From Woeseiaceae bacterium (GTDB taxonomy: Bacteria > Pseudomonadota > Gammaproteobacteria > Steroidobacterales > Woeseiaceae): a stretch of 64,000 bases of DNA. The translations under genes were made by a program, and so were the position numbers. Under the pieces are notes generated by a model. It was not told where the DNA came from. It did no database searches and worked only from the letters and a program-made list of their open reading frames with translations. The DNA lies in assembly GCA_965232455.1 (NCBI GenBank), contig OZ246981.1:3963911-4027910 (forward strand). Reading direction: 5' to 3'. Within the stretch, counting starts at the first letter, position 1. Each line of letters opens with the position of its first letter. Positions 1 through 64,000 of this stretch are shown here, piece after piece.

Positions 1-171
1 CAGACGATGCATTCAATCGCCATCGATTTGGATACCGAAAACGTATTCTGACCAGCGTTCAATAACCGGCATCTGCACCGAAAATAACGCCCGGTGCAGC
101 CGCGCGGCTCGGAGTGGTTTTCGATGGGCGTGCTAGAGTAACACTCAAAGACCACGTTCCAGAGGCGCATC

Positions 172-1509
172 ATGGCCAAGCCCCTATGCTTTGTCTTAAT
201 GCCGTTCGGCCAAAAACCGGACGAAACCGGACGGCTGATAGACTTCGACGCCGTTTATGACGACCTTATCAAACCGGCGGTCATTGCCGCCGACCTCGAA
301 CCGATCCGTGCAGACGAAGAGAAGGTTGGCGGGATCATCCACAAGCCGATGTTCGAGCGGCTCGTCATGTGTGAATACGCAATCGCCGATTTGACCACCG
401 CCAATGCGAACGTCTTCTATGAGCTCGGCGTACGTCACGCAGCTCGTCCCTGGACCACGATCGTGGTGTTTGCGGACGGAACCCGCCTGCCGTTCGACGT
501 CGCCCCGCTGCGAGGCATGCCGTACCAGCTCGACAATTCAGGCCGTGCATATCGTGCAGACGATGATTCAGCGGCTCTGACCCGAGTACTGCGGGAAGCC
601 CGCGGTCGGACGAAAGATAGCCCCGTTTTTCAGTTTATCGAGGGCATGCAGGAACAGCAGCTCGATCATGAGAAGACGGACCTGTTCCGGGAACGGATCG
701 ACTACTCGCTGCAGCGCAAGAACCAACTGGCGGAAGCGAGGACGCAAGGCGTCGATGCGATAAAGGAAATAGAGCAAGCGCTGGGGGACCTGGAGGATGT
801 CGAAGCGGGCGTTGTCATCGACCTGCTCCTGTCCTATCGCGCCGTCAAAGCCTGGGAAGAGATGGTGGCGCTGGTGGCGAAGATGCCGCCACCGCTGGCG
901 CGCCTGGTGATCGTCCAGGAACAACTCGGCTTTGCGCTGAATCGGCGAGGCGACCGCCAGCAGGCCGAACGCGTACTGTTGTCGGTGATAAAGGACCATG
1001 GCCCGAGCAGCGAGTCCTTCGGCTTGCTGGGTCGTGTGTACAAAGATCAATGGGATGCGGCGCGGCAAAACAACGATACGATCCTGGCGAAGGGATTGCT
1101 CGACAAGGCGATCGACGCTTACCGGCAGGGCTTTGAAGCGGATTGGCGCGACGCCTATCCGGGCATCAATGCGGTAACCCTGATGGAAGTTCGAGACCCG
1201 CCCGACCCTGCCCGCGAGTCGTTGTTGCCGGTCGTCCGCTATTCGGTGGAGCGTCGGATCGAGTCGGGGCAACCCGATTATTGGGATCATGCCACGCAGC
1301 TGGAACTCGCCGTTCTCGCCAAGGACGAGCAGGCAGCGCTAACGCACCTCGCCAGCTCGGTCGGCGCCATCAGAGAAGTGTGGGAGCCGGAAACGACGGC
1401 GAGGAACCTCAGGCTGATTCGTGAAGCGAGAGAGGAGCGCAATGAAGTCCCGCCCTCCTGGTCCCGCGGCATCGAAGAAGAACTCGAAAAACGGGCACAG
1501 CAGCGCTAG
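172..1509 (+). CDS. Hypothetical protein with an N-terminal Rossmann-like (TIR/deoxyribosyltransferase-like, DUF4071-type) domain and a C-terminal alpha-helical TPR-like region
   Basis: ATG at 172 preceded by AGAGGCG. The N-terminus MAKPLCFVLMPFGQK...YELGVRHA has alternating beta/alpha character. The C-terminal half is helical and repeat-like. Confidence 0.45.
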   Translation: MAKPLCFVLMPFGQKPDETGRLIDFDAVYDDLIKPAVIAADLEPIRADEEKVGGIIHKPMFERLVMCEYAIADLTTANANVFYELGVRHAARPWTTIVVFADGTRLPFDVAPLRGMPYQLDNSGRAYRADDDSAALTRVLREARGRTKDSPVFQFIEGMQEQQLDHEKTDLFRERIDYSLQRKNQLAEARTQGVDAIKEIEQALGDLEDVEAGVVIDLLLSYRAVKAWEEMVALVAKMPPPLARLVIVQEQLGFALNRRGDRQQAERVLLSVIKDHGPSSESFGLLGRVYKDQWDAARQNNDTILAKGLLDKAIDAYRQGFEADWRDAYPGINAVTLMEVRDPPDPARESLLPVVRYSVERRIESGQPDYWDHATQLELAVLAKDEQAALTHLASSVGAIREVWEPETTARNLRLIREAREERNEVPPSWSRGIEEELEKRAQQR

Positions 1510-1712
1510 CTGGACGTCATGACATACTTCAACTGAATGCAGAACTCGGGTTCAACCCGGCGAACGGGCGCCGCAAGGGTAACGTTTGCAGACTATGCTA
1601 TTTGTAGGTCACAGAAAGTCTTGAAGATGACCGCTGCATAAAAAGAAAGCCGGAGCACGAAAAAAACGGGCAGTAAAAATAAAGGCAGCGCTCCGCGAAA
1701 GGAGAACCCAAA

Positions 1713-3764
1713 ATGCACCAAGAGAGGACAATTCGCACGGTCACGATCGAATTTCTGCGGGCCGGGCCACCTCACAATCAGCTGCTGTCGCCGCTGACGC
1801 CGTATCTCGCGGTGTGCGGCGAGGCGGGCGCGACCGTCGTGCACGTGCCGTGGGAGCACGCCCACTTCCTTCGACGCATCGAGGAGATGCGCTACGAGAA
1901 GGGAACCGACGAGGATACGCCGCGCCGCCTCGCTATCCTCGAAGAGACGGGCGCGGAGGTGGCGCGTCTACTGGGACAGATCCCCGCACTCTCGGGCGTC
2001 CTCGGCAGTGACGCCGTTGACGGGGAAGTGCTGCACCTTCGACTCGTCATCTCCGCGTCCGAACTCAGCCTCATCCCCTTCGAGTTGTCGAAGATTCCGT
2101 TTGGCCTGGAGCTACCCGCCGAGAACTGGTTGCTGCTTCAGGCGAACATGCCCGTTTGCATGACGCGCCACGTCCGCAGCGTGCCTTACGGCGGCGTCGC
2201 TTGGGACCGGCGACCGCGGATTCTGTTCGTTGCATCGGATCCGGAGGAACTCCCTTACGAAGAACACCGGAACGCTCTGCTGGAGGCCGTCAGACCGTGG
2301 CTGCATCCCGGACAAGAGAAGAGACCGACGGTTCGCAAGGTCGATGGGGAACGTCGCGCGTATTATTACGGGGATATTCTCACGGTGATGCCCGACGCCA
2401 AGATTCAGGACGTCCAGACGCTCTGCGAGCGGCACACCTACACGCACGTGCATGTGCTCGCCCACGGTGGTGTCGACGAGATGGCGGAAAAGCTCGCCTA
2501 TGGAATCGGGCTCTACGGCGAGATCATTACGGGCGGCCGCTTTGCCTCGGCCATCACCACGAGCACCGACCGGCGTATCGAGCGGCCGGCCGTCGTGACC
2601 CTCGCCTCCTGTGACAGCGCGAACGTCGGTTCGGTGATATCCGCCGGCGCCAGCTTTGCACATGCGCTGCACGAGGCGGGCGTGCCGATGGTCGTTGCTT
2701 CACAGTTCCCGCTGAGCTTCGAGGGCTCCACGACGGCGGTTCGGCGTATGTACGGTGAGCGCGACGGATTTTTGTGGGGCTGCAACCCCCTGTTCATGCT
2801 CCACGAGATCCGCCGTTCACTACAGATCATCAACGAGGCGCACTCCCACGATTGGGCCAGTGTGGTCGTCTTCGAGGCGCTCCCGCCTGACCTTCCCGGA
2901 CAACTTGCGACGTACGGCCACAATCAGGCCGCCCGCGGCCTCAAAGCGGCCGAAAAGCTGCTTCAAAAGGCTGACGAGAATATACCCGATAGCGCGTACG
3001 AACTCGTACACGATCAGCTAACCGCTGCCCGCGGCGCGTGCACTCGAGCGCGCGGAACGCTTGGCGCGAGCGGGCCCTATGCGATCGAAGCACTCGCCCT
3101 GAAAGGGGCCAACTACAAGAAACTCGCGGAGGTCGAGTTCCGGCTCGGAGCGAAACCCAGACTGGGGGCCGAGAAACGAGGGCTTCATTTGCGCCGCTGT
3201 CACGATGCATTGGACAGCGCGTACGAGCAGTATCGCAATGCCGTCTCGAGATTCATGAATCCCGAGACCGGCAGCCAGATGAAAGCGCAACTGCACTATG
3301 TATGCGTGCAGATGCTCGCCCTTGGCACGATACTGGGCAAGGAAGAAATAACCGACGGCTATTGGGAAGTCGCGCGAATCTCGGCGCGCGCCCACACGCG
3401 TTTGCCCAGCGACGAAGAGCGCGCCTGGGCGCTCGGCACGCTGCTCGAACTCAACCTCCTCGGCGTCGCCGATCCCACTCTGGGTCCGCACGCCGCCTCG
3501 GCGGACTACAGGCTGAAAGCTATCGGGCATGCGAACGCGCTCGTAGACCTGTTTCCCAAGCGTGGCGAGTTTCCCGTCTACTCCACCTATCGGCAGCTGC
3601 GTCGCTACGTACGCTGGTGGAGCGCCGCTTCGTTCCTGGCCCAACTGGAACACGAGGGCATCGAACGACGATGGGACGTCAAAGACTCCTGGAAAAACAC
3701 GGTCGAGGTCGCCCGGGAACTCCAGTCAATTCTCGAACCGCGAATCTGGAAATCTCAGAGATAG
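1713..3764 (+). CDS. CHAT-domain (caspase-like) protease with an alpha-helical C-terminal region
   Basis: RBS AAAGGAGAA. The His/Cys dyad motifs HVHVLAHGG and VVTLASCDSANVG are typical of CHAT/caspase-fold peptidases. Confidence 0.7.
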   Translation: MHQERTIRTVTIEFLRAGPPHNQLLSPLTPYLAVCGEAGATVVHVPWEHAHFLRRIEEMRYEKGTDEDTPRRLAILEETGAEVARLLGQIPALSGVLGSDAVDGEVLHLRLVISASELSLIPFELSKIPFGLELPAENWLLLQANMPVCMTRHVRSVPYGGVAWDRRPRILFVASDPEELPYEEHRNALLEAVRPWLHPGQEKRPTVRKVDGERRAYYYGDILTVMPDAKIQDVQTLCERHTYTHVHVLAHGGVDEMAEKLAYGIGLYGEIITGGRFASAITTSTDRRIERPAVVTLASCDSANVGSVISAGASFAHALHEAGVPMVVASQFPLSFEGSTTAVRRMYGERDGFLWGCNPLFMLHEIRRSLQIINEAHSHDWASVVVFEALPPDLPGQLATYGHNQAARGLKAAEKLLQKADENIPDSAYELVHDQLTAARGACTRARGTLGASGPYAIEALALKGANYKKLAEVEFRLGAKPRLGAEKRGLHLRRCHDALDSAYEQYRNAVSRFMNPETGSQMKAQLHYVCVQMLALGTILGKEEITDGYWEVARISARAHTRLPSDEERAWALGTLLELNLLGVADPTLGPHAASADYRLKAIGHANALVDLFPKRGEFPVYSTYRQLRRYVRWWSAASFLAQLEHEGIERRWDVKDSWKNTVEVARELQSILEPRIWKSQR

Positions 3765-3775
3765 GGGGAGGGACA

Positions 3776-4915
3776 ATGGCGAAGAAGAAGAAAAGCACGC
3801 CTGGGGCGACGAAACGCAAAACGACGACGCGCAAAAAGACGGCCGCCGGCAAAACCGTGTTCAGCATCGACATGCTTCCCGCCGACCACGGCGACTGCTT
3901 GATCGTCACCTACGGTAACGGCAAAAAACTATCGCGCATTCTCATCGACTGCGGGACTTCGGGCACCGCCGATCGCCTGCAGGCCAAGCTGCGCACGCTC
4001 AAGCCGAGTATCAAGGACTTCGACCTCTTCGTGCTGACACACGTAGACGCCGACCACATCGGCGGCACTATCGACTTCTTCAACGAGGGCGCAGGGGGAC
4101 TATCGTTCGAGGACGTGTGGTTCAACGGCTGGAAGCACCTGCCAAGGAGACGCCTGAGCGCGAAGCAGGGCGAGATCTTTACGACACTGATCGAGGACAA
4201 CAAGCTGCCCTGGAACAAATGGATGAACGGCAAGGCCATTCTGCTGAAGGGCGGGGACCTGCCTGTCACGACATTAAAAGGCGGCATGAAGATAACGCTG
4301 CTCTCCCCGACCCTCAAGAAGCTCGAGTCCCTGTCGCCCGTCTGGCAGAAAGAACTCGACAAACACGGTTTCGGCGGCGACAAGGCGCGCAAAAGATATT
4401 ATCGCCAGTTCCTGGGCGGCACGACGCCAACGATGAGTAACGTCGAGAAGCTGGCAAACTCGAAATTCGGCGCGGACGGCAGCAAACCCAACGGCAGCAG
4501 CATTGCGTTTCTTGCCGAATATGGCGGCAGGCGCGTGCTGTTTGCTGGAGACGCTCACGCCTCGGTCTTAAAATCCTCCATCTCAAAATTGTTGGACGAG
4601 TCCGCCGAGGCACGCCTGAAGCTGGACGCGTTCAAGCTGCCACACCACGGCAGCCGCGCGAACGTCAGTGCCGACCTCGTCAAATTGCTGGACTGCGAGC
4701 ATTATCTGATATCGACCAGCGGCGCGTATTTCAAGCATCCCGACGGAGAGGCAATGGCGCGCGTCGTCATACACGGCGGAGAACAACCTACACTGCACTT
4801 CAACTACCGCACGAAGTACAACGAGTTCTGGGGCACGGCCGCCGCTCAAAAGAAATTCGGCTACCGCACGAAGTTTCCGCCGAAAGGTAAGGAAGGTATT
4901 ACGGTCGATTTGTAG
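3776..4915 (+). CDS. Metallo-beta-lactamase fold hydrolase
   Basis: RBS GGGAGGG lies 6 nt upstream of ATG 3776. The HxHxDH motif (LTHVDADHIGG) is present, plus later His/Asp ligands (KLPHHGS). The six-frame ORF is longer, but the true start is MAKKKK. Confidence 0.7.
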   Translation: MAKKKKSTPGATKRKTTTRKKTAAGKTVFSIDMLPADHGDCLIVTYGNGKKLSRILIDCGTSGTADRLQAKLRTLKPSIKDFDLFVLTHVDADHIGGTIDFFNEGAGGLSFEDVWFNGWKHLPRRRLSAKQGEIFTTLIEDNKLPWNKWMNGKAILLKGGDLPVTTLKGGMKITLLSPTLKKLESLSPVWQKELDKHGFGGDKARKRYYRQFLGGTTPTMSNVEKLANSKFGADGSKPNGSSIAFLAEYGGRRVLFAGDAHASVLKSSISKLLDESAEARLKLDAFKLPHHGSRANVSADLVKLLDCEHYLISTSGAYFKHPDGEAMARVVIHGGEQPTLHFNYRTKYNEFWGTAAAQKKFGYRTKFPPKGKEGITVDL

Positions 4916-5322
4916 GGACTGACGCGTGTTCTTCTGCGCCGCAACCTGCAACTGGTGAAACGTGATGAGTGGAATCGTCGCCTTGCGACACTGCTATACT
5001 AAGAGTAAACAACCAGACGATAGGTAGGCTGAATTCTGCAAATCGCGGAAGAAAACCGGGCAAGGAGGATTTGGAATCACCATCGGACCTACCTCCATCG
5101 CAGCGCTTCCGCTCGTAACATCGACAACACAATAAGAAATCGCTTTCTTGTAAGAATGATTCCCATGACGTGTTTGTACTCACGGGTGTAGATCGAGCTA
5201 CGCGGGTCAGGAAACATCAATTAGAAGGTAATACAAAGAACACTCGCGGCTCATCGCTTGCGCGTATCACTTCCAGCCTCTGATAGCTGACGTGCGGGAA
5301 GAACCGGGAACGGAGTTACGTC

Positions 5323-7092
5323 ATGAATGAAGTATCGCTAGCAACGCGCAGCTATGAAATCCCCCGCAACAGCGCGTGGTCTGGTAAAAGACCGCGCCGC
5401 GCGTCGATCGTGATGGTTTCAACGGCCGCCGCCGTGCTTTGCGGCTGCTCGTTGTTCGATCCCTATGTCAGCGCGACCGGCCCCGAGGTCGACCATCCGA
5501 TCACTACAGGCGTCAGACTGCCTGCCTGCGAAGCAATGGAGATCAGCGCCAACAGGAGTAACACACTGGCCTGTGCTTTGGGCTGGCAGAACGCGTATCG
5601 CGGCGCATTGAAATCTCAGGCGAAACTGAACTCGTACTCGGGTACGACATTGATCCTTGCCGCCGCCACCGCTTTGGGCATGAGCGGTACCGGTGAAACC
5701 GGCGACGGTATTGTCTGGATCGGCGCCGGGAGTGCGGGAATTTACGGAGCGACGTCATGGCTCACCAGCAAGCCCAGGGAAGCTGCGTACATAGCCGGCA
5801 TGAAGGCAATGAGTTGTGCGGTCACCGTGACGCGACCGCTGATGCTCAGCCAGGCAACAAGCGACTCACTGGACGCAAAGCTGACGGCCCTTCGCGATGC
5901 GCTCGCGGCGGCGCGAACCGCCCTTCGGCAGGCAACGGCGGCGACCCGGAGTTTCGAGGCGGCAAACCCGACCGGCAGCGGGGCTGCCACGATACTGTCC
6001 CGTAGCAACGATATCCTCGCCGCGGCCGACACCGAGATCTCGGGCGCGGCCTTGAATTACGAATCCGGCCTGGAGCTGCAGGTCGCGACCGCCGAAGCGC
6101 CGGGGGCGCTTGCCGCGGCGATTCGCCGCATCAGCGCCGAGGTTGACGAACTGATATCGAAAACGACCGCCGACATACAAGCGCTTCCGGGACTGATCGA
6201 CGGTCTCGCCGGTCTGTCGGGCAGCTTCACTCCGCAAGTGCAGGTAGAAGCCGATCGCGCCGACGATGTAACGGGCGTGGAAGTCCAGGCTGAGAACCTC
6301 CTGGCCGACGAACTGCGTAACAGCATTGAAACCCTGCAAACGGCGCTCGATGCCCTAGGAGCCGCGGCCACGGACGTAAGAGTACTGACGGGCGCCGCCA
6401 GACCGAAGCTGACGCAGGCGGACCTCGACGGCTGCAACATCGACGAATCGGCGATTGAAACGGATATCCGGTTGGTTCCAGACACGATCAGTAACATCGC
6501 CCCCAATACCGCGTTCACTCGAACGATAATGATAAGCGGCGGGAAGGCGCCGTACATGGCGGAAATTCTCGAAGCGCCGGTTGCCAATCTGGCCATCAGC
6601 CAACCTCAGCCGTTCGGGCCACGTGTACAAATTCGGGGTGAGAGCGGCATCCCGGCCGGGACCTATACGGTTTTTATTGCCGATGCGTCGGGTCACCAGC
6701 AGTCGTTAACGCTTACGATTCCGCCTGCCGGCGGCGGCGACGGCGGTTCCGGCGCGGAGAACCAAGGTCAGCCCGAAGACGACTTTGCAGCCAGCGCGTG
6801 TCCCGATGCGGTCAGACAGTCCGATGGATTCAACGAACTGACCGCCTTCGAGGCCGAACTCGACACCAATACACCGCGCGTCGAATGCCTGCAGCAAGCG
6901 TTGGGTATGAGCGGCGACGACGTAGACGGCGACATTGGGCCACGGACCCGCAGCGCACTTTGCCAGCGGGAAATCGTATTGGGTCGTGACGCAACGGGCA
7001 AGTTTGAAGAAGCGTTTGTCGAAGAGCTGATCGCTCAGTGGCTCAATACGCCGGAGGGTACCGGGGCGGTATGCGACGCCGAGCCGACATGA
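5323..7092 (+). CDS. Lipoprotein with Ala-rich coiled region and C-terminal peptidoglycan-binding domain
   Basis: Lipobox VLCGCS follows a basic N-terminus. The C-terminus LQQALGMSGDDVDGDIGPRTRSAL resembles PG_binding_1. Confidence 0.5.
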   Translation: MNEVSLATRSYEIPRNSAWSGKRPRRASIVMVSTAAAVLCGCSLFDPYVSATGPEVDHPITTGVRLPACEAMEISANRSNTLACALGWQNAYRGALKSQAKLNSYSGTTLILAAATALGMSGTGETGDGIVWIGAGSAGIYGATSWLTSKPREAAYIAGMKAMSCAVTVTRPLMLSQATSDSLDAKLTALRDALAAARTALRQATAATRSFEAANPTGSGAATILSRSNDILAAADTEISGAALNYESGLELQVATAEAPGALAAAIRRISAEVDELISKTTADIQALPGLIDGLAGLSGSFTPQVQVEADRADDVTGVEVQAENLLADELRNSIETLQTALDALGAAATDVRVLTGAARPKLTQADLDGCNIDESAIETDIRLVPDTISNIAPNTAFTRTIMISGGKAPYMAEILEAPVANLAISQPQPFGPRVQIRGESGIPAGTYTVFIADASGHQQSLTLTIPPAGGGDGGSGAENQGQPEDDFAASACPDAVRQSDGFNELTAFEAELDTNTPRVECLQQALGMSGDDVDGDIGPRTRSALCQREIVLGRDATGKFEEAFVEELIAQWLNTPEGTGAVCDAEPT

Positions 7093-7141
7093 AGGATACG
7101 GCCGGGTTTTCGCCGGTACCGGCCCCATGATTCGGGGAGGA

Positions 7142-8218
7142 ATGGCAGTACGCCGCACGGACGGCGAGCCTGGAACCTGTGGCGTCATCGTTCAAAGTCG
7201 GCACGATCCTGGAAAAGTATTCGTGCTCAGCAACGCTCATGTCCTCGCGTTTGCCGGCAATCTTGCCGCAAGAATTGGCGACGATATTCTTGAAGGCACA
7301 TCGGGCAACACTGTTATCGCCGAACTCGAGGCGTGGTCCGGTTTGTTGAGTGGCGAATCACTTACCGATGCGGCAATCGCCCAGGTCAATCAACCTGACG
7401 ATGCCGAGTTCTCGATTGTCGATCTCGGCCGGCCCCGGTACGACCCCGCCGTTCGCCCATTTGTCGGGATGCCGGTGCGCATGCGCGGCGCACCCGGCGA
7501 ATTGATCACCGCGACGGTACATCGCACACAGGCGTCACAAGACCATTCCCTGTTCATTCCAATGCGCGGCGAGATGCAGGTTCGTTTTTCGGACCAGCTG
7601 GTAATCAAGTACGACACTCCGCGTCCCGCACTGCTGTCCGGATACAGCGGTTCGGCGGTCGTTGACGAGAATAACCACCTGCTGGGCCTGTTCTGGATGG
7701 GCAGCCGAAACTTCGGTCTTGTTTGCAAGATCGAACATGTCTTCGAGGAGTTCCAGGTAAACCTTGCCGGCAACGTTGCGGCTGTCCCCGCATCAGCGGC
7801 CAGTTTGGCGGCGCCCGGCGACGATACGGTTGACATACTGGCAAAAACCGTATGGGGAGAGGCTCGGGGCGAACCCCCCGAAGGCAGAGAGGCCGTTGCT
7901 TCGGTTATTGTCAATCGGGCGGCGCGCCGTCCCGCGGCGTGGTGGGGATCCACGATAAAAGAGGTCTGTCTGAAGCCGTGGCAATTCTCGTGCTGGAACG
8001 AAAACGATCCGAACAGGGCATTACTCGACAGCGCGCACGAAACGGAAGAATTCGGGGAGATCGAGAGAATTGCGCAGTTGGCCGTAGAGGGCAACCTGAC
8101 AGACCTTACCGACGGAGCCACTCATTACCATACTCGAAACATCAATCCGCACTGGTCTGCAAACAAGCAACCGTGTGCGGAAATCGGCGATCACAAATTC
8201 TATAACGACATCGAGTAG
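7142..8218 (+). CDS. Trypsin-like serine protease fused to SleB/CwlJ-type cell wall hydrolase domain
   Basis: GGGGAGGA RBS before ATG 7142. The N-terminal half has NAHVL (His) and GYSGSAV (Ser) chymotrypsin-fold motifs. The C-terminal half has the WGEARGE...VIVNR...CWNENDP...THYHT Hydrolase_2 signature. Confidence 0.6.
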   Translation: MAVRRTDGEPGTCGVIVQSRHDPGKVFVLSNAHVLAFAGNLAARIGDDILEGTSGNTVIAELEAWSGLLSGESLTDAAIAQVNQPDDAEFSIVDLGRPRYDPAVRPFVGMPVRMRGAPGELITATVHRTQASQDHSLFIPMRGEMQVRFSDQLVIKYDTPRPALLSGYSGSAVVDENNHLLGLFWMGSRNFGLVCKIEHVFEEFQVNLAGNVAAVPASAASLAAPGDDTVDILAKTVWGEARGEPPEGREAVASVIVNRAARRPAAWWGSTIKEVCLKPWQFSCWNENDPNRALLDSAHETEEFGEIERIAQLAVEGNLTDLTDGATHYHTRNINPHWSANKQPCAEIGDHKFYNDIE

Positions 8219-8242
8219 CTCTTCAGACTCGGGAGGCCGTTA

Positions 8243-9190
8243 ATGACCAGCATCAACGCGTACGACTTTGAGCAAGCCAGCGCAAAAGCGTTCAGGGGTG
8301 GTTCAAAAGCCGAGCAAGACTGCCAGAAGATGATCTCACGCCTGAACCTGAAGGACGAAATGAACGGGCCGATCGGTACGCTCGGGCCCCTTTTCAAGGA
8401 ATATGTGACCGAGATTCAGCGAAACATCGTCTGGTATCAAAGCAAACTGTGGCGGGAGCGCCTCAAGAGAGCGTGGTACATCATCTTCAGCTTCGCGTTG
8501 CTCATCACCGTGCCCATCTTTGTCGTGTTCATTCCCGAGTTGGTGCAGAGGTTTGTCGCCACGGGGAACGACCCGACAGTCCAAAACGTGACAGCCCAGA
8601 ACGTGACAGCGCAGTTAACTGCCGTACTTACATCGCTGCTGGCGCTTCACCGCACCGTGTCAACATGGCTCGACAAGCGTAAAGTCGCCGGTCGCTGGGC
8701 GCAGACCAGCGCCCAGCTGAAAGAATTGGTCTGGTCGTTTCACCGTGAATGGGATCCGCGTGACATTACGCCGGCCGTGAAAGGCGAACTGGAAAAGAGA
8801 CTGCGGGACGACATCGCCAAGGCCAGAAAACTGACAAGCGACGAACAGGTGTTTTTCTTCGAGAACATGTCATACCCGAACATCGATATTGCGTCCGTAC
8901 TGAAGTCGAGTCGCGCGGCAGCCGAGCAAATCGTTACCGACAACGCTTCGGCAGAAATCAAAAGAATGGACGAACAGGCCAAACGGAGGATGGCTGTCTC
9001 GAGGGCTCAGGCGCTGGTCAATGAATACCGCGCACTGATTGAGGAGCGACAGGCGGAGTTTCGCGACGCTCTCGCCGATAACGACAAGGCGAAGATAACG
9101 AGGCTGAACAGCGAACTGGGCGACCTCTACAAGAAGTTGAACGCTGCAGAGCTCGACAGGGCGACCGCGTTGGCCGACGCCGCACAATAG
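8243..9190 (+). CDS. Membrane protein with two hydrophobic helices and a C-terminal coiled coil (possible SLATT-like 2TM effector)
   Basis: RBS GGGAGG. TM1 is AWYIIFSFALLITVPIFVVFIP and a second amphipathic helix is LTAVLTSLLALH. The C-terminal 150 aa are heptad-rich. Confidence 0.35.
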   Translation: MTSINAYDFEQASAKAFRGGSKAEQDCQKMISRLNLKDEMNGPIGTLGPLFKEYVTEIQRNIVWYQSKLWRERLKRAWYIIFSFALLITVPIFVVFIPELVQRFVATGNDPTVQNVTAQNVTAQLTAVLTSLLALHRTVSTWLDKRKVAGRWAQTSAQLKELVWSFHREWDPRDITPAVKGELEKRLRDDIAKARKLTSDEQVFFFENMSYPNIDIASVLKSSRAAAEQIVTDNASAEIKRMDEQAKRRMAVSRAQALVNEYRALIEERQAEFRDALADNDKAKITRLNSELGDLYKKLNAAELDRATALADAAQ

Positions 9191-9238
9191 CACGGTATGA
9201 ATTCGGGCTGAGCGGCGCATCCACCGAAGAACGGTCCT

Positions 9239-11065
9239 ATGAAAACCGCAGAACGCTGGGATAAGAACACGCTGGGCGAATTGATGAACTTCATGGCGCC
9301 CGCCCTCTGGCGCGGGAAGAGCGTTCCGCGAGTCCTCGCACAGCGTCGACGGGCCCCGGGGTGGCCACCGGACGTGTTTGCGATGTGCGCCGCAGCGTTG
9401 CATGCGACGGGGGCGCATCGAAGACTGTTCTCGGACAAAGGGGTTGGCGACCATCCCGTGGCCGATACACACAGCTGGCCGCGTCGGGCCAGAGAAATTG
9501 GCGCGTCCTGGAAGGACGCCATAAACAGCCTCAACCGTGACCAGTTGGACAAGGGGAACGGGAACCGGTCTCTTGCCTCGCAGCTCAACGCCAACCCGGC
9601 GCTGCTGAAAAACCGTTCCGGCGAGCTGGACGAGTGGTGGCGGCGATTGATCCATTTCGGCCAGACTCCGCTCGCCGACCTCTTCGACCATGAAGAGATT
9701 CCGGCGTTGTTGATGCAGATCCTCGTGGTGGCGGATGAGGCGTCGGCGGGCATAGGAATTACGCGCTTCAAGCGTAACAGGACTTTTCTGATGTTTGTCG
9801 ACAGCGCAATGGCCGGCAACCGGAATCGCAGTTGTTGCGCCGACGTCTCATTGCAAAGAGCGAGCGTGCTTCCGAAACAACATACGCCGACCAAAGGTCT
9901 GACGCTGCGATCGTTGACTCACCATCTCTCTTATGTTCCTTCGAGCGGCGTGTCGGTAGAGTGGCTGGGGCAACTGGAAAACCGGTCGGATAGTGATGAA
10001 CCGCAGACTGAGGTCAATTTGTTATTGGCCCCCTGGCCGGTGAAATTCTCACCATCCAACTTCCATAGCCTCGATTCGGGATTCGCAGGCGACTATGAAC
10101 TTTTCGGTTATTGGCCGGAGTCGGATGCAGATGACGAGAAAAACGGACGTGAATGTCAGGCGCTCACGCACTATCTCGACGAGGCGTACAGACAAGCACT
10201 TTTTCACGTAGACAAACTTCACATGCTGGTCATGCCGGAAATGTCGGTTACCCAGCGCCAATACGCTACCGTGGTCGAACCCTGGGCAATTACCAAGGGG
10301 GTTGCCGTTGTGGCTGGTGTGTGCGACCGCAAGCAGGGAAAGGACCGGATGTTGCACTACAACCGCTGCATACTGCAGACAGGCGGGCTTTCCAAGCTCA
10401 GGGACCGGTGGGGTGACCTGAGTGTTGGAGAGGCCATCCCGAAAGGAAACCCGCTCGCGGAATTTCGAGTCGAGCAATCCAAGCACCATCGGTGGTTGTT
10501 GGATCGGTCGCAGATAGTCCAGTACGGACTGAGCGGCCGCATTCCGGCGTTCATTGGCAGGAAATACTGGGAAGATATCTGCATTGACGAGAATCACATG
10601 AAAATCGTGACCGTTCTCGGCTGGCTAACCTGCGGAGCGTTGATTTGTGAAGACCTGGCCAGACAGGACAACGTGTCCGAAACCATCCGATCAATCGGAC
10701 CCAATCTCATGATCGCCATTCTGATGGACGGCCCACAGATCAGGCAGCGTTGGCCGGCCAAGTATGCGTCTGTCCTTGCGGAAGACCCGGGCTCCTCGGT
10801 GCTCACGCTGACCAGTCTTGCCATGACGCACATGAGTCGACCCGCTCCGGGCCACGTTGACCGGTCCGGAGTGGTTGCGCTCTGGCACGACGCCCAGCAT
10901 GGCGAGGTGGAAATTGAAATGACCGGGAAACAAAACGCCGCCGTCTTGAGTCTAATCCGGCACGGGGCGGAGGAACTTACAGCCGATGGTAGAAGTGACG
11001 ACGGGGTCGCATACCAACCGGTGTTCGCAGGCTACAATGGTCTCGAGGTTTCGCCAAATCAATGA
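9239..11065 (+). CDS. Large protein with C-terminal carbon-nitrogen hydrolase (nitrilase superfamily) domain
   Basis: Putative E-K-C triad context: LVMPEMS (Glu), HYNRC (Lys region) and GALICEDL (Cys). The N-terminal 300 aa show no recognisable similarity. Confidence 0.45.
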   Translation: MKTAERWDKNTLGELMNFMAPALWRGKSVPRVLAQRRRAPGWPPDVFAMCAAALHATGAHRRLFSDKGVGDHPVADTHSWPRRAREIGASWKDAINSLNRDQLDKGNGNRSLASQLNANPALLKNRSGELDEWWRRLIHFGQTPLADLFDHEEIPALLMQILVVADEASAGIGITRFKRNRTFLMFVDSAMAGNRNRSCCADVSLQRASVLPKQHTPTKGLTLRSLTHHLSYVPSSGVSVEWLGQLENRSDSDEPQTEVNLLLAPWPVKFSPSNFHSLDSGFAGDYELFGYWPESDADDEKNGRECQALTHYLDEAYRQALFHVDKLHMLVMPEMSVTQRQYATVVEPWAITKGVAVVAGVCDRKQGKDRMLHYNRCILQTGGLSKLRDRWGDLSVGEAIPKGNPLAEFRVEQSKHHRWLLDRSQIVQYGLSGRIPAFIGRKYWEDICIDENHMKIVTVLGWLTCGALICEDLARQDNVSETIRSIGPNLMIAILMDGPQIRQRWPAKYASVLAEDPGSSVLTLTSLAMTHMSRPAPGHVDRSGVVALWHDAQHGEVEIEMTGKQNAAVLSLIRHGAEELTADGRSDDGVAYQPVFAGYNGLEVSPNQ

Positions 11066-11179
11066 CATACAGGAATTTACCGTACCACCGAGTCTTGATT
11101 TCCGGCCGGCCCGACCGCACACTGGATGGTGTGGGAATCAACCCGTTACGTAACATAGCAACACGCTAGAGGACGTCCG

Positions 11180-11392
11180 ATGATTACATCAGATTTTGCA
11201 ACTCTGGTGAGCCTGGCCAGCGAGGCGAATCAGGCCAAGCCTTCGCGACGGCTGTTGGATGAACTGGCCAACAGCGTATCGGAAGAAGCCAAGGAAGTGG
11301 CGGAAGCGATTTCCCAGGGGTCCAAGGTTTCATTGAACGAAGACCAGAAGAAGTACTTCGACGCAATCGTCGAACTCGCCGCCGAAACGTAA
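11180..11392 (+). CDS. Small hypothetical protein
   Basis: 70-aa ORF with GAGGA before the ATG. No recognisable similarity. Confidence 0.25.
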   Translation: MITSDFATLVSLASEANQAKPSRRLLDELANSVSEEAKEVAEAISQGSKVSLNEDQKKYFDAIVELAAET

Positions 11393-11436
11393 CAAATCGT
11401 TCTGCGCTGTTGGATCTGTTACAGGCCTCCTCGGCG

Positions 11437-13779
11437 CTATTTTTCGCTACCGGTTGAATCTTTCGCAAGCGCCTGCGCCTCCTCCATCAATGCCGCCGAA
11501 CGCTCGGCATCGCCGGTCGCCCGCGCGTATCTTGCCTGCAGCTCGAGAATCTTCGCGCTGGGTTCCTGCTCGATGACGTACCCGAGCAGCGGTTCGACGG
11601 CCGCGGTGTTTCCCTGATCGAGATACAGATTTGCGAGTTTTACCGCGATCTCCGTTTTCTCGGAGGAGAAACCCGTCGTCTCGACGTGCTCCAGCGCCTG
11701 TTCATAAAACTGAACGGCCTGGGGTACGTTCTCCTTCAACACGGCAACGTCCCCCGCGTACTGCATCGCTTCGATCGCGGGCTCGGGAAAATCCTCGGCC
11801 AGCGCGTCCGCAAGCACGGCGTGAATGCGTGACTCGGCGTCGTCGAGCTTGTTCTCGTCCTTGTCGAGCAGCGCCAGGCGCAGTTCGACCTGTGCGGCCC
11901 TGGAGCGATCTTCGATGGAAATGAAGACGTCACGTGATTCGGCAAACGCTTCGCGGGCGGCGGACATGTTGCCGAGCCCACGTTCCGCGGCCGCGAGCTG
12001 GGCGAGACCGGTGGCGATGAACAGTGCGTCGTTGGCCTCGCGCGCGATCTCGACCGCTTCGCTGGAGGCGGCTCTCGCATCCTCGAAGCGGTCCTCCCGC
12101 TCGTAGAGAACGGACAGCATGCCGAGGATCCGCCCCTGTCCGACGCGATCACCGATGTCGCGCCGGATGGCAAGCGACTGTAAATGCAGGTCTTCCGCTT
12201 CGACAAACCGCCCCTGCAGACGGCGCAGGAAGCCGTAATTGTTCAGCATCATGGCTTCGTTGCGCTTGTCGCCGATGCCGCGGAAACTGACCAACGCATC
12301 GTCGAGGTGCTCCTCGGCTTCGTCGAGTTTCCCGTCGTTCATCGCAATGTTTGCGAGCGTCGAATAGATCTGACCGGGCAGGAGCTCCCATTCGATTTGT
12401 CGAAAGGCGAGCGTCGCGCGCGCCAGCAGGTCGCGCGCCAGGGCGAAGTCGCGACGGTCCTTCGCGAGGATGGCCATCGAAACGGACAGGCGTCCGATTT
12501 CCAGCTTGTCGTCCACGCGTTCCGCGATCTCGATGCCCTGCCGATAGGTCGCGTCCGCCAGCTCGAGCCGCCCGGTGCGGTGATAGACCGTGCCGAGCTT
12601 GGCCAGGACTTCGGCATGCAGGCTGTCGCTGTTTTGCACGTCGTCACCGTCGAGAATGCGTTTGAACGCGGCCTCGGCCTCCTCCCATTCGCCTAAACGA
12701 TACGCGCAGTCGGCACGCCCGATGCGGGCGCGCGTCACGCCCTGGTTGCGCGCCAGCACGACGTCGAACAGGGGTTTTGCCTCGGCGCAGCGGCCCTCGA
12801 GTGCAATGCTCATCGCGCGCGCGTACGCCTCGTTGATGAACGGGTCGTCGTCGATTGCGTCGATGCCTTCGGCCAGCGCCTGGCGCCGGCCGCTCAACAG
12901 CGTCGTCACGCCGCGAACCATGCCTTGAACGAGCGCGGTGCTTTGCTCCGACACCATCGTGGAGCGGTTGCGCCGCCCGTCGTTTCCCACCAGCGTGTAA
13001 TTCAGCCGCAGCCCGCCGACCGTCTGCTCCAGTTCCGAGACCAGCACGTGACTTGCTCCGTGCGAGCGGCGGAGCCGATCGATGTGCGCCTCGGCGTCGG
13101 CCGCGTCGAGGCTGCCGCTCCAGCCCATGTTCTCGACGAAGCTGACGACGTCGGCGGCGCGGACGACGTTCAGTTGGGCGGCGTCGACGAACAGGTCGTT
13201 GGCCAAACCCATCAAGCCGAACTTCGCCCAGCCGAGGTCGGCGTCATCGGTGTTGTTGACGACAGGTAACACCGCGATGCGGACGTTGCCGTCGTCCACC
13301 GGTTGGCGCCAGAGCGCCGCGATGCCGACGGCAAGCAGAACGGCCGCGGCCAGTAACAGCCGGCGCAGCCGGGAAGGCATTCTGCTCCCGGAAGCCTCCG
13401 CGGTCGATCGCGCGGCCGGTTCGGCGGCCTGCCCGGTGTCCCTCACGTCCTCCTCGAGCGGCGCGATGAACTGGTAGCCGTGCCCGTGCACGGTGCGGAT
13501 CACCGCCTGCTCGTCGGCGTCGTCGCCGACGGCCCGCCGGGCTTTCATGATGGCCCGGGTCAGCGACGTCTCGGACACGACCACGGTTTTCCAGACCGCG
13601 TCCTGGAGAGCGTCCTTGTCCACCGCCCGGTGACGCTCCTCGATCAGGAACGCCAGCAGATCGAAGACCCTGGGCTCCAGCTGAACCTGCTTGCCGCCCC
13701 GGGTGAGCCGGCGAGTGTCGAGATCGAACTCGCAGTCGCGAAATCGATAATACTTTTTTGCATCGGGCGCCACGGTCAT
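11437..13779 (-). CDS. Winged-helix (OmpR/CadC trans_reg_C) membrane-anchored transcriptional regulator with TPR repeats
   Basis: The N-terminus YRFRDCEFDLDTRRLTRGGKQVQLEPRVFDLLAFL is a trans_reg_C DNA-binding domain. A single TM segment and many TPR-like repeats follow. Confidence 0.65.
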   Translation of the reverse strand: MTVAPDAKKYYRFRDCEFDLDTRRLTRGGKQVQLEPRVFDLLAFLIEERHRAVDKDALQDAVWKTVVVSETSLTRAIMKARRAVGDDADEQAVIRTVHGHGYQFIAPLEEDVRDTGQAAEPAARSTAEASGSRMPSRLRRLLLAAAVLLAVGIAALWRQPVDDGNVRIAVLPVVNNTDDADLGWAKFGLMGLANDLFVDAAQLNVVRAADVVSFVENMGWSGSLDAADAEAHIDRLRRSHGASHVLVSELEQTVGGLRLNYTLVGNDGRRNRSTMVSEQSTALVQGMVRGVTTLLSGRRQALAEGIDAIDDDPFINEAYARAMSIALEGRCAEAKPLFDVVLARNQGVTRARIGRADCAYRLGEWEEAEAAFKRILDGDDVQNSDSLHAEVLAKLGTVYHRTGRLELADATYRQGIEIAERVDDKLEIGRLSVSMAILAKDRRDFALARDLLARATLAFRQIEWELLPGQIYSTLANIAMNDGKLDEAEEHLDDALVSFRGIGDKRNEAMMLNNYGFLRRLQGRFVEAEDLHLQSLAIRRDIGDRVGQGRILGMLSVLYEREDRFEDARAASSEAVEIAREANDALFIATGLAQLAAAERGLGNMSAAREAFAESRDVFISIEDRSRAAQVELRLALLDKDENKLDDAESRIHAVLADALAEDFPEPAIEAMQYAGDVAVLKENVPQAVQFYEQALEHVETTGFSSEKTEIAVKLANLYLDQGNTAAVEPLLGYVIEQEPSAKILELQARYARATGDAERSAALMEEAQALAKDSTGSEK

Positions 13780-13906
13780 TACATCGTCACCGTATCGTCA
13801 GACGTCCGTCACGACTCGCCGCGCGTTCTCCGCGACACTGCGCCCATGCTCAATGAGCGTAGTGATTTCAACGACTTGTAATGAGATTCGCAACGGAGGA
13901 ACCATC

Positions 13907-14668
13907 ATGAAACGTTTATTCGTCCTGGTGTACGGCATTGCGTCCTATGCCGTGTTTTTCGCCACCTTCTTATACGCGATCGGCTTCATCGGTAACCTGA
14001 TCGTACCAAAATCGATCGATTCAGTGCCCGAGGCCCCGATCGGCACGGCCCTGTTCGTGAACCTGCTGCTGCTCGGCGTGTTCGCCGTCCAGCACAGCCT
14101 GATGGCGCGGCCGTTCTTCAAGCGCTGGTGGACCCGGATCGTGCCGCCCGCCGCCGAGCGTAGCACCTACGTGCTGTTCTCGAGCCTGGCACTGATCCTG
14201 TTGTTTGCGCTCTGGGAGCCGATGGGCGGCGTAATCTGGTCGATCGAGAGCACGCCTGGCCGCTGGGCCGCGCACGGTGCGTATGCATTCGGCTGGCTGC
14301 TGGTGCTGTTCAGCACCGTCGCGATCAACCACTTCGATCTGTTCGGCCTGCGCCAGAGCTGGGCTTATTTCCGCAATCGCGAGATGGAGCCGCTCGAGTT
14401 CGTACAGCCCTGGATTTACCGTGTCGTTCGTCATCCGCTGTACGTCGGCTGGTTCTTCGTGATGTGGTCGACGCCGACGATGACCGTCGCGCATCTGGTG
14501 TTCGCCCTGGCGACGAGCATCTACATACTGATCGCGATCCAGTTCGAGGAGCACGATCTCAAGAACGCGCATCCTGAATACGCGGAGTACAAGCGGCGGG
14601 TGCCGATGCTCATCCCATCGCTGACCCGGTTCGTCAAACCCAAGCAGGTGCAGGAGGCGGCCCAATGA
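13907..14668 (+). CDS. Isoprenylcysteine carboxyl methyltransferase family membrane methyltransferase (MddA-like)
   Basis: GGAGG RBS before ATG 13907. Multi-TM protein with RHPLY and EE..L motifs typical of ICMT/PEMT-type methyltransferases. Confidence 0.55.
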   Translation: MKRLFVLVYGIASYAVFFATFLYAIGFIGNLIVPKSIDSVPEAPIGTALFVNLLLLGVFAVQHSLMARPFFKRWWTRIVPPAAERSTYVLFSSLALILLFALWEPMGGVIWSIESTPGRWAAHGAYAFGWLLVLFSTVAINHFDLFGLRQSWAYFRNREMEPLEFVQPWIYRVVRHPLYVGWFFVMWSTPTMTVAHLVFALATSIYILIAIQFEEHDLKNAHPEYAEYKRRVPMLIPSLTRFVKPKQVQEAAQ

Positions 14669-14871
14669 GCGCCGCGAGCGCGGGCGTCCCGGTGAGTCGC
14701 CGCCGCTGGCTCGGACGCCTGGGAATGGCCGGCTTTGCCTTCTTTTTCGTCAAGGGATTGCTCTGGTTGATCGCACCGTTCGTTTTTTACTGGCTCACGT
14801 AAGGAATCTGCGCGAGGCGCCCCGGCGCCGAGCGTAACACCGACACCATCAACCTGCTTAGGGAAACCATC

Positions 14872-15606
14872 ATGAAAAGTGTAATGAAAAACATCGTAAG
14901 AAATGCATTCGTCGGCTCGGTCCTGTTTACGATCACCGCCGTCGCGTTCGCCGACGACGACAGGCGCGCGTACGGACGCAGCTTCGGCGCAAGCGCCGTG
15001 ACTGTCTGGTGGGTGATCTTCAACGCGCCGGAAAACTGTTACGGCAGCCCGGACCCGGACGCGAACTGCACCAGTCTCGACGTGTTCGGCGCGGCGTTCC
15101 TGGAATCGATACAGAACGGTTCGCCGGACCCGTCGCTGATCGCTCCGAACATGGCGACCAAGCCGGCGGTGCTTTACGCGACCGGCGACGTCACCGATTA
15201 CCGTGGCCGCGTTCGCCTGGCCGCGTCGATCTACAGAGTTGCGGAAGGTACGCAGCAGTCGCTGCCACCCGGCGTCGACCCGATGGGCTTCGGCCGCGGC
15301 TACGAGAACGAAGGCGCCGAGGTGCACCTCGTGGTTCGCGATCACGGTCGGGTGAAACGTCGCGACCTGCTGCCGCAGATCACCAACTTCCTCGACCCGT
15401 ACTGCTCGGACCCGAACCTGCTGTACTTCGCCGGCAAGAATCTCTGCGCCGATACGCATTTCGCCGTATTCGGCGCCGAGGAGGCGGGTGAGGACGCCGT
15501 ATACGCCTTCGCCGACATGCGGCCGGTCCGCCGCGCCAGGGCGACGCTGTTGCGTGACGGTGACGTTATTCGCGCAGTGATCGAAACGCGGATCAGGAAG
15601 CGGTGA
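14872..15606 (+). CDS. Secreted hypothetical protein
   Basis: N-terminal signal peptide ending AFADDD. A terminator hairpin follows. Confidence 0.4.
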   Translation: MKSVMKNIVRNAFVGSVLFTITAVAFADDDRRAYGRSFGASAVTVWWVIFNAPENCYGSPDPDANCTSLDVFGAAFLESIQNGSPDPSLIAPNMATKPAVLYATGDVTDYRGRVRLAASIYRVAEGTQQSLPPGVDPMGFGRGYENEGAEVHLVVRDHGRVKRRDLLPQITNFLDPYCSDPNLLYFAGKNLCADTHFAVFGAEEAGEDAVYAFADMRPVRRARATLLRDGDVIRAVIETRIRKR

Positions 15607-15637
15607 ATCACGGTTTGACGTGCACTGTAGTAACGAG

Positions 15638-15669
15638 GCCCTTGTCGCAGAGTCGGCAAGGGTCTTTTT
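15638..15669 (+). terminator. Rho-independent terminator between convergent genes
   Basis: Stem GCCCTTG/CAAGGGT with a 12-nt loop, followed by CTTTTTC. Confidence 0.5.
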
Positions 15670-15711
15670 CGATTGGACGTCGATGAGCGATGTTTACGGT
15701 AAAGAGCCGCT

Positions 15712-17301
15712 TCACGCCTGCCCCGCAATCTTCCGTTCCTCTTCCTCGCGCAGCTCGATGCGCCGTATCTTGCCGGTCAGCGTTTTGGGCAGCGCTTCGA
15801 CGAATTCGATCCGCCGCGGATAGGCATAGGCGGAGAGGCGCCCCCGGACGTGTTCCTGGATTTCCCGCGCCAGATCGTCGCTGCCGTGCGCGCCCGCCGC
15901 GAGGACGATGAACGCTTTGACGACGTTGCCGCGACGCTCGTCCGGCGACGCGACCGCTGCGGCTTCGGCGACCGCCGGGTGCTCCAGGCAGGCGGACTCG
16001 ACCTCGAACGGTCCGATGCGATAGCCCGCCGAGATGATGACGTCGTCGGCCCGGCCCGCGTACCAGAAATACCCGTCTTCGTCCTGTGACGCCGCGTCTT
16101 TGGTGTGAAACCACTCGCCCCCGAACGTGGCGCGCGCCGCCTCCTCGTTGTTCCAGTAACCGAGCGGATAATGCGGATTGCTGCGTGCCTTTAGGCAGAT
16201 CTCGCCGCGCTCGCCCTGCGCCACGGGTTGCTCGTTTTCATCCAGTATCTGCACATCCCAGCCGGGCATCGGCTTGCCCATCGAGCCTTCGCGCACGTCC
16301 ATCCACGGGAAGTTCGCGCACAGCGGGTAACTCTCCGACAGCCCATAGTAGTCGAGCACGGTCACCCCGTACTGTTCACGAAACCAGCGAATGGCCTCCG
16401 GGTTCAGCGGCTCGCCCGCGGAACAGACGATGCGGAACTTCTGCGGATAACGCGTACCGGCGTCCTCGATTCGCATCATCGAACGCATCGCCGTCGGTGT
16501 CGTGAACACGTTGCTGACTTCGTGGCGCGACATGAACGCCAGCTGGTCGTCGGGGTTGAAGCCGCCCTTGCGTTCATACACAGCCTGAACCGCGCCCAGC
16601 CGCCAGGGCCCGAGCAGCGGCGAGATGCCGGCCGCCCACGCCCACTCGCCCATGCCGTGGAACCGCTCGCCGGGCTGTACGTCGTGACAGTAGAGGAATT
16701 CCTCGTGTGCAAGGAGGTAACGCTGCGCGTGCAGGATGCCCTTCGCGAGCCCCGTGGTGCCCGACGTGTAATAGATCTGCGCCGGGTCGTCCGCGAGCGT
16801 GTCGCGCGGCGTGAACTCGGCCGACGCGCCGTCGAGCAGCTCACGCGTCAGGACGACAATCGCCTTCACGGGCAGATCCATCGCGCGGACGCGCTCCGCG
16901 TGCTCTGCGTTGGTGACGATGACCTTTGCTCCGCTGTTCTCGATCCGGTAGCGGATGCCGTCGTCGCCGTACAGCACCGACATCGACAGCAGGATTGCGC
17001 CCGTGGCGTAACACGCGAGGAACGCCGATGCCGTTTCCGGCCGCGGAGTCAGCAGCATCGCGACACGGTCGCCCGCCTCGACGCCGTTCTCCGCTAGCAC
17101 GTTGGCCATGCGCCGGGCGTCGTCCTGAAGCTCGCCCCAGCTTACGTCCCGCCGTTCACCCGAATGACTCTCGAACACCATTGCGAGTCGATCCGCTGGG
17201 TGCTTGAACCCGACGTCCTGCGCGATGTTGTATCGTTCCGGAACCTGCCAGCGGTGGGACGCACACACCTCGTCATACGAACGCGTTTTTGATTCGCTCA
17301 T
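15712..17301 (-). CDS. Acyl-CoA synthetase (AMP-binding enzyme family)
   Basis: YTSGTTGLAKG AMP-binding motif and overall acyl/acetyl-CoA synthetase architecture. The start was chosen at MSESKTR (GGGGG RBS) rather than the longer ORF. Confidence 0.8.
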   Translation of the reverse strand: MSESKTRSYDEVCASHRWQVPERYNIAQDVGFKHPADRLAMVFESHSGERRDVSWGELQDDARRMANVLAENGVEAGDRVAMLLTPRPETASAFLACYATGAILLSMSVLYGDDGIRYRIENSGAKVIVTNAEHAERVRAMDLPVKAIVVLTRELLDGASAEFTPRDTLADDPAQIYYTSGTTGLAKGILHAQRYLLAHEEFLYCHDVQPGERFHGMGEWAWAAGISPLLGPWRLGAVQAVYERKGGFNPDDQLAFMSRHEVSNVFTTPTAMRSMMRIEDAGTRYPQKFRIVCSAGEPLNPEAIRWFREQYGVTVLDYYGLSESYPLCANFPWMDVREGSMGKPMPGWDVQILDENEQPVAQGERGEICLKARSNPHYPLGYWNNEEAARATFGGEWFHTKDAASQDEDGYFWYAGRADDVIISAGYRIGPFEVESACLEHPAVAEAAAVASPDERRGNVVKAFIVLAAGAHGSDDLAREIQEHVRGRLSAYAYPRRIEFVEALPKTLTGKIRRIELREEEERKIAGQA

Positions 17302-17521
17302 CGGTACCCCCGGTGAGATGCCCTTGATCGCGGAAACGTTCGGCGCTCGCCGGCGGATGCGGCGTTCGCCGTAATGACGGCCCGCGGATCCATTTAGCCC
17401 ATTGTGCGACGGCAATTACAAGAGGTTCCGTCGCGGCGCTCGCGGCCGATGCGCAGTGCGAGTCGGATAAAACGCGTTTTGGGTAGAATGTCAGCCCGAA
17501 CGACGACGAGCGAGGCGCAAT

Positions 17522-18829
17522 ATGAGCCGTAGAGTCATCGTCCTGGGCGCTTGGGCAGGCCTCATTGCCTCGGCCGGTGCGCCCGGTCAGGAAACGATTC
17601 ACGCAAGCCCGGAGCGCATGCAGGCGAGGATCGAGTCGCTGTCGCGATTTGGCGCGACGCCCGAAGGCGGAGTCAGTCGTGTTGCCTACAGCGACGCGGA
17701 CGTCGAGGGCCGGGCGTGGCTCACGGAGCGGATGCATGACCTCGGTCTCGAGGTCCGCGTCGATACCGCCGGCAACGTCATTGGCCGCAGAGCCGGCCGC
17801 GACGACGGGCTGCCGCCCATCCTGTTCGGATCGCACATAGACTCGGTTCCCGGCGGCGGCAACTACGACGGCAACGTCGGCGTCGTCGCCGCGCTCGAGG
17901 TCATCGAAATCCTGAACGAGCACGACGTCGAGACCCGCCACCCGCTCGAGGTCGTCAGCTTCACCGATGAGGAAGGCGGCCTCGTCGGCAGCCGGGCGAT
18001 GATCGGCAAGCTGACGGAGGAAGCGATGCAGGTCGTATCGCACAGCGGCATGACCGTGCGCGACGGCATCCGGCGCGTCGGTGGCGACCCCGATCGTCTC
18101 GACCTCACGGCCAGAAAGCCGGGCGAACTCGCCGCCTTCATCGAACTGCACATCGAGCAGGGCGCGATCCTCTATGAAGACAGCATCGACATCGGTGTCG
18201 TCGAAGGAATCGTCGGGATACGCTGGTGGGACGTCACGGTGGAGGGCATGGCCAATCATGCGGGCACGACGCCCATGAACCGGCGCAACGACGCGATGGT
18301 CGCCGCGGCGGAGCTGACGCTGGCGATCAACCGCGTGGCCACCGAGCTCGAAGGCCGGCAGGTCGCGACCGTCGGTCGCATCCAGGCGTCGCCCGGCGCG
18401 CCGAACGTGATCCCGGGCAGAGTCACGATGAGTCTCGAAATCCGCGACCTCGACGCCGGGAAGATGCAACGGGTATTCGACCTGATCGAGGCCGAGGCCG
18501 ACGGCATCGCGGCGGCGAGAGGCGCCGCGATCCGATTCGAGGAGCTGGACGTAGCGTCCCCGCCGGCGCCGACGGACCCGCGAATTCGCGACGTCATCGC
18601 GCAGGCCGCGGACGAACTCGGGCTTTCGTACCGCCGCATGCCGTCCGGTGCGGGTCACGACGCCCAGGATCTCGCGCTCATCGCGCCAACCGGCATGATC
18701 TTCGTGCCCAGCGTCGACGGCATCAGTCATTCGCCACGCGAATTCACGTCGGCCCAGGATATGGCGAACGGGGCGAGCGTGTTACTTCGCACCGTGCTCG
18801 CAATCGACGGCGGTGCCCCTCTTCGATAG
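17522..18829 (+). CDS. M20-family Zn-dependent amidohydrolase (allantoate amidohydrolase/N-carbamoyl-L-amino acid hydrolase type), secreted
   Basis: Signal peptide. HIDSV...GNYDG..DEEGG metal-ligand pattern of AmaB/AllC-like hydrolases. Confidence 0.7.
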   Translation: MSRRVIVLGAWAGLIASAGAPGQETIHASPERMQARIESLSRFGATPEGGVSRVAYSDADVEGRAWLTERMHDLGLEVRVDTAGNVIGRRAGRDDGLPPILFGSHIDSVPGGGNYDGNVGVVAALEVIEILNEHDVETRHPLEVVSFTDEEGGLVGSRAMIGKLTEEAMQVVSHSGMTVRDGIRRVGGDPDRLDLTARKPGELAAFIELHIEQGAILYEDSIDIGVVEGIVGIRWWDVTVEGMANHAGTTPMNRRNDAMVAAAELTLAINRVATELEGRQVATVGRIQASPGAPNVIPGRVTMSLEIRDLDAGKMQRVFDLIEAEADGIAAARGAAIRFEELDVASPPAPTDPRIRDVIAQAADELGLSYRRMPSGAGHDAQDLALIAPTGMIFVPSVDGISHSPREFTSAQDMANGASVLLRTVLAIDGGAPLR

Positions 18830-18949
18830 ATTCGTCTACACTACCTCCGGCTGCGTCGCGGTGCTTTTTCGTTTTGTGTCTTCTGACGAACGCATTCGGT
18901 ACGCCGCGATTCCGGGGGCGTATCGGATCGTTTGCAGACGAGGCGTGAC

Positions 18950-20260
18950 ATGAGCCGTACGATCATCATCATGGGAGCGGCGGGACGCGACTTCCACGTG
19001 TTCAACTGCTGTTATCGCGACAACCCCGAATTCCGCGCGGTCGCATTCACGGCAACTCAGATCCCGCACATAGAGAACCGCGCTTATCCCGCCTCGCTGG
19101 CCGGCTCACTTTACCCGGACGGCATCCCGATCCGGCCGGAGGACGAACTCGACGACCTCATCGTCGAACACGCGATCGACGAGGTGGTTTTTGCCTACTC
19201 CGACGTCAGCAACGCCTACGTCGACGAGCGCCGGCGGCAGGTGGAAGCGCACGGCGTCACGTTCTCGACCTTCGACGTCGACGCGACGATGTTGCCGTCG
19301 TCGAGGCCGGTCATCGCGATCAATGCCATCCGCACCGGCTGCGGCAAAAGCCAGACGTCGAGGCGAGTCACACACATCCTAAAAGACCTGGGCAAGAAGA
19401 CCGTGGCCATCCGCCACCCGATGCCCTACGGCGATCTTGCCAAACAGGCGGTGCAACGCTTCGCAACGATGGACGACCTCGACCGGCACGAGTGCACGAT
19501 CGAGGAACGGGAAGAGTATGAGCCGCACATCCGGAACGGCGTCATCGTGTACGCCGGGATCGACTACGCGGCGATACTGGCCGAGGCGGAAAAGGAGGCG
19601 GACGTCATCGTCTGGGACGGCGGTAACAACGACACGCCGTTTTACAGGCCGGACCTGTGGATCGCCGTCACCGACCCGCACCGGGTCGGCCACGAATTCG
19701 ACTACTTCCCAGGGACCGTGAACTTCGAGCGCGCCGACCTGATACTTGTCAACAAAGTGGACTCGGCCGATGCGGCGAACGTCGAGGCCATTGTCGAGAA
19801 CGCGAAGAACGCGAACCCCGGTTCGATCATTGTCCGCGCCAACTCGCCGCTCGACGTTCCGGACCCGGGCGAGATCGCCGGCAAGCGCGTGCTTGCGGTG
19901 GAGGACGGACCGACGACGACACACGGCGGCATGCCGTTCGGTGCCGGTGTGCTGGCGGCGAGGCAGAACGGCGCCGCGGAAATCGTCGACCCGCGTCCCT
20001 GGGCGGTGGGCGAGATCGCCGAGACGTTCGAGCATTACCCCGAGACAGGGCCGTTGCTGCCGGCCATGGGTTACGGCGAGGCGCAGGTGCGCGACCTCGA
20101 AGCGACGATCAACGCCGTCGATTGCGATCTCGTGCTGGTCGCCACGCCGATCGATCTGACGCGGATTCTGAAGATCAACAAGCGGTTTCAGCGAATCGGG
20201 TATCGCCTCGCCGAGGAAGGTGATGCGCTCGTGGAGGCGGTGCGCAAGGCCGCGGGCTGA
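18950..20260 (+). CDS. P-loop protein of the cyclic 2,3-diphosphoglycerate synthetase-like family
   Basis: GAGG RBS before ATG 18950. Walker A-like IRTGCGKSQTS. The family assignment is tentative. Confidence 0.3.
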   Translation: MSRTIIIMGAAGRDFHVFNCCYRDNPEFRAVAFTATQIPHIENRAYPASLAGSLYPDGIPIRPEDELDDLIVEHAIDEVVFAYSDVSNAYVDERRRQVEAHGVTFSTFDVDATMLPSSRPVIAINAIRTGCGKSQTSRRVTHILKDLGKKTVAIRHPMPYGDLAKQAVQRFATMDDLDRHECTIEEREEYEPHIRNGVIVYAGIDYAAILAEAEKEADVIVWDGGNNDTPFYRPDLWIAVTDPHRVGHEFDYFPGTVNFERADLILVNKVDSADAANVEAIVENAKNANPGSIIVRANSPLDVPDPGEIAGKRVLAVEDGPTTTHGGMPFGAGVLAARQNGAAEIVDPRPWAVGEIAETFEHYPETGPLLPAMGYGEAQVRDLEATINAVDCDLVLVATPIDLTRILKINKRFQRIGYRLAEEGDALVEAVRKAAG

Positions 20261-20272
20261 GTCGGCGAAGCT

Positions 20273-20299
20273 CGTACCGGCCGTTCGCCGGTACGTTTT
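20273..20299 (+). terminator. Rho-independent terminator
   Basis: 9-bp stem CGTACCGGC/GCCGGTACG with a 5-nt loop, followed by TTTTG. Confidence 0.55.
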
Positions 20300-20303
20300 G
20301 CGA

Positions 20304-20909
20304 CTAAGCCTGCCAGCTGGATCGATGTCTCACGGCGTCCGCCCATTGGTTCACGTGCCTGCAGTCATCGGGGACGGGAAGATCGAGGGCGTCCGCGATC
20401 ATCAGGACCGTCATCCCTTGCACGTCGGCCATCGAGAACTCCTTTCCCGCGATGAACGGCCTTCCGTCGGACATCTCGCGATCCAGCCAACGCCATCTGC
20501 CGGGCATCGCCTCGCGCTGCGTCTCGGCAAAAGCAGGCACCTGATCGACGACGTCGGCAAAGAGTGACAGCGTATGGCGTACGAACAGGCCGTAGGTCAT
20601 AAAAAGCTGGGCATAGATCCGCTGGCTCCACATTTCGATATGGCCCTGCTCGGCGGCGTGCCGCCCCATCAGCGCCGGATCGGGATACGCGGCTTCGAGG
20701 TATCGGCAAATGGCGAGGCTTTCGGTGATGATCTGTCCGTCGTCGAGCTCCAACACCGGTAGTTCGCGCAGCGAATTGATGGCTCGAAACTCGGCTGAAC
20801 GTGTACCGGCGGGAATCTCGACTTCGATGCGGGGGATCTGAATGCCCTTTTCCGCGATGAAGATCCGCACGCGTTTCGTGTTGCCGGAGTGCGCGTTATA
20901 GAGTTTCAT
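20304..20909 (-). CDS. Glutathione S-transferase
   Basis: N-terminal thioredoxin-like GST fold (SAEFRAINSLRELPVLELDDG) and C-terminal helical GST domain. Confidence 0.8.
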   Translation of the reverse strand: MKLYNAHSGNTKRVRIFIAEKGIQIPRIEVEIPAGTRSAEFRAINSLRELPVLELDDGQIITESLAICRYLEAAYPDPALMGRHAAEQGHIEMWSQRIYAQLFMTYGLFVRHTLSLFADVVDQVPAFAETQREAMPGRWRWLDREMSDGRPFIAGKEFSMADVQGMTVLMIADALDLPVPDDCRHVNQWADAVRHRSSWQA

Positions 20910-21391
20910 TGGCTCGTCGATTCTTCCAGAAAGTCATCGAGCGCTTGGAGCCCGCCGCTCCAGCCGCCGGTGAGGGCGCGGCGCGCCTCTTCGGTTTGCA
21001 GGCGTTCATGAGTGACGCGGACCTCGACACCGTCGTCGCGGCGATTGAAGTCCACGGTGACACGTGTCGGCGCGCCGTTTTCGTCTCGCCACCCTTTGAC
21101 CTGTTCTTCGGAGGCCCAGGTAAACACCAGCCTGTGCGGCGGACTGATCTCGACAAAAACGCCGAAATGGTGGAAGACGACGTCGTTCGGACCGATCATC
21201 CGAAAACGCCACTCGCCTCCGACCCGCGGATCGTGCGTCAGCACCTCCATGCGAAAACCGGGAGGACCGAACCATTGTTCCAATGACGGGGGATTGATCC
21301 AGGCGTCGTAGGCCGCCTCCACGGACGTGGGATACACGCGGCTGACGCTGACCGTCGGGGGCGAATCGATGGCGTCGGCCTTCGACGTCAT
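20906..21391 (-). CDS. SRPBCC/AHSA1-domain protein (activator of Hsp90 ATPase homologue-like)
   Basis: Typical AHSA1 length and motifs. The start at MTSKAD overlaps the ArsR stop by 4 nt, the classic ArsR-AHSA1 pairing. Confidence 0.65.
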   Translation of the reverse strand: MTSKADAIDSPPTVSVSRVYPTSVEAAYDAWINPPSLEQWFGPPGFRMEVLTHDPRVGGEWRFRMIGPNDVVFHHFGVFVEISPPHRLVFTWASEEQVKGWRDENGAPTRVTVDFNRRDDGVEVRVTHERLQTEEARRALTGGWSGGLQALDDFLEESTSQ

Positions 21392-21738
21392 TCCTTGACC
21401 TCGAGAAAGTCGCCGAGGGAATCGAGCTTCTGCTCCCAAAACTTGCGGTAGTGCAGGACCCAGTCGAAGACTTCCGCCAGCGGCTCTGCATTCAGACGGC
21501 AGCGGATTTTCCGGCCTTCCTTGATGCGGCTCGCAAGGCCGGTGTTTTCGAGAACCTGTATGTGCCGGGAGACGGCGGCGAAGGACATGTCATGCGGCTC
21601 GGTCAATTCGGACACGTAGGCGTCGCCCAGCGCGAGCCGCGCAATAATCGCGCGCCTCGTGGGATCGGCCAGCGCTGCGAATACACCGTCCAGGTGCGAT
21701 CTCGATTGACGGGACAGGGTCTTTCTCCGGATATTCAA
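21388..21738 (-). CDS. ArsR/SmtB family transcriptional regulator
   Basis: LADPTRRAIIARLALGDAYVSEL...SRHIQVLENTGL HTH signature. Confidence 0.8.
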   Translation of the reverse strand: MNIRRKTLSRQSRSHLDGVFAALADPTRRAIIARLALGDAYVSELTEPHDMSFAAVSRHIQVLENTGLASRIKEGRKIRCRLNAEPLAEVFDWVLHYRKFWEQKLDSLGDFLEVKE

Positions 21739-21830
21739 CGAAATTGTAAAATAAACGAATCGCTGCAGTTATTCAACAACTTTGTTGAATATTATGCTGG
21801 ATAGCGACGCTTGCAGAGACCCTGCGAGCC

Positions 21831-22571
21831 TCAGATCAGCGAACCGCGTTTTTTCTCACGACGGATCGCGTGCCACGGAATGAGGACGCCGAGAACGCCA
21901 TAGAATATCCCGGGAACGGCCAGAAGGTTGGCGGGCAACACGGCGGCCAGGAGAATGGAAACCAGTGGAACCGCCACGTTCAACCACCAATGTTGTTCGG
22001 CCGTCTGCGTGTCGAATACTTCAAGAGCGTTCAACGACAGGCTGTCGCGCTGCGAGCGCGCATATCGATTGAGCATCACGATGATGCCCGAAAGCGCCGC
22101 GTATCCGATGCCGAAGATCGTATACATTGAGCGCAGATCCCCGCTCGAGCCAATCGTGAAATACGAGTCGAGAACCCCGCCTGTGAAGAAATCAATCGCA
22201 CCAGAATAGATCGCCCGGAGAGGGTATACGTAGATGAGCACCGCGAAGATCAGCAGGAGGCTGATCAGGACGGCTCTGGCGTCCTCCAGACCGAATCGCC
22301 TGCTCCAGATGTGGTGGGCGTACCAAAACAGCATGATGTTGGCGAAGCTCGCGGCGAATGCGGGAATCTGTTTCATTGCGCCGATCATTGCGTCGAAGTC
22401 CTGCGGTATGGAATCGCCACCTCCGACGACCAGGAGCGTCACGGCAAATGCGAAGGCGGCGTCCGTAAAGGTCTCCAGTCGCGTTGTTTCGGCGCCGCGC
22501 TGCCGGAATCCGTTGACAACCGGCATGGGCCGCGTCTCAACGCCGCTCACAAGAGGAGTTCCCGGAGTCAC
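21831..22571 (-). CDS. DUF1211/TMEM175-family membrane protein
   Basis: RLETFTDAAFAFAVTLLV motif and multi-TM organisation. Confidence 0.55.
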   Translation of the reverse strand: MTPGTPLVSGVETRPMPVVNGFRQRGAETTRLETFTDAAFAFAVTLLVVGGGDSIPQDFDAMIGAMKQIPAFAASFANIMLFWYAHHIWSRRFGLEDARAVLISLLLIFAVLIYVYPLRAIYSGAIDFFTGGVLDSYFTIGSSGDLRSMYTIFGIGYAALSGIIVMLNRYARSQRDSLSLNALEVFDTQTAEQHWWLNVAVPLVSILLAAVLPANLLAVPGIFYGVLGVLIPWHAIRREKKRGSLI

Positions 22572-22858
22572 TTACGAATGGAACGAACACAAGCCCCCTA
22601 CCGTTCGTACGCCGTATGTCCGCGGCCCTTGCCGCCACCCGCAGGACCGATCGCCGAATGATAGCACCGTGACGCGGACGGACGGCAAACAGGTCGGCGC
22701 AAACCTCTCGAACGACCTATGTTCTGTTAAATTTCGCTTGATAGCTGCCCGTTGCTGTCATAGTTTGGCTGTAGTGACAAAGGCAAACCCGTCGAAAGAC
22801 GGGGACGCAAAACCACCGGTCTAAGGACGTTCTTCGTCTACGACAGCGGAGTCGCCGG

Positions 22859-24073
22859 ATGAACCTAGCGGACACAGGGTTGCGCAAACAACCGTTTCGT
22901 ACCCATGGCAAGCCACTGGTGCTTGTGCCGTATGCCGCACAGAGAAACGCCGCCCGGTTTCTCGACGATACCTGCGTCAACAAACACGGCCTGGGACTAT
23001 TTCACGGCCCGCCCCTCTCGGGAAAAACGACGATCGTGCAGCAATTCGCAAGTTCGCTGCCGCGCGACCACGCAGTTGCCGTCGTCGATGGAGCGCGCAC
23101 GGATCCGGACAAGCTACTGAAGCAGATTCTGAGCCAGTTCGGTTACGACCAGGGCGTCAATACGGCCAGTGAACGTTTCAACATGATCCGGGTGGTCGCC
23201 TTGCAGCAGGCCGCAACCGGCCGGCCGCCGGTGCTCGTCATCGAGAACGTCCACAAGATGACGCCGATACTGCTGGAGATGCTTTGCGAGCTGGCCGAGA
23301 TGTCGGTCGATAGAACCAGCGCACTCAGGATCATTCTTGTGAGTGATCATCCGATGCTGCCCATTGTGGAAGCGCCGGCGATGCAATCGATCGAGAACCG
23401 CCTGACCGGCAAGTTCCTCTTGAAGCCGTTGACGCGGACCGAGACGGCTATTTACGCGCACAAGAAACTCAAGAGCGGCGGCTGTTACAACCCGAGGGCC
23501 GTGATGCCGCCGGCGGTGTGCAATCGCTTGCATTCGGCGTCGGGCGGCTGGCCCGGCGTTATCGACCGGCTGGCAATGATGGCGCTGGCGAAAGCCGAAC
23601 ACGTTCCCTTGCTGGTCGAACACATCCCGAAAAGGCTCCAGAAAGACAAGAAGCCACCCAACGTCGTCACCCCCCCACCGCAGCTCATCCTGACCTACAA
23701 GCACAAGATGCTGGGAAAGATCAGTCTCGACAGGCCGCGCTATTTGATCGGCCGAAACGCGCATTGCGAAATCGAGATCGTCCACGAATGGATCAGCCGG
23801 CAACACGCCATCATCGTCCGCAACAAGAAGTCCACCGTGATCGTGGACCTGAAGAGTCGCAACGGGACGTACGTTAATGACCAACGCGTCAAGAGCCACG
23901 TCCTCATCAACAACGACATCGTTTCCCTGGGCGATCATCGCCTCAAATTCGTCGACCCGTCGGCCACACACCGGACCAGCCTGCGCGGCGCCGGATGGGA
24001 CGCCACCACGCTGACCCAATCTATCCGGGATTCTCGCAAGGTGTTGATCAGGAAGTTGAGGAGGACGAGTTGA
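22859..24073 (+). CDS. AAA ATPase (ExeA/GspA-like) with C-terminal FHA domain
   Basis: Walker A GPPLSGKTT, then an ExeA-like AAA region. The C-terminal region has an FHA-like beta-sandwich pattern (RYLIGRN...NGTYVN). Confidence 0.55.
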   Translation: MNLADTGLRKQPFRTHGKPLVLVPYAAQRNAARFLDDTCVNKHGLGLFHGPPLSGKTTIVQQFASSLPRDHAVAVVDGARTDPDKLLKQILSQFGYDQGVNTASERFNMIRVVALQQAATGRPPVLVIENVHKMTPILLEMLCELAEMSVDRTSALRIILVSDHPMLPIVEAPAMQSIENRLTGKFLLKPLTRTETAIYAHKKLKSGGCYNPRAVMPPAVCNRLHSASGGWPGVIDRLAMMALAKAEHVPLLVEHIPKRLQKDKKPPNVVTPPPQLILTYKHKMLGKISLDRPRYLIGRNAHCEIEIVHEWISRQHAIIVRNKKSTVIVDLKSRNGTYVNDQRVKSHVLINNDIVSLGDHRLKFVDPSATHRTSLRGAGWDATTLTQSIRDSRKVLIRKLRRTS

Positions 24074-24357
24074 AGAGACGTACCGACCGGACCGTGAGGT
24101 TTGCGCTGAAAGACGGCACGCTCCGAATGCTCGATACGCTTGACAATCCGGATTCGAGGCGTATAGTGCGCGGCCCTATGATCAATTTCATCAACAACGT
24201 GGTGTTTGCAACCGGACCCGGTACCCGGCCGCACGGCATTCGTGCGTCTCGACTCCGAGCGGTTCCTGTGACTCCGAACGTCGGAGCCACGATGCGTTAG
24301 CCTTCCCGTCTTTGTTGCTGGAGGGCTCATGAGAATGACCCCTTCCAGCGCTGAAAG

Positions 24358-24393
24358 AGCCCTGGTTGGACGTCCAATCAGGGCTTTTTTATT
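24358..24393 (+). terminator. Rho-independent terminator
   Basis: Extended stem AGCCCTGGTTGGA...TCCAATCAGGGCT, followed by TTTTTTATT. Confidence 0.6.
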
Positions 24394-24429
24394 GCCCGGA
24401 AAATCAACAAGACACAAAGGAGGACAGCC

Positions 24430-25293
24430 ATGACTAAGCTTGAGAAAACGAAGCTGAACGGGTCGCCGACGCTGACTGGCATCTGGCTGACCTACCGACA
24501 GAAGATCCTGGCGACGATGAGCATGCTGACACTCGAGCGGCTCTGCGACGTTGCCGTGCCGTTCGTGTTGGGCATCGCGATCAACGACCTCATCGCAGGA
24601 AGCTATCGCGGCATCTGGCTGCTTGCCGCGCTCGAGCTGACCGTGTTGACGATCGGCACGTTGCGTCGGCTGTACGACACGCGCGTCTACGCACGCATGT
24701 ACACCGAAATCGCCGACCGGACGGCGAAGACGTCGACGTTGCCGGTAACCAAGCGGGCCGCAAGGCTGCAGCTCGGACGGGAACTCGTCGACTTTTTCGA
24801 GTGGGAGCTGCCGCAGCTCGTCGCGGCGATAATCGGGATCGTCGGAGCGTTCGCGATGTTGCTGTATCTGCTGCCGCTCGTCGGCGGGATCAGCGTGCTG
24901 ATTGCCGGATTGATCGGGCTGGTGTTCGTCGCGAGCAAACGCCGCATGTTCGGGCTCAACAAGCTCTTGAACAACGAGCTGGAACGGCAGGTCACGATGC
25001 TCGAGCGCGATACGGACATTTCGCGCCACCTGCATCTTGGCCGGCTCGCAAGATGGCGTATTCACCTGTCGGACATGGAGGCAGCCAACTTCGCGTTGGC
25101 AGAGCTGATGCTGGCCGCACTGATCATCGGTGCCGTCGTCATCACGACCGGGACGGGAATGTCGGTAGGCGGGGTATTCGCCGTGCTGACTTACCTGATC
25201 GACCTGGCGGAAGGACTCATTGTCCTGCCATGGACGTATATGCAGTCAATCCGTGCTCAGGAGATCGGTGGCCGTATGGCGGCTTCGCAATGA
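24430..25293 (+). CDS. ABC exporter transmembrane domain protein lacking a nucleotide-binding domain
   Basis: Six-TM ABC_membrane-like profile over 287 aa. No NBD in the ORF or downstream. Confidence 0.45.
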   Translation: MTKLEKTKLNGSPTLTGIWLTYRQKILATMSMLTLERLCDVAVPFVLGIAINDLIAGSYRGIWLLAALELTVLTIGTLRRLYDTRVYARMYTEIADRTAKTSTLPVTKRAARLQLGRELVDFFEWELPQLVAAIIGIVGAFAMLLYLLPLVGGISVLIAGLIGLVFVASKRRMFGLNKLLNNELERQVTMLERDTDISRHLHLGRLARWRIHLSDMEAANFALAELMLAALIIGAVVITTGTGMSVGGVFAVLTYLIDLAEGLIVLPWTYMQSIRAQEIGGRMAASQ

Positions 25294-25429
25294 GCGTGCG
25301 TGGCTCCCGGTCGGGAGCCACGCTCGACTCGAACTGGCGACCCGGGGAAACAACGAAGATCGAACCGCTACAGGTACTCCGGCTTTTTGTGTTATACAAG
25401 CCAAACTCCGATTCACTTTGTAATAGCCA

Positions 25430-25828
25430 TTGCGCGACGAACCACTCAACATCGCCGGCCGAATTCGTGCCGCTCGTATGCGCGCGCAGATGGAACCGGC
25501 CGCCCTGAGAGCGGCGTTGCGCGAATACGGGATCGACCTGTCCAAGACCGGTTTGCACCGACTCGAAACAACCGAACCCAAGAACCCGAACCTGAGGATC
25601 ATCGAGGCGATAGCGGAGATCACCAACGTGTCTCCAGGATGGATCCTCTTTGGAAAAGGCCCAAGCGTTCCCGATACGGAGGTCGGCTCCGCTATACGCA
25701 ATCGCGTGATTGACACCATTGAGCTGATGGCAGGTGCACTGGATTTAACCGTTCGTCAGGAATCGACGCTACATAATTGGCTGAAATCGGTTCGCACGAC
25801 GAAACCGAAACGCATCAAGAAGCCGTAG
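25430..25828 (+). CDS. XRE-family helix-turn-helix transcriptional regulator
   Basis: HTH region LNIAGRIRAARMRAQMEPAALRAALREYGIDLSKTGLHRLE. Sits immediately upstream of the tRNA array promoter. Confidence 0.6.
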   Translation: MRDEPLNIAGRIRAARMRAQMEPAALRAALREYGIDLSKTGLHRLETTEPKNPNLRIIEAIAEITNVSPGWILFGKGPSVPDTEVGSAIRNRVIDTIELMAGALDLTVRQESTLHNWLKSVRTTKPKRIKKP

Positions 25829-25876
25829 TCGTTCAGACGCTGTTCACTTTTTCGGAACTTCTGTTCACTTTAGTAG

Positions 25877-25904
25877 TTGACAGATCTTTTTCTACGCGTA
25901 TACT
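25877..25904 (+). promoter_or_regulatory. Sigma70-type promoter (TTGACA-16-TATACT) flanked by direct repeats CTGTTCACTTT
   Basis: Near-consensus -35 and -10 hexamers. Two copies of CTGTTCACTTT lie just upstream, a candidate operator for the adjacent XRE regulator. The promoter points into the tRNA array. Confidence 0.5.
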
Positions 25905-26159
25905 CCCGTCCACTATGAATTACTTCATTCAACAACCCGGTTTACCAACCGCCGCCAAACAGCGCTGGCAGTCTTATGCCAACGTCGATGGAGACGGCGG
26001 CGCTCGCCTGTCCGGTATGAACGTCATACCGGCGCATACGGCGTTTAACCGTTGTGATTCGCTCGCCACGATTAGTGGGGAACCGATGACTTAGCCTTCC
26101 TGAGAACATTTCCTGGAAGGCTCGAATATCGAACCTTCCAGGGAAACTCCAACAAGAGA

Positions 26160-26193
26160 CCCCGGTCGGTTCACACCCACCGGGGTTTTTTTA
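26160..26193 (+). terminator. Terminator/attenuator hairpin
   Basis: Stem CCCCGGT/ACCGGGG with a 12-nt loop and a T8 run. A second 9-bp hairpin lies at 26112-26142 (CCTGGAAGG...CCTTCCAGG). Confidence 0.5.
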
Positions 26194-26225
26194 TGCCCGG
26201 CGGAACGCTCTTTAACAATGTGGAT

Positions 26226-26302
26226 TGTGTAGACGTTGGGGCAGAGCCTTTGTCCTCCATGAGGATGGGGAAAGGCTGCGGCACTCAGACTTAGGCCCGT
26301 GC
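26226..26302 (+). ncRNA. Unclassified structured RNA-like element closed by a 10-bp terminal stem
   Basis: GTTGGGGCAG...CTGCCCCAAC encloses about 57 nt with internal hairpins. It is not foldable as a canonical tRNA. Confidence 0.25.
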
Positions 26303-26366
26303 GCGTATGCGCCTGCCCCAACGTGCTGACGTGGATCGACCGCGCGTTTGCCCGAGTCCGGTTCAC

Positions 26367-26525
26367 CGCCAGCAAAGATGTTTCAATGGAGCGGCTATTA
26401 CCGGCGAAATAGCCCGGCTGTAAACCGGGTGCCTCTTGGCTGTGCGGGTTCACCAAACGCGCCAGCGTTTAGGACGCGCGAAGCGCGCCCCGCAGGGGTG
26501 AGAATCGGCGCCAGACGATTCTAAT
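26367..26525 (+). tRNA. tRNA-Tyr(GTA) interrupted by a 76-nt structured module in the T-loop
   Basis: Acceptor GGAGCGG/CTGCTCC, discriminator A and CCA. Anticodon arm CCCGG-CTGTAAA-CCGGG and a long variable arm. After GGTTCA the T-loop is split by AAACGCGCCAGCG...GATTCTAATC. Confidence 0.5.
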
Positions 26526-26603
26526 CAACTCCTACCTGCTCCACCACCCAGATGAGTCGTCCAGGCGACGACGGCGGACTGTTAATCCGCGCTGAGCGAG
26601 GTT
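26526..26603 (+). tRNA. tRNA-Asn(GTT)
   Basis: Acceptor CCCAGAT/ATCTGGG, anticodon arm GCGGA-CTGTTAA-TCCGC, T-arm CGAGG-TTCGAGT-CCTCG, encoded CCA. Directly abuts the previous tRNA. Confidence 0.7.
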
Positions 26604-26604
26604 C

Positions 26605-26678
26605 GAGTCCTCGATCTGGGGCCAAGGCTCTGTGGTGAAATGGGATCACATGCCCCTGTCACGGGCAATTCCGGGGAT
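26605..26678 (+). tRNA. tRNA-Asp(GTC)
   Basis: Acceptor GGCTCTG/TAGAGCC, D GTGA..TCAC, anticodon arm TGCCC-CTGTCAC-GGGCA, T-loop ATCGAAA, CCA. Confidence 0.75.
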
Positions 26679-26684
26679 CGAAAC

Positions 26685-26755
26685 CCCGTAGAGCCGCCAA
26701 ACAACTGTCCGGGTACGGGGTACAGCCGGTCCTTACAAGACCAGCTTGCTGAGTT
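26685..26755 (+). tRNA. tRNA-Val(TAC)
   Basis: Acceptor TGTCCGG/ACGGACA, anticodon loop CTTACAA, T-arm CTGAG-TTCGAGT-CTCAG, CCA. Confidence 0.55.
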
Positions 26756-26762
26756 CGAGTCT

Positions 26763-26848
26763 CAGACGGACAACCAGGTCTATGCGGGTGTGGCGGAAGC
26801 AGGCAGACGCGCCGGGTTCAGATTCCGGTGTCTCATGACGTGTGGTTT
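26763..26848 (+). tRNA. tRNA-Leu(CAG), class II
   Basis: Acceptor GCGGGTG/CACCCGT with G1:U72. Anticodon arm CCGGG-TTCAGAT-TCCGG, variable-arm hairpin GTC-TCAT-GAC, 86 nt, CCA. Confidence 0.55.
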
Positions 26849-26852
26849 CGAG

Positions 26853-26928
26853 GCCCTCCACCCGTACCAGATTGGGGGGTGCTCAAGGGTAAGCTGGTTT
26901 CCCTTGCAAGGAGACTGTATGCGCGGAG
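26853..26928 (+). tRNA. tRNA-Ala(TGC)
   Basis: Acceptor GGGGGGT/ATCCTCC with the G3:U70 identity pair. Anticodon loop CTTGCAA, T-arm CGCGG-AGCGTTA-CCGCG, CCA. Confidence 0.7.
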
Positions 26929-26934
26929 CGTTAC

Positions 26935-27066
26935 CGCGATCCTCCACCAGATGCTGCGGCCGTCGTTTAAAGGCCAGGACAACGGTTGTTGATTCGCGGC
27001 TTCGCCGCTCACCTTTCACGCGTACTCGCTGACGCTCGTACGCCTGTTGGACGATTATGCCGGGTT
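26935..27066 (+). tRNA. tRNA-like gene with about 55-nt internal insertion (identity unresolved)
   Basis: Acceptor GCGGCCG/TGGCCGT with two G:U pairs, T-arm CCGGG-TTCAAGT-CCCGC, CCA. The 132-nt length implies an intervening segment. Confidence 0.35.
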
Positions 27067-27067
27067 C

Positions 27068-27144
27068 AAGTCCCGCTGGCCGTACCACGCTCCTATCGTC
27101 TAGTCGGACCAGGACACCACTCTTTCAAGGTGGAGACCGGGGAT
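27068..27144 (+). tRNA. tRNA-Glu(TTC)
   Basis: Close match to the canonical tRNA-Glu body (GTCTAG..GGAC, CTTTCAA). T-loop variant ATCGTAG, CCA. Confidence 0.8.
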
Positions 27145-27150
27145 CGTAGC

Positions 27151-27219
27151 CCCGTAGGAGTACCAGACAATGTTGAGGTAGCCGAGGAGGCATTTGGACT
27201 GTGACCCCGACTCAGCGGT
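27151..27219 (+). tRNA. tRNA-His-like (GTG), atypical
   Basis: Anticodon loop CTGTGAC. Ambiguous 3' end, no G-1, one acceptor mismatch. Confidence 0.35.
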
Positions 27220-27220
27220 T

Positions 27221-27290
27221 CGAGTCCGCGCCTCACCCCACGATGCGGAGCTGGGAGTACACGCAGGCTGCAACCCTCCGTTCGACGGTT
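27221..27290 (+). tRNA. tRNA-Cys(GCA)
   Basis: Perfect acceptor GATGCGG/CCGCATC, anticodon loop CTGCAAC, T-arm GACGG-TTCGAGT-CCGTC, CCA, 70 nt. Confidence 0.55.
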
Positions 27291-27292
27291 CG

Positions 27293-27356
27293 AGTCCGTC
27301 CCGCATCTCCAACTCTCTGTAGCGTAATTTGGTGACCCGCCCGCAGGGTGAGCGCA
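27293..27356 (+). other. Stand-alone copy of the structured module flanked by a 7-bp terminal stem
   Basis: TCTCTGT...CCCGCAGGGTGAGCGCAGCGAATC...GCAGAGA. Same core as the T-loop inserts. Confidence 0.3.
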
Positions 27357-27367
27357 GCGAATCACTC

Positions 27368-27443
27368 CTGCCGCAGAGACCGGATAACTGCGCTGTAGCT
27401 CAACGGTCAGAGCATCCGTCTGATACACGGGAGGCAGGTGGTT
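27368..27443 (+). tRNA. tRNA-Ile(GAT)
   Basis: D GCTC-AACGGTCA-GAGC, anticodon arm TCCGT-CTGATAC-ACGGG, T GGTGG-TTCGACT-CCACT, CCA. U1:G72. Confidence 0.75.
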
Positions 27444-27444
27444 C

Positions 27445-27515
27445 GACTCCACTCAGCGCGACCACGCTTCGACTGTTAGTGCAGTCCCGTCGTTGCCATC
27501 GACCGGTGCCGGGTG
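27445..27515 (+). tRNA. tRNA-Gly(GCC)
   Basis: Perfect acceptor GCTTCGA/TCGAAGC, anticodon loop TTGCCAT, T-arm CCGGG-TGCGATT-CCCGG, CCA. Confidence 0.6.
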
Positions 27516-27516
27516 C

Positions 27517-27588
27517 GATTCCCGGTCGAAGCTCCACGCCCGACAAGCATTAACGGTGATGCACCGGCTTTGTAACCCGGAGAACGGG
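27517..27588 (+). tRNA. tRNA, probable Thr(TGT); no encoded CCA
   Basis: Acceptor GCCCGAC/GTTGGGC, T-loop ATCGTTA. The anticodon stem is imperfect. Confidence 0.35.
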
Positions 27589-27597
27589 GATCGTTAC

Positions 27598-27673
27598 CTC
27601 GGTTGGGCACAATACGATCGCGCAGTAGCTCAACGGTCAGAGCGGCACCCTCATAAGGTGCGAGGTGCGGGTT
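27598..27673 (+). tRNA. tRNA-Met(CAT)
   Basis: Anticodon arm GCACC-CTCATAA-GGTGC, T GCGGG-TTCAACT-CCCGC, CCA. C1:U72 mismatch. Confidence 0.75.
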
Positions 27674-27676
27674 CAA

Positions 27677-27819
27677 CTCCCGCCTGCGCTACCAGATACG
27701 GTGACCAACCGGATCGGAGTCTTCCCTGCGAAGGAAGACCGTGCAGGTTGGAACGCAAGCTTCGCTCGCTCACCGCCGCTATGCGGCGGTGTCTGTCGCA
27801 GCGCGTTGTGCTGCTCGGC
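27677..27819 (+). tRNA. tRNA-Arg(GCG) with 72-nt T-loop insert
   Basis: Acceptor ACGGTGA/TCGCCGT, anticodon arm TCTTCC-CTGCGAA-GGAAGA, T-stem GCAGG/CCTGC. The insert contains hairpin CCGCCGC-TAT-GCGGCGG. Confidence 0.5.
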
Positions 27820-27820
27820 T

Positions 27821-27893
27821 GAGTCCTGCTCGCCGTGCCAAACCCTCTCCGGTGGACCCGGTGGCGGCGCTTCGAACGCTGCTTAAGGAAGTT
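27821..27893 (+). tRNA. tRNA-Arg(TCG)
   Basis: Perfect acceptor ACCCTCT/AGAGGGT, anticodon loop CTTCGAA, T GGAAG-TTCGATT-CTTTC, CCA. Confidence 0.6.
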
Positions 27894-28173
27894 CGATTCT
27901 TTCAGAGGGTGCCAGATTCAAGGTGCTTCCTATCGAAGCCGGGCCACCAGACCCGTCGCAGATGCTGGGAGACGTAAGTCCGGGGGTGAAATACCCCTGA
28001 TTACTGAAGGCTGCGCTGTTTGGACAGCAAGCAGTCTTGAACCGCGACCGGCATAGTCGGCCGACAGAAGTACGAGCGTCAGCGAGCACGCCCGAAGGGT
28101 GAGCGGCGCTGCCGCGAATCAAAACTGGGCCGGTGGCAACGCCGATGTAGCTGAGAAGGATTAGCGCCGAGTT
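27894..28173 (+). other. Unresolved tRNA-like/structured block containing another module copy (28060-28125)
   Basis: Multiple hairpins (CCGGGGGTGAAATACCCCTG, TCGGCCGA). Module core CCCGAAGGGTGAGCGGCGCTGCCGCGAATC. No canonical cloverleaf recovered by eye. Confidence 0.3.
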
Positions 28174-28250
28174 GTAGCCGAGGCATCCTGACAATCCTCC
28201 GTAGCTCAAGCGGGCAGAGCACCGGGCTTTTAACCTGTGAGATGTCGGAT
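28174..28250 (+). tRNA. tRNA-Lys(TTT)
   Basis: Acceptor TCCTCCG/CGGGGGA, anticodon loop CTTTTAA, T-arm GTCGG-ATCGTGG-CCGAC, CCA. Confidence 0.7.
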
Positions 28251-28255
28251 CGTGG

Positions 28256-28345
28256 CCGACCGGGGGAACCAGACACGGAAGGTAAACCGGACAGGCGTGC
28301 CGGAGGCGGTTGCTACCCTACCTGATCGCTCACGCGGTTGTGATT
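28256..28345 (+). tRNA. Class II tRNA, probable Ser(GCT)
   Basis: Acceptor GGAAGGT/GCCTTCC, 90 nt, T-loop TTCGAGT, CCA. The anticodon stem is imperfect. Confidence 0.4.
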
Positions 28346-28351
28346 CGAGTT

Positions 28352-28422
28352 CACTGCCTTCCTCCAAACGCCACCTCGTGTGCTGGGCATAGACGAGATT
28401 CCAAACCTTGTCGTGTTGGGTT
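28352..28422 (+). tRNA. tRNA, probable Trp(CCA)
   Basis: Acceptor ACCTCGT/ACGGGGT, loop TTCCAAA, T TTGGG-TTCGATT-CCTGA, CCA. Confidence 0.4.
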
Positions 28423-28428
28423 CGATTC

Positions 28429-28499
28429 CTGAACGGGGTGCCAACCAATCGCGGTGTGTACAGGGTACCGACCGGATTCTGAGTCCGTGAGCGAGAGTT
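28429..28499 (+). tRNA. tRNA-Gln(CTG)
   Basis: Acceptor CGCGGTG/CACCGCT with a C1:U72 mismatch. Anticodon loop TTCTGAG, T GAGAG-TTCGAAT-CTTTC, CCA. Confidence 0.5.
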
Positions 28500-28654
28500 C
28501 GAATCTTTCCACCGCTACCAACCGGATGCGTCGAGATCAGGGATCGGAAGAGGCTTTGACCCTTGGAGATACGGTTCGAGTCCGTACGGCGCTGCCATGC
28601 TCCACTAGCCCAACCGGCGGAAGTGTCGGACTTAAACACCGTCAGGTCTAGGTT
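28500..28654 (+). other. Two tRNA-like units, unresolved
   Basis: Complete T-arms TACGG-TTCGAGT-CCGTA and GTCTA-GGTTCGAT-TAGAC, each followed by ...CCA. No matching 5' acceptor strands were found. Confidence 0.3.
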
Positions 28655-29019
28655 CGATTAGACGATGGCGTACCAGCTCTCGGTTTTTATCAAATTCAAG
28701 GTCATCGACTTCGGTCGGGGCCTCGTTTAGCGGCCTGGCGCTGCTAACCGTCGGCGACGGCGGGAAAGGAATGCAGCACTGCATTTCGCCGAGCCATTGC
28801 GCTCGGTCAATCCAGGCAAGTCCGGCCTCCCGAGTTCTCGATACGTCGGGAATAGCGGCGAAGTGATGCGGATGACTCGCATCGTTAGTCGTGAGGGGCA
28901 ACGGATAGTGCAGGTGTGCGAGCTTCGCAAACAAGTGCGCTTGTGCAGAAATCCGGGGAGTCGGCGTGCAGCCGACGTCCTGGCTTTCCGTCTAGTAGCC
29001 GGCGGGTGAAAGACATTCG

Positions 29020-29046
29020 GCAAGTGGCCGCCTCGCGGCCACTTGC
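29020..29046 (+). promoter_or_regulatory. Perfect 12-bp hairpin (GCAAGTGGCCGC-CTC-GCGGCCACTTGC) just upstream of tRNA-Asp
   Basis: No T-tract. Candidate processing or structural element. Confidence 0.35.
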
Positions 29047-29054
29047 CACCCCCC

Positions 29055-29129
29055 GCTGCGGTAGCTCAATGGCAGAGCGTCGGATTGTCGATCCGGAAGA
29101 TGTCGGTTCAAACCCGATCCGCAGCGCCA
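29055..29129 (+). tRNA. tRNA-Asp(GTC), second copy
   Basis: Perfect acceptor GCTGCGG/CCGCAGC, D GCTC..GAGC, loop TTGTCGA, T GTCGG-TTCAAAC-CCGAT, CCA. Confidence 0.7.
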
Positions 29130-29202
29130 CACTTGCGAGTGTGTGCTACTCGCGAATTTATCGTCGCGAAGCGACCCTTCTCAACCTGTCTTCGGAGGCA
29201 TT

Positions 29203-29430
29203 ATGAATATCAAGGACATCGTGAAAGACAATACCGTTCGATTCGTCCGGTATCGCCAGGGGGTCGCTTACTACGGCGTCAGCGTACCCACCGAAGGCGA
29301 CTACATCTTTCCCGTTCCGCTCGAGGATATTGGGGACGCCACCCTCGAGCTCGAAGACAAAGCGATCCTGTTCATGCGCTACATCCGACGCGCAATCGGA
29401 GAAGGGTCGTTCGTTCCTCTGGCGTCGTAA
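29203..29430 (+). CDS. Small hypothetical protein (75 aa) embedded in the tRNA array
   Basis: GGAGG RBS 6 nt before the ATG. Clean ORF MNIKDIVKDNTVRFVRYRQGVAYYGVSVP... No recognisable similarity. Confidence 0.4.
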   Translation: MNIKDIVKDNTVRFVRYRQGVAYYGVSVPTEGDYIFPVPLEDIGDATLELEDKAILFMRYIRRAIGEGSFVPLAS

Positions 29431-29437
29431 CTTTTGT

Positions 29438-29513
29438 AGACCGGTAGCTCAGGAAGAAGAGCGCGCGACTGATATTCGCGAGGTCGGCTGTGCAACTCAG
29501 CCTCGGTCTACCA
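29438..29513 (+). tRNA. tRNA-Ile(GAT), second copy
   Basis: Acceptor AGACCGG/TCGGTCT, perfect anticodon arm CGCGA-CTGATAT-TCGCG, atypical T-loop TGCAACT, CCA followed by a T-run. Confidence 0.7.
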
Positions 29514-29519
29514 TTTTTT

Positions 29520-29731
29520 CTGGGAGTAGCTCAGGCTGGTCAGAGTACTCGGTTTGGACCCCAATTTGCCCACGTTGCCGAAAGAACGAAACGGATCGGT
29601 GCAAATTGATCTTTAGTGGAATATGCGGCAGTGCGCTTCCACTCGACCCACTAAAGATCAATCCGCATCCACCCTCTACTTTCTTTGGAAGCACTAGGGC
29701 GGATTGGGTTCGAATCCAGCCTTCCAGACCA
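29520..29731 (+). tRNA. tRNA-like gene interrupted by about 140 nt, including a 15-bp inverted repeat and the CTAAAGATCAATCCGCA element
   Basis: Acceptor CTGGGAG/CTTCCAG plus CCA. Canonical 5' D-arm GCTC-AGGCTGGTCA-GAGT. Internal IR ATTGATCTTTAGTGG...CCACTAAAGATCAAT. 3' GGGTTCGAATCC. Confidence 0.35.
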
Positions 29732-29740
29732 AATTCGAAG

Positions 29741-29971
29741 GGAGACTCGCAAGGTCGGCGTGCTTATCCGGTTTGATCCGAGGAGCGCGCAGCGCGACGA
29801 CAGACGCACGCAGTGCGCCCGCAGGGTGAGCGGCGCAGCCGCGAATCCACCCGGTGATGTCCTCACGGGCGTGGGGGTTCAACCGAGGCGCGTAGCGCCG
29901 ACAGACGGATTCGCGAAGCGAATGCCGCCCGAAGGGCGAGCGCAGCGAGTCCATCCCCTCAGTCTCCTCCA
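29741..29971 (+). tRNA. tRNA-like gene with two module insertions
   Basis: Acceptor GGAGACT/AGTCTCC plus CCA, T-stem GGGGG/CCCTC. Module copies at about 29795-29860 and 29882-29950 (cores CCCGCAGGGTGAGCGGCGCAGCCGCGAATCC and CCCGAAGGGCGAGCGCAGCGAGTC). Confidence 0.35.
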
Positions 29972-29980
29972 AAAGACGAT

Positions 29981-30056
29981 GGTGAGCCTAGCTTAACGGC
30001 AAAGCCCCAGGCCGTGACCCTGGTTGATACCGGTTCAAGTCCGGTGGTTCACCCCA
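29981..30056 (+). tRNA. tRNA-His(GTG)
   Basis: Encoded G-1 opposite C73. Acceptor GTGAGCC/GGTTCAC, perfect anticodon arm CCAGG-CCGTGAC-CCTGG, T ACCGG-TTCAAGT-CCGGT, CCA. Confidence 0.75.
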
Positions 30057-30060
30057 AATT

Positions 30061-30184
30061 GGAGAAGTGGCCGAGTGGCTTAAGGCGCTCGTTAGCTAAA
30101 CTAGAGGGGCGCTGTGTTCCACCCAGGTTCGCACCGAGGAGCGTAGCGACGACAGGCCGAAGGCCCATCCTGGCTTCTCCTCCA
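30061..30184 (+). tRNA. Class II (Leu/Ser-type) tRNA with 34-nt insert in the T-loop
   Basis: Perfect acceptor GGAGAAG/CTTCTCC, class II D-arm GCCGAGTGGCTTAAGGC, T-stem CCAGG/CCTGG. T-loop TTCG-[CACCGAGGAGCGTAGCGACGACAGGCCGAAGGCC]-CAT, CCA. Confidence 0.45.
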
Positions 30185-30188
30185 ACAT

Positions 30189-30328
30189 CCGCCTGTAGCT
30201 CAGAAGGAGCAGAGCAGCTTGTTTGACTCGCTTCGTTCACCCTGCGGACGCACTGCGTGCTTCTGTTGGCGCTTTGCGCCTCGGTGCGAACCAGCAGGCC
30301 GGGGGTTCAAGTCCCTCCAGGCGCTCCA
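30189..30328 (+). tRNA. tRNA-like gene with about 65-nt insertion between anticodon region and T-arm
   Basis: D GCTC-AGAAGGAGC-AGAGC, T GGGGG-TTCAAGT-CCCTC, acceptor CCGCCTG/CAGGCGC with a 1:72 mismatch, CCA. Confidence 0.35.
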
Positions 30329-30332
30329 CTTT

Positions 30333-30406
30333 CCGCTCTTGGCATAGTGGCTGTGCACCTGGCTTTTACCCAGGTGACGGGAGTTCGATTCTCTCAGGGC
30401 GGACCA
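30333..30406 (+). tRNA. tRNA-Lys(TTT), second copy
   Basis: Acceptor CCGCTCT/AGGGCGG, perfect anticodon arm CCTGG-CTTTTAC-CCAGG, T GGGAG-TTCGATT-CTCTC, CCA. Confidence 0.7.
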
Positions 30407-30414
30407 CACAACAT

Positions 30415-30487
30415 GCGGGCATAGCTCAACTGGCAGAGCGCGACGGTGCCAATGTCGAGGTTGTGGACTCGGTCTCCACTGCCCGCT
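30415..30487 (+). tRNA. tRNA-Gly(GCC), second copy (no encoded CCA)
   Basis: Perfect acceptor GCGGGCA/TGCCCGC, D GCTC-AACTGGCA-GAGC, loop GTGCCAA, atypical T-loop CTCGGTC. Confidence 0.65.
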
Positions 30488-30629
30488 CCCAGTCCGCCCA
30501 CGGGGTTGCGTTACTCGGCAACGGCCATTGCGGACTGACATTTATTGCGCTAAAGATCAATCCGCATCAACCATTCTTCCACATTCATCATCGAGGGCGG
30601 ATTGGGTTCGATCCCGGCCCTCTCGACCA
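30488..30629 (+). other. tRNA-like unit carrying the second repeat family (CTAAAGATCAATCCGCA...GGGCGGATTGGGTTCGATCCC)
   Basis: 8-bp stem CAATCCGC/GCGGATTG encloses a variable loop. Ends ...GGCCCTCTCGACCA. Confidence 0.3.
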
Positions 30630-30632
30630 TAT

Positions 30633-30709
30633 TGTCCGATAGCTCAGCAGGGCAGAGCACCGCTCTTACAGAGCGGAGGTCGTCGGTTCGATTCCGACTC
30701 GGATTACCA
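30633..30709 (+). tRNA. tRNA-Val(TAC), second copy
   Basis: D GCTC-AGCAGGGC-AGAGC, perfect anticodon arm CCGCT-CTTACAG-AGCGG, T GTCGG-TTCGATT-CCGAC, CCA. 1:72 mismatch. Confidence 0.55.
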
Positions 30710-30710
30710 G

Positions 30711-30818
30711 GGTTGGGCCAGCGCGCGGCGTTCAGCGGTTCGGGTTCTGATCCCGTCTGGCGCACTCACGCTCCCATCGCACGGTGTGTACCGAGCGAAC
30801 CGTTAGCACTCAACCACC
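30711..30818 (+). other. tRNA-like unit, unresolved
   Basis: Acceptor candidate GGTTGGG/CTCAACC. Internal hairpins. Ends CCACCCA. Confidence 0.25.
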
Positions 30819-30820
30819 CA

Positions 30821-30892
30821 GGGAAATTAGCTCAGTGGGTAGAGCATCAGACCTCTAATCTGAAGTCGCAAGTTCGAATCTTGCATTTCCGC
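30821..30892 (+). tRNA. tRNA-Arg(TCT)
   Basis: D GCTC-AGTGGGT-AGAGC, perfect anticodon arm TCAGA-CCTCTAA-TCTGA, T GCAAG-TTCGAAT-CTTGC. No CCA. Confidence 0.6.
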
Positions 30893-30950
30893 AAATGCCC
30901 TGAAACGGCATCTTGGCAAGGCTTAGGCCCGCGGTTCGAGTCCGCTCCCG
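30893..30950 (+). pseudogene. Truncated tRNA (3' portion only) marking the distal end of the main array
   Basis: GGCCCGCGG-TTCGAGT-CCGC followed by an acceptor-like strand. No matching 5' half. Confidence 0.3.
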
Positions 30951-31429
30951 GGTGAGGATATCGCCCTCCCCGTGTCCGCTGTTAGCAAAGACGTTCGACC
31001 GCCCGAAAGGACGCCAGAGCTGTCCGAGCAGCACGACTGTCGCCGATCAGTGATCCGCCGCGTCGGTCCAGCGGGTCGTCCACGTCGTTTCCGCCTGACA
31101 CTTGTGAATGCTTTGGCGATCACGGGAAAAGGTCGACACCGCGTGCACGATTCGCCCGATCGGCCGGCGCCACCGGTCCGCAGCACTCCTGTGACAGCGG
31201 CCACACATATTCATCCGTCCTGGTCGCAAATGGCGAGGACTCTTTTAACCATAGGTAATAGACGATAAAGGAGGTGATCCAAGTGGCTGGTCTCAGTCGA
31301 CTGGCAGAAGTAGAGCGACGCATTCATGCGCGCAGGACCAGTCATCAGGCGACCGGACCAGCGCGAACACCGCGTCCAAAAAAACGCCCGTCTTTTGACG
31401 GAAACATCAACGAAGAAGGAGAACGCACT

Positions 31430-32572
31430 ATGTGGTTCATGCAAAAATTCATCGTGCGCAAGCACGAACGCGGTCTCCTGTTTAAGGACGGAGACTTCAT
31501 CAAGTTCCTGGAAGCAGGAACTTATCGCTACTTTGGCCTGCGCAGCCGCTACGCGGTAGAGCGTTTCGACCTGTCGGTCGCCGCGTTCGAGCACCGCCTG
31601 GCCGACTACCTGGTCGAGGCTGAACGCGCCGAGGTCGATCGTCTGTTTCACGTCGTTGAGACCCATGCCGACGAAGTCGCGCTGGTCTACCTCAACGAAC
31701 GTGCCGCAGCGATTCTCGGCCCGGCGGAGCGCAAGCTCTACTGGAAAGGCGTGGTTAAAGTTCGCATCGAACGCTTCGACCTCAATGAGGGCATCGCGCT
31801 GGATGCACGCCTGACCAAGCGCCTCGTCAACGGCCGCGATGCACAAGTGCTTGCGGTTGCGGGCAAGGCCGTCTACGCCCGCGTCGTTCCGGACGGTCAT
31901 GTTGGCCTGCTGTACGTTGACGGTGAACTCGCCGAAACCCTGGCGGCCGGCCTGCACGCCTACTGGAACGTTGCCCACGCCGTTGGCGTGGAGCTTGTGG
32001 ACCTGCGCGTCAAGGCACTGGAGGTTCAGGGCCAGGAAATCCTGACCAAGGACAAAGTGGCGCTGCGTATCAACGTGACCGCTACCTACCAGTACGTCGA
32101 CGCGGCGAAAGCCGTTCGCGCGGTCAAGGACCCGCTGGATCAGCTGTACAAAGAGATCCAGTTCGGTCTGCGCGCGGCGGTCGGTACCCGCAAGCTGGAC
32201 GCGCTGCTCGAGGATAAAACCGCAATCGACCGCGACATCGCGGATCACCTCGGCAAGCGTTTCGCTGAGATCGGCCTCAGCGTGATCAGCGTAGGCGTGA
32301 AAGACATCATCCTGCCCGGCGACATGAAGGACCTGCTGGGCAAGGTGGTGGAAGCCGAAAAAGCGGCACAAGCGAACGTCATTCGCCGCCGCGAAGAGAC
32401 CAACGCAACCCGATCACTTCTGAACACCGCAAAAGTGATGGAAAGCAACACCGTTGCGCTGCGTCTCAAGGAACTCGAGACCCTGGAGAAGGTTACTGAA
32501 AACGTCGGTAACCTGTCTGTCGTTGGTGGTCTCGACGGACTGCTGAATGGACTGGTGAACATCAAACAGTGA
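31430..32572 (+). CDS. SPFH/band-7 (slipin-like) domain protein
   Basis: GAAGGAGAA RBS before ATG 31430. Band-7 core and C-terminal coiled-coil typical of slipin/HflKC-like proteins. The longer six-frame ORF is trimmed. Confidence 0.65.
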   Translation: MWFMQKFIVRKHERGLLFKDGDFIKFLEAGTYRYFGLRSRYAVERFDLSVAAFEHRLADYLVEAERAEVDRLFHVVETHADEVALVYLNERAAAILGPAERKLYWKGVVKVRIERFDLNEGIALDARLTKRLVNGRDAQVLAVAGKAVYARVVPDGHVGLLYVDGELAETLAAGLHAYWNVAHAVGVELVDLRVKALEVQGQEILTKDKVALRINVTATYQYVDAAKAVRAVKDPLDQLYKEIQFGLRAAVGTRKLDALLEDKTAIDRDIADHLGKRFAEIGLSVISVGVKDIILPGDMKDLLGKVVEAEKAAQANVIRRREETNATRSLLNTAKVMESNTVALRLKELETLEKVTENVGNLSVVGGLDGLLNGLVNIKQ

Positions 32573-32581
32573 TTCGGCACC

Positions 32582-32619
32582 GGGAGGGTGTGCAACGCAC
32601 CCTCCCAACTTTTTCTACA
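32582..32619 (+). terminator. Rho-independent terminator
   Basis: 9-bp stem GGGAGGGTG/CACCCTCCC with a 7-nt loop, followed by AACTTTTT. Confidence 0.6.
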
Positions 32620-32628
32620 CGGCTGTAG

Positions 32629-32768
32629 CTCAGTGGACAGAGCGCGACTATGCGAAGGTCGAGGTCACAGGTTCACAAAACGCGCCAGCGATTTGGACGC
32701 ACATAGTGCGCCCCGAAGGGGCGAGAGTCGCCCATAGGCGATTCGAGTCAATCTTGTCAGCCGTACCA
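32629..32768 (+). tRNA. tRNA-Arg(GCG) with 66-nt module in the T-loop
   Basis: Perfect acceptor ACGGCTG/CAGCCGT, D GCTC-AGTGGACA-GAGC, anticodon arm CGACT-ATGCGAA-GGTCG. T-stem ACAGG/CTTGT with the loop split as TTCA-[66 nt]-AAT, CCA. Confidence 0.5.
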
Positions 32769-32776
32769 AACATTGA

Positions 32777-32903
32777 TCGGCGCTCGTCCAACGGCAGGAT
32801 GCGAGACTTTGAATCTCGAGATCGCGGTTCGCACCGAGGCGCGTAGCGCCGACAGACGCACGAAGTGCGCCCGCAGAGCAAGCGAAGCGAGTCAATCCAC
32901 GGC
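32777..32903 (+). tRNA. tRNA-Gln(TTG) with 56-nt module in the T-loop
   Basis: Acceptor TCGGCGC/GCGCCGG, perfect anticodon arm CGAGA-CTTTGAA-TCTCG. T-loop TTCG-[CACCGAGGCGCGTAGCGCC...GCGAGTC]-AAT, CCA. Confidence 0.5.
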
Positions 32904-33085
32904 GCCGGGCCAAATTCGTCCGCGTTGTTAATCGAGGATCCGATGGACAGCACGGATTTGTCTTTAGTGGTTTACGTGTAAGTGCGTCGGCGCCACTACC
33001 ACGAAAGTCGAAACAACCCCTGGGTCAGTCGTCTGACGGTAAGACGGCGGATTCGAGCGCCAAGGAACGAACTGCTAAAGAAACA

Positions 33086-33478
33086 TCATGGCTTAAATGT
33101 GACTACCAAAACGATCACCGTCACAAGCACCAATCCTAGTGGCAAGAGAAAATGCCCAATTGCCTCTGGATCGGTTGCTCCTGATGTGGAGCGGCGCAGC
33201 TTTCCTGCCAACACGCCGTGTAATCCAGACAGAATCAACACCAGAGGGATCTTTATCGCTAGCCAGGACTGTGCGAACCAGCCCCCCTGAACCGCGAGCA
33301 GGATGCCGAATACCCAGGCAGCCACCATAGCAGGCGACGTTATGATCCGATCATAAGTCTTCAGCTGTTTCAAGAACGATAGGACGGGGTGTCTCAAGGA
33401 TAGGGCCACAGCCACCATGCCACCGATCCACACAAACAACGACACCAAGTGTGCGGCTTTAGTGAGTGCATAAATCAT
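33086..33478 (-). CDS. Small multi-TM membrane protein (CopD/HemJ-like)
   Basis: Four predicted TM helices. Start overlaps the upstream stop by 4 nt. Confidence 0.35.
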   Translation of the reverse strand: MIYALTKAAHLVSLFVWIGGMVAVALSLRHPVLSFLKQLKTYDRIITSPAMVAAWVFGILLAVQGGWFAQSWLAIKIPLVLILSGLHGVLAGKLRRSTSGATDPEAIGHFLLPLGLVLVTVIVLVVTFKP

Positions 33479-33771
33479 TGTTGCGTGGATGCCTCCGTAC
33501 TTCGACCGCGTAGCCATCGTTCATTGACGAAACCGCCCATTGGAATCAGGGCACCGACGAACAATCGGAAGGCCCCTATTCCGTTGATTAGTCCCTCTGC
33601 CCAAGATCGCACAACAAACCAGAGGAACACCATGAACATCAGTCCATGCACTGGTCCCACAACGGAGACCACCCATGGATCTCCGACGATGTACTTGATC
33701 GGCATCGCGACGCAGAAAAGCGCTAACAGCGTCACAGCCTCAGCTAACGCTGCGCGCCGAAGACCCGTCAT
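33475..33771 (-). CDS. Small membrane protein (DUF3817-like)
   Basis: Two to three hydrophobic helices. No recognisable similarity. Confidence 0.35.
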   Translation of the reverse strand: MTGLRRAALAEAVTLLALFCVAMPIKYIVGDPWVVSVVGPVHGLMFMVFLWFVVRSWAEGLINGIGAFRLFVGALIPMGGFVNERWLRGRSTEASTQQ

Positions 33772-34000
33772 AGCGTGGTGCTAACTCCAAGCTTCGTTGT
33801 CAACTAAAAAACCTCGCGACATCGAATTCCCCGGGGTACAACCAATACCAACTCGCCACGTAGAGCGCTGAGAAAACTACGATTGAAATCGCGATCAGGA
33901 GACGGCGTTCTATAGCATTCATACTGGAAATAATGCTGGACATCGGATATGGCGTAAATGACAATGTTCCGACAATATCGGCCATAATCTCCTGGAGACA

Positions 34001-34999
34001 ATGAAGAAAGCAGCAGCTAATGCGAGGCGAGGCGTCCATCGGCGTGTCGTGTTTGTCGCATTTCCTCACGTTGTTCTGCTGGATCTGATTGGCCCGTGGG
34101 AAGTGTTCTCCCTAGCGAACAAACTCGCCGATAGAGATTCGCCACCGTACGATTTGGAACTGGTGAGCGGCGCTAATTCTGCGAAGATTCCCTCCGGCGG
34201 TGGGATTTCATTGGAAAGTCACCGACCGGCGAAGAACTGCCGGGGAGCTATCGATACGCTGATCGTTCCGGCGACTGATTGGGCGCGGGCCTCAGAGGCG
34301 CAACAATTCTCGTCCGTCTTACAGCGGCTGGCACAGCGGTCTCATCGTATCGTTTCAATCTGCGGCGGTGCTTTTCTCCTGGCAGAGGCTGGACTCCTTG
34401 ATGGCAAGAAAGCAACGACGCATTGGCGTGGAACTGAAGATTTGGCCACACGCTTTCCAAAGGTCGACGTTCAAGCCGACTCAATTTTTGTGAAGGACGG
34501 AAATACCTATACGTCTGCTGGTGTTACCGCAGGTATAGACCTTGCCCTAGCGCTTGTCGAAGAGGATCTTGGACAGGCAGTAGCACTGGATTGCGCCCGT
34601 AACCTGGTCGTTTTCATGCGTCGCCCGGGCGGACAGTCACAATTCAGCGCCACTTTGGAATCGCAACATGCTGAACGGGACGTCATCAACGAGTTGGTAG
34701 CGTGGGCCGCCGATAACCTCGGCAATGACCTTTCCGTTCAGGTACTGGCTGAGCGCGCTCACATGAGCCTACGCAACTTCTCTCGTGTTTTTCGAGCTGA
34801 GGTTGGTCAAACGCCTGCCGCATTCGTCGAAAAGCTGCGAGTGGACGCGACGCGGCAACGCCTCGAAGAGACGGACGAATCAATCGATGAGATCTCCAAG
34901 CACTGCGGCTTTCGCAGCGCAGACTCGATGAGGCGTTCATTTCAACGCGTCGTGAAAGTAGCTCCCAGTGACTACCGTCAACGGTTCCGCAGGCTTTGA
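34001..34999 (+). CDS. GlxA-family transcriptional regulator (DJ-1/PfpI domain plus AraC-type HTH)
   Basis: DJ-1-like N-terminus (SICGGAFLLAEAGLLDG) and C-terminal AraC HTH. Confidence 0.8.
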   Translation: MKKAAANARRGVHRRVVFVAFPHVVLLDLIGPWEVFSLANKLADRDSPPYDLELVSGANSAKIPSGGGISLESHRPAKNCRGAIDTLIVPATDWARASEAQQFSSVLQRLAQRSHRIVSICGGAFLLAEAGLLDGKKATTHWRGTEDLATRFPKVDVQADSIFVKDGNTYTSAGVTAGIDLALALVEEDLGQAVALDCARNLVVFMRRPGGQSQFSATLESQHAERDVINELVAWAADNLGNDLSVQVLAERAHMSLRNFSRVFRAEVGQTPAAFVEKLRVDATRQRLEETDESIDEISKHCGFRSADSMRRSFQRVVKVAPSDYRQRFRRL

Positions 35000-35111
35000 C
35001 ACCTTCATGCCCCTACTCCACGCCATACCGTCGGAGTTGTCGTCCCAGTGGGTTAATCCGAACCAAGGCTAGAAATCGCGACAATCATAAGATTGCCGAA
35101 ACGGCAAACTT

Positions 35112-35186
35112 ATTCCTGAATCGGCAGACAAAAGCACCGAGCTTCTAACTCGGGGATTGCAGGTTCAACTCCTGCCGGGGGTACCA
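35112..35186 (+). tRNA. tRNA-Arg(TCT)-like, weak acceptor
   Basis: Perfect anticodon arm CCGAG-CTTCTAA-CTCGG and T-arm GCAGG-TTCAACT-CCTGC plus CCA. The 5' acceptor ATTCCTG pairs only through three G:U wobbles. Confidence 0.35.
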
Positions 35187-35194
35187 AATACCAT

Positions 35195-35273
35195 GGCCGT
35201 CTGACGGGAATTAGGCATACCTACCTGTCTTAGAAACAGGTGTTTCTCGGTTCGACTCCGAGGGCGGCTACCA
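35195..35273 (+). tRNA. tRNA with anticodon TAG (Leu-reading) but a short variable arm
   Basis: Acceptor GGCCGTC/GGCGGCT, 6-bp anticodon stem ACCTGT-CTTAGAA-ACAGGT, T CTCGG-TTCGACT-CCGAG, CCA. Confidence 0.5.
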
Positions 35274-35278
35274 ACAAC

Positions 35279-35390
35279 GCGGATCGTGGTAGTGGCTGCG
35301 GTGCAGCGACCAGCAGCGCACTAAAGATCAATCCGCACCGGCCTTGTCCGCATTGTTCGGCAAAATTGGGCGGATTGGGGGCTGCGCACC
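35279..35390 (+). other. Third copy of the CTAAAGATCAATCCGCA...GGGCGGATTGGGG repeat element ending in GCTGCGCACCA
   Basis: 8-bp stem CAATCCGC/GCGGATTG with a different loop. tRNA-like 3' tail. Confidence 0.3.
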
Positions 35391-35635
35391 AAATCAGGGC
35401 ACGTTGGCAAATGGATGCCGCCACCTAAAACGTAGGCCGCAGGTGGTCCGGATAACACCGGTCGTTGTCTAAGAGGTCGGGAGGGTATGGTTGAGGATGC
35501 AGGCGACTGCTCTGCGTAAGGGTTACTCGCTGGCGCGCGTTTTCCAACAACCGATCTGCCGGTAGTAATGCCCCGGTTACAACGGTATGCGGGTTCGATA
35601 CCCGTCGTGTCCACCACAAAACTGCACGATCCACA

Positions 35636-36220
35636 TTGTCACCGCGAGAAATGACGATGAGAATTCTAAAACTGGATGTAGGCGGACGACCGATCGCGTG
35701 GATTACACGCGAGGACGGCGCTTTGCTGTACTGCCGCGAGCAGGTTGCGTGGGAGGCCGGCGTTGAAGAGATCGTTCTTCGTGGTGGCTACTCACAGCGC
35801 ACTGGTCTTCGGTCAGTCCTGCGCGTGAATTCGATCGTCGCTACGACTTCGGTAGACAAAGGTGCAGATGACTGGGCCGGTACTCCGGCCCTGACCAACC
35901 CGCGCCTGTTCCGTCGAGACGACTACATGTGTCTCTACTGCGGCGAGGTGCTGCCACCACGACTACTCACTCGTGACCACGTGGTTCCCGTATTTTCGGG
36001 TGGCCGCGACGATTGGGGGAACGTTGTGACGGCGTGCCGTCCCTGCAATCACAGGAAAGACAACCATGCGCTGGAAACAATCGGAATGCGACTGCTCGCC
36101 GTGCCCTACGCACCGAATCGTGCGGAAGGCCTGATTCTGGAAAACCGCCGCATTCTGGCGGACCAGATGGAGTTTCTGCGATCGCGCGTCGGCTCAGGCA
36201 GCCGGCTGCGTGTACCATGA
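35636..36220 (+). CDS. HNH endonuclease
   Basis: C-terminal HNH motif YCGEVL...DHVVPVFSGGRDDWGNVVTACRPCNHRK. Confidence 0.65.
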   Translation: MSPREMTMRILKLDVGGRPIAWITREDGALLYCREQVAWEAGVEEIVLRGGYSQRTGLRSVLRVNSIVATTSVDKGADDWAGTPALTNPRLFRRDDYMCLYCGEVLPPRLLTRDHVVPVFSGGRDDWGNVVTACRPCNHRKDNHALETIGMRLLAVPYAPNRAEGLILENRRILADQMEFLRSRVGSGSRLRVP

Positions 36221-36238
36221 CTTTGGAAGGACAAGACA

Positions 36239-37648
36239 ATGTCATATTTGCACGAAGTACAAAAAGTCTCGGACGCACATTACGTGCTGCCAAAGATCGG
36301 CGACATGCGTACCGAGGTTCACGCGTACCTGTCCGAGACGCTGTTTGCGCAGACCGATGAGGCGCTCTGGCGTCAGGCGGCTCAGGCCGCGGCTTACCCG
36401 GGCATGATTGGCCTGTACCTGATGCCGGATACCCACCTGGGCTACGGGATCCCCGTGGGCGGCGTTGCCGTGACGGAAGACGTCATTATCCAGGCCGGCA
36501 GCGGCTACGACATCTCATGCGGCGTCGTATACCTGCGGGTGCCTGGCCTGACGGCCGCCGACATCGCCGACTGGGACAAGCGCAAGTGCTGGATCGATGA
36601 CGTCGAACTCCGCATCGCAACCGGAATCGGTAGCGACCGGCCGAAGCACATGCCGCGCCTGTCGGAGTCGAAGATCGAAGACATCTTTCGCTATGGCGCG
36701 AAGGCGGTCGGCGTGCGCGCGGACGTCTGCGAGCGGCAGTACATCGACGTGGACGACTCGGTGCTGGATACCGAGCGTGTACAGCGTGCCCGCGACAAGG
36801 CCTGCCCGCAGATCGGTTCGGTCGGCGGCGGCAACCATTTCGTCGAGATGCAGGTTGACGTCAACGACGGTTCGGTGTGGGTGATGATTCACTGTGGAAG
36901 CCGTGGTTACGGCTGGCAAACTGCGAACCATTACTTCTACGCCGGCGCGGAACTGCGCGGCCTGGCAAAGAACCGTCGGGAAGAATCGTGGCTGCGCGCC
37001 GACGAGCCTCTGGGGCGGGAGTACTGGGCGCATCACAATTCCGCGGCGAACTATGCGGTCGCAAACCGCCACATAATCGTGCGCGGCGTGCAGAAAGCGC
37101 TGGAAAACGTCTTTAAGGCAACGGGTGAGGTTTTCTACGAAATCTCGCACAACCTGGTGCAGGAAGAGACGCTGGTGCTGCCGGACGGCACGACCAAGAA
37201 AGGATTCGTACACCGCAAGGGCGCGACGCGTGCATTCCCGGCAGGGCATCCCGACCTGGTTGGAACCAAGTGGGAGGGGACGGGACACCCGTGCCTGGTT
37301 CCCGGTTCGATGCTGGACGGCGCCGCCATCCTGTATCCGTTGGAAGGGGCATACCAGTCGGGTTGCTCGGTGAACCACGGTTCGGGCCGTGTCATGGCGC
37401 GCGGTAGGGCGAAGCGTGAATTGGCAGAGATTCACGACGACATCGACGCCGAGATGCGCGACATCACCCGTACGTTGGGCGGTGTGGAGGTTCGAGGAAT
37501 CGTAGGCAACACGGAGCGGACTCCGCTCGACGAGTGTGGTCACGTCTACAAGGACCTCGATGAAGTGCTCTGCGTGCTGGAAGCGGAAGGAATCGCGAAA
37601 ATCGCTCACCGGATGTATCCGGTGGCGAACATCAAGGGCACCGACTGA
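36239..37648 (+). CDS. rtcB: RNA-splicing ligase RtcB (3'-phosphate/5'-hydroxyl RNA ligase)
   Basis: PDTHLGYGIPVGGV, GGGNHFVEMQ and the C-terminal HNH/GSGR-type His-rich motifs characteristic of RtcB. 469 aa. Confidence 0.85.
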   Translation: MSYLHEVQKVSDAHYVLPKIGDMRTEVHAYLSETLFAQTDEALWRQAAQAAAYPGMIGLYLMPDTHLGYGIPVGGVAVTEDVIIQAGSGYDISCGVVYLRVPGLTAADIADWDKRKCWIDDVELRIATGIGSDRPKHMPRLSESKIEDIFRYGAKAVGVRADVCERQYIDVDDSVLDTERVQRARDKACPQIGSVGGGNHFVEMQVDVNDGSVWVMIHCGSRGYGWQTANHYFYAGAELRGLAKNRREESWLRADEPLGREYWAHHNSAANYAVANRHIIVRGVQKALENVFKATGEVFYEISHNLVQEETLVLPDGTTKKGFVHRKGATRAFPAGHPDLVGTKWEGTGHPCLVPGSMLDGAAILYPLEGAYQSGCSVNHGSGRVMARGRAKRELAEIHDDIDAEMRDITRTLGGVEVRGIVGNTERTPLDECGHVYKDLDEVLCVLEAEGIAKIAHRMYPVANIKGTD

Positions 37649-37674
37649 GGTGCCCTCTCTTTTGAGAAACGATC

Positions 37675-38598
37675 ATGAAACGGTCGGAAGCCCTGGAGAT
37701 AATAGAATGCTTGCCAAAAGGTAAGACTCCATTCTATTACTTCAAGGACCGGTACGCGTTCCTGCTGCTCAACACCGTGGTCGATCGCGCAAAGACCAAG
37801 AGCGAGCTTGCGCGTTCACGATTCGCCAAGTTGTTAACCAAACCCATCGTCAAAGACACAATCGCCCAGTACGGTCGCGGAACCGTAACACCCGACGTCC
37901 TTTGTGCCTATTGGCCGCTTGATGCCGAGTGCTACTTTCTCACTCTCGATATCTGGGGATCAAACAACCGGTGGAACGACCAGACAACTCGCCGCGGGCA
38001 CAATTTAGTGCTTCAGCTAAATTTCTCGAATAAACACGATGCAGAATATCGGCGGCTTATCGAACCGAGCGGAAAACATCCATTCGAGTACCGGGGGCAC
38101 CCCATATCCAGAGGCAGGCGTCGCACACTGGCCTGGGCGAGATTGGACATCGATTTGGCCAGCGGCGAAGCGTTGGTAGAGGAGGTTCAGACAGATTGGG
38201 TTCGATACGCGCTCCGTGCCCGGCGGATAGCAGCTCGTCGTGGACAGGTTAGGTACGGAGATGGAGCTACGATATCGAAAGATCGAATCACTCAATACGT
38301 CGACAGCGTATTGATGCCGCACGTGCGGCTGTGGGATGAGGCGATTCTTGCGGCAACGATCTGGTTTCTACGTGAGGAGTTGGGCATCAACACGATCTAT
38401 TATCACACGCACGAGTCGGGGGCGTTGTTGAAAAAGATTTCGTATACGCTGCCGCCGCGCTCACTCTATACGAAACTCCCACGTAAATTCTGTTTTTCTC
38501 AATCGGGTGAGCGTCCCGATTTCTTGCCGAAGAAGGCGAAGACCGCGGATTCGAGGAAACTGCTGGAAAAGGCTAAATTCCATGTAATGACCTGGTAG
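37675..38598 (+). CDS. Hypothetical protein (307 aa) co-oriented with HNH-RtcB
   Basis: No recognisable motif. Basic patches and conserved His/Glu (YYHTHESG). Confidence 0.4.
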   Translation: MKRSEALEIIECLPKGKTPFYYFKDRYAFLLLNTVVDRAKTKSELARSRFAKLLTKPIVKDTIAQYGRGTVTPDVLCAYWPLDAECYFLTLDIWGSNNRWNDQTTRRGHNLVLQLNFSNKHDAEYRRLIEPSGKHPFEYRGHPISRGRRRTLAWARLDIDLASGEALVEEVQTDWVRYALRARRIAARRGQVRYGDGATISKDRITQYVDSVLMPHVRLWDEAILAATIWFLREELGINTIYYHTHESGALLKKISYTLPPRSLYTKLPRKFCFSQSGERPDFLPKKAKTADSRKLLEKAKFHVMTW

Positions 38599-38783
38599 TG
38601 CTGATTGCTTGATGGCCGGCGAGAAGCAACTGTTTCTGATCATTCGCAAACGACATTCAGGATCTTGCCAGATTGAGAAAAGGAGAGGCGACACGCGGTT
38701 TTTAGTTTAGTTGCGGAATCTCCTTGAGAACTCTGGCTTGGCTTCGTTATTCTTTCCCCCAGCTCATTTCTACGCCGAATTCG

Positions 38784-40016
38784 CTACCAGACCTCTCGAA
38801 TCAGCCTCAGGAAATTCTTGCCGAGTATCTTCTCGATCCTGGCGCTCGAATGGCCACGCCTAGCGAGCATCTCGGCCAGCTTTTGAAATTGCGTGGGCCC
38901 CATTAAATCCGGGATAAGCGGAACAACCTGGTCCGTTTCGCCTGCGGCGCCAATACCGGCCTGACGCCGCTGCCTTACTTCTTCGGCGATTGCGGCGCGA
39001 TACATTGACATATCGTCAATTGCGGTAGCGTCTCCATCAGTGCCAATGCCGACGTGCTCTTCACCACAGACGTTGACGGCATGTTCAATATGCCGAATTA
39101 CGTCGGCTGCTCGAGCTTGTCCGTCGTGCCGCAGAAACGGCATGAAGTAGATTCCAACGACACCGCCTTTTTCCGCTACCAGGCGCATTTCCTCGTCGGT
39201 CTTGTTCCTTGGTATGTCGACCAACGCACGGCAACCGGTATGGGAGATCGTAATCGGAACATTGGCGGATTTGACCGCATCAAGACAGGTGTTCTCACCG
39301 CTGTGACTAAGATCTATCAGAACTCTATTGTCGCTGAGCGCTTCGATGAGCTCAAAGCCGAACGGAGTCAACCCCTTGTTTTCCGCGACCGAGCTCCCGT
39401 CGCCAATTTGATTTCGACCGTTATACGTCAACTGAATGATTCTCACCCCGAGATTGGAAAAGGTGCTGACGCGTTCCAGTCTATTGCCGACGCTTCTTGC
39501 ATTTTGAAAGCCGAAAACAATACCTATCTTGTCTTCTTCTTTTGCTCTTAGGATGTCGTTGACGGTCCAGACCTTGAGAAGGTCTTCAGGATGCCGCCGA
39601 ATCAGGGCGTTCCATCTCGCAATATCGTCAATCGTGTATTCGTAAGGCTCTTCCGGACCGGCTACGTAACCAAGGGTCACATTGATTGCGGTTACGTCAG
39701 AATCACGAGTATCGCGAATGGCGCGGCTATCGATGTTACGGACACGGGCCAGAGTTGCGTTTGCAATATTCTCAACTCCCTGCCCCGATTGCCGGGCCCA
39801 GAGATTCTGATTGGATATTCCTCCCAGGGCATTGAAGACGATCAAATCCTCAATACGCATCTCTCCATCAGCCGCGTTCAAGGGAATCGGCACCATGGCA
39901 AATGGCGATGCAACGAGTCCTGCCGAACTCATCTGCACGAAACTACGTCGCGATAATTTTTGTTTCATGTCGCTCACCATTTGCAGCTCTGACGGGTTGT
40001 GGCTTTTCTTGTGCAA
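38784..40016 (-). CDS. Membrane dipeptidase (peptidase M19, renal dipeptidase family)
   Basis: Tat-like signal SRRSFVQMSSAGL. M19 core motifs. Confidence 0.7.
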   Translation of the reverse strand: MHKKSHNPSELQMVSDMKQKLSRRSFVQMSSAGLVASPFAMVPIPLNAADGEMRIEDLIVFNALGGISNQNLWARQSGQGVENIANATLARVRNIDSRAIRDTRDSDVTAINVTLGYVAGPEEPYEYTIDDIARWNALIRRHPEDLLKVWTVNDILRAKEEDKIGIVFGFQNARSVGNRLERVSTFSNLGVRIIQLTYNGRNQIGDGSSVAENKGLTPFGFELIEALSDNRVLIDLSHSGENTCLDAVKSANVPITISHTGCRALVDIPRNKTDEEMRLVAEKGGVVGIYFMPFLRHDGQARAADVIRHIEHAVNVCGEEHVGIGTDGDATAIDDMSMYRAAIAEEVRQRRQAGIGAAGETDQVVPLIPDLMGPTQFQKLAEMLARRGHSSARIEKILGKNFLRLIREVW

Positions 40017-40082
40017 ACTGCCTGACGTTCCAAAGACGCAGTGTAAATCGGGGCGGCATACCCGCCCCCGACTCCACCTGCA

Positions 40083-42356
40083 TTAGAAATTACGGCGAAA
40101 CGAGACGCCCGATGTCCTCGGGCGCACCGCAAAAACGGAACGATCGGTAAAATCGCTGAATGCCCGGTTGGATTGACCCGTTTCGTCGAAAACGTTGTCC
40201 ACGTAAATCAGCGCGCCCCATTTCTCGCCATCGACGGCGAGACTGATATTGGCTAACGTGTAGTCATCGATTTCCAGAAAGAAGGGGTCGTCCGGCCGCA
40301 ACTCGGTATTGCGGGAATCGACGTGCGACACATCCAATCGAAGTGATCCGTCGAGGTTTCTCGGCAGCCGGAAAAACGTTTCCGCGGCAACGCCGAACGT
40401 CAGGTCAGGAACACGCGGAATGTCGTCCCCATCGAGACCGGGTGCCCGAAAGTCACCGGATTCGTCAACCTGGTCTTCAGTCAGCTCGGCGTTCAGGTAG
40501 GTGAACCCGCCGCTCAGCAGCAAATTTTCCAGCGGCTGCGACGTGACCTCAATCTCGATTCCATTGACCTCGGCCGAGCCGGCGTTGCCGATGAACGCGA
40601 ACGCGCCGTCGGGTGTTGTACCGCCGACCTGGATGTTGTCCCAATCCATGCGGAACAACGCCGCGTTTAGCGTCATGCTGCCGTCGAGCAACGTCGTTTT
40701 TGCACCCAACTCGAAGTTGGTGACGGAATCGGAGTCGAACTGCGGCGGAACCTCGACGAACACCGACTGATTTGCGCCGCCGAGTCGAAATCCTTCGACA
40801 ACCTGGAAGTACGTCATCACATCGTCGGTGAGATCATAAGATGCATTGAATTTGAAAATCGTGTCTTCCTCGCTTGCGTCTCCATCGGGAGCTGGCCCCG
40901 CCGGCGCATTCACCAGGCTGAAGCCCACTATGGTTTCACCGCGGTTCTTTTTGTCATAGTCGAACCAGCGTGCGCCGCCGGTGACACGGAATCGATCGGT
41001 GATGTTGTAGGTCACCTCACCGAAGAACGATAACTGGTCAACGTCCTCGAATGCCTGGCGGAAGAAAATAAACTCGAACGGTACGCGCGCCAAACCCTCG
41101 GGTGTTGCCGCCAGCACCTGGCTCTTTAGATCAGATGAACGGTCCTCGATGAACAGTCCTACCGTCCAGTCGAACATTCTCTGACCGCTCGACGACAGGC
41201 GAACTTCACCTGTCCAGCTTTCGATGTTCTGCGGCTGCTTCACGGTCGCCGGCAGGAAGCCGTTGATAAACTCCGTGTGCGCCGCCGCTTCGGCGGGCGT
41301 ACAAACGTATGTCGCCGGATCCTGTCCATTTTGAATCGCGCAGATCGCATTGTTATCGAAACCGGCGATAAACGGCGTTGTGTCGAAATTGAACTCGACA
41401 AAACGTTCATAGTAGGACGTAGAGGCAACGAGGTCTGCAAACCCAAGGTCCCAATTGAGCGTGGCATTGAAAATGTCCGCATCGTCGACCAGGATCTCTT
41501 GCGTGACACGATCGGTCTGGAGTTCTCCGACAGTCGGGAAAAACTCCGGCCGGCCACCGGTATCGGTGCGCTGCACCATTGCCGTAAGATCCAGTGTGAC
41601 GCCGTCGGACGGCAGCCAGCGTAAAGCGGCTCTGCCTCCCCAGGTTTCCTCATCGTTGATATTCGAGCTTCCCAGCGCCGTGTTGTCGACGTAACCGGAT
41701 TCGTCGCGATAGTAGCCGACGAATCTTGCAGCTAACGTATCCTCGACCAGCGGCACGTTCACCATGCCGTTGAATCCGAGGTTTCCGCTACCGTTATTGG
41801 TACTCGATACATCGGCTTCGACGAACCCGTCGAGCCCCGAAGCATCCGGTTTGTTGGTAATGACTCTGAGTGTGCCGCCCACCGACCCTGCGCCATACAA
41901 TGTGCCCTGCGGACCGCGCAGTACTTCGACACGGTTGATATCGACAAGTTTGAAATCCGGCTGACGCGAGCCGCTATCGGCTTCCGCACCCGGAGCGCCG
42001 GTCACGAATGTCTCGTCGTAATAAAGGCCGACCTGAGACTCGCCGACGCCATTGATGCCGCGAATCACCAACCGCCGTTCTCCGGGCCCTTGGTCGACCA
42101 ACGTCAGTCCCGGGACTGAATTGGCATAGTCGATAAAATCATCAGCGCCGCGCCGCTCCAGCAGGTCACCGCTCAGTGCAGTAATCGATATTGGCGTGTC
42201 CTGCACCGTCGTTTCTCGCTTGGTCGCCGTGACGACAATTTCGTCGAGCGCTCGACCGCTGTTTTCGTCTTGCTGTGCGTAGGTTTGCGGTGCGGCGAGA
42301 GCCACGGCGATGAGAGCTTGCATCCGAACGTGTTGCCAGGTTTTGTTATTCGACAT
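40083..42356 (-). CDS. TonB-dependent outer membrane receptor
   Basis: Signal peptide, TonB box DEIVVTATKR, plug and barrel, C-terminal ...SFRRNF. Confidence 0.8.
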   Translation of the reverse strand: MSNNKTWQHVRMQALIAVALAAPQTYAQQDENSGRALDEIVVTATKRETTVQDTPISITALSGDLLERRGADDFIDYANSVPGLTLVDQGPGERRLVIRGINGVGESQVGLYYDETFVTGAPGAEADSGSRQPDFKLVDINRVEVLRGPQGTLYGAGSVGGTLRVITNKPDASGLDGFVEADVSSTNNGSGNLGFNGMVNVPLVEDTLAARFVGYYRDESGYVDNTALGSSNINDEETWGGRAALRWLPSDGVTLDLTAMVQRTDTGGRPEFFPTVGELQTDRVTQEILVDDADIFNATLNWDLGFADLVASTSYYERFVEFNFDTTPFIAGFDNNAICAIQNGQDPATYVCTPAEAAAHTEFINGFLPATVKQPQNIESWTGEVRLSSSGQRMFDWTVGLFIEDRSSDLKSQVLAATPEGLARVPFEFIFFRQAFEDVDQLSFFGEVTYNITDRFRVTGGARWFDYDKKNRGETIVGFSLVNAPAGPAPDGDASEEDTIFKFNASYDLTDDVMTYFQVVEGFRLGGANQSVFVEVPPQFDSDSVTNFELGAKTTLLDGSMTLNAALFRMDWDNIQVGGTTPDGAFAFIGNAGSAEVNGIEIEVTSQPLENLLLSGGFTYLNAELTEDQVDESGDFRAPGLDGDDIPRVPDLTFGVAAETFFRLPRNLDGSLRLDVSHVDSRNTELRPDDPFFLEIDDYTLANISLAVDGEKWGALIYVDNVFDETGQSNRAFSDFTDRSVFAVRPRTSGVSFRRNF

Positions 42357-42699
42357 TGTTATTCTCCCCCGTTGGATTCACGATCCTGATCGGCATTCGG
42401 CGCAGCTTATTAAAAGAACGCGCTCTTCACTGAATGCCTGATACGCTGCAATGTACTTGTTCTATAACTGGTTATTTCCTCATAGCTGATTTTTGAGTCC
42501 AATGCCGCAGTATCCGGCATTGATACAAGGTTAGACGAATCTTTTTGGAATGGGGAAATTTGGGCATAACAGAATCCGCTCTCGCGGGCTCATCGGGGCC
42601 GGAATAATGGCAGCAGCCAGAAGAGCCCGGCGTGAGATCGACAAGCCCGTCTTCATCAGTGTGTAAGGTCGACGCCGGCGAAGTCGCGAAAGCGCCCTG

Positions 42700-45600
42700 C
42701 TATTTCACAGCACCCAGATGGCGGTCGAGCCAGCTCTCGATCTCCTCGATCAGCTCGCGCCGGTCGGATGGTATGTGCCCACCGGCTAGACGGGCGTGAC
42801 GCTTGTCGTTCGGCGACGTTCCGAGCAGCTCGAACAACGTTCTCTGCGCCGTAGCGAACGGCATGATGAAGTCGTCGACGCCGTTGATCATCAGGGTCGG
42901 AACCATCGAGCGCGGTGCGAACGCAATGAGCGAAGTATCCGGTGGAAAAAAATCGACGCTACCTCCGCCGAGGAGGACACTGGCGGCGAACCGGTCTTCG
43001 ATCGCGGTGAAGATCGGGCCGTATACGGCCCCCGCGCTGAAACCATAGTAGGCGATTCGGCTGGAGTCGATGTCGTCGCGCTGCTCGAGGTAATCCAGCG
43101 TCCGTGCCAGGTCCTTCGACCATACCGCAAGCATGTCGCGCATCTGGTTGGGTCCAGCCGGAATTTCGGTCTGCATGGATCGCTGGTACGTACCCTTGTA
43201 GACGGGATACACCAGCGCTCTTCCTCCGCCCGGTATGAAGTCGAACAGGTAGGGCGAAGCCAGCACGCCATCGGCGTCGAAAAGGAACGCATCGTTCCCG
43301 GGATACCAGACCACGGCCTGGTAAGGAGGCTCGGCAGCCGGCGGCAGGAACAGGTGCGCCATGACCCGCTCACCGCCGTAGGCCGCGTCGAAGGACACGA
43401 ACTCGTAGCGCCACTTGCTTTCCTGCCGACGCTCTTCGACCCGTGCGTCGAGCGGCCCCTTGTCGTACTCGAAAATCCTGCTGTAAGCCTCGTACAGCTC
43501 ATCGCTGACCGTCGCCAGCGCGTACTGCTGCTCGTCGAATTCCAGCACCTGGGTCAGCTCAGCGTCGAGCGGCGCCGGGTAGCGCGCGCAGCGCAGTCCG
43601 TTCGTCGCGGCCCGCACCCACGGATCGTTGCTGTCCGTATCGACGTTGAACGAGTGGGTAGGATCCGACCAGGCGCCTCCGAGAACGTACCGTCCAGTCG
43701 GACTGGCGTTGAAAACCCACTCGCGCACATTACCGGCCAGGTCATACGTGCCGAAGTCGCTCAAGGCCCGGCGATTGCCGACCGGCGCCGGTGCCTCCCC
43801 GAAATTGCTGACACCAACGATGTCGGAAAGCTGTTCCTGCCGGTTGGCGGCGGACCAGTGAAACAGCGTTGGCAGCTCCTTCTCTCGATACCGGCAATAG
43901 GCGTCGGCCTCGAACCAGCTCACACCGCGCACGGGCATATCCGCGCCGTCTTGATCGTAGCCGCCGTCCTGCCAACCGGCAGGGCCCGGTTTACCGTCGC
44001 GGTCGACGAAACGGGCCATGGCGTCGGCGAACGGCAGTTCGCGCCCGCCGTCGACAAACGCCTGCTGCCAGTAGCGCGGCGTTTCGTAGCCACCATCGGC
44101 GATGAATTCCGCGTACTCCCGGTTGGATACCTCGTACTGGTCCAGCCAGTAATCGTCGAGTACGACCGGCGGAAAAAGCACTCGCTGATAACTGCCACCC
44201 GGGATCCTGGTCATGCCCGGCGGTTGTTCGTCCTCCGGCACCAATGAAAGACCTTTGCCGAACACCGTGAACGACGCGACGCCGAACGGCGCGCCAACGA
44301 ATGTGGCGTAACCCTCTTTCTCGATGCGCCATTCCATCATCGCGTACGGAATACGCTGCCCGATGAGGGGCGTTTCACCGACGTCGATCCACGCCTCTTC
44401 GCTCGCGTACGGTCGAAATCGCACGCGCGCACCGTCCGGCTCGGTGTTAATGACGATGGGCAGCGTAATGCGGTCGAGCCGTTGCCGGATCGGCGGATCG
44501 TCGGGCAGCCGTTCGGCAATCGGATACAGCAGGCTGTAGGCCCTTGCCAGCTCACCGGCTTCCGTCAGTGCGTCAACCTCGTGCAGCGTGTCTCGCTCGA
44601 TCCAGCGAATGGCGTCGTCGTAGAACGCCTGGTAAGCAAGGACTGTAGCGACAACGACGATGCCGAGCAGCGTTGCGATTGCCGCTCGCTTGTCGAGTCG
44701 GACCCCGCCCTTGCCGGCATGCCGCGCCTCGATCTCTCGCAGGGCGGCGGCCAGTTCCGCCGTTGTGCCGAATCGTTTGTCGGGGTCTTTCTCGAGACAG
44801 CGCATGACCAGAATCTCGAGCTCGGCAGGCACCTCCGGCCTGAGTTGCCGTATGGGTTCGGGCATGTCCGAGAGCAGGCTCTCAACGACGGCCGCGGTCG
44901 TCTCGCCGCGAAACGGCCGCTGCCGGGTTAACATCTCGTACAAGGTTGCGCCCAGGGAGAACTGGTCGGCAATCGCATCGACGGGCTCTCCCCGAGCCTG
45001 TTCCGGCGACATGTACGGCGCCGTACCCATCACGGTGCCGAACCGGGTCATGCGACTCAACGCGAATGTGTCGGGATCCTCCGGCGACCCGGCCGCCTCG
45101 CCGGCGTTGTCCAGCGCCGGCATCACCGGGCCCTGCGACCGTTTCGCAAGACCGAAGTCGAGCAGCTTGGCGCCCGACTCGCCGAGCATGACGTTGCCCG
45201 GCTTGATGTCACGATGGACGATCCCGGATTCGTGAGCGCGGTTTAAGCCCTCGGCGAGTTGTCGCGCATAAGTCACGGCAAGCGGCACCGGCAGAGATCC
45301 TTTTGCAAGCGCGGCCGCGAGCGTTTCACCGTCGATGTACTCCATGACGAGGTAACCAACGCCTTGCTCGGTACCGATATCGTGGAGTGTGCATATGTGC
45401 GGGTGATTGAGCCTCGAGATCACCCGGGCTTCGCGCTCGAAGCGCTGGCGCCGGGCGTCGTCATCGGCGAACCGACCCGGCAGAACCTTGATGGCGACGA
45501 CGCGCTCCAGCCTGGAGTCGCGCGCGCGGTAAACCTGGCCCATGCCGCCGGTGCCGATGAGTGACTCGATTTCGTAGGGGCCCAGTCGTGAACCCGGCTC

Positions 45601-45831
45601 GAGAAACGTTTGGCTCGCATCGTCGGGCGAGTCACCCGTTGCCGCGACGAGAAGCGGCTGTTCCAGGAAACCGTCGTCGGCTGCGTAGAAAAGCAACGAC
45701 TCGACTTCATCGCGAAGCTCGCGGTCATCGGCGCAGGTTTTCTCGATGAACGCCGCCCGATCGTCTTCCGGCAGTTCCAGCGCCTCGCTGACGATCGCCT
45801 TGATGCGTTGCCAGTTTTCGTCGCTGTTCAC
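42700..45831 (-). CDS. Ser/Thr protein kinase fused to formylglycine-generating-enzyme (SUMF1) domain and C-terminal alpha/beta hydrolase
   Basis: Kinase VAIKVL...HRDIKPGNVML...DFG. One TM. FGE-type region (WEWV, GGAWSD). C-terminal GFSAGAVYG nucleophile elbow. Confidence 0.7.
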   Translation of the reverse strand: MNSDENWQRIKAIVSEALELPEDDRAAFIEKTCADDRELRDEVESLLFYAADDGFLEQPLLVAATGDSPDDASQTFLEPGSRLGPYEIESLIGTGGMGQVYRARDSRLERVVAIKVLPGRFADDDARRQRFEREARVISRLNHPHICTLHDIGTEQGVGYLVMEYIDGETLAAALAKGSLPVPLAVTYARQLAEGLNRAHESGIVHRDIKPGNVMLGESGAKLLDFGLAKRSQGPVMPALDNAGEAAGSPEDPDTFALSRMTRFGTVMGTAPYMSPEQARGEPVDAIADQFSLGATLYEMLTRQRPFRGETTAAVVESLLSDMPEPIRQLRPEVPAELEILVMRCLEKDPDKRFGTTAELAAALREIEARHAGKGGVRLDKRAAIATLLGIVVVATVLAYQAFYDDAIRWIERDTLHEVDALTEAGELARAYSLLYPIAERLPDDPPIRQRLDRITLPIVINTEPDGARVRFRPYASEEAWIDVGETPLIGQRIPYAMMEWRIEKEGYATFVGAPFGVASFTVFGKGLSLVPEDEQPPGMTRIPGGSYQRVLFPPVVLDDYWLDQYEVSNREYAEFIADGGYETPRYWQQAFVDGGRELPFADAMARFVDRDGKPGPAGWQDGGYDQDGADMPVRGVSWFEADAYCRYREKELPTLFHWSAANRQEQLSDIVGVSNFGEAPAPVGNRRALSDFGTYDLAGNVREWVFNASPTGRYVLGGAWSDPTHSFNVDTDSNDPWVRAATNGLRCARYPAPLDAELTQVLEFDEQQYALATVSDELYEAYSRIFEYDKGPLDARVEERRQESKWRYEFVSFDAAYGGERVMAHLFLPPAAEPPYQAVVWYPGNDAFLFDADGVLASPYLFDFIPGGGRALVYPVYKGTYQRSMQTEIPAGPNQMRDMLAVWSKDLARTLDYLEQRDDIDSSRIAYYGFSAGAVYGPIFTAIEDRFAASVLLGGGSVDFFPPDTSLIAFAPRSMVPTLMINGVDDFIMPFATAQRTLFELLGTSPNDKRHARLAGGHIPSDRRELIEEIESWLDRHLGAVK

Positions 45832-46026
45832 TTGACGGTTCAGACCTCCGTGAGACGCGGCGCCGACCCGCGGATCACCGCCGGCGCCGCCTCGGCAATG
45901 TACTAATTACAACCAAACCCGGCAGACTTGCAACACCGGGACTACGGAGGCCATGAGCGGATGCGGCCTCCCGAGGGTCACGGCGACATTTGCTGCCGCC
46001 TGGCGCATCCGTCATGGCAATTCTCC

Positions 46027-46536
46027 TCAGTCTGCCCTTCGGCTGTAGTAGCCGACTCGGCGCACCTGGTAGGTCCACAGATTGGCCAGGTCCTGCGACA
46101 TACCGAGGATCTCGCTACGGCCGACGACTGCGATGGAGTCGGTGCGAGTCGAGCCCAATCCGGTGACGAACGTCAGCGTGCCCGTGCAGTCCGGGTTGAT
46201 GACCACCGAGCCTTCGTAGGGAACCCCGGGCGCGAAGAACGTATCTTCGACCGTGACGTCGAAGGTCCCGCTTATCGAACCGTCCCGCTTGATGAACATG
46301 GTGCCGAGTGCCGTGATGTCCTTATCCGGCGGAAGATCCGGCAGCATCTGCCGGCCGATGGACGTTGCGAACAACCACCTGCCGGTGACGTTTCGCAACG
46401 AGCAACCGTATCGACCGCCGATGAACCGCTCGGGCCCTGCGTAGGACTCGCCGTTCGTAGCGGATTCGGCGCCGGCGGCGGTGCCGCACAGCGATGCCAT
46501 AGCGCACGCTACCAGTATGTTTTTGAGTGATTTCAT
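46027..46536 (-). CDS. Secreted hypothetical protein
   Basis: GAGGAG RBS before MKSLKNILVACAMASLCGTAAG, a signal peptide. Confidence 0.45.
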   Translation of the reverse strand: MKSLKNILVACAMASLCGTAAGAESATNGESYAGPERFIGGRYGCSLRNVTGRWLFATSIGRQMLPDLPPDKDITALGTMFIKRDGSISGTFDVTVEDTFFAPGVPYEGSVVINPDCTGTLTFVTGLGSTRTDSIAVVGRSEILGMSQDLANLWTYQVRRVGYYSRRAD

Positions 46537-46639
46537 CGTTTTCTCCTCGTTTCGCTGTTTGCCTGGCCCGGCGATTACCGCGCCTTCATTGGTTAAGGCG
46601 CAGACAGCGAAAAAAGGGATCACGGGAATTCCGGAATCG

Positions 46640-47209
46640 TCAGTCCCGACCCGACAACGCGCGACGGAGCCACACCCGGGCGACTGCCCAGTCGCGCTTT
46701 ACCGTGGGAACGGATACACCAAGTACGGCGGCGATCTCGTCGTTCTTCAACCCGCCGAAATAGCGCATTTGCACGACCTGGCACTGGCGCTCGTCGAGCG
46801 CCGCCAGTTTGTTCAGCGCCTCGTCGAGTGCAATCAGATCGACCTCCTCGACACGGCCGTCCGATTGCCGTGATTCGATGAGCGTCACGGCGCTGGCATC
46901 GCCGCCTCGTTTTGCGGCTTTCCGTTTGCGGGCGTGATCGACCAGTACACGATGCATGATCCTGGACGCCATCGCGAAGAAATGCGCACGATTCTTCCAG
47001 GAGATGTTTTCGTAGCTACCGAGCCGGAGGTAGACCTCGTGGACCAGGGCGGTGGGCGCGAGGGTGTGGCCGGCTCGCTCGCCGGCAAGGTGATAACTGG
47101 CGACGCGGCGCAGCTCATCGTAAACGGCCGGCATGAGCTCAACCAGCGCATCGTGATCGCCGGCCTCCCATCGGGCCAGCAATTGTGTCAAAGGGCCGGC
47201 ATCAGCCAT
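46640..47209 (-). CDS. ECF-type RNA polymerase sigma factor
   Basis: Region 2 VHEVYLRL and a region 4 HTH. Sits adjacent to the Ser/Thr kinase gene. Confidence 0.8.
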   Translation of the reverse strand: MADAGPLTQLLARWEAGDHDALVELMPAVYDELRRVASYHLAGERAGHTLAPTALVHEVYLRLGSYENISWKNRAHFFAMASRIMHRVLVDHARKRKAAKRGGDASAVTLIESRQSDGRVEEVDLIALDEALNKLAALDERQCQVVQMRYFGGLKNDEIAAVLGVSVPTVKRDWAVARVWLRRALSGRD

Positions 47210-47496
47210 CGCAAGCGCTCCGATTACCGGCTTTACATCGATCGCCGGGGCACAGTTTCGTCAAAGGGTCTCAATCACGCGCGGTAGAAACCCCGAAAGG
47301 GAATTATCGCAAAAACTCGAGCCAACGTGTCGCAGGCGTCCCGAGCCCCTGGACTGGTTAGTTGCGGGAACCTGCACGAGCTGAACGAGTCCTATCGCGA
47401 GCGCGCCATTGAAAATACGCTTGATCTTTGCTGATTTACCAATGCGCCTACATCATAAGCGACACGAAACGCGAACAACCAACCGTCGAGACATGC

Positions 47497-48948
47497 ATGC
47501 CGCACCGCACATTCCTTCTTCGATTCTCTGCCTCGGCGCTGCTGCTGTCGATGAACACCGTCAACGCCGGCTCCGAATACGTCGAGCCCTCGTTCAGGGT
47601 CCAGACGGCTGTCTTGTCTTTGCAGTTTCCCGAACAGAATGCTTCAAGCCTGGCGTTTGCAGGACGCAACAAGGATGGGAAGCCGATGCTGGGGCTGATT
47701 CGTATCGAGCAAGGCGATCTCCGTTATCGAGAGATCGATTTGCCGGATGGCGCCGTTGCGATCGACGTCGGGCCGGTATCCGCGGAGGCCAGCGCGCTGT
47801 ACGTACTGGCTGCCGGTGCGGTCTACTCGGTCACCACCTACCAAAGCGAACTCGCATTGATCGCCGAGACGACAAGCCTCTACCGCGGTCGCTCGCTCGC
47901 TGAGCTGACCAGCGACCTCGACTTCGCTCGTGACATTGACGGCGATGAAGTTACCGAGTTGCTCGTTCCGGACTTCGATGCTTTGCACGTCGTGGGTGCG
48001 ACGGCTCGCCGCAGCATCGCATTACCCAGTTATCGCCGCGGTTACGATCAAACCGTCACGTATCGCGCGCCGGCGGTAGCGACGGCGCCTGACGTGGCCG
48101 GCGGCAGGTTGTACGCCGTGCGCGGCGACGAGCTGTTGCAGTTCGGGCCAGGATCGAAGACGGCGAGCGCCAGCAAACTCGCCCTGGGCCTTAGCAACGA
48201 GCTGGAGCAGGAGACCTTCTACAACAGTTATGAGGACATCGATCAGACTGACGTAGTTCTGCGCGAAGTGGAACGGTTCACGGACGTCAATGGCGACGGC
48301 GTGCCGGACATTGTAACGCTGGAGACCGTCAGCACCGGCGTGTTCAACAAGACCACGACTTATCGCGTGCATCATGGCAGACTCGAAGCCGATCAACTCG
48401 CCTTCGACAGCGAAGCGGACACCGTACTCTCCAGCCGCGGCTTTCAGCTCAGTGCGCGGATCGCGCCGCTCGATGACACGCGCAAGATGATGGTGACCGC
48501 GAGCGTCCAGCTTGGTGTCGGAACGATTATTGGCGCGCTGTTTTCGCGTGCCGTCACGATGCGGATCAACGTCCATCCACCCGCGAGCGACGGGACCATC
48601 GCGTCGGCACCGAGCACAACCATAAAGGGCCGCGTCAGATTCGATTTCGGCACCGGACAGGTCGAGTTTCCGACCATAGCGTTCGGCGACATCGATGGAG
48701 ACGGTATCAACGACCTGATTCTGAAGGAACGTAAGCGCGTCTTGTATTGGCGGCGCGGAACCGGCGACGGTAGTTTCGAGACCCGCTCCAAAAAACTGGA
48801 AGTTACAGGCCCCGCCGACGGCACGAACGTGGCGCTTGCCGACCTCACCGGCGATGGCCGAGAGGAGCTGGTGGTGCTCTACGGCAGAGCGGACGGGGAG
48901 GCATTGACGGGCCGTGTTGCGGTGATTCGCGACTTTCCGCAGAGCTGA
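47497..48948 (+). CDS. Secreted FG-GAP/VCBS-like repeat protein
   Basis: Signal peptide. Repeats DVNGDGVPDIV, DIDGDGINDLI and DLTGDGREELV. Confidence 0.5.
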   Translation: MPHRTFLLRFSASALLLSMNTVNAGSEYVEPSFRVQTAVLSLQFPEQNASSLAFAGRNKDGKPMLGLIRIEQGDLRYREIDLPDGAVAIDVGPVSAEASALYVLAAGAVYSVTTYQSELALIAETTSLYRGRSLAELTSDLDFARDIDGDEVTELLVPDFDALHVVGATARRSIALPSYRRGYDQTVTYRAPAVATAPDVAGGRLYAVRGDELLQFGPGSKTASASKLALGLSNELEQETFYNSYEDIDQTDVVLREVERFTDVNGDGVPDIVTLETVSTGVFNKTTTYRVHHGRLEADQLAFDSEADTVLSSRGFQLSARIAPLDDTRKMMVTASVQLGVGTIIGALFSRAVTMRINVHPPASDGTIASAPSTTIKGRVRFDFGTGQVEFPTIAFGDIDGDGINDLILKERKRVLYWRRGTGDGSFETRSKKLEVTGPADGTNVALADLTGDGREELVVLYGRADGEALTGRVAVIRDFPQS

Positions 48949-49056
48949 TCCGCGAGCGTCGAGTTCCCCGCACCCCGTGCGCCGTTTACGTCAAGGCATA
49001 GACTTCATTGCCGTTATCGGCCAGCTGCGACTCCAGCCACTCGGCAAGGAGATTAG

Positions 49057-50331
49057 TTACGCGGATTTGGCAAGCGCCTGATCCAGATCAGCGATGATAT
49101 CGTCGATGTGTTCGATGCCGATACACAATCGAATCATGTCCGGGGTGACGCCGGCCGCCGTTAGTTCGTCATCCGAGAGTTGGCGATGTGTCGTAGACGC
49201 CGGGTGTGCTGCGAGTGACTTCACGTCACCAATATTCACCAACCGCACGAACATCTCGAGCGAGTCATAGAACTTCACACCCGCATCGAACCCACCCTTG
49301 ATACCGAACGTGAGCAGTGCCGAGGGTTTGCCATTAGTGTACTTCTGGGCAAGCTCGAAATAGGGAGAGTCGGGAAGGCCGGCGAAGTGTACCCATTCGA
49401 CGCGGGGATGTTCAGAAAGGTATTTCGCAACCGCCAGAGCGTTCTCGCAGTGCCGTTCCATCCGCAACGGCAGCGTCGCAAGACCTTGCAGAATTATGAA
49501 GGCGTTCATCGCACTCATTGCCGAGCCCGTGTTCCGCAATGGGACGGTGCGGGCGCGGCCAATGTATGCGGCGGGCCCGAGTGCCTCTGTATAAACAACG
49601 CCGTGATAGGAGCTTTCGGGCTCCGTCAACATGTGAAACTTCTCCGCGTGATCCGCCCACGGGAAGTTGCCGCTGTCGACGATAACGCCGCCCAGGGAGT
49701 TGCCGTGGCCGGCCATGTACTTCGTCAGCGAGTTAACGACGATGTCGGCGCCCCAGCGAATCGGTTTGATCAACGCCGGGGTCGCAACGGTGTTGTCGAC
49801 AATCAGCGGGACGCCTCGGTCATGCGCCAAGTTGGCCATCGCCTCGATATCGACAATGTTGCCAGCGGGATTGCCAATAGACTCGCAGAAGACGGCTGTC
49901 GTCTTGTCGTCGATCAAACTTCGCATCGCATCGACCGAATCATTCTCGGCGAAACGTACGTCCACACCGAGTTTTGGGAGCATGTGCTTGAACAAGGTGT
50001 ACGTACCGCCGTACAGCAGCGGCACGGTGACGATGTTGTTGCCCTTCTCGGCGATATTCAGAATTGCATAATTGATGGCTGCGCTGCCCGCACTGACACA
50101 CAAACCTGCGATACCGCCCTCGAGTTCCGCGCTCCGCTTTTCCAGTATATCGACGGTGGGATTCATGATCCGCGAATAGATGTTTCCTTCCACTTCGAGG
50201 TTAAACAGTGCGGCGCCGTGGGCTGCATCATCGAATTCGTAGGCGACGGTCTGATAAATCGGTACGGCGACGGCCTTGGTGGTGGGGTCTGCTTTGAATC
50301 CGGCGTGAATAGAGAGTGTCTCGTCTTTCAT
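49057..50331 (-). CDS. metY: O-acetylhomoserine aminocarboxypropyltransferase (O-acetylhomoserine sulfhydrylase)
   Basis: Cys/Met-metabolism PLP enzyme signature, MetY-like throughout. Confidence 0.85.
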   Translation of the reverse strand: MKDETLSIHAGFKADPTTKAVAVPIYQTVAYEFDDAAHGAALFNLEVEGNIYSRIMNPTVDILEKRSAELEGGIAGLCVSAGSAAINYAILNIAEKGNNIVTVPLLYGGTYTLFKHMLPKLGVDVRFAENDSVDAMRSLIDDKTTAVFCESIGNPAGNIVDIEAMANLAHDRGVPLIVDNTVATPALIKPIRWGADIVVNSLTKYMAGHGNSLGGVIVDSGNFPWADHAEKFHMLTEPESSYHGVVYTEALGPAAYIGRARTVPLRNTGSAMSAMNAFIILQGLATLPLRMERHCENALAVAKYLSEHPRVEWVHFAGLPDSPYFELAQKYTNGKPSALLTFGIKGGFDAGVKFYDSLEMFVRLVNIGDVKSLAAHPASTTHRQLSDDELTAAGVTPDMIRLCIGIEHIDDIIADLDQALAKSA

Positions 50332-50340
50332 TGTGAATCC

Positions 50341-51387
50341 TTAGTTTCGACTGAGTGGATTTTCGGGATCTATTCCCGCCATGAACTGTTTTGTGCGATC
50401 GAGATTGGTGAGCTGATAAACCAGGCCAAGCCAGTTGTTGACAATCGATTTAGCCGTATCTCCCCAGGTGTTCATGAGCTCGACGTCAACTTCGTTGTCG
50501 AGGATGTCGATGAGCGCATCAGTATTTGAGTAGGACGATTCTATGCGATTCCACACCTTACTCGGAAAGTAGTTTTCGGGAAATGGCGGCAATGCATCCC
50601 GTGCACCGGACTGATAGCGGCGTATTTCGCGCTTGTATTCTTTGAGCAAACTATTGTAGTCGTACTCGGGATGGCCTTGAAAATAGACGATTCGGATCTG
50701 ATCCGAACTCACCGCCATGTGTACGCCGCCTTCATCGCTTTCGGCCAGAACTCTCAGGCCGGCGTCCTCCAGTTGTTGTCGTGAGATATCGTTGAATCGC
50801 GAATGAGGAACATCGAATTTCGTATTCACGTCGCGCATTAGCGGGTGGTCCGCGTCACACACACGATGGCTGTAGACACCCCACCGTTTCGCCGGTAATG
50901 GCTGCCGATCAATGTCATGAAAGCGTTTCAGCAGGGCGTGGGTTGCCAGACAGGAGCAGAGAATCGACGCAACATTCCCTTGCGCCCAGCTCACCACATC
51001 GAGCAACGGCGTCCAGAACTTTTCCTGATTGAGATGCGGATTGGCGACGTTCGCACCCGTGATAATCAGTGCGTCCAGGCCTTGTATTCGCAGTTCGTCA
51101 AAATCGCTGTAGTAACGCTCGATGTACTCACAGGTTTCATCGCTGCGCTCCAGCGCAGGTAGCGAGAACGGATAAACGTAAAACTGCGCGATACGATTAC
51201 AGCTTCCGACCAAACGGATGAACTGCCGCTCAGTCGCCTGCAACGCCGCATCCGGCATCATGTTGAGAAAACCGATATGCAGTTCACGGATGTCTTGCTT
51301 TTCGGCACGCTCCGGAGACAGAACGTCGTGGCCTTGCCGGCGTAGCTCGGCGAAGGTCGGCAGGTCCGTGTGCGCGATGAGTGTCAC
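50341..51387 (-). CDS. metA: Homoserine O-acyltransferase (MetA family)
   Basis: MetA-type transferase motifs (GFLNMMP...). Tandem with metY. Confidence 0.8.
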   Translation of the reverse strand: MTLIAHTDLPTFAELRRQGHDVLSPERAEKQDIRELHIGFLNMMPDAALQATERQFIRLVGSCNRIAQFYVYPFSLPALERSDETCEYIERYYSDFDELRIQGLDALIITGANVANPHLNQEKFWTPLLDVVSWAQGNVASILCSCLATHALLKRFHDIDRQPLPAKRWGVYSHRVCDADHPLMRDVNTKFDVPHSRFNDISRQQLEDAGLRVLAESDEGGVHMAVSSDQIRIVYFQGHPEYDYNSLLKEYKREIRRYQSGARDALPPFPENYFPSKVWNRIESSYSNTDALIDILDNEVDVELMNTWGDTAKSIVNNWLGLVYQLTNLDRTKQFMAGIDPENPLSRN

Positions 51388-51716
51388 GGTCAGTCAGCGA
51401 TTGGTTGCAACTGCAAGGGTTGTTTGTAAGCGTTTCTGTGGAACACCACTTGGCACACCAGTGTCACTCGGGTATCGGTAGTTTGTCTGAAAGAATCGCC
51501 GAAAGCACTACCAGGCCACTGTTTCGAGCGGATGACTACACACTACCCGGCAGCCGAACTCGCAAAGCTCACTGAGGCAGCGTACAAATTATGCGAAGGG
51601 GACGGTCACAAGCCTGAACTTCTGGTGCTGCGACAAGTAAATGTCAGTTAGGCCTGACGGGGAACTCACGCATCCCGATCCTGTTTCTCGGCTTCAGGGG
51701 ACAGCCTGGCCAAGAA

Positions 51717-53945
51717 TCAGTCAGCCAGGTATTCAGCCAGCCAAGCGTGCACTTCTTGCCAGTAGTAACGCGCCTCAGACCCCTTCATGATCCAGTGGTC
51801 CGCGTCGTGAAACACGAGCAGCCGTCCGGGAACCTGTCTGCGCTGCACGTAACTCCATGCCGCGATCGTCTGGTTGATGGGTACCCGAAAATCCTTCTCG
51901 CCGATTGTCAGTAGTATCGGTGTCGAGTAGTTGCGGGCAAACGACGACGGGCTCTGCTCGTCCCAAATCGGGCTGTCGCCCCAGGGCGGGCCGCCGGCAT
52001 TGATTTCACGATGATGTATGACGTCACTCGTCGACCACTGGCCTTCCATGTCGACCAGTCCCGCATGACCCACGAGGGCGCGAAAACGCGTGGTCGTGCC
52101 CTGCAGCCAGTTGATCAGGTGGCCACCATAGCTCGCGCCGCTGGCGGCCTGGCGATCGGCGTCGATGAACGGATAGCGCCTGATAGCCTCGTCCAACGCC
52201 GCCACGATCTCATCGCCGGGAGTCTTCAGCGGATCGCCCTGTATCGCCCGCGAGAACTCGACACCGTAGCCGACGGAGCCGGTGTAATCGGTCATGACCA
52301 CGACGTAGCCCGCAGACGCCAGCAGGTGCGGGCTCCAGCGAACGTGGTCGGCATCCAGCGACGACGCGTGCGGGCCGCCGTGGATCAGCGTGACGACGGG
52401 ATACTTCTTATTCTCGTCGAACTTCGGTGGCAGCGCGACGTAGCTGTGGATGCGCCGCCCCAGCGTACTCTCGAACCAGAATTCCCTGAACGGTTGCCGG
52501 TCGAGGACCGCGGCCCGGTCGACGTTAAATGCCGTCAGGCGCTCGTGCTCGCCGTTGCGGGTATGAACACGAACGATTTCGGCCGGCCGCGTCGCGTCTT
52601 CCCAACGAGCGACGACTGCCCGCCCCGCCGCCTGCGGGCCGGCATAGACGCCGCCACTGTTGCCGTTCAGCGCCTCGACACCGCCCCGGCCGCTGGCAGC
52701 CACGCCGAAGAGCCGCACCCTGCCCTCGTCTGGCGCCGTGAAATACACACGATCGCCGCCGCGGCTCACGGTCATGTCCGATACGGAACGATCGAACCCG
52801 GCGGTGAGGAGCTTCGGCTCAGCCGGAAAGTCCTTGGCCTCGCCGCTTTTCGGCCAGTCGAATTGCGCGATCTCGGTGAGATTGTAGGCGTAGCCCGTAA
52901 CCGGTTCGAACAGGCAGTACAGCGAGTTCCCGTCCGCGGAGAACGTCGCCGCGCGGCAACTCCACTCGTCGCCGACTGTCAGCGCTTCCGGCTCACCGCC
53001 GCTGTCCGCGATACGGAACAGGTGGTAGAGCGTCTCGGCGTGCGCGCTGTCGTCCAGGTTCACCGTCGCCGATATCACCAGCGCACGGCCGTCGGGCGCC
53101 CACTCCGGGTGCAGGCTTTCGCCCGCGAGCGACGGGACGCCGGCGAAGCCGGGCAAGGCCACGAAATCCGTGCCTGCCATCAGGTCCCTCGCCTCAGCGC
53201 CCGGCACGGCCTGCTGCACAAATACGTGCGTCTGCAGATCGTCGCGCCAGCGATTCCACTGCCGGATCGGAAAGATCTCGTATGTCGAAACCTCGTAGTC
53301 GCGGTCTTCCCGCGCCTTTTTTTCTTCTGCATTCTCTTCGTCCGACATGGCACCCGGATAGACGCGGCTCTCGAATGCCACGCGTTTGCCATCCGGACTC
53401 CATTTCGGCCCGGATGCGCCGGTGGCGAGCGACGTGATCTGCTGAGCCTCACCCGGCATTGTCATGTCCAGCACGTATATCTGGCTGACGTCTTCTTCGC
53501 CGCGCTTACTGCTGAAGGCGATCCGTGTGCTGTCGGGACTCCATGCAACACCGTCTTCCGAGTCGCTCGATGCCGTCAACCGCCTAGGCTCCCGGTCCCC
53601 GTCCACAGCCACCAGCCACAAATCGCTGACGGTTTCCTCTTCGTCGTAGTCAGGCTCCGTCACCTGAACAATCACCCACTCGCCATCGGGACTCGGCACC
53701 GGCGTTCCGAGGCGGCGCATGGTCCAGACGTCTTCGTGGGTGACGGGGCGTACATCGGCGCCATCGTGGCTGTCTGCAACGACATTGGTTGGGAAATAGA
53801 CAAGCAACAACAAGCCGATGATTCGCGACACAACGATTCTCCTCGTATCCGGTGGGGCAAGCGCCACATAATACTCTGGGTCATGCCGTTCCGCTCTCAG
53901 CATTTTGTGCATACATGATGCATAGCTGACATACGCAAATCTCAC
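51717..53945 (-). CDS. S9 prolyl-oligopeptidase family peptidase with N-terminal beta-propeller
   Basis: C-terminal GASYGG nucleophile elbow and His/Asp. TolB-like propeller repeats. N-terminal anchor. Confidence 0.75.
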   Translation of the reverse strand: MRFAYVSYASCMHKMLRAERHDPEYYVALAPPDTRRIVVSRIIGLLLLVYFPTNVVADSHDGADVRPVTHEDVWTMRRLGTPVPSPDGEWVIVQVTEPDYDEEETVSDLWLVAVDGDREPRRLTASSDSEDGVAWSPDSTRIAFSSKRGEEDVSQIYVLDMTMPGEAQQITSLATGASGPKWSPDGKRVAFESRVYPGAMSDEENAEEKKAREDRDYEVSTYEIFPIRQWNRWRDDLQTHVFVQQAVPGAEARDLMAGTDFVALPGFAGVPSLAGESLHPEWAPDGRALVISATVNLDDSAHAETLYHLFRIADSGGEPEALTVGDEWSCRAATFSADGNSLYCLFEPVTGYAYNLTEIAQFDWPKSGEAKDFPAEPKLLTAGFDRSVSDMTVSRGGDRVYFTAPDEGRVRLFGVAASGRGGVEALNGNSGGVYAGPQAAGRAVVARWEDATRPAEIVRVHTRNGEHERLTAFNVDRAAVLDRQPFREFWFESTLGRRIHSYVALPPKFDENKKYPVVTLIHGGPHASSLDADHVRWSPHLLASAGYVVVMTDYTGSVGYGVEFSRAIQGDPLKTPGDEIVAALDEAIRRYPFIDADRQAASGASYGGHLINWLQGTTTRFRALVGHAGLVDMEGQWSTSDVIHHREINAGGPPWGDSPIWDEQSPSSFARNYSTPILLTIGEKDFRVPINQTIAAWSYVQRRQVPGRLLVFHDADHWIMKGSEARYYWQEVHAWLAEYLAD

Positions 53946-54107
53946 GCACGCCGTGATTTAGAAGCGGACGTCCCACATCCGCACACGCCCGTCCCACGAG
54001 CGGACGTCTCCGGCCGGTAGTGATTCGGCTGAAAAACACTGAAGCTCCACATATCAAGCGCTTACGGTCTGCACGCAAGCTGGCACGATTAATGCAGATT
54101 TGCCGGC

Positions 54108-55361
54108 ATGGATATCAAAAGAACGGGAGTTCAGGCGCGCAAGCGCCGTCGCCGGATTTGGATCGGGTCGGCGATAGCCGCGGTGGCCGCGCTGATTGCC
54201 TTCGTCATGCTTGGCATCGAACCGCCAACGCCCACAGTACAGCAGTCGCAAATCTGGATCGACCGCGTGCAGGAGGGCGAGATGCTCCGCCAGGTGCGTG
54301 GCACAGGCGTACTGGTGCCGAGGGAAGTGCGATGGATAGCCGCACAGAGCCCCGGCCGTATCGAGCGTATCCTGGTCAAGCCCGGAGCGCGTGTCACCGC
54401 CGACCAGGTATTGATGGTCATGACCAACCCGGACCTGCACCAGGCCATGGAAGAAAGCGAGTGGGCCCTGAGCGCGGGGCGGGCCGAATTCGCGTCGGCA
54501 CGCGTGGAGATGGAAAACGAGATCCTGGACCGACAGGCAAACCTGGCCAGTGTCGAAGCCCGGTACGAGAGCGCCCGGCTGCAAAGTGAAGCCGAAACCA
54601 GACTCTCGAAAGACGGCATCGTCCCCGAAATTCAGGCGCAGCAATCCACGCTGGATGCGGAGCAGCTGAAGACTCGCCTGGACATTGAGCGCCAACGATT
54701 CGAGAAGTACCGCCTGGTCGTCGAGGCTCGACTGGAAGCCGAAGAGGCACGGGTTCAGCAGCTGGAAAACACGCTTTCCCGGCGACGTGAGCAGGTTACC
54801 AACCTGGAAGTGCGCGCCGGCACGGACGGCGTGCTGCAGGAGTTGGTCGTGGAAGAAGGCCAGCAAATCGTCATCGGCACGAGCATCGGGCGCGTGGCCC
54901 GTCCCGGTGACCTGATGGCGGAATTGCGGATACCGGAGATCAACGCACGATTCGTGCAGCTCGACCAGCTTGTCGCGATCGATACGCGCAATGGAAAGGT
55001 CGGCGGCCGGGTAGCCCGCATTGATCCGGCGGTAAGAAACGGGACCGTACAGGTTGATGTCGATCTGGCGGGCGAATTGCCAACGGGCGCGAGACCCGAT
55101 CTCACGGTGGACGGGATCATCGAGATAGAGCGCCTGGACGACGTCGTCTTTGTCAGCCGCCCGGCGTACGCCCAGGCCGACAGCGTAACGCAGCTGTTTC
55201 GCGTCGACGACTCCGGCGTCGCCACGCGCGTACAGGTTCGACTCGGCCGTACCTCCGTCAACCAGGTGGAAGTCCTGGGCGGCCTGTCGCCCGGTGACCA
55301 GGTCATCGTCTCCGACATCAGCGCATGGGATCGTCACGATCGATTGAAGATCGACTACTAG
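54108..55361 (+). CDS. HlyD/MacA-type periplasmic adaptor (membrane fusion protein)
   Basis: N-terminal TM, coiled coils, beta-barrel lipoyl-like segments. Confidence 0.75.
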   Translation: MDIKRTGVQARKRRRRIWIGSAIAAVAALIAFVMLGIEPPTPTVQQSQIWIDRVQEGEMLRQVRGTGVLVPREVRWIAAQSPGRIERILVKPGARVTADQVLMVMTNPDLHQAMEESEWALSAGRAEFASARVEMENEILDRQANLASVEARYESARLQSEAETRLSKDGIVPEIQAQQSTLDAEQLKTRLDIERQRFEKYRLVVEARLEAEEARVQQLENTLSRRREQVTNLEVRAGTDGVLQELVVEEGQQIVIGTSIGRVARPGDLMAELRIPEINARFVQLDQLVAIDTRNGKVGGRVARIDPAVRNGTVQVDVDLAGELPTGARPDLTVDGIIEIERLDDVVFVSRPAYAQADSVTQLFRVDDSGVATRVQVRLGRTSVNQVEVLGGLSPGDQVIVSDISAWDRHDRLKIDY

Positions 55362-55413
55362 GGCCCGTGAGTTTGAAAGATGCTACTTCGTCACAGAAAC
55401 AGGAAACCAGAAT

Positions 55414-56187
55414 ATGAGTGCCAGTCATCTGATCGAGATCAATAACCTGAGCAAGGTCTTCTATACCGACGAGATCGAGACCCATGCCTTGTCGGACATC
55501 GAGCTTCACATCCGTACCGGGGAGTACGTTGCGATCAACGGTCCATCGGGTTGCGGCAAGTCAACCCTGCTGTCGATTCTCGGCCTGCTGGACACACCCA
55601 GCAACGGATCGTATCGGCTGAACGGCGTACCCGTCGAAGACATCGACATAGTTGAACGGGCCCGAATCCGCAATCAGGAAATCGGCTTCATATTCCAGGC
55701 ATTCAATCTTATTGGCGAACTGACCGTTGCGGAAAACGTCGCCATGCCGCTGGTTTACCGCGACGGTGTGTCGAAGGGCGAGCGGTTCAAGCTTGCGGAG
55801 GCTGCGCTCGAGCGCGTAGGCATGGCGCACCGCGTAAATCATTACCCGGCCCAGCTATCGGGTGGCCAACAGCAACGGGTAGCCGTAGCCAGGGCCCTCG
55901 TCGGACACCCGAAGATCCTGCTGGCCGATGAGCCCACGGGTAACCTGGACTCCCGCAACGGTGAAGGGGTCATGGCCCTGCTGGAAGAACTCCATGCCCA
56001 CGGCGCGACTATCTGCATGGTGACGCACGATCCCCGTTACGCCGAGTTCGCCCAGCGCAGCGTGCATCTTTTTGACGGTCGCATCGTCGACGAGGAAACG
56101 ATGAGCCAGATGCGCGAGGAAGAGGAGCTACGATTTCGCAAGCTGATCGAAAACGCACGCCAGTCGGCTCGTGCGGCGACAGCCTGA
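55414..56187 (+). CDS. ABC transporter ATP-binding protein (MacB/LolD type)
   Basis: Walker [10 protein letters not shown], signature LSGGQQQR, Walker B, H-loop. Confidence 0.85.
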
Positions 56188-56199
56188 AGGAGATGCAGC

Positions 56200-58686
56200 A
56201 TGAGTAACCGTGACGACCTCGATTTTGCATGGAAATCGCTGCGCAAGAGCCCCGGGTTCGCTGCCGTCGCGATCGTGACGCTGGCGCTCGGGCTCGGGCT
56301 CAACGCCGCCGTCTTCAGCATCGTCAACGCAGTGCTGCTCAAACCGCTGGAGCTACCGAATCCGGATGAGCTGGTGTTCGTCAACGGAGAGATGAAGGTG
56401 CGCGAGGTAGACTATTTCCCGTATTCGCCTCCGGACTGGCGTGATCTGAACGACACGGCGGACCTGCTCGTCGGTATCGCGGCCTACAACACCTTTAACA
56501 ACACGCTCAGAAGCCTGGAGGGTGATGCCGAACAGGTTATCGCTGCCGGCATCACCAACAACTTCTTCGAGGTGGCGGGGGTGCGGCCGTATATCGGTCG
56601 AGCATTCGATGCCGGGGACGCCGCCTACTCACTGCAGGACGTACCCGAAGGAACGCCGTTTCCTGCAAACACATTCGCACCGGCCAGGGTCGCGCTGGTC
56701 AGTCACGAACTCTGGCAACGGCGATTCGGCGGAAGCGAGGAAATCCTGGGGCAGGTGATGGACCTGGGTGGCAATCGGGTCGAGATCGTCGGCGTCATGC
56801 CGGACGGGTTCCGTTTCGATATGCCGCCCGAGGCCGGTACGAATCCGGAACCCGACGTGTTCCTACCCGTGCGGATAGACTACGAGAATGCGCTGCGCGA
56901 CAACGTATTCATGAACCTCGTTGGCCGGCTCAAGCCGAACGTCACTACGGAACAGGCGCAGGCCCAGCTCGATGCGTTCGTCGCCCGCATTAACGACCGC
57001 TACGAGATCAGGGCGTCAGTCGGCTGGAATACCTATTACCGCGACTTGCACAGTGCGATCAGCACACCGGTTCGTGCGTCGGTACTCGTACTGATGGCAG
57101 CCGTCGTATTCGTGCTGTTGATCGCCTGCGCCAACGTGGCGAATCTGCTGCTGGTGCGAGCATCCAGCCGTTCACGCGAAACGGCCATTCGTGCGGCGCT
57201 GGGCGGCACCCGACGTCGATTGCTTCGCCAGATGTTTATGGAAGCCGGCCTCATAGCGATCGGCGGCGCTGTACTTGGACTCGTCCTGGCCGAGGGTGGC
57301 ATCCGTTTCCTGCATGCGCTCGGCCCGGAGGGCCTGCCGATGGCGAGCCAGATCCGGCTGGACCTGAACGTCGTACTGTTCACGTTGTTGATCACCGTGG
57401 GCTCGACCGTGCTGGCCGGCATCGTGCCCGCGCTCAGGGCATCCCGGTCCAGCCTGGTCGACGAGCTGCGACAGCGCGCCGGCAGTTCCCGCTCCAGCGG
57501 CGGCAAGCTGTTTCGCGATGGCATGGTCATCCTGGAAGTCACGCTGTCTTTCGTGCTGCTGGTCGGCGCCGGCCTGATGGTGCGTAGCTTCATTTCACTG
57601 CAATCGACGGACCCGGGCTTCAATCCGGAAAACGTGCTGACGTTCAACCTGAACCTGCCCAACGACAAATATCCGCTGCCGGCTGACCAGCTCCGTTTCT
57701 GGGACCAGCTTTACGAGCAGATCTCCCTGACACCCGGCGTCGAAAGTGTCGGAACGATCGGCCCGCTCCCGCTTACGGGCGTAGGCCTCAACGGCCGCTA
57801 TGCAACCGAGGAGAACAGCGGCAACCTGGAATCGTACCGGCAGGCGGATTACCGTGCCATCAAGGGCGACTACTTTCAGACCATGCAGACGGAGTTACTG
57901 GCCGGCCGCGTGTTCAATCGCGACGACGAGCTGAACGCGCCGGCCTACGTCATCATCGACGACATTTTGGCCAGCAAGAATTTCGCCGGCGAGGACCCGG
58001 TGGGCCAGAAGCTTATGGTGCGATTCGGGCCGGATCCCACCCTTGTAGAGATCATCGGCGTGGTGCGTCACCAGGATTCGGCTCAGCTCCAGGAGGAAGG
58101 GAACGATACCCTCTTCATGACGAACGAGCTGATGGCGGCTTTCGGGCCATTCGGATCGTTCGTCGTACGCACCCAGGCGGATCCGGCGAGCTTCGCCGGA
58201 CCCGTCAGGGAACTCGTGCGCAACCTGGATGCCGACGTCGTTCTGCAGGACGTGCAGCCCATGACCGAGGTCGTGGATGAGGCCCAGGCACCGACGTGGT
58301 TTGCGCTGAGCCTGATCAGCATCTTTGGCGCTATTGCCCTGATACTCGCGAGCGTCGGTCTGTACTCGGTTCTGTCTTACATCGTTCGCCTGCGGCAGGG
58401 CGAGCTGGGCGTCCGAATGACCTTCGGCGCCACGCCCGCGCGCATCTTTTCGCTCGTCGTGGGCCGGGGACTCTTCCTGGCAGTGATCGGCGGTGCCTTG
58501 GGCGTCGTGATCGCGCTCTCGGTTACGCGCCTCATGCAGGACCTGCTGATCGGCGTCTCGCCGACTGATCCGGTTGCGTTCGTATCCACCGCCGTATTGT
58601 TCCTGGGGATTGCGTTCCTTGCGTCCTTCATCCCGGCGCGACGCGCAACCCGCGTCGATCCCGTGATCTCGCTACGCTGGGAATAG
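56200..58686 (+). CDS. ABC transporter permease with duplicated FtsX domains
   Basis: 828 aa. MacB_PCD-like periplasmic domains and two FtsX 4-TM modules. Confidence 0.8.
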   Translation: MSNRDDLDFAWKSLRKSPGFAAVAIVTLALGLGLNAAVFSIVNAVLLKPLELPNPDELVFVNGEMKVREVDYFPYSPPDWRDLNDTADLLVGIAAYNTFNNTLRSLEGDAEQVIAAGITNNFFEVAGVRPYIGRAFDAGDAAYSLQDVPEGTPFPANTFAPARVALVSHELWQRRFGGSEEILGQVMDLGGNRVEIVGVMPDGFRFDMPPEAGTNPEPDVFLPVRIDYENALRDNVFMNLVGRLKPNVTTEQAQAQLDAFVARINDRYEIRASVGWNTYYRDLHSAISTPVRASVLVLMAAVVFVLLIACANVANLLLVRASSRSRETAIRAALGGTRRRLLRQMFMEAGLIAIGGAVLGLVLAEGGIRFLHALGPEGLPMASQIRLDLNVVLFTLLITVGSTVLAGIVPALRASRSSLVDELRQRAGSSRSSGGKLFRDGMVILEVTLSFVLLVGAGLMVRSFISLQSTDPGFNPENVLTFNLNLPNDKYPLPADQLRFWDQLYEQISLTPGVESVGTIGPLPLTGVGLNGRYATEENSGNLESYRQADYRAIKGDYFQTMQTELLAGRVFNRDDELNAPAYVIIDDILASKNFAGEDPVGQKLMVRFGPDPTLVEIIGVVRHQDSAQLQEEGNDTLFMTNELMAAFGPFGSFVVRTQADPASFAGPVRELVRNLDADVVLQDVQPMTEVVDEAQAPTWFALSLISIFGAIALILASVGLYSVLSYIVRLRQGELGVRMTFGATPARIFSLVVGRGLFLAVIGGALGVVIALSVTRLMQDLLIGVSPTDPVAFVSTAVLFLGIAFLASFIPARRATRVDPVISLRWE

Positions 58687-58765
58687 CCGACCCGCCGGCG
58701 ACCGCGCATGCGCCCTGCCCGGTCGCCGCTTGACCCGTTGTGTCAATTGGCGTAAGAGCGACGGT

Positions 58766-60166
58766 ATGTCAGCAGCGACAACAGCCCCGTCCGGGCGCAA
58801 GTCCGATCTCACCAGGGTGCTGGTTGCCGACGATCAGCGTGACGTAACACGGGCGCTCGAACTGCTGTTGGGTGGTGAGGGATTCGACGTCGACTGTGCC
58901 GAATCCCCGGAGGCGGTGCTCGCCGCCGTTCGCGATGAGAGTTACGACGTCGCCCTGATTGACCTGAATTACACGCGAGACACGACATCCGGCGCCGAAG
59001 GGCTGCAGCTGCTCGACGAACTGCGGAATCTCGATCCGGATTTGCGGGTAGTCGTCATGACCGCATGGAGCACGGTGGAACTGGCCGTGAACGCCATGCA
59101 GCACGGCGCAGCCGACTTCGTCGAGAAGCCCTGGAAGAACAATCGGCTGCTCAACATATTGCGCAGCCAGGCCACGCTGGTCGGAGCGTTGCGGGATCAA
59201 CGGCGCATCCGCGCTGCCGGCCGGCGGCAGACCGAAGACGCTGCCGACGAGCTCATTGCCGAGGCGCCTGCCATGCTGTCGGTACTGGAGACGGTCTCGC
59301 GCGTGGCACCGTCCGACGCGAGTGTGCTGATTACCGGGGACAACGGCACCGGCAAGACCCTGATTGGCAGGCAGATACATCTCATGTCCGAGCGTGCGCA
59401 GGGGCCTTTCGTGCTGATCAACATGGGGGGACTGGCGGGCGGTGTGTTCGAGAGCGAAATGTTCGGTCATTTGAAAGGCGCGTTTACGGACGCCAGGGAA
59501 GAGCGTATCGGACGAATCGAGATGGCGCACGGCGGCACGCTCTTCCTCGACGAGATCGGCAACCTGCCAATGGAGCAGCAGACCAAGCTGCTTCACGTTA
59601 TCGAGACAGGCCAGTTCGAGCCCGTCGGCGCGTCGCGCAGCCGAACCAGCGACGTGAGGCTGATCACCGCGACCAATTCCGATCTCAAACAGGCAGTCGC
59701 CGATGGCGCGTTTCGCAAGGACCTGTACTTTCGCCTCAACACCGTGGAAATCGAGCTGCCGCCGCTTGCCGAACGGTCCGAAGATATCGAGCCGCTGGCG
59801 CGGCATTTTCTCGCACGCCACCGCGAGCGCTACGGGCGTTCCGATCTGCAACTCTCCTCGGCCGCGATGGACGTGCTCGGTCGCTATCCCTGGCCGGGAA
59901 ACGTCCGGGAGCTGGACCACGTCGTGGAACGCGCCGTGCTGCTGGCCACGGAAACTGCAATCGAGCCTGCCGACCTGCGCCTCGAAGATGGCGGTGGAGC
60001 GTTCGGCGCAGGCCTATCGGTGATGACGCTCGACGAAGCCGAAAAAACATTGATACAGACCGCCATTTCCCGTTGCGACGGTAGTGTGACCCGTGCCGCC
60101 AAAATACTTGGGGTTAGCCGCAGCGCCCTATACCGGCGGATGGAGAAACACGGACTTGGCACCTGA
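58766..60166 (+). CDS. Sigma-54-dependent response regulator (NtrC family)
   Basis: REC domain (VLVADD...D), AAA+ sigma-54 activator (GESGTGK-like, GAFTDA), C-terminal HTH_8. The start was moved to ATG 58766 from a TTG. Confidence 0.85.
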   Translation: MSAATTAPSGRKSDLTRVLVADDQRDVTRALELLLGGEGFDVDCAESPEAVLAAVRDESYDVALIDLNYTRDTTSGAEGLQLLDELRNLDPDLRVVVMTAWSTVELAVNAMQHGAADFVEKPWKNNRLLNILRSQATLVGALRDQRRIRAAGRRQTEDAADELIAEAPAMLSVLETVSRVAPSDASVLITGDNGTGKTLIGRQIHLMSERAQGPFVLINMGGLAGGVFESEMFGHLKGAFTDAREERIGRIEMAHGGTLFLDEIGNLPMEQQTKLLHVIETGQFEPVGASRSRTSDVRLITATNSDLKQAVADGAFRKDLYFRLNTVEIELPPLAERSEDIEPLARHFLARHRERYGRSDLQLSSAAMDVLGRYPWPGNVRELDHVVERAVLLATETAIEPADLRLEDGGGAFGAGLSVMTLDEAEKTLIQTAISRCDGSVTRAAKILGVSRSALYRRMEKHGLGT

Positions 60167-61511
60167 TAGACAATCCGTCGGCACTCGGCACAGACAGCGA
60201 CACCCTCATTACGAGCATCGACTGGTACTGATCGCAGCACTGAGCGCCGTGCCATTCGCCGTGCTTTGCGTTTTATTTCTTGCCGGCGTCCGACCGCCAC
60301 CGCTCATCGGAGTTGCCTGGCTGCTGGCGGCACTGGGATTGTGGTGGCTGGGACTTCGCGCGCTCAGGAAGCGTGCCGCCTATTCATTGCGGACCGTGGC
60401 GACGTTGCTCGAGTCGCTACGCGAAGGCGACTTTCTCCATCGGGGTCGCATGGACATGCCGGGCGATGCATTGGGGGAACTGGTCAGAGAAGTCAATCAA
60501 CTTCGAGACACCCTGCATCGACAACGAGTCAAGGTGCAGGAGACGACCGCCCTGCTTGCGAAGGTGATCGACACGGTGGACATCGCCGTGTTCACGTTCG
60601 GCCCTGATCGGCGTTTGCGACTGGTAAACGCGGCCGGCCGCGCCCTTGCCGGTATACAGACCCGGTCCAGCGACGAACTACAGGGGCTGGATGCCACCAC
60701 GCTGAAGCTCGACGACCTGCTGGATGCTCCCCACCAACAAGTGATCGAGCGCGAGTTTGATGGAACCCCCGGTCGCTGGGAGGTTCGCCATCGCATATTT
60801 CGGGAAGGCGGAGAGGTGCATCATCTACTCGTGATTGCCGATCTCAGCCGCGCACTGCGTGAGCAGGAACGCCAGGCATGGCAACGACTCATCCGGGTGC
60901 TCGGCCATGAGATCAATAACTCACTGGCGCCGATTCAATCGATCAGCGAGACGCTGGCCGGCCGTGTCGACGGTCGCCTGACCGACTCGGGTCTTGAGGA
61001 AGACGTGAAAGACGGCCTGGGCCTTATATCCGACCGATCAGCGGCACTGGAACGGTTCGTCAAAGGTTACACCCTGCTGGCAAAGTTGCCGGAGCCGAGC
61101 CTGGAGACTGTAGACCTTGGCACCCTGATACGACGAGCGGCAAGGTTTGAGGATACGGAGAGGGTGACTTGCGACGGACCGGAAGCAATGGTTCAAGCGG
61201 ATCCCGCACAACTCGAGCAACTCCTGCTCAATCTGATTAAAAACGGACTCGAGGCGAGCCCGCCGGACGGGAAGGTGCATATCGCCTGGACCGTCGACCA
61301 GCATGGCGCCACGATCGATATCGAAGACGAAGGCGCGGGCGTACCGGAATCGGAAAACCTGTTCGTTCCGTTCTTCACCACGAAGCCCGATGGTAACGGT
61401 ATCGGACTGGTCCTTGCCCGCCAGATCGCCGAGGCTCATGGTGGGCAGGTCGAGCTCTGCAACCGTGAGGCGACCGGTTGTCGGGCCCGGCTGCGGTTAC
61501 CGAGCATTTGA
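60093..61511 (+). CDS. Sensor histidine kinase (NtrB-like); start uncertain
   Basis: TM helices, H-box HEINNSLAPI, HATPase GNGIGLVLARQI. The annotated start overlaps the upstream gene by about 70 nt, so the true start is probably internal. Confidence 0.65.
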   Translation: MPPKYLGLAAAPYTGGWRNTDLAPDRQSVGTRHRQRHPHYEHRLVLIAALSAVPFAVLCVLFLAGVRPPPLIGVAWLLAALGLWWLGLRALRKRAAYSLRTVATLLESLREGDFLHRGRMDMPGDALGELVREVNQLRDTLHRQRVKVQETTALLAKVIDTVDIAVFTFGPDRRLRLVNAAGRALAGIQTRSSDELQGLDATTLKLDDLLDAPHQQVIEREFDGTPGRWEVRHRIFREGGEVHHLLVIADLSRALREQERQAWQRLIRVLGHEINNSLAPIQSISETLAGRVDGRLTDSGLEEDVKDGLGLISDRSAALERFVKGYTLLAKLPEPSLETVDLGTLIRRAARFEDTERVTCDGPEAMVQADPAQLEQLLLNLIKNGLEASPPDGKVHIAWTVDQHGATIDIEDEGAGVPESENLFVPFFTTKPDGNGIGLVLARQIAEAHGGQVELCNREATGCRARLRLPSI

Positions 61512-61801
61512 AGAGGCAGGTGCCGCAGGCTCGACAACCGGCTCGCTCGCGCGGTTATGCCGTTTTATCGGTTTCCCGAAGACCACCATCGTCGGACCGG
61601 TGTGACTCAAACTCATGACACCGGAGGGTCGGAGTTTGCGAGACGCATTCGAGGCGTTGATGGATTACGAGTAAGCTTGCTGCGACAGCCACGGTGCTGG
61701 AGAATGACGGTGCTTGAGATTGATCGGCGATTGCTTTTCGAGCATGCCGGCCAATGCGTGTTGATTTGAAACACGGCAGCACTCTCCGGGCCGGATGCGT
61801 C

Positions 61802-62824
61802 ATGGATATCACGGACATGTTTGCAGCAATTCGCACTACCGCGTCGATCCTCGCTCTTTGCTTGCTGACCGCGTGCACGGAAAATTTGTCGGCCAACCGG
61901 CCCTATATCCTGACGACAGCCACGACCGGTGGGACCTACTACCCGGTCGGCGTTGCGCTGGCAACGATCACGAAGTCCGAGCTACACCGAACGGAGGGCA
62001 TCAGCCTTTCCGCGATCAGCTCGGCCGGCTCGATGGAGAACATCAAATTGATGCGCGACAACCAGGCGCAGTTCGCGCTGTTGCAGGGTATCTTCGCGGC
62101 ATGGGCATGGAACGGCGACGGACCGATCAAAAAGCCGCAACCGTGGCTTCGCAGTATCGGCGCCATGTGGCAGAACGCCGAGCACTTCGTGTTGCTGAAA
62201 GAGCTGGCCACGGACGGGTCAATCATGGACCTCGATTCGCTGAACGGCCACCGGTTTGTGCTCGGCGCCAGGAATTCGGGCGCGGAGAGGTCGGGCGACC
62301 ACATCCTCAATAGCCTCGGCATCAACTACAAAGACAAGTTCAACCTCGCCTACATGGGCTATGGCGCGACGGCCAACGCGATTCAGGACGGCACCATCGT
62401 GGGTATGAATATCCCGGCCGGTGTTCCGGTGACAGGCATCACGCGGGCATTCGCGATGGTCGGCGACGAGCTGGTCTTGCTGAGCTTTTCCGATGAGCAA
62501 TTGGCACGAGTCAATGCCCGATATGCGCTGTGGAACCGCTATGTTATTCCGGCAGGCACCTATCCGAATCAACCGCGGGATATCGAATCGATAGCACATC
62601 CAAACGTGCTGGCGGTTCATGCGGACGTTCCCGATGAGGCCGTTTACCAGATCACGCGTGCGATATTCGAGAATCTCGCTTCCCTACGGGAGATCCACAA
62701 AGCCACCCGTGAGGTCACGCTGGAACGCGCACTGATCGGCCTCGGCGCACCGCTGCACCCCGGCGCGTTGCGCTACTACCGGGAAGCCGGGATGGAGATT
62801 CCGCCGGAGCTGGCCCCGCCATGA
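61802..62824 (+). CDS. TAXI-family TRAP transporter solute-binding protein
   Basis: Lipoprotein signal LALCLLTAC and the TAXI core TTATTGGTYYPVGVALA. Confidence 0.75.
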   Translation: MDITDMFAAIRTTASILALCLLTACTENLSANRPYILTTATTGGTYYPVGVALATITKSELHRTEGISLSAISSAGSMENIKLMRDNQAQFALLQGIFAAWAWNGDGPIKKPQPWLRSIGAMWQNAEHFVLLKELATDGSIMDLDSLNGHRFVLGARNSGAERSGDHILNSLGINYKDKFNLAYMGYGATANAIQDGTIVGMNIPAGVPVTGITRAFAMVGDELVLLSFSDEQLARVNARYALWNRYVIPAGTYPNQPRDIESIAHPNVLAVHADVPDEAVYQITRAIFENLASLREIHKATREVTLERALIGLGAPLHPGALRYYREAGMEIPPELAPP

Positions 62825-64000
62825 AGGTTGCGGTAGTGAAGTGGCTTGCCGTACTGTTCGCGCTCTTCCACGTCTACAACAACTGGTTCACAGCCGTCTC
62901 CGAGTTGTGGTTCGCCGCCATTCACTTTGGCGGTTTTGGCGCGCTGTGCGCACTCACCTTTCATAAGCCGGCGCAGGACACTCGGCAAAGCGTATTGCGG
63001 GAATTGCCGGACATCTTTTTGGCAATCCTTTCGGTCGCGATTGCGGTGTATCTCATCCTGTTCGAGAACGCGCTCTATGAACGCGAGGCGGAGTTCGTTC
63101 CGGCCGACTACGTTTTCGCCGGCGCTGCCGTCCTGCTCGCGATCGAGTTTACCCGCCGTACCAGCGGATGGTTCATGCCGGCCCTGATCGTAGTCAGCCT
63201 GTCTTACATCCTGTTCCTGGGGCGCTACGTTCCCGGCGTGTTCGCGTTTCCCGGACTGAGCCTCGAAACGGTCCTGTACCGCAGCTACTGGAGCGCCGAT
63301 GGCATGTTCGGCATGGTGGCGAACATTTCATCGACGTTCGTGTTCATGTTCATCCTGTTTGGTTCGTTCCTGCTCAAGTCCGGGGCAGGGGATTTCATCG
63401 TCAAAATCGCGCGCAGCATCGCCGGCCGCTACCAGGGCGGCGCGGGACACGTCGCCGTGATCGGTTCGGGCTTGATGGGATCGGTGTCCGGTTCGGCCGT
63501 CGCGACGACGGTCTCCACCGGCGTAATCACCATCCCAATGATGATCAGATCCGGGTTTTCGCCGAGGTTCGCGGCCGGTGTCGAAGCGGCTGCCTCCACC
63601 GGCGGACAGATCATGCCGCCCATCATGGGTGCCGGCGCATTCGTCATGGCGAGCTACACGCAGATCCCCTATCTGCAGATCGTCTCGGTATCGTTGCTGC
63701 CGGCGTTGCTCTATTTCTTGACGGTCGCGTTCTTCGTTCGCATTGAAGCCCGGCGCTTGCAAATCCCGATAGACAAGGATGACGAGACGTCCTCGACGGT
63801 CGATGCACTGAAAAGCGGCTGGCACTTCATCGTTCCACTCGCTGTTCTGATTGTCTCGCTCATCGTTGGATACACGCCTGTGCGCTCCGCCACGTTCGCG
63901 ATCATCGCAGTGATCGTGGTTTCGTGGATGACGAGCACACCGATGACGCTGGAGCGCTGCATCGATGCCGTCCTCGATGCGCTGCGCATCATGGTGCCGA
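62821..64000 (+). CDS. TRAP transporter fused permease (TAXI type), 3' end beyond window
   Basis: ATG 62821 overlaps the upstream stop. Continuous hydrophobic ORF to the window end. Absent from the ORF track because no stop falls in the window. Confidence 0.6.
   Translation, partial: MKVAVVKWLAVLFALFHVYNNWFTAVSELWFAAIHFGGFGALCALTFHKPAQDTRQSVLRELPDIFLAILSVAIAVYLILFENALYEREAEFVPADYVFAGAAVLLAIEFTRRTSGWFMPALIVVSLSYILFLGRYVPGVFAFPGLSLETVLYRSYWSADGMFGMVANISSTFVFMFILFGSFLLKSGAGDFIVKIARSIAGRYQGGAGHVAVIGSGLMGSVSGSAVATTVSTGVITIPMMIRSGFSPRFAAGVEAAASTGGQIMPPIMGAGAFVMASYTQIPYLQIVSVSLLPALLYFLTVAFFVRIEARRLQIPIDKDDETSSTVDALKSGWHFIVPLAVLIVSLIVGYTPVRSATFAIIAVIVVSWMTSTPMTLERCIDAVLDALRIMVP

What the first reader, a model, noticed from the sequence alone, without database searches (positions are those of the whole stretch)
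26367..35273. Dense same-strand array of about 40 tRNA/tRNA-like genes with almost no spacers
The units are packed head-to-tail on the + strand. Tyr, Asn, Asp, Val, Leu, Ala, Glu, Cys, Ile, Gly, Met, two Arg and more all fall within the first 1.6 kb. Spacers are 0-8 nt and most units encode CCA. Several isoacceptors are duplicated (Asp, Ile, Lys, Gly, Val, His, Arg). Rare anticodons appear (Arg-GCG twice, a TAG anticodon with a short variable arm). Arrays like this are rare in bacterial chromosomes and typical of phages or mobile islands. The array is interrupted by an SPFH gene at 31.4 kb and resumes at 32.6 and 35.1 kb.
Basis: seen in the sequence. Interest (0 to 1): 0.75.

Follow-up and report, generated by a model that had tools for sequence, protein, structure and literature searches.

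The report
Accessory tRNA gene array with repair genes
This is a real, long same-strand array of spare tRNA genes of a known horizontally spread kind, sitting in a marine-sediment gammaproteobacterial chromosome with an RNA-repair ligase, a nuclease and a membrane-scaffold gene, and about a third of its units are interrupted by tiny hairpin insertions.

Summary
ARAGORN finds 19 tRNAs at default settings and 27 when relaxed, and Rfam finds 17. All are on the + strand, and 24 of the 27 encode CCA. Mapping against intact arrays in relatives identifies about 15 more interrupted, truncated or tRNA-like units, giving about 44.

The locus is a long tRNA array ("L-array") inside a conserved 13-kb module in Woeseiaceae-like genomes. 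The module order is HTH repressor, ORF105, terminator, arrays, ORF75, SPFH, arrays, HNH, RtcB. The window carries two array types in tandem, which explains the duplicated isoacceptors.

Intact units evolve under cloverleaf and anticodon constraint: 12-14% of changed pairs are broken, against 65-70% under the null. A 14-nt palindrome lies upstream of both the array and HNH-RtcB in about 20 genomes, and the two copies co-vary. The same HNH family flanks arrays in phages, megaplasmids and the Anabaena trn operon.

The "tRNA-like" units are mostly tRNAs split by 35-75-nt multi-hairpin elements. These insert seamlessly at TCR|A, usually at T-loop position 57|58.

The likely function, by analogy only, is a repressor-controlled back-up tRNA supply with RtcB repair. 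This is a new member of a known kind, with some unusual extras.

The parts
25430..25828 (+). HTH (XRE/CI/DicA-like) candidate repressor, 132 aa; first gene of the conserved module
   Evidence: It matches Pfam HTH_31/HTH_26 weakly, phage repressor family phrog_4 at E=5e-10 and NCBIfam DicA weakly. It is 67-93% identical in 11 related loci at the same position.
25777..26094 (+). ORF105, conserved protein of unknown function
   Evidence: tblastn finds it in 11 loci. It matches no protein family.
26095..26195 (+). Alternative-hairpin (attenuator-like) region followed by an intrinsic terminator (CCCCGGT...ACCGGGG followed by a T run), directly after the ORF105 stop codon
   Evidence: Terminator scan, conservation in the alignment and reading of the sequence. 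The attenuator reading is inference.
26215..26228 (+). Operator-like palindrome O1, ACAATGTGGATTGT, upstream of the array
   Evidence: It is present at the same position in about 15 loci and co-varies with O2.
26249..26353 (+). Conserved structured leader closed by the long-range stem CGTTGGGGCAG / CTGCCCCAACG
   Evidence: The alignment shows compensatory changes in L039 and L015. Its function was not tested.
26389..26546 (+). tRNA-Tyr(GTA) interrupted in the T-loop by a hairpin element (about 26454-26526)
   Evidence: Orthology to L002 Tyr. 21 of 22 pairs are canonical after in-silico excision. nhmmer finds the element copy.
26547..26949 (+). Packed run: Asn(GTT) 26547-26624, Asp(GTC) 26626-26699, Val(TAC) 26706-26776, Leu(CAG) 26784-26869, Ala(TGC) 26874-26949
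   Evidence: ARAGORN calls. Orthologs are 88-97% identical in L002 and L009.
26956..27088 (+). Glu-like tRNA interrupted in the anticodon loop by a reversed, partly deleted hairpin element (about 26989-27057)
   Evidence: Inverted repeat I1. The 3' part matches L009 Glu(TTC). The acceptor stem GCGGCCG/TGGCCGT was read from the sequence.
27089..27311 (+). Packed run: Glu(TTC) 27089-27165, His(GTG) 27172-27239, Cys(GCA) 27242-27311
27313..27385 (+). Remnant of tRNA-Pro(TGG) carrying a partial hairpin element (27338-27363)
   Evidence: The L009 Pro 5' part matches 27313-27343. nhmmer gives a partial element hit.
27389..27694 (+). Packed run: Ile(GAT) 27389-27464, Gly(GCC) 27466-27536, Thr(TGT) 27538-27610, Met(CAT) 27619-27694
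27698..27841 (+). tRNA-Arg(GCG) interrupted in the T-loop by a reversed hairpin element (about 27753-27820)
   Evidence: L002 and L141 carry the uninterrupted 73-nt gene at this position. The 7-bp acceptor stem was read from the sequence.
27842..27914 (+). tRNA-Arg(TCG)
   Evidence: 94-96% identical to the default ARAGORN Arg(TCG) calls in L002 and L009. In the window itself it is called only at very relaxed settings.
27915..28179 (+). Degenerate stretch: a Ser(TGA)-like tRNA with a hairpin element after CTTGA (28048-28122) and its 3' end deleted, then the 5' half of tRNA-Phe(GAA) (28141-28179)
   Evidence: Alignment with L002, L009 and L141, and the element copy.
28195..28676 (+). Packed run: Lys(TTT) 28195-28271, Ser(GCT) 28277-28366, Trp(CCA) 28373-28443, Gln(CTG) 28450-28520, Gln(TTG) 28527-28597, degenerate Leu(TAA) 28599-28676
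   Evidence: Leu(TAA) is assigned by homology to L011 725-801.
29055..29129 (+). tRNA-Asp(GTC), first unit of the second (type-2) array
29203..29430 (+). ORF75, a small protein gene embedded in the array
   Evidence: Translation. It matches phrog_20427 at E=4e-16 and is conserved in 7 loci.
29438..29513 (+). tRNA-Ile(GAT)
29520..29735 (+). tRNA-Pro(TGG) disrupted by an insertion of about 140 nt from a second element family (inverted repeats ...TTGATCTTTAGTGG / CCACTAAAGATCAA...)
   Evidence: L004 Pro residues 1-39 and 54-78 flank the insert. Repeats D14 and I6.
29741..29974 (+). tRNA-Ser(TGA) with two hairpin elements: one after the anticodon (29777-29848) and one in the T-loop (about 29881-29949)
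   Evidence: 22 of 22 pairs are canonical after excision. Relatives show filled and empty sites.
29982..30056 (+). tRNA-His(GTG)
30061..30187 (+). tRNA-Ser(GCT) with a shortened 34-nt hairpin element in the T-loop (30132-30165)
   Evidence: 24 of 25 pairs are canonical after excision. L142 has a full-length element at the same site.
30189..30331 (+). tRNA-Arg(TCG) with a reversed hairpin element in the anticodon loop (30225-30286); C1.C72 and one anticodon-stem pair are broken
30333..30489 (+). tRNA-Lys(TTT) 30333-30406 and tRNA-Gly(GCC) 30415-30489
30490..30632 (+). Remnant unit that replaces the Met(CAT) of relatives; it carries a duplicate of the second-family element end plus a Pro-like 3' half ending in CCA
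   Evidence: Repeats D5 and D14. L004 has Met(CAT) at this position.
30633..30709 (+). tRNA-Val(TAC)
30821..30892 (+). 'Y' tRNA-like element, read by ARAGORN as Arg(TCT); it has no CCA, a mismatched 1-72 pair and a free anticodon, and always lies about 400 nt upstream of SPFH
30893..30960 (+). Conserved hairpins plus a T-arm-like hairpin (GCGGTTCGAGTCCGC)
   Evidence: Alignment and T-arm scan.
31267..31280 (+). Extended Shine-Dalgarno sequence AAAGGAGGTGATCC upstream of the SPFH gene
   Evidence: The core AAAGGAGGTGATC is invariant in 12 loci. Its complementarity to the 16S rRNA 3' end rests on established knowledge.
31274..32572 (+). SPFH/Band-7 protein gene; the likely true start is the GTG at 31283
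   Evidence: Pfam PF01145 at E=2e-27. It is present in 24 related loci and has 486 metagenome relatives, mostly inside arrays.
32582..32606 (+). Intrinsic terminator after the SPFH gene
32619..32768 (+). tRNA-Arg(GCG) with a hairpin element in the T-loop (about 32675-32748)
   Evidence: Excision restores a default ARAGORN call. 21 of 21 pairs are canonical.
32777..32915 (+). tRNA-Gln(TTG) with a hairpin element in the T-loop (about 32832-32893)
32916..35111 (.). Window-specific insertion that replaces Trp, Cys and Ile(TAT); it carries a UPF0093 ORF (33086-33517, - strand) and an AraC/DJ-1 regulator (34001-34999, + strand), bounded by inverted repeats 32953-33004 and 35284-35335
   Evidence: These ORFs have no homolog in any related locus. 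Pfam assignments. Inverted repeat I4. Unit order in L004.
35112..35273 (+). tRNA-Arg(TCT) 35112-35186 (5' part degenerate) and tRNA-Leu(TAG) 35195-35273 (79 nt, short variable arm)
35398..35616 (+). 219-nt tRNA-like structured RNA with a G3:U70 acceptor stem, a T-arm and an encoded CCA; unclassified
35626..35639 (+). Operator-like palindrome O2, ACGATCCACATTGT (reverse complement of O1 with one mismatch), just upstream of the HNH gene
35636..36220 (+). HNH endonuclease of the family that flanks tRNA arrays
   Evidence: Pfam HNH_5/HNH and phrog_16726. Array-linked homologs in phages, plasmids and Nostoc.
36239..37648 (+). RtcB RNA ligase
   Evidence: Pfam PF01139 at E=6e-88 and phrog_1075. Relatives are 80-95% identical and lie downstream of arrays.
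37675..38598 (+). ORF307, a hypothetical protein; optional last gene of the module
   Evidence: About 54% identical homologs follow RtcB in 6 loci. It belongs to a widespread family with no known domain, and that family is not array-linked elsewhere.

Best explanation
**What it is.** The region is an accessory long tRNA gene array (an 'L-array' or 'tRNA array unit') embedded in a compact module of about 13 kb. The module is horizontally mobile and occurs in Woeseiaceae-like gammaproteobacteria. Its order is: HTH repressor, ORF105, terminator, operator O1 plus a structured leader, tRNA array, ORF75, more array, tRNA-like element Y, SPFH gene, more array, operator O2, HNH endonuclease, RtcB RNA ligase, and sometimes ORF307.

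**This genome's copy.** It carries two array types in tandem:
- Type 1 (26389-28676) has about 25 compact tRNAs, often with a short D-arm.
- Type 2 (29055-35273) has conventional tRNAs.

This arrangement explains the duplicated isoacceptors.

**Interrupted units.** About a third of the units are interrupted or truncated. Most interruptions come from a family of 35-75-nt elements, each built from 2-4 GC-rich hairpins with GNA loops. These elements insert seamlessly at TCR|A. The usual site is between T-loop positions 57 and 58. Occasionally the site is the same sequence in an anticodon loop or on the opposite strand.

**Proposed mechanism (inferred, not shown).**
- The HTH protein binds the two matching palindromes and keeps both the array and HNH-RtcB silent.
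- Under a stress that damages or depletes tRNAs, or that stalls translation, the module is induced. Candidate stresses are ribotoxins, anticodon nucleases, phage infection and translation inhibitors.
- Once induced, the module supplies a near-complete spare set of CCA-bearing tRNAs.
- RtcB reseals cleaved tRNAs.
- The HNH nuclease is more likely a homing-type enzyme that spreads or maintains the array.
- The role of the SPFH protein is unknown.
For: **Shown: the array exists.** ARAGORN tRNAs at default and 27 when relaxed, all on the + strand, and 24 of 27 encode CCA.

**Shown: the module is conserved.**
- It has the same parts and order in more than 20 genomes.
- Hundreds of metagenome contigs carry SPFH relatives, mostly inside arrays.
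- The flanking genes are never shared between genomes.
- Some close RtcB relatives have no array at all: L014 and L022-L029.

**Shown: intact units are under selection.**
- Only 13.6% (type 1) and 11.8% (type 2) of changed base pairs are broken. The substitution null gives 70% and 65%, and the minimum over 1000 simulations was 41% and 49%.
- Paired sites change half as often as unpaired sites.
- The anticodon is identical in 28 of 31 (type 1) and 49 of 49 (type 2) ortholog comparisons.

**Shown: two matching operator-like sites.**
- The 14-nt palindrome occurs exactly twice in the window, upstream of the array and upstream of HNH.
- It occurs at the same two positions in about 20 loci.
- The two copies are exact reverse complements in L012, L013 and L021.
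- The chance expectation is 0.6 matches per 171 kb.

**Shown: the HNH family accompanies arrays elsewhere.**
- About 35 of 59 phage loci have at least 12 same-strand tRNAs within 10 kb of the HNH homolog.
- Methylibium RPME01 has 27 tRNAs beside it and a Variovorax plasmid has 42.
- The Nostoc PCC 7120 trn operon has 24 tRNAs, and its HNH is 42% identical over residues 84-160.

**Shown: the elements behave as seamless insertions.**
- All 8-9 copies in the 64-kb window lie inside the array.
- Only 4 copies occur in 1.1 Mb of related genome loci, and 11 in 0.57 Mb of metagenome array loci. All three whose context I checked lie in array tRNA genes, and 8 of the 11 metagenome copies follow a T-loop GTTCR.
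- Filled and empty sites alternate among the window, L142, L143 and L004 without any footprint.
- Excision in silico restores complete cloverleafs.

**From the literature.**
- L-arrays spread by horizontal transfer and occur in all classes of Proteobacteria. HNH and rtcB are neighbours or co-regulated genes, and the arrays are induced by translational stress (PMC8421152).
- The TrcR regulon of Anabaena comprises the trn operon, rtcB, two HNH genes and a slipin (SPFH) gene (PMC10272220).

**Further support.** In L004 the array's Phe tRNA is only 80% identical to a stand-alone tRNA-Phe in the same locus.
Against: - No expression, processing or aminoacylation data exist, so the function rests on analogy with Anabaena and with RtcB biochemistry.
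- The regulator here is an HTH protein, not the ribbon-helix-helix TrcR. Its binding to O1 and O2 was not tested, and I found no convincing sigma-70 promoter next to O1.
- In this genome Tyr, Pro and Phe have no intact copy, and 15 or so units are disrupted. The local copy may therefore be partly decaying.
- Type-1 tRNAs score poorly or not at all with the Rfam tRNA model.
- I found no integrase or att sites, so the mobility mechanism is not shown.
- Whether the array is supernumerary to a housekeeping set in this genome could not be checked.
Confidence: 0.75

Rival explanations
1. The array is selfish cargo or a decaying relic. On this view it is carried along by a homing HNH endonuclease or by an old phage or plasmid insertion. 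It would contribute nothing to the cell and would be eroding under deletions and insertion elements.
For: - About 15 of about 44 units are interrupted, truncated or degenerate.
- Relative to L004, L002 and L141 the window has lost several units: Glu, Met, Trp, Cys, Ile(TAT), three Leu, Lys(CTT) and the 3' half of Phe.
- A 2.2-kb foreign insertion sits inside the array.
- L014 has lost the whole array but keeps RtcB.
- Published L-arrays were long thought to be cryptic (PMC8421152).
Against: - Intact units show strong purifying selection on both pairing and anticodon.
- The module architecture, the two co-varying operators and the invariant SPFH ribosome-binding site are conserved across many species.
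- Exons of interrupted genes are still intact.

Partial decay in this one genome is compatible with the main explanation.
Confidence: 0.2
2. The region is a remnant of a prophage, or of a phage-derived island, whose tRNA cluster was left behind.
For: - HNH homologs lie next to large tRNA arrays in many IMG/VR phage contigs.
- ORF75 matches phrog_20427, the HTH protein matches phage repressor phrogs and RtcB matches phrog_1075.
- The anticodon set (Arg-GCG, Ile-TAT) is unusual for a bacterial housekeeping set, though that judgement is from my own knowledge of tRNA sets.
Against: - There is no near match in 50,697 phage records.
- The window has no structural, integrase or lysis genes.
- GC content and tetranucleotide usage resemble the flanks.
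- The same compact module, with no phage genes, recurs in many Woeseiaceae chromosomes.
- SPFH and RtcB are almost never found in the phage loci.
Confidence: 0.15
3. The hairpin insertions are intervening sequences removed from the pre-tRNA. The halves would then be joined by the adjacent RtcB, giving protein-dependent tRNA splicing in a bacterium.
For: - The position is precise and recurrent (T-loop 57|58), and the orientation in T-loops is mostly sense, across diverged arrays.
- Exons keep 95-100% of their base pairs.
- The Ser(GCT) insertion is shared with L142 while the exons stay identical.
- RtcB lies next door, and RtcB is the tRNA splicing ligase of archaea and metazoa (established knowledge).
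Against: - At least three copies are in reverse orientation. These are the Arg(TCG) anticodon loop, the Arg(GCG) T-loop at 27753-27820 and the copy at 26989-27057. RNA-level logic does not explain reversed copies, but a DNA target on the other strand does.
- Most arrays with HNH and RtcB have no insertions at all, for example L004, L007 and L015.
- The ends of the element do not pair with each other or with the exons to give a bulge-helix-bulge motif. This rests on reading the sequence only.
- C-GNA-G mini-hairpins are typical of elements that act as single-stranded DNA.
- HNH nucleases leave 5'-phosphate and 3'-OH ends, which RtcB cannot join (established biochemistry).
- The anticodon-interrupted Arg(TCG) copy shows decay.
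Confidence: 0.07
4. The region is an assembly or binning artefact that collapsed tRNA genes from several places into one.
For: None, beyond the repetitive nature of tRNA sequences.
Against: Orthologous arrays with the same gene order occur in more than 20 independent assemblies, including complete chromosomes (OZ244928, OZ246973, OZ245053) and a 1.38-Mb metagenome contig.
Confidence: 0.01

Closest known systems
L-arrays, in particular the trn operon of Anabaena/Nostoc sp. PCC 7120 and its TrcR regulon (PMC8421152, PMC10272220)
   Same: - It is a long same-strand array of 20 or more tRNA genes that mostly encode CCA.
- Its distribution is patchy and horizontal.
- An HNH endonuclease of the same family lies directly beside the array: 42% identity over the HNH core, similar protein size and the same domain position.
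- RtcB and an SPFH/slipin protein belong to the same functional set.
- A shared operator motif lies in front of the array and in front of HNH-RtcB, which mirrors the repeats shared by the trn, all8564 and rtcB promoters.
   Different: - Here all the parts are physically clustered in one 13-kb module. In Anabaena they are dispersed between a plasmid and the chromosome.
- HNH lies downstream of the array, not upstream.
- The candidate regulator is an HTH (XRE/CI-like) protein. TrcR is a ribbon-helix-helix protein and is reported as restricted to cyanobacteria.
- Two array types lie in tandem.
- There are many T-loop insertion elements.
- Inducibility has not been tested.
tRNA array units of Acidithiobacillus, Firmicutes and Mycobacterium (PMC4758250, PMC5966550)
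   Same: It meets the operational definition of at least 20 tRNA genes at 2 or more per kb. It covers nearly all amino acids and is associated with mobile DNA.
   Different: It lies in a different lineage (Woeseiaceae-like Gammaproteobacteria). It has embedded SPFH, RtcB and HNH genes, and it has no visible ICE, plasmid or phage backbone.
Phage tRNA clusters with HNH or Seg homing endonucleases, such as T5 and T4 SegB (as cited in PMC8421152; T5 details from my own knowledge)
   Same: The HNH family is shared with many IMG/VR phage arrays. Small ORFs are interspersed among the tRNAs, and ORF75 is a phage protein family.
   Different: The locus is chromosomal and has no phage genes around it. 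RtcB and SPFH are essentially absent from the phage loci.
RtcBA RNA-repair operon of E. coli and Salmonella
   Same: It has an RtcB ligase that presumably reseals tRNA or rRNA cut by ribotoxins.
   Different: The module has no RtcA, no sigma-54 activator RtcR and no Rsr/Y-RNA partners. Regulation appears to be by repression at a palindrome.
IS200/IS605-derived miniature elements (PATEs) and REP/RAYT elements, as the closest analogue of the hairpin insertions (my own knowledge, not tested by homology)
   Same: They are small and non-coding and are built from stable hairpins. They insert at a short specific sequence without target duplication, and the empty sites in relatives are seamless.
   Different: - No Y1 transposase was seen.
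- The copies found lie in or beside tRNA arrays, and the junctions I read are in tRNA genes or tRNA remnants; none is in the 51 kb of non-array sequence in the window.
- The target is the conserved T-loop sequence.
- Homing driven by the neighbouring HNH is an untested alternative.

Membership tests
tRNA array unit (Tran et al. 2015, PMC4758250) | At least 20 tRNA genes in one region | tested here: met
   ARAGORN at default. Two more places reach the Rfam gathering score (32777-32846 and 35112-35183), giving 21. Relaxed ARAGORN. The criterion is borderline with a single strict caller.
tRNA array unit (Tran et al. 2015, PMC4758250) | Density of at least 2 tRNA genes per kb | tested here: met
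   There are 18 default calls in 26547-30892 (4.35 kb), or 4.1 per kb. There are 21 over 26547-35273 (8.7 kb), or 2.4 per kb.
L-array (Santamaria-Gomez et al. 2021, PMC8421152) | Genes in the same orientation and close enough to be co-transcribed; the array is long and not periodic | tested here: met
   All units are on the + strand. Packed runs have 0-8 nt spacers. Internal terminators appear only after ORF105 and after SPFH. There is no periodic unit: two different arrays lie in tandem.
L-array (Santamaria-Gomez et al. 2021, PMC8421152) | Patchy distribution and horizontal spread | tested here: met
   The module is present in many but not all genomes with a closely related RtcB. Its flanks are unrelated in every locus. 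Related HNH-linked arrays occur on phages and megaplasmids. The transfer mechanism itself was not shown.
L-array (Santamaria-Gomez et al. 2021, PMC8421152) | Contributes supernumerary tRNAs on top of a housekeeping set | not testable with these tools
   Only 64 kb of this genome is available. In the related locus L004, a separate stand-alone tRNA-Phe is 80% identical to the array copy.
L-array (Santamaria-Gomez et al. 2021, PMC8421152) | Neighbouring HNH homing-type endonuclease related to all8564 | tested here: met
   BLASTP against the HNH next to the Nostoc PCC 7120 trn operon gives 42% identity over residues 84-160 at E=4e-18. That locus has 24 tRNAs.
L-array (Santamaria-Gomez et al. 2021, PMC8421152) | Silent under standard conditions and induced by translational stress | not testable with these tools
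   There are no expression data. Only paired operator-like palindromes and a repressor-like HTH gene support regulated expression.
TrcR regulon (PMC10272220) | Control by the ribbon-helix-helix repressor TrcR and its motif ATACTACACTTGTATTAC | tested here: not met
   The candidate regulator has an HTH (XRE/CI-like) domain. The conserved motif here is ACAATGTGGATTGT. The paper states that TrcR is confined to cyanobacteria. The locus works like this regulon but is not a member.
RtcBA repair operon | RtcB together with RtcA cyclase and the sigma-54 activator RtcR | tested here: not met
   The neighbours of RtcB are HNH and ORF307. No module protein matches an RtcA or RtcR family.
IS200/IS605-type miniature element (for the hairpin insertions) | Hairpin-forming ends; insertion next to a short specific sequence without target duplication; seamless empty sites | tested here: met
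   Junctions of about 20 copies read TCR|A, mostly GGTTCR|A. Filled and empty orthologous sites carry no footprint. Excision restores the cloverleafs.
IS200/IS605-type miniature element (for the hairpin insertions) | A cognate Y1 (TnpA or RAYT) transposase in the genome | not tested
   None was seen among the Pfam-scanned ORFs of the window. The rest of the genome is unavailable.
Archaeal-type tRNA intron | Bulge-helix-bulge motif at the exon-intron junctions and a splicing endonuclease | tested here: inconclusive
   Reading the junctions shows that the elements are strings of local hairpins with no pairing to the exons. I ran no formal motif search and no EndA search.
tmRNA (for the 219-nt RNA at 35398-35616) | Match to tmRNA models, and a tag reading frame | tested here: not met
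   The ARAGORN tmRNA search is negative. The Rfam tmRNA model gives 11 bits against a gathering score of 47. Only the G3:U70 acceptor stem, the T-arm and the CCA resemble tmRNA.

The most novel reading that the evidence does not exclude
The multi-hairpin insertions at T-loop position 57|58 (and in some anticodon loops) may not be dead-end disruptions. They could be tolerated intervening sequences that are cut out of the pre-tRNA, with the halves rejoined by the adjacent RtcB. That would be a protein-dependent tRNA splicing system in bacteria. A weaker version is that they are a new class of homing mini-elements copied into T-loop DNA after cleavage by the array's own HNH endonuclease.
Probability: 0.08. 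Interest if true: 0.9.

Novelty: new member of a known kind. Interest (0 to 1): 0.5.

Why it matters
Long accessory tRNA arrays are known, but their function is understood in only one cyanobacterium. There the array, rtcB, HNH genes and a slipin gene form a dispersed regulon that responds to translational stress.

Here the same four components are fused into one compact module. It has paired, co-varying operators and occurs in an abundant group of marine-sediment bacteria. This is independent comparative support that spare tRNAs, an RNA ligase, an HNH nuclease and an SPFH protein work together. It also gives a simple operon-sized unit to test.

The T-loop-specific seamless mini-insertions, the tRNA-like element with a free anticodon in front of SPFH, and the 219-nt tRNA-like RNA are undescribed as far as I could find. 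Each is cheap to test by tRNA-seq.

Tried and rejected
- **Near-identity search against 50,697 phage records.** Only a 40-nt tRNA-Thr match came back, so the region is not a known phage.
- **PADLOC defence models.** Only weak HNH (PtuB-like) hits appeared and no system was recognised.
- **GC content, GC skew and tetranucleotide usage of the module against its flanks.** No clear signal: GC is 0.58 against 0.60-0.61, and r is 0.90-0.91 for short segments.
- **Direct or inverted repeats of at least 11 nt shared by the two module borders (att sites).** None were found.
- **Sigma-70 promoter scan.** No convincing promoter lies upstream of the array. The hit overlapping O2 probably lies inside or too close to the HNH coding start.
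- **TrcR-type regulator.** The regulator here is not ribbon-helix-helix, so I rejected membership.
- **ORF307.**
  - It has no family or solved-structure match.
  - It has 1333 homologs, all hypothetical.
  - A Desulfopila homolog is not near RtcB or tRNAs.
  - I therefore treat it as loosely linked.
  - The exact-sequence look-up of the window's own ORF307 failed.
- **ARAGORN with introns allowed.** It produced only implausible long-intron calls. Excision of the Tyr, 26956 and 27338 inserts did not restore calls at default stringency. Orthology was needed instead.
- **The 219-nt RNA as tmRNA.** Rejected on model scores.
- **First fetch of pCC7120delta (1-50000).** It missed the trn operon, which lies at 50-55 kb.
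- **Hypermutation at the Y anticodon.** I considered targeted hypermutation or diversifying selection. The more economical reading is that the loop is simply unconstrained, because synonymous divergence between these genomes is already high.

Full report

Yes. ARAGORN at default stringency finds 19 tRNA genes in the window. All are on the + strand. Eighteen lie in 26547-30892 and one is Leu(TAG) at 35195-35273. Relaxed thresholds raise this to 25-27. Rfam's tRNA model reaches its gathering score at 15-17 places. CCA is encoded in 24 of the 27 relaxed calls.

Spacers of 0-8 nt are real but hold only in four packed runs: 26547-26949, 27089-27311, 27389-27694 and 28195-28597. Elsewhere the gaps are 100-470 nt.

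A scan for T-arm-acceptor-CCA ends showed many more 3' ends than called genes. That observation led to the orthology analysis in section 4.

**2. Where is it, and is it conserved?**

The window looks like an ordinary Gram-negative chromosome. It encodes a TonB receptor, MacB/HlyD, a sigma-54 activator, Ser/Thr kinases and Met biosynthesis genes.

The gene just downstream of the array is an RtcB RNA ligase (36239-37648), and it is preceded by an HNH endonuclease gene (35636-36220). RtcB has relatives of 80-95% identity in Woeseiaceae and other gammaproteobacterial MAGs, including complete chromosomes. In about 15 of these, ARAGORN finds same-strand tRNA arrays directly upstream, with up to 28 tRNAs in L004.

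blastn and tblastn define a conserved module from about 25.4 to 38.6 kb:
- HTH protein (25430-25828)
- ORF105 (25777-26094)
- the arrays
- ORF75 (29203-29430)
- SPFH (31274-32572)
- HNH
- RtcB
- ORF307, in some genomes

Nothing outside the module is shared between loci. Some close RtcB relatives have no array: L014 and L022-L029. An SPFH query against metagenomes returned 486 relatives. Most contigs long enough to judge show arrays on both sides of SPFH. An assembly artefact is therefore excluded.

**3. Two arrays in tandem.**

The gene order in relatives shows two array types.

- Type 1 runs Tyr Asn Asp Val Leu Ala Glu Glu His Cys Pro Ile Gly Thr Met Arg Arg Ser Phe Lys Lys ... It is seen in L002, L009 and L141 and corresponds to window 26389-28676.
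- Type 2 runs Thr Tyr Phe Asn Ala | X | Asp Glu | ORF75 | Ile Pro Ser His Ser Arg Lys Gly Met Val | Y | SPFH | Arg(GCG) Gln Trp Cys Ile(TAT) Arg(TCT) Leu x4 | HNH RtcB. It is seen in L004, L007, L015 and L039 and corresponds to window 29055-35273.

This arrangement explains the duplicated isoacceptors.

Type-1 tRNAs are compact, at 68-71 nt, with 3-bp D stems, and they score poorly with Rfam. Type-2 tRNAs are conventional, except that their Leu tRNAs are only 77-79 nt long.

**4. What the 'tRNA-like' units are.**

I mapped every tRNA of L002, L009, L004 and L007 onto the window and aligned the gaps. The uncalled stretches turn out to be orthologous tRNA genes that are split or truncated:
- Tyr (26389-26546)
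- a Glu-like unit (26956-27088)
- a Pro remnant (27313-27385)
- Arg-GCG (27698-27841)
- a Ser-TGA remnant and a Phe 5' half (27915-28179)
- Pro (29520-29735)
- Ser-TGA (29741-29974)
- Ser-GCT (30061-30187)
- Arg-TCG (30189-30331)
- a remnant (30490-30632)
- Arg-GCG (32619-32768)
- Gln (32777-32915)

My total is about 44 units, so 'about 40' is fair once these are counted.

Relative to its relatives the window has lost Glu, Met, Trp, Cys, Ile(TAT), three Leu and Lys(CTT). It has gained a 2.2-kb insertion carrying an AraC/DJ-1 gene.

**5. The insertion elements.**

A family of 35-75-nt elements causes most of the splits. Each element is made of 2-4 GC-rich hairpins with GNA loops. An nhmmer profile finds 8-9 copies in the window, and all of them lie inside the array.

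The same profile finds only 4 copies in 1.1 Mb of related genome loci. It finds 11 in 0.57 Mb of metagenome array loci. All three whose context I checked lie in array tRNA genes, and 8 of the 11 metagenome copies follow a T-loop GTTCR.

The junctions read TCR|A:
- The usual site is GGTTCR|A, which is T-loop position 57|58 in the sense orientation.
- After TTGA in the anticodon loops of Ser(TGA).
- In reverse orientation when the motif lies on the other strand, as in the Arg-TCG anticodon loop CTTCG|AA and the Arg-GCG T-loop at 27753-27820.

Orthologous sites are filled in some genomes and cleanly empty in others. Different inserts occupy the same site in different genomes. Cutting the elements out in silico restores cloverleafs with 95-100% canonical pairs and restores default ARAGORN calls for three genes.

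I read these as DNA-level, seamless, site-specific mini-elements. They resemble IS200/IS605-type elements, or they may be homed by the neighbouring HNH. I do not read them as introns, for three reasons:
- Reversed copies exist.
- Most RtcB-linked arrays have none.
- The anticodon-interrupted Arg-TCG copy shows decay.

A second insertion family, with inverted repeats containing CTAAAGATCAATCCGC, disrupts Pro and borders the AraC insertion.

**6. Are the tRNAs functional RNAs?**

I compared each window tRNA with its orthologs in all fetched loci.

| Measure | Type 1 | Type 2 |
|---|---|---|
| Ortholog comparisons | 31 | 49 |
| Changed pairs that are broken, observed | 13.6% | 11.8% |
| Changed pairs that are broken, null mean | 70% | 65% |
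| Changed pairs that are broken, null minimum over 1000 simulations | 41% | 49% |
| Comparisons with the anticodon unchanged | 28 of 31 | 49 of 49 |

The null places the same number of substitutions at random among paired sites, using the substitution spectrum seen at unpaired sites. Paired sites change half as often as unpaired ones. The orthologs are not independent of each other, so these figures should be taken as strong but not formal evidence. Even the odd type-1 units are under structural and anticodon constraint.

**7. Regulation.**

A perfect palindrome, ACAATGTGGATTGT, lies at 26215-26228. It sits between the ORF105 terminator and a conserved structured leader. Its reverse complement, with one mismatch, lies at 35626-35639, just upstream of HNH.

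Both sites recur at the same two positions in about 20 loci. They co-vary within genomes and are exact reverse complements in L012, L013 and L021. Chance expectation is 0.6 matches per 171 kb. The first gene of the module encodes an HTH protein that resembles phage repressors.

I infer a repressor that controls both the array and HNH-RtcB. Binding has not been tested.

**8. Comparison with what is known.**

Long tRNA arrays that spread horizontally are described as 'L-arrays' in several phyla, including all classes of Proteobacteria. HNH endonuclease genes lie next to them, and rtcB is a neighbour or a co-regulated gene. The Anabaena array is silent until translation is impaired (PMC8421152). 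The TrcR regulon of Anabaena contains the trn operon, rtcB, two HNH genes and a slipin (SPFH) gene (PMC10272220).

I tested the link directly:
- The HNH here aligns with the HNH next to the Nostoc PCC 7120 trn operon: 42% identity over residues 84-160, E=4e-18, with 24 tRNAs alongside.
- Full-length homologs lie directly downstream of 27- and 42-gene arrays on Methylibium and Variovorax megaplasmids.
- Homologs lie next to arrays in about 35 of 59 IMG/VR phage loci.
- RtcB and SPFH are almost absent from those phage loci.

The locus is therefore a member of the L-array kind. It is not a member of the TrcR regulon, because its regulator belongs to a different family. It is not an RtcBA operon either, because it has no RtcA or RtcR.

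**9. How it most likely works.**

The following are shown:
- the anatomy of the module
- its conservation across genomes
- selection on the tRNAs
- the paired operators
- the HNH-array linkage

The following is inferred. The module is a repressed spare-tRNA-plus-repair unit. It is switched on when tRNAs are cut or depleted, or when translation stalls. The array refills or buffers the tRNA pool and RtcB reseals broken tRNAs. The HNH mainly serves spread or maintenance of the array. The role of SPFH is unknown, although it is the most tightly array-linked protein.

In this genome the copy is partly eroded. Tyr, Pro and Phe have no intact gene.

**10. Verdict.**

The array is a new member of a known kind. 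Interest is moderate at 0.5. It is raised by the integrated module with co-varying operators and by three undescribed side features: the T-loop mini-insertions, the free-anticodon tRNA-like element Y, and the 219-nt tRNA-like RNA.

The most novel reading still open is RNA-level removal of the insertions followed by RtcB ligation. I give it a probability of about 0.08.

Noticed in passing
window 30821-30892 (+); orthologs in L002-L021 and L141-L209: Tool evidence is. A tRNA-like element I call 'Y' always lies about 400 nt upstream of the SPFH gene. Across 44 distinct sequences, 95% of its cloverleaf pairs are canonical, with many compensatory changes. Pair 1-72 is canonical in only 9 of 44, and no CCA is encoded. 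U33 is present in only 20 of 44. The anticodon takes 19 different triplets, and the loop length sometimes varies. It is probably a non-decoding structural or processing element.
   Followed up: partly
window 35398-35616 (+); L001 3473-3693, L010 9140-9364, L002 9147-9375, L008 4023-4233, L141 13225-13444: Tool evidence is. A conserved 219-nt structured RNA lies just upstream of HNH. It has a 7-bp acceptor stem with G3:U70, discriminator A, an encoded CCA, a canonical T-arm and a D-arm-like hairpin. It also has an anticodon-like stem with a 15-17-nt loop, followed by about 130 nt of extra helices. RNAalifold predicts 70 pairs, 7 of them with compensatory changes. No Rfam family matches and the tmRNA models fail.
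   Followed up: partly
window 26215-26228 and 35626-35639: Tool evidence is. Paired 14-nt palindromes lie upstream of the array and upstream of HNH-RtcB. They are conserved and co-vary in about 20 genomes. They are candidate operators for the HTH protein encoded at 25430-25828.
   Followed up: yes
window 26095-26195 and 26249-26353: Tool evidence is. An attenuator-like set of mutually exclusive hairpins and an intrinsic terminator lie immediately after the ORF105 stop codon. Rfam reports a sub-threshold His_leader hit of 30.7 bits there. Further downstream is a conserved leader closed by an 11-bp long-range stem with compensatory changes.
   Followed up: partly
window 31267-31280: The sequence AAAGGAGGTGATCC lies in front of the SPFH gene, and its core AAAGGAGGTGATC is invariant in all 12 aligned loci. 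It is a 13-14-nt perfect complement to the 3' end of 16S rRNA, which is unusually long for a ribosome-binding site. The true start codon is probably the GTG at 31283.
   Followed up: no
window 29564-29706, 30547-30632, 32953-33004 / 35284-35390: A second small insertion family has inverted repeats containing CCACTAAAGATCAATCCGC and a GGGCGGATTGGG box. It disrupts tRNA-Pro, replaces part of the Met unit and brackets the window-specific 2.2-kb AraC/DJ-1 insertion.
   Followed up: partly
L004 4933-5007, L007 4938-5011, L010 4257-4330, L015 6632-6706, L012 5743-5813, L011 1304-1378: Type-2 arrays of relatives carry a second isolated tRNA-like unit, 'X', between two spacers of about 400 nt. It also has a variable anticodon: TCT, CCA, CCT, CGC or an abnormal loop. 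The unit, together with about 540 nt around it, is absent from the window (28870-29055).
   Followed up: partly
window 27089-27165; L002 4015-4091; L009 683-757: One type-1 'Glu' unit is 96-97% identical between genomes but carries a different anticodon in each. It is TTC in the window, CTC in L002 and TCA in L009, where it would read UGA.
   Followed up: no
window 35195-35273; L004 9046-9369: The Leu tRNAs of the type-2 array (TAG, TAA, CAA, CAG) are only 77-79 nt long and lack the long variable arm expected of bacterial tRNA-Leu. The type-1 Leu(CAG) at 26784-26869 is 86 nt long and has it.
   Followed up: no
window 22773-22860 (+): A c-di-GMP-I-GGC riboswitch aptamer scores 71.9 bits against a gathering score of 59, E=4.5e-15. 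It lies directly upstream of an ORF at 22859-24073 that encodes an AAA ATPase with an FHA domain.
   Followed up: no
L014 9217-11407: One relative has a stripped version of the module. ORF105 and its terminator are followed by the conserved non-tRNA spacer (equivalent to window 28684-29052) and then by RtcB. It has no tRNAs, no SPFH and no HNH.
   Followed up: no
window 172-3764 (+): Two adjacent genes encode a MAP3K_TRAF_bd/TPR-S protein and a CHAT-domain protein. This may be a conflict or signalling pair, and it appears unrelated to the array.
   Followed up: no

Follow-up and report, generated by a model that had tools for sequence, protein, structure and literature searches.

Among described systems, the RtT RNA (Rfam RF00391), which is the rtT/rttR of the E. 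coli tyrT operon and carries the PGAP label 'RtT sRNA', has a consensus that is itself a tRNA-Tyr-derived unit with a cassette in the T loop, between TTCGA and ATCC. In Enterobacterales the cassette mostly resides in a 5'-truncated tRNA copy that follows an intact twin at a distance of 95–140 nt, frequently in tandem repeats of 153–182 bp, and almost all copies in this chromosomal arrangement are sense to the tRNA; the E. coli rtT RNA is reportedly expressed and processed. RtT-type units derived from Tyr-, Ser- and Gln-tRNAs have an additional conserved 5' hairpin with the loop GGAUGAGAAC. Further points of comparison are AaHKsRNA22 (RF02902, Aggregatibacter sRNA 22), the REP/REPIN elements and palindromic miniatures derived from IS200/IS605, the archaeal BHB (bulge-helix-bulge) tRNA introns processed by EndA and the ligase RtcB, and the bacterial group I introns of tRNA anticodon loops.

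The analyzed window, a 64-kb stretch of bacterial DNA (a c-di-GMP riboswitch and a TonB receptor are present), contains 11 copies of a structured module, all within a 9-kb tRNA array (Table 1). Six copies occupy T loops, four occupy anticodon loops and one takes the place of the central part of a tRNA-Pro. A profile of the copies yielded 10 matches in the window, all inside 26447–32898, the 11th copy being divergent and in reverse orientation, while the pattern CCCGMAGGGYGAGCGN{2,12}GCGARTC occurred four times vs. 0 expected from shuffles, which bears out the original prediction of a recurring structured module. The copies are confined to the array, which is also where their targets are located. 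The cassette has the layout TTCR - hairpin A - (G)ACAG - hairpin B - CCCGNAGGG - Y-GA-[hairpin D]-GA-R-TC; M2, M6 and M9 are partial copies. Of at least seven T-loop units originally proposed, six T-loop copies stand, and the unit at 29741 has a module in its anticodon loop as well; M3, M9 and M10, all in anticodon loops and two of them reversed, had been overlooked.

Table 1. Module copies in the window, with their host tRNA genes (positions are those of the window)
Module	Position	Strand	Site and host	Host gene	Remarks
M1	26452..26526	+	T loop, tRNA-Tyr(GTA)	26388-26545	75 nt (boundaries +/-2); profile match 26447-26532
M9	26986..27043	-	anticodon-loop region, tRNA-Glu(TTC) paralogue	~26955-27088	partial reverse (hairpins B, C-like, D); profile match 27024-26989, minus strand
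M2	27337..27363	+	tRNA-Pro(TGG) remnant	~27314-27385	partial cassette (hairpin C to GAATC); pattern match 27340-27363
Divergent module	27750..27821	-	T loop, tRNA-Arg(GCG) copy 1	27698-27842	reverse
M3	28042..28120	+	anticodon loop (CTTGAA^AA), decayed tRNA-Ser(TGA) paralogue		pattern match 28091-28120
M4	29777..29848	+	anticodon loop, class II tRNA-Ser(TGA)	29741-29974	72 nt, TCCGAGG...GCGAATCC
M5	29881..29951	+	T loop, tRNA-Ser(TGA)	29741-29974	
M6	30132..30166	+	T loop, tRNA-Ser(GCT)	30061-30185	short version (hairpin A + one hairpin)
M10	30220..30286	-	anticodon loop, tRNA-Arg(TCG)	30189-30329	reverse, decayed
M7	32676..32749	+	T loop, tRNA-Arg(GCG) copy 2	32619-32768	
M8	32832..32892	+	T loop, tRNA-Gln(TTG)	32777-32912	hairpin C + one GA bracket degenerate

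When modules were removed in silico, ARAGORN recovered tRNA-Tyr(gta), tRNA-Ser(gct), tRNA-Arg(gcg), tRNA-Gln(ttg) and, once both M4 and M5 were taken out, tRNA-Ser(tga); the M7 host became a 76-nt tRNA-Arg(gcg) with the T loop TTCAAAT. As predicted, the T-loop inserts are positioned between TTCR and (A/C)AT. Both tRNA-Arg(GCG) copies carry a module as predicted, but in the first it is in reverse orientation and ARAGORN does not recover this tRNA after simple excision; no cloverleaf was found by the same procedure for the M3 host either. Contrary to the original claim, some of the cloverleaves are not intact: in Tyr and Gln, the T stem contains a C·A mismatch when compared with the orthologues, the M3 host is decayed, and a neighboring tRNA-Phe is truncated. 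The exons of the tRNA-Ser(TGA) carrying M5 are identical at 84 of 87 positions between the window and the related island L127, so that this tRNA body shows no visible decay since the M5 insertion. Two modules are indeed present in this gene, one of them in the anticodon loop rather than both in the T loop. Other assignments had to be corrected: the class II 'Leu-like' unit is tRNA-Ser(GCT), and the 'stand-alone' copy at 27293–27356 is an orthologue of tRNA-Pro(TGG), its 'terminal stem' being the acceptor stem.

Comparison with five related islands from other genomes (L127, L143, L144, L145 and L146) provided empty orthologous sites for nine window insertions, which are clean, 35–75 nt long and without target duplication. 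The target is a 7-nt loop with junctions beside TTCG, TTCA or TTTGA, followed by A(A/T/C)CC, and most often a tRNA T loop (GG-TTCGA^ATCC). Empty T-loop sites are found for M1 (GTGGG-TTCGACT-CCTAC in L143 and L146), M5 (missing from L143 and L145, T loop TTCGATC), M6 (CCAGG-TTCG^AATCC-TGG in L145) and M7 (L127, 3618–3694; L145, 8189–8265), and an empty anticodon-loop site for M4 (CGG-TTTGA^AC-CCGG in L127, L143 and L145). In tRNA-Arg(GCG) copy 1 the dinucleotide CA is replaced by 72 nt, as seen against the empty site GCAGG-TTCAAGT-CCTGC of L144. The L144 orthologues of the M9, M3 and M2 hosts are an intact tRNA-Glu(ttc) (3651–3726), an intact tRNA-Ser(tga) (4511–4600) and an intact tRNA-Pro (3876–3952); alignment with the latter shows that M2 has replaced the region from the anticodon arm through the T loop, with the acceptor, D arm and 3' end kept. 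The polymorphism is reciprocal, since the tRNA-Trp of L144 carries a module copy and the window gene (28373–28449) is empty. L127 has M5 without the 20-nt hairpin B, as well as an M10 copy that agrees with the consensus of the other copies, in contrast to the decayed copy of the window.

The struck anticodon loops (Ser-UGA, Arg-UCG and Glu-UUC) resemble T loops on the insert-carrying strand, those of tRNA-Arg(UCG) and tRNA-Glu(UUC) being TTCGAA-like when read on the opposite strand. The orthologue of the M10 host in L145 is an intact tRNA-Arg(tcg) with the loop CTTCGAA, and the filled site in L127 reads, on the module's strand, as the T-arm-like GCTGG-TTCG[module]AAC-CCAGC. As judged from these alignments, the cassette is shown to be inserted into, and polymorphic in, the DNA of 7-nt hairpin loops with a TTCGAA-like sequence. 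Several filled and empty sites (Tyr, Gln and the L144 Trp) differ by one junction base or a few T-stem bases, which fits gene conversion better than precise cut-and-paste. At the Gln site, L145 has an intact tRNA-Gln; in L127 the tRNA-Gln is also intact, and a truncated Gln-like unit bearing the module comes after it; in the window, a 60-nt deletion relative to L127 fuses the two.

Covariation, as originally claimed, is pronounced. Among 145 distinct copies, the Y...R pair bracketing the terminal hairpin (Y-GA-[hairpin]-GA-R) is Watson-Crick in 140 (CG 70, TA 70, CA 3, TG 2), and the 36 different hairpin B stems have on average 4.05 Watson-Crick pairs vs. 2.15 in shuffles. Summed over unique stems, G·T (4) is rarer than C·A or A·C (11), i.e., G·U-type wobble is rare. 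The loops are mostly GNA triloops (GCA, GAA or GTA) with C-G closure, and these loops and the GA brackets, the structure-forming features, are confined to one strand. Comparative sequence evidence of this kind indicates that the module hairpins are under structural constraint, and supports the original view of them as constrained intervening sequences in tRNA genes at the DNA level. Structure with so little RNA-type wobble counts in favor of mobility at the DNA level; RNA too can form GNA triloops and tandem GA pairs.

The cassette had been regarded as an undescribed class; by sequence comparison, it is a relative of the long-known E. coli RtT element. An exact core of 24–30 nt is common to the window modules and to E. 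coli/Enterobacterales RtT units recognized by Rfam, and a profile from six window copies only matches RtT units of Escherichia and Pantoea (E = 2e-4 to 5e-3), although the Rfam RtT model gives no score on the window copies. The two share the same collinear cassette (hairpin A, ACAG/ACGG linker, hairpin B, CCCGNAGGG, YGA-GC GNA GC-GA-RTC), the same T-arm position (TTCGA / ATCC) and a tie to tRNA operons; unlike RtT, the window modules sit in full-length hosts of an accessory array, in anticodon loops too, and in both orientations. M7 can be aligned with the entire AaHKsRNA22 consensus, with the same four hairpins, a CCCC-RAA-GGGG-CGAG...CGAG core and a GGUCAC/GGUUCAC start, but RF02902 scores M7 at 33 bits, below its gathering score of 39.8. 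With REP/REPIN and IS200/IS605-derived miniatures the modules have in common that they are short, non-coding and multi-copy, form strand-specific hairpins, lack terminal inverted repeats and target duplication, insert at a short specific sequence and are polymorphic between close relatives; they differ in their tRNA-loop target and in junctions that are sometimes inexact.

In our best reading, the modules behave like small mobile DNA cassettes homing to TTCGAA-type tRNA loops, unlike spliced introns. We put at about 0.58 the probability that they are a non-coding, hairpin-rich cassette of the RtT family that is mobile as DNA, is left in the transcript and disrupts redundant tRNA genes. Such a cassette would itself be non-autonomous, its GNA-triloop and tandem-GA hairpins probably folding in a single-stranded intermediate, and would have to be moved either by a single-strand transposase of the REP/IS200-IS605 type acting in trans or, between T arms, by gene conversion or template switching guided by microhomology; no cognate HUH/Y1 transposase or other mobilizing enzyme was identified for it. 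Kept in the transcript, the insert would inactivate the host tRNA or turn it into an RtT-like tRNA-shaped RNA, and copies would therefore survive only where tRNAs are redundant, as in the accessory, phage-like, visibly decaying tRNA island of the window or in a chromosomal duplicate beside an intact twin, the classical RtT arrangement. In the window, an intact tRNA-Glu (27089–27165) adjoins the M9-bearing paralogue.

The sense bias of chromosomal RtT beside tRNAs, the conservation of the core and covarying helix from Enterobacterales to Woeseiaceae-like Gammaproteobacteria and Verrucomicrobia, and the expression and processing of rtT would also fit a function at the RNA level. A distinctly less probable, though serious, alternative is a functional RNA domain on a tRNA scaffold, an RtT-like small RNA in which the tRNA part ensures stability as well as RNase P and 3'-end processing, the cassette serves as the binding site for a protein or another RNA, and copies spread mainly through gene conversion, unequal crossing-over and duplication among tRNA genes rather than through transposition. 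It can draw on the conserved 5' hairpin of RtT-type units and on the one-strand GNA loops and GA brackets, and both the window Gln copy and a 140-nt E. coli tRNA-Lys are accounted for by a deletion that joined a tRNA to its truncated twin. Such an RNA domain is harder to reconcile with the 4 of 11 window copies that run antisense to their host tRNA, no other transcription unit being evident, with the common occurrence of partial and decayed copies, with the lack of G·U wobble enrichment and with islands of 17–26 tRNAs that manage without any copy. Moreover, M1, M4, M5, M6 and M7 inserted cleanly and de novo, none of the relatives having a truncated twin for them, and M7 is only 79% identical to M1, so that M1 is not its donor.

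The originally suggested cut-and-rejoin intron, in which sense copies are excised from pre-tRNA by an endonuclease or the cassette itself and RtcB restores the T loop, appears improbable. Excision in silico does produce canonical T loops (TTCAAAT, TTCGAAT) and complete cloverleaves in six hosts, the tRNA-Ser(TGA) exons are well conserved, clean-bordered presence/absence polymorphism is also typical of mobile introns, and an RtcB gene is found at a distance of 0.6 kb from the array. However, the HNH-RtcB pair taken as a mechanistic hint also ends related tRNA islands entirely without modules (L145 and L146), and RtcB homologues of 84–90% identity occur without an array. Archaeal BHB introns are likewise small and found in T loops or other tRNA positions, but every module junction is devoid of a BHB motif and the host is a bacterium; group I introns are also sporadic, clean-bordered insertions in tRNA genes, but exceed 200 nt vs. 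35–75 nt for the modules, which reside mostly in T loops, and in Rfam the modules matched neither group I introns nor self-cleaving ribozymes, the group I core being absent. The antisense, partial and decayed copies and the shift of the junction by a base between copies also speak against splicing, as do the intact twins found almost invariably beside chromosomal cassette-bearing copies, expected if these cannot replace the tRNA. That the copies resemble each other merely as G+C-rich pseudo-tRNAs in decay, and that no specific element is involved, is contradicted, although decayed genes do occur in the array, by the pattern count, the 24-nt exact core common to distant genomes, the near-perfect Y-R covariation and the clean insertions relative to orthologues.

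In other genomes, the tRNA 3' end is repeated in 30 of 42 T-loop-type copies, 15 of these 30 having an intact twin tRNA in the same locus. The 140-nt tRNA-Lys, annotated by PGAP in one E. coli genome, carries the cassette between TTCGA and ATCC, and the Lys-type cassette is polymorphic within the species: of 5426 complete E. coli genomes, 3382 have it, at 1–5 places each.

The hairpin-rich unit (hereafter, cassette) that recurs in the tRNA array of this Woeseiaceae genome is a DNA insertion: it is polymorphic among close relatives, enters a defined loop sequence either way round and without duplication, and carries conserved hairpins that are specific to one strand. The original prediction of recurring modules inside tRNA T-loops was largely right as an observation. 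Direct-repeat analysis found the shared segments (families D5, D8, D13, D16 and D19), the pattern CCCGMAGGGYGAGCGN{2,12}GCGARTC occurred 4 times in the window vs. none in 100 shuffles, and a profile of the copies gave ten matches in the whole 64-kb window, every one of them inside the array; an eleventh copy, divergent and reverse, was detected by orthologue comparison. T loops hold 6 of the 11 window copies (insert length, 35–75 nt). Upon in silico removal of the inserts, ARAGORN called tRNA-Tyr(gta), tRNA-Ser(gct), tRNA-Arg(gcg) (with a canonical T loop, TTCAAAT) and tRNA-Gln(ttg), and removal of two inserts gave an 88-nt tRNA-Ser(tga); the tRNA-Arg(TCG) unit also regained a cloverleaf. The predicted insertion site, between TTCR and (A/C)AT, thus proved correct for six hosts by ARAGORN after excision. 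One copy, M7 (in the second tRNA-Arg(GCG) gene), is only 79% identical to M1 (in tRNA-Tyr) and nearer to copies of other Woeseiaceae bins, and its donor is therefore to be placed outside the window.

Empty counterparts of the filled sites were found in related islands from other genomes, namely L127, a syntenic orthologue of window 28.7–36.3 kb (83–93% identity), and L143, L144, L145 and L146, obtained via the slipin protein inside the array; RtcB was abandoned as an anchor, since its close homologues had no array. The latter four islands contain 20, 21, 26 and 17 tRNAs, respectively, with no cassette in L143, L145 and L146 and one in L144. Nine empty sites and one reciprocal case, a tRNA-Trp(CCA) filled in L144 and intact in the window, were recorded. 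No target duplication accompanies any insertion (M4, M5, M6, M7 and M10 were among those checked), and some filled sites depart from the empty ones in a single base at position 57/58 or in a few T-stem bases. In L127 an intact tRNA-Gln is followed by a truncated Gln-like unit with a cassette, and the window shows a 60-nt deletion joining both.

Features of the array and its surroundings in the window, with the occupancy of cassette sites in the window and in related islands (L-numbers; M-numbers denote window copies)
Feature	Window coordinates	Description
c-di-GMP-I-GGC riboswitch (RF03167)	22773-22860	71.9 bits; immediately 5' of ORF 22859-24073 with AAA ATPase and FHA domains
75-aa protein (phrog_20427)		PHROG match; within or adjoining the array
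Slipin/Band_7 protein	31430-32572	Within or adjoining the array
HNH endonuclease	35636-36220	Within or adjoining the array
RtcB	36239-37648	Within or adjoining the array
T-arm target		Hairpin form GGTTCGAATCC; loop motif TTCGAA
Tyr (M1)		Empty in L143 and L146, GTGGG-TTCGACT-CCTAC; window, TTC[A...A]ACT
Arg-GCG copy 1		Empty in L144, GCAGG-TTCAAGT-CCTGC; window, CA replaced by a 72-nt reverse insert
Ser-TGA (M4)		Empty in L127, L143 and L145, CGG-TTTGA^AC-CCGG; filled in window
Ser-TGA (M5)		Empty in L143 and L145, T loop TTCGATC; filled in window
Ser-GCT (M6)		Empty in L145, TTCG^AATCC; filled in window
Arg-TCG (M10)		Empty in L145, anticodon loop CTTCGAA; reverse M10 in window
Arg-GCG copy 2 (M7)		Empty in L127 and L145; filled in window
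Gln (M8)		Empty in L145; filled in window
tRNA-Trp(CCA)	28373-28449	Intact in window; filled in L144
Cassettes antisense to the host gene	26986-27043; 27750-27821; 30220-30286	Coordinates of three of the antisense copies
Truncated tRNA-Phe	28134-28190	5' half kept
Second insertion element	29559-29706; 30490-30604; 35290-35590	Three copies

Read on the sense strand of the cassette, every site is a 7-nt loop of a hairpin, in which TTCG, TTCA, TTTGA or CTTGAA precedes A(A/T/C)CC. Three kinds of anticodon loops have been entered in addition to T loops, that of Ser-UGA twice (M3 and M4). The Arg-UCG loop in L127 is GTTCGAA, with the opposite strand reading GCTGG-TTCG^AAC-CCAGC, and for Glu-UUC the opposite strand has TTGAA; 4 of the 11 copies are antisense to the host gene. 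Since T-like loops, including anticodon loops, are entered on either strand and in both orientations, the target is most simply explained as being recognised as a DNA sequence or shape, not through an RNA-level event in the tRNA transcript.

Like a mobile element, the cassette is multi-copy, shows presence/absence polymorphism and inserts in both orientations (in the window and L127). The absence of target duplication is a resemblance to REP or IS200/IS605-type elements and a difference from a classical MITE, which is defined by terminal inverted repeats and target-site duplication. We infer that movement proceeds via single-stranded DNA, driven by an HUH-type enzyme acting in trans or, alternatively, by template switching guided by microhomology or gene conversion between T arms. 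The latter would be favoured for some events because of the junction substitutions and the replacement in M2 (a tRNA-Pro(TGG) remnant) at microhomologies CCCG and ACTCC; no cognate transposase was seen among the selected window ORFs scanned. The cassette would stay in the RNA, leaving the interrupted genes either dead or giving tRNA-shaped RNAs similar to RtT (the E. coli tyrT-operon RNA, Rfam RF00391), and cassettes would then be expected to persist in redundant genes only.

All copies share a common order of elements: TTCR, hairpin A, a (G)ACAG or GGAC linker, hairpin B, CCCGNAGGG (hairpin C), Y-GA, hairpin D, GA-R-TC, and then (A/C)A(T)CC. With Y and R left free in the search pattern, the combinations among 145 distinct copies, drawn from the window and from 140 other loci, were C/G (70), T/A (70), C/A (3) and T/G (2); these are almost all complementary, and a Y-R pair therefore spans the tandem G·A/A·G bracket. 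Hairpin D occurs in 50 different sequences with stems of 2–6 bp, and hairpin B has 36 stem variants, which average 4.05 Watson-Crick pairs vs. 2.15 (maximum 2.40) in shuffles. The loops are mostly triloops (GCA, GAA, GTA) with a C-G closing pair; GCGAAGC and GCGCAGC are classic DNA mini-hairpins of very high stability. These estimates come from anchor-based hairpin parsing, used instead of MAFFT with RNAalifold, which, with the variable hairpins out of register, recovered hairpin C alone from 20 copies. Folding the whole interrupted genes by minimum free energy gave structures that disagreed from copy to copy and were kept out of the evidence.

Structural selection on the cassette is clear, and this part of the original prediction, which took covariation to imply selection on RNA structure, holds: covariation is strong both for the Y-R pair (140/145) and for hairpin B. 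Its extension to RNA, and with it the less likely but plausible alternative that the cassette has an RNA-level role, meets the absence of the usual RNA signature. Wobble G·T pairs are rare (5 of 442 hairpin D pairs), and among unique stems there are 4 G·T vs. 11 C·A or A·C; these mismatch types, small as the numbers are, speak against wobble enrichment. The stabilising features are, moreover, confined to one strand.

A further RNA-based reading holds that the sense cassettes are bacterial or phage intervening sequences of T loops (and anticodon loops), cut by a nuclease or by their own fold, with the halves sealed by the RtcB of the island, so that interrupted genes still give working tRNAs and RtT RNA is an excised or unprocessed by-product. 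We consider this very improbable. The proposal that HNH and RtcB serve the splicing of a novel type of T-loop intron had drawn on the proximity of these two genes, as pointing to a cut-and-rejoin mechanism, and it finds no support in the antisense copies, the lack of a bulge-helix-bulge (BHB) motif and the module-free islands that carry the same pair. The HNH-RtcB pair stands at the array end in the window and L127 as well as in module-free L145 and L146, it is missing from L143 and L144, and RtcB homologues of 84–90% identity are found without any array; the pair thus belongs to a tRNA island that is phage-like by its PHROG matches and is not linked to cassettes, with tRNA repair as its plausible function. 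An archaeal-type intron would have two 3-nt bulges with the splice sites, a 4-bp helix between them and flanking helices; none of the six sense copies, even with junctions shifted by ±3, combines a central helix with a flanking helix, and sense orientation would be required of such an intron while 4 of 11 copies are antisense.

Other established classes were also rejected. Rfam scans placed the modules in no intron, ribozyme, Y-RNA-like or tmRNA family. Group I introns (Intron_gpI) exceed 200 nt and occupy the anticodon loop; they gave no Rfam match, the inserts are 35–75 nt long, and the T loop is the site of 6 of the 11. Self-cleaving ribozymes (hammerhead, twister, pistol, hatchet, HDV-like) gave no Rfam match at E ≤ 1 in 26–36 kb, nor at E ≤ 10 in 32600–32930, and the hammerhead core CUGANGA...GAAA, by inspection, misfits the GA-bracketed hairpin. 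A weak tmRNA match (11 bits) at 35397–35616 was dismissed. Integrase-type integration, with an attP carrying a tRNA 3' end, was considered for the RtT arrangement and leaves the clean internal insertions of the window unaccounted for.

As judged from sequence comparison, the element belongs to the known, unexplained RtT family. In RtT, as in the window, a T arm of tRNA origin holds the cassette, with TTCGA before it and ATCC after it, and the core is CCCGNAGGG-YGAGCG..GCGARTC; the RF00391 consensus, a mini-tRNA derived from tyrT, has the cassette placed between AAGGUUCGA and AAUCCUUCCCCCACCACCA. The hosts differ, RtT residing in a 5'-truncated tRNA copy just 3' of an intact tRNA whose 3' end is thereby repeated, whereas the window hosts are full-length or formerly so; among the relatives, L127 shows the RtT layout in its unit behind tRNA-Gln. 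Window copies remain below the RF00391 gathering threshold of 45 bits (no RtT match at E ≤ 1 in 26–36 kb, nor at E ≤ 10 in 32600–32930), and a profile of six window copies alone matches RtT units of Escherichia whittamii and Pantoea (E = 2e-4 to 5e-3). Because T-loop position and core agree and the window profile matches RtT, yet the Rfam threshold is missed, we regard the window modules as relatives of RtT that have diverged and that, by the Rfam criterion, are not members. The cassette pattern search also returned 14 viral-contig loci, several of them small tRNA-like units between terminators; two contain a tRNA-Lys 3' fragment, GCAGGTTCGA[cassette]ATCCTGCACGACCCACCA, whose E. coli counterpart is annotated as "RtT sRNA" (52 bits with RF00391, vs. 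46–48 bits for the viral units). The consensus of RF02902 (AaHKsRNA22, an Aggregatibacter sRNA) aligns full-length to M7 (32667–32761) with 33.0 bits, under its gathering score of 39.8, and this family looks like a further lineage of the cassette, so that one clan with RtT may be warranted. The RF02902 consensus starts with GUGCGGUCACAAAACGC, which resembles a T-arm 5' half plus hairpin A.

RtT has been in the E. coli annotation since the 1980s–90s, and we know of no accepted account of its nature or function; in the literature searched on phage T-loop introns, AaHKsRNA22, RtT and the core sequence, the cassette was described nowhere beyond the standard rtT statement. New here are the RtT-type cassette in full-length genes of an accessory array, its entry, in both orientations, into anticodon loops that resemble T loops, and the evidence of mobility from empty sites. 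Our results suggest that RtT is a hairpin cassette aimed at tRNA genes, at their TTCGAA loop, which among short sequences is the best conserved in bacterial genomes, and that it is polymorphic between close relatives and survives in redundant tRNA copies only. If true, this would account for the "tRNA fragment plus repeat" units found 3' of tRNA operons in many Gammaproteobacteria, warn annotators that such 130–230 nt "tRNAs" are probably disrupted genes, and offer a tractable system for loop-specific DNA insertion.

A scan of 185,579 species genomes yielded at least 120 loci, with Enterobacterales, Pseudomonas/Stutzerimonas, Xanthomonadales, Woeseiaceae, Ectothiorhodospiraceae and Verrucomicrobia among the matches listed. 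At least 148 non-window copies were listed, and 106 of these 148 lie outside a T-loop context, in other composite intergenic repeats of no Rfam family. More than 100 unannotated intergenic repeats without tRNA context (L023-L142, e.g., L025, L030, L047, L059, L118, L026 and L052, in Pseudomonas/Stutzerimonas, Xanthomonadales and Verrucomicrobia) have the same core after (T/G)A(A/G)ACAG and a short hairpin, often lie within bigger composite repeats or have a terminal stem that closes them, and fit no Rfam family; the cassette family is therefore much larger than in Rfam. Among the matches listed, 42 copies have a T-loop context, with the tRNA 3' end repeated 142–182 nt upstream in 30 of them and an intact twin tRNA at the locus in 15 of these 30 (Ser-GGA/CGA/TGA, Lys, Gln-CTG). 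Excision restored a full-length tRNA (ARAGORN) in L050 (tRNA-Met, Woeseiaceae), L092 (Gln-CTG), L101 (Ser-CGA) and L127. Of 5426 complete E. coli genomes, 3382 (62%) carry the Lys-type cassette, at 1–5 places each.

One such E. coli locus (L147 654–793; O158:H23 CFIAFB20140388, NZ_CP076709.1 889603–889742), annotated by PGAP as a 140-nt tRNA-Lys, is a complete tRNA-Lys(UUU) whose T loop is split, between TTCGA and ATCC, by a 64-nt RtT cassette; it is the final gene of the lys/val tRNA operon and is followed by nadA. RtT-type units may also have an extra 5' hairpin upstream of the T arm (L015 1551–1676; L001, L003, L036, L088, L097, L115, L135), with the loop (G)GAUGAGAA(C/G) and a stem that repeats the host tRNA's own T stem. 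This hairpin is common to Tyr-, Ser- and Gln-derived units of distant Gammaproteobacteria and absent from the Lys-type unit.

The plus-strand array of tRNA and tRNA-like genes spans window 26.4–35.6 kb, with 19 genes called by ARAGORN and a few more added by the Rfam scan. Its chromosomal surroundings are Gram-negative (TonB-dependent receptor, AraC regulator, M19 dipeptidase, c-di-GMP riboswitch), and the nearest RtcB and slipin homologues come from metagenome bins of Woeseiaceae-like Gammaproteobacteria. The conserved island (window 25.5–37.7 kb; L143-L146) comprises a ~112-aa gene, the 75-aa gene and slipin, with or without HNH and RtcB. Because its chromosomal neighbourhood differs from genome to genome, the island is probably mobile or phage-derived, possibly with a role in tRNA repair or replacement; a DNA-similarity search for a phage origin gave generic tRNA matches only.

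The array gives the impression of a redundant island on which selection has relaxed. At least 11 units are interrupted in the window vs. none among the 26 intact tRNAs of L145, a tRNA-Pro has its middle swapped for a partial cassette (M2), a Ser-TGA paralogue is degenerate, and the T stems of Tyr and Gln contain C·A mismatches. The truncation of tRNA-Phe and the three copies of a second, unrelated insertion element are further marks of decay. Nevertheless, the exons of tRNA-Ser(TGA), in which M5 is present in both the window and L127, are identical at 84 of 87 positions. This equals the best-conserved of the intact tRNAs, others of which reach only 84–87% identity.

The truncated tRNA-Phe of the window, compared with L143/L144, has its anticodon region changed from GAGTTGAAGCC to GAGTTGTAGCC and its 3' half lost. 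A second, unrelated insertion element, containing CTAAAGATCAATCCGCA...GGGCGGATTGGG and a 14-bp hairpin (TTGATCTTTAGTGG/CCACTAAAGATCAA), has a motif found in the window only among six related islands. Its copy at 29559–29706 substitutes the stretch of a tRNA-Pro(TGG) from the 3' strand of the anticodon stem to the 5' strand of the T stem, and the same gene is intact, without this element, in L127 (1038–1115), L143 and L145.
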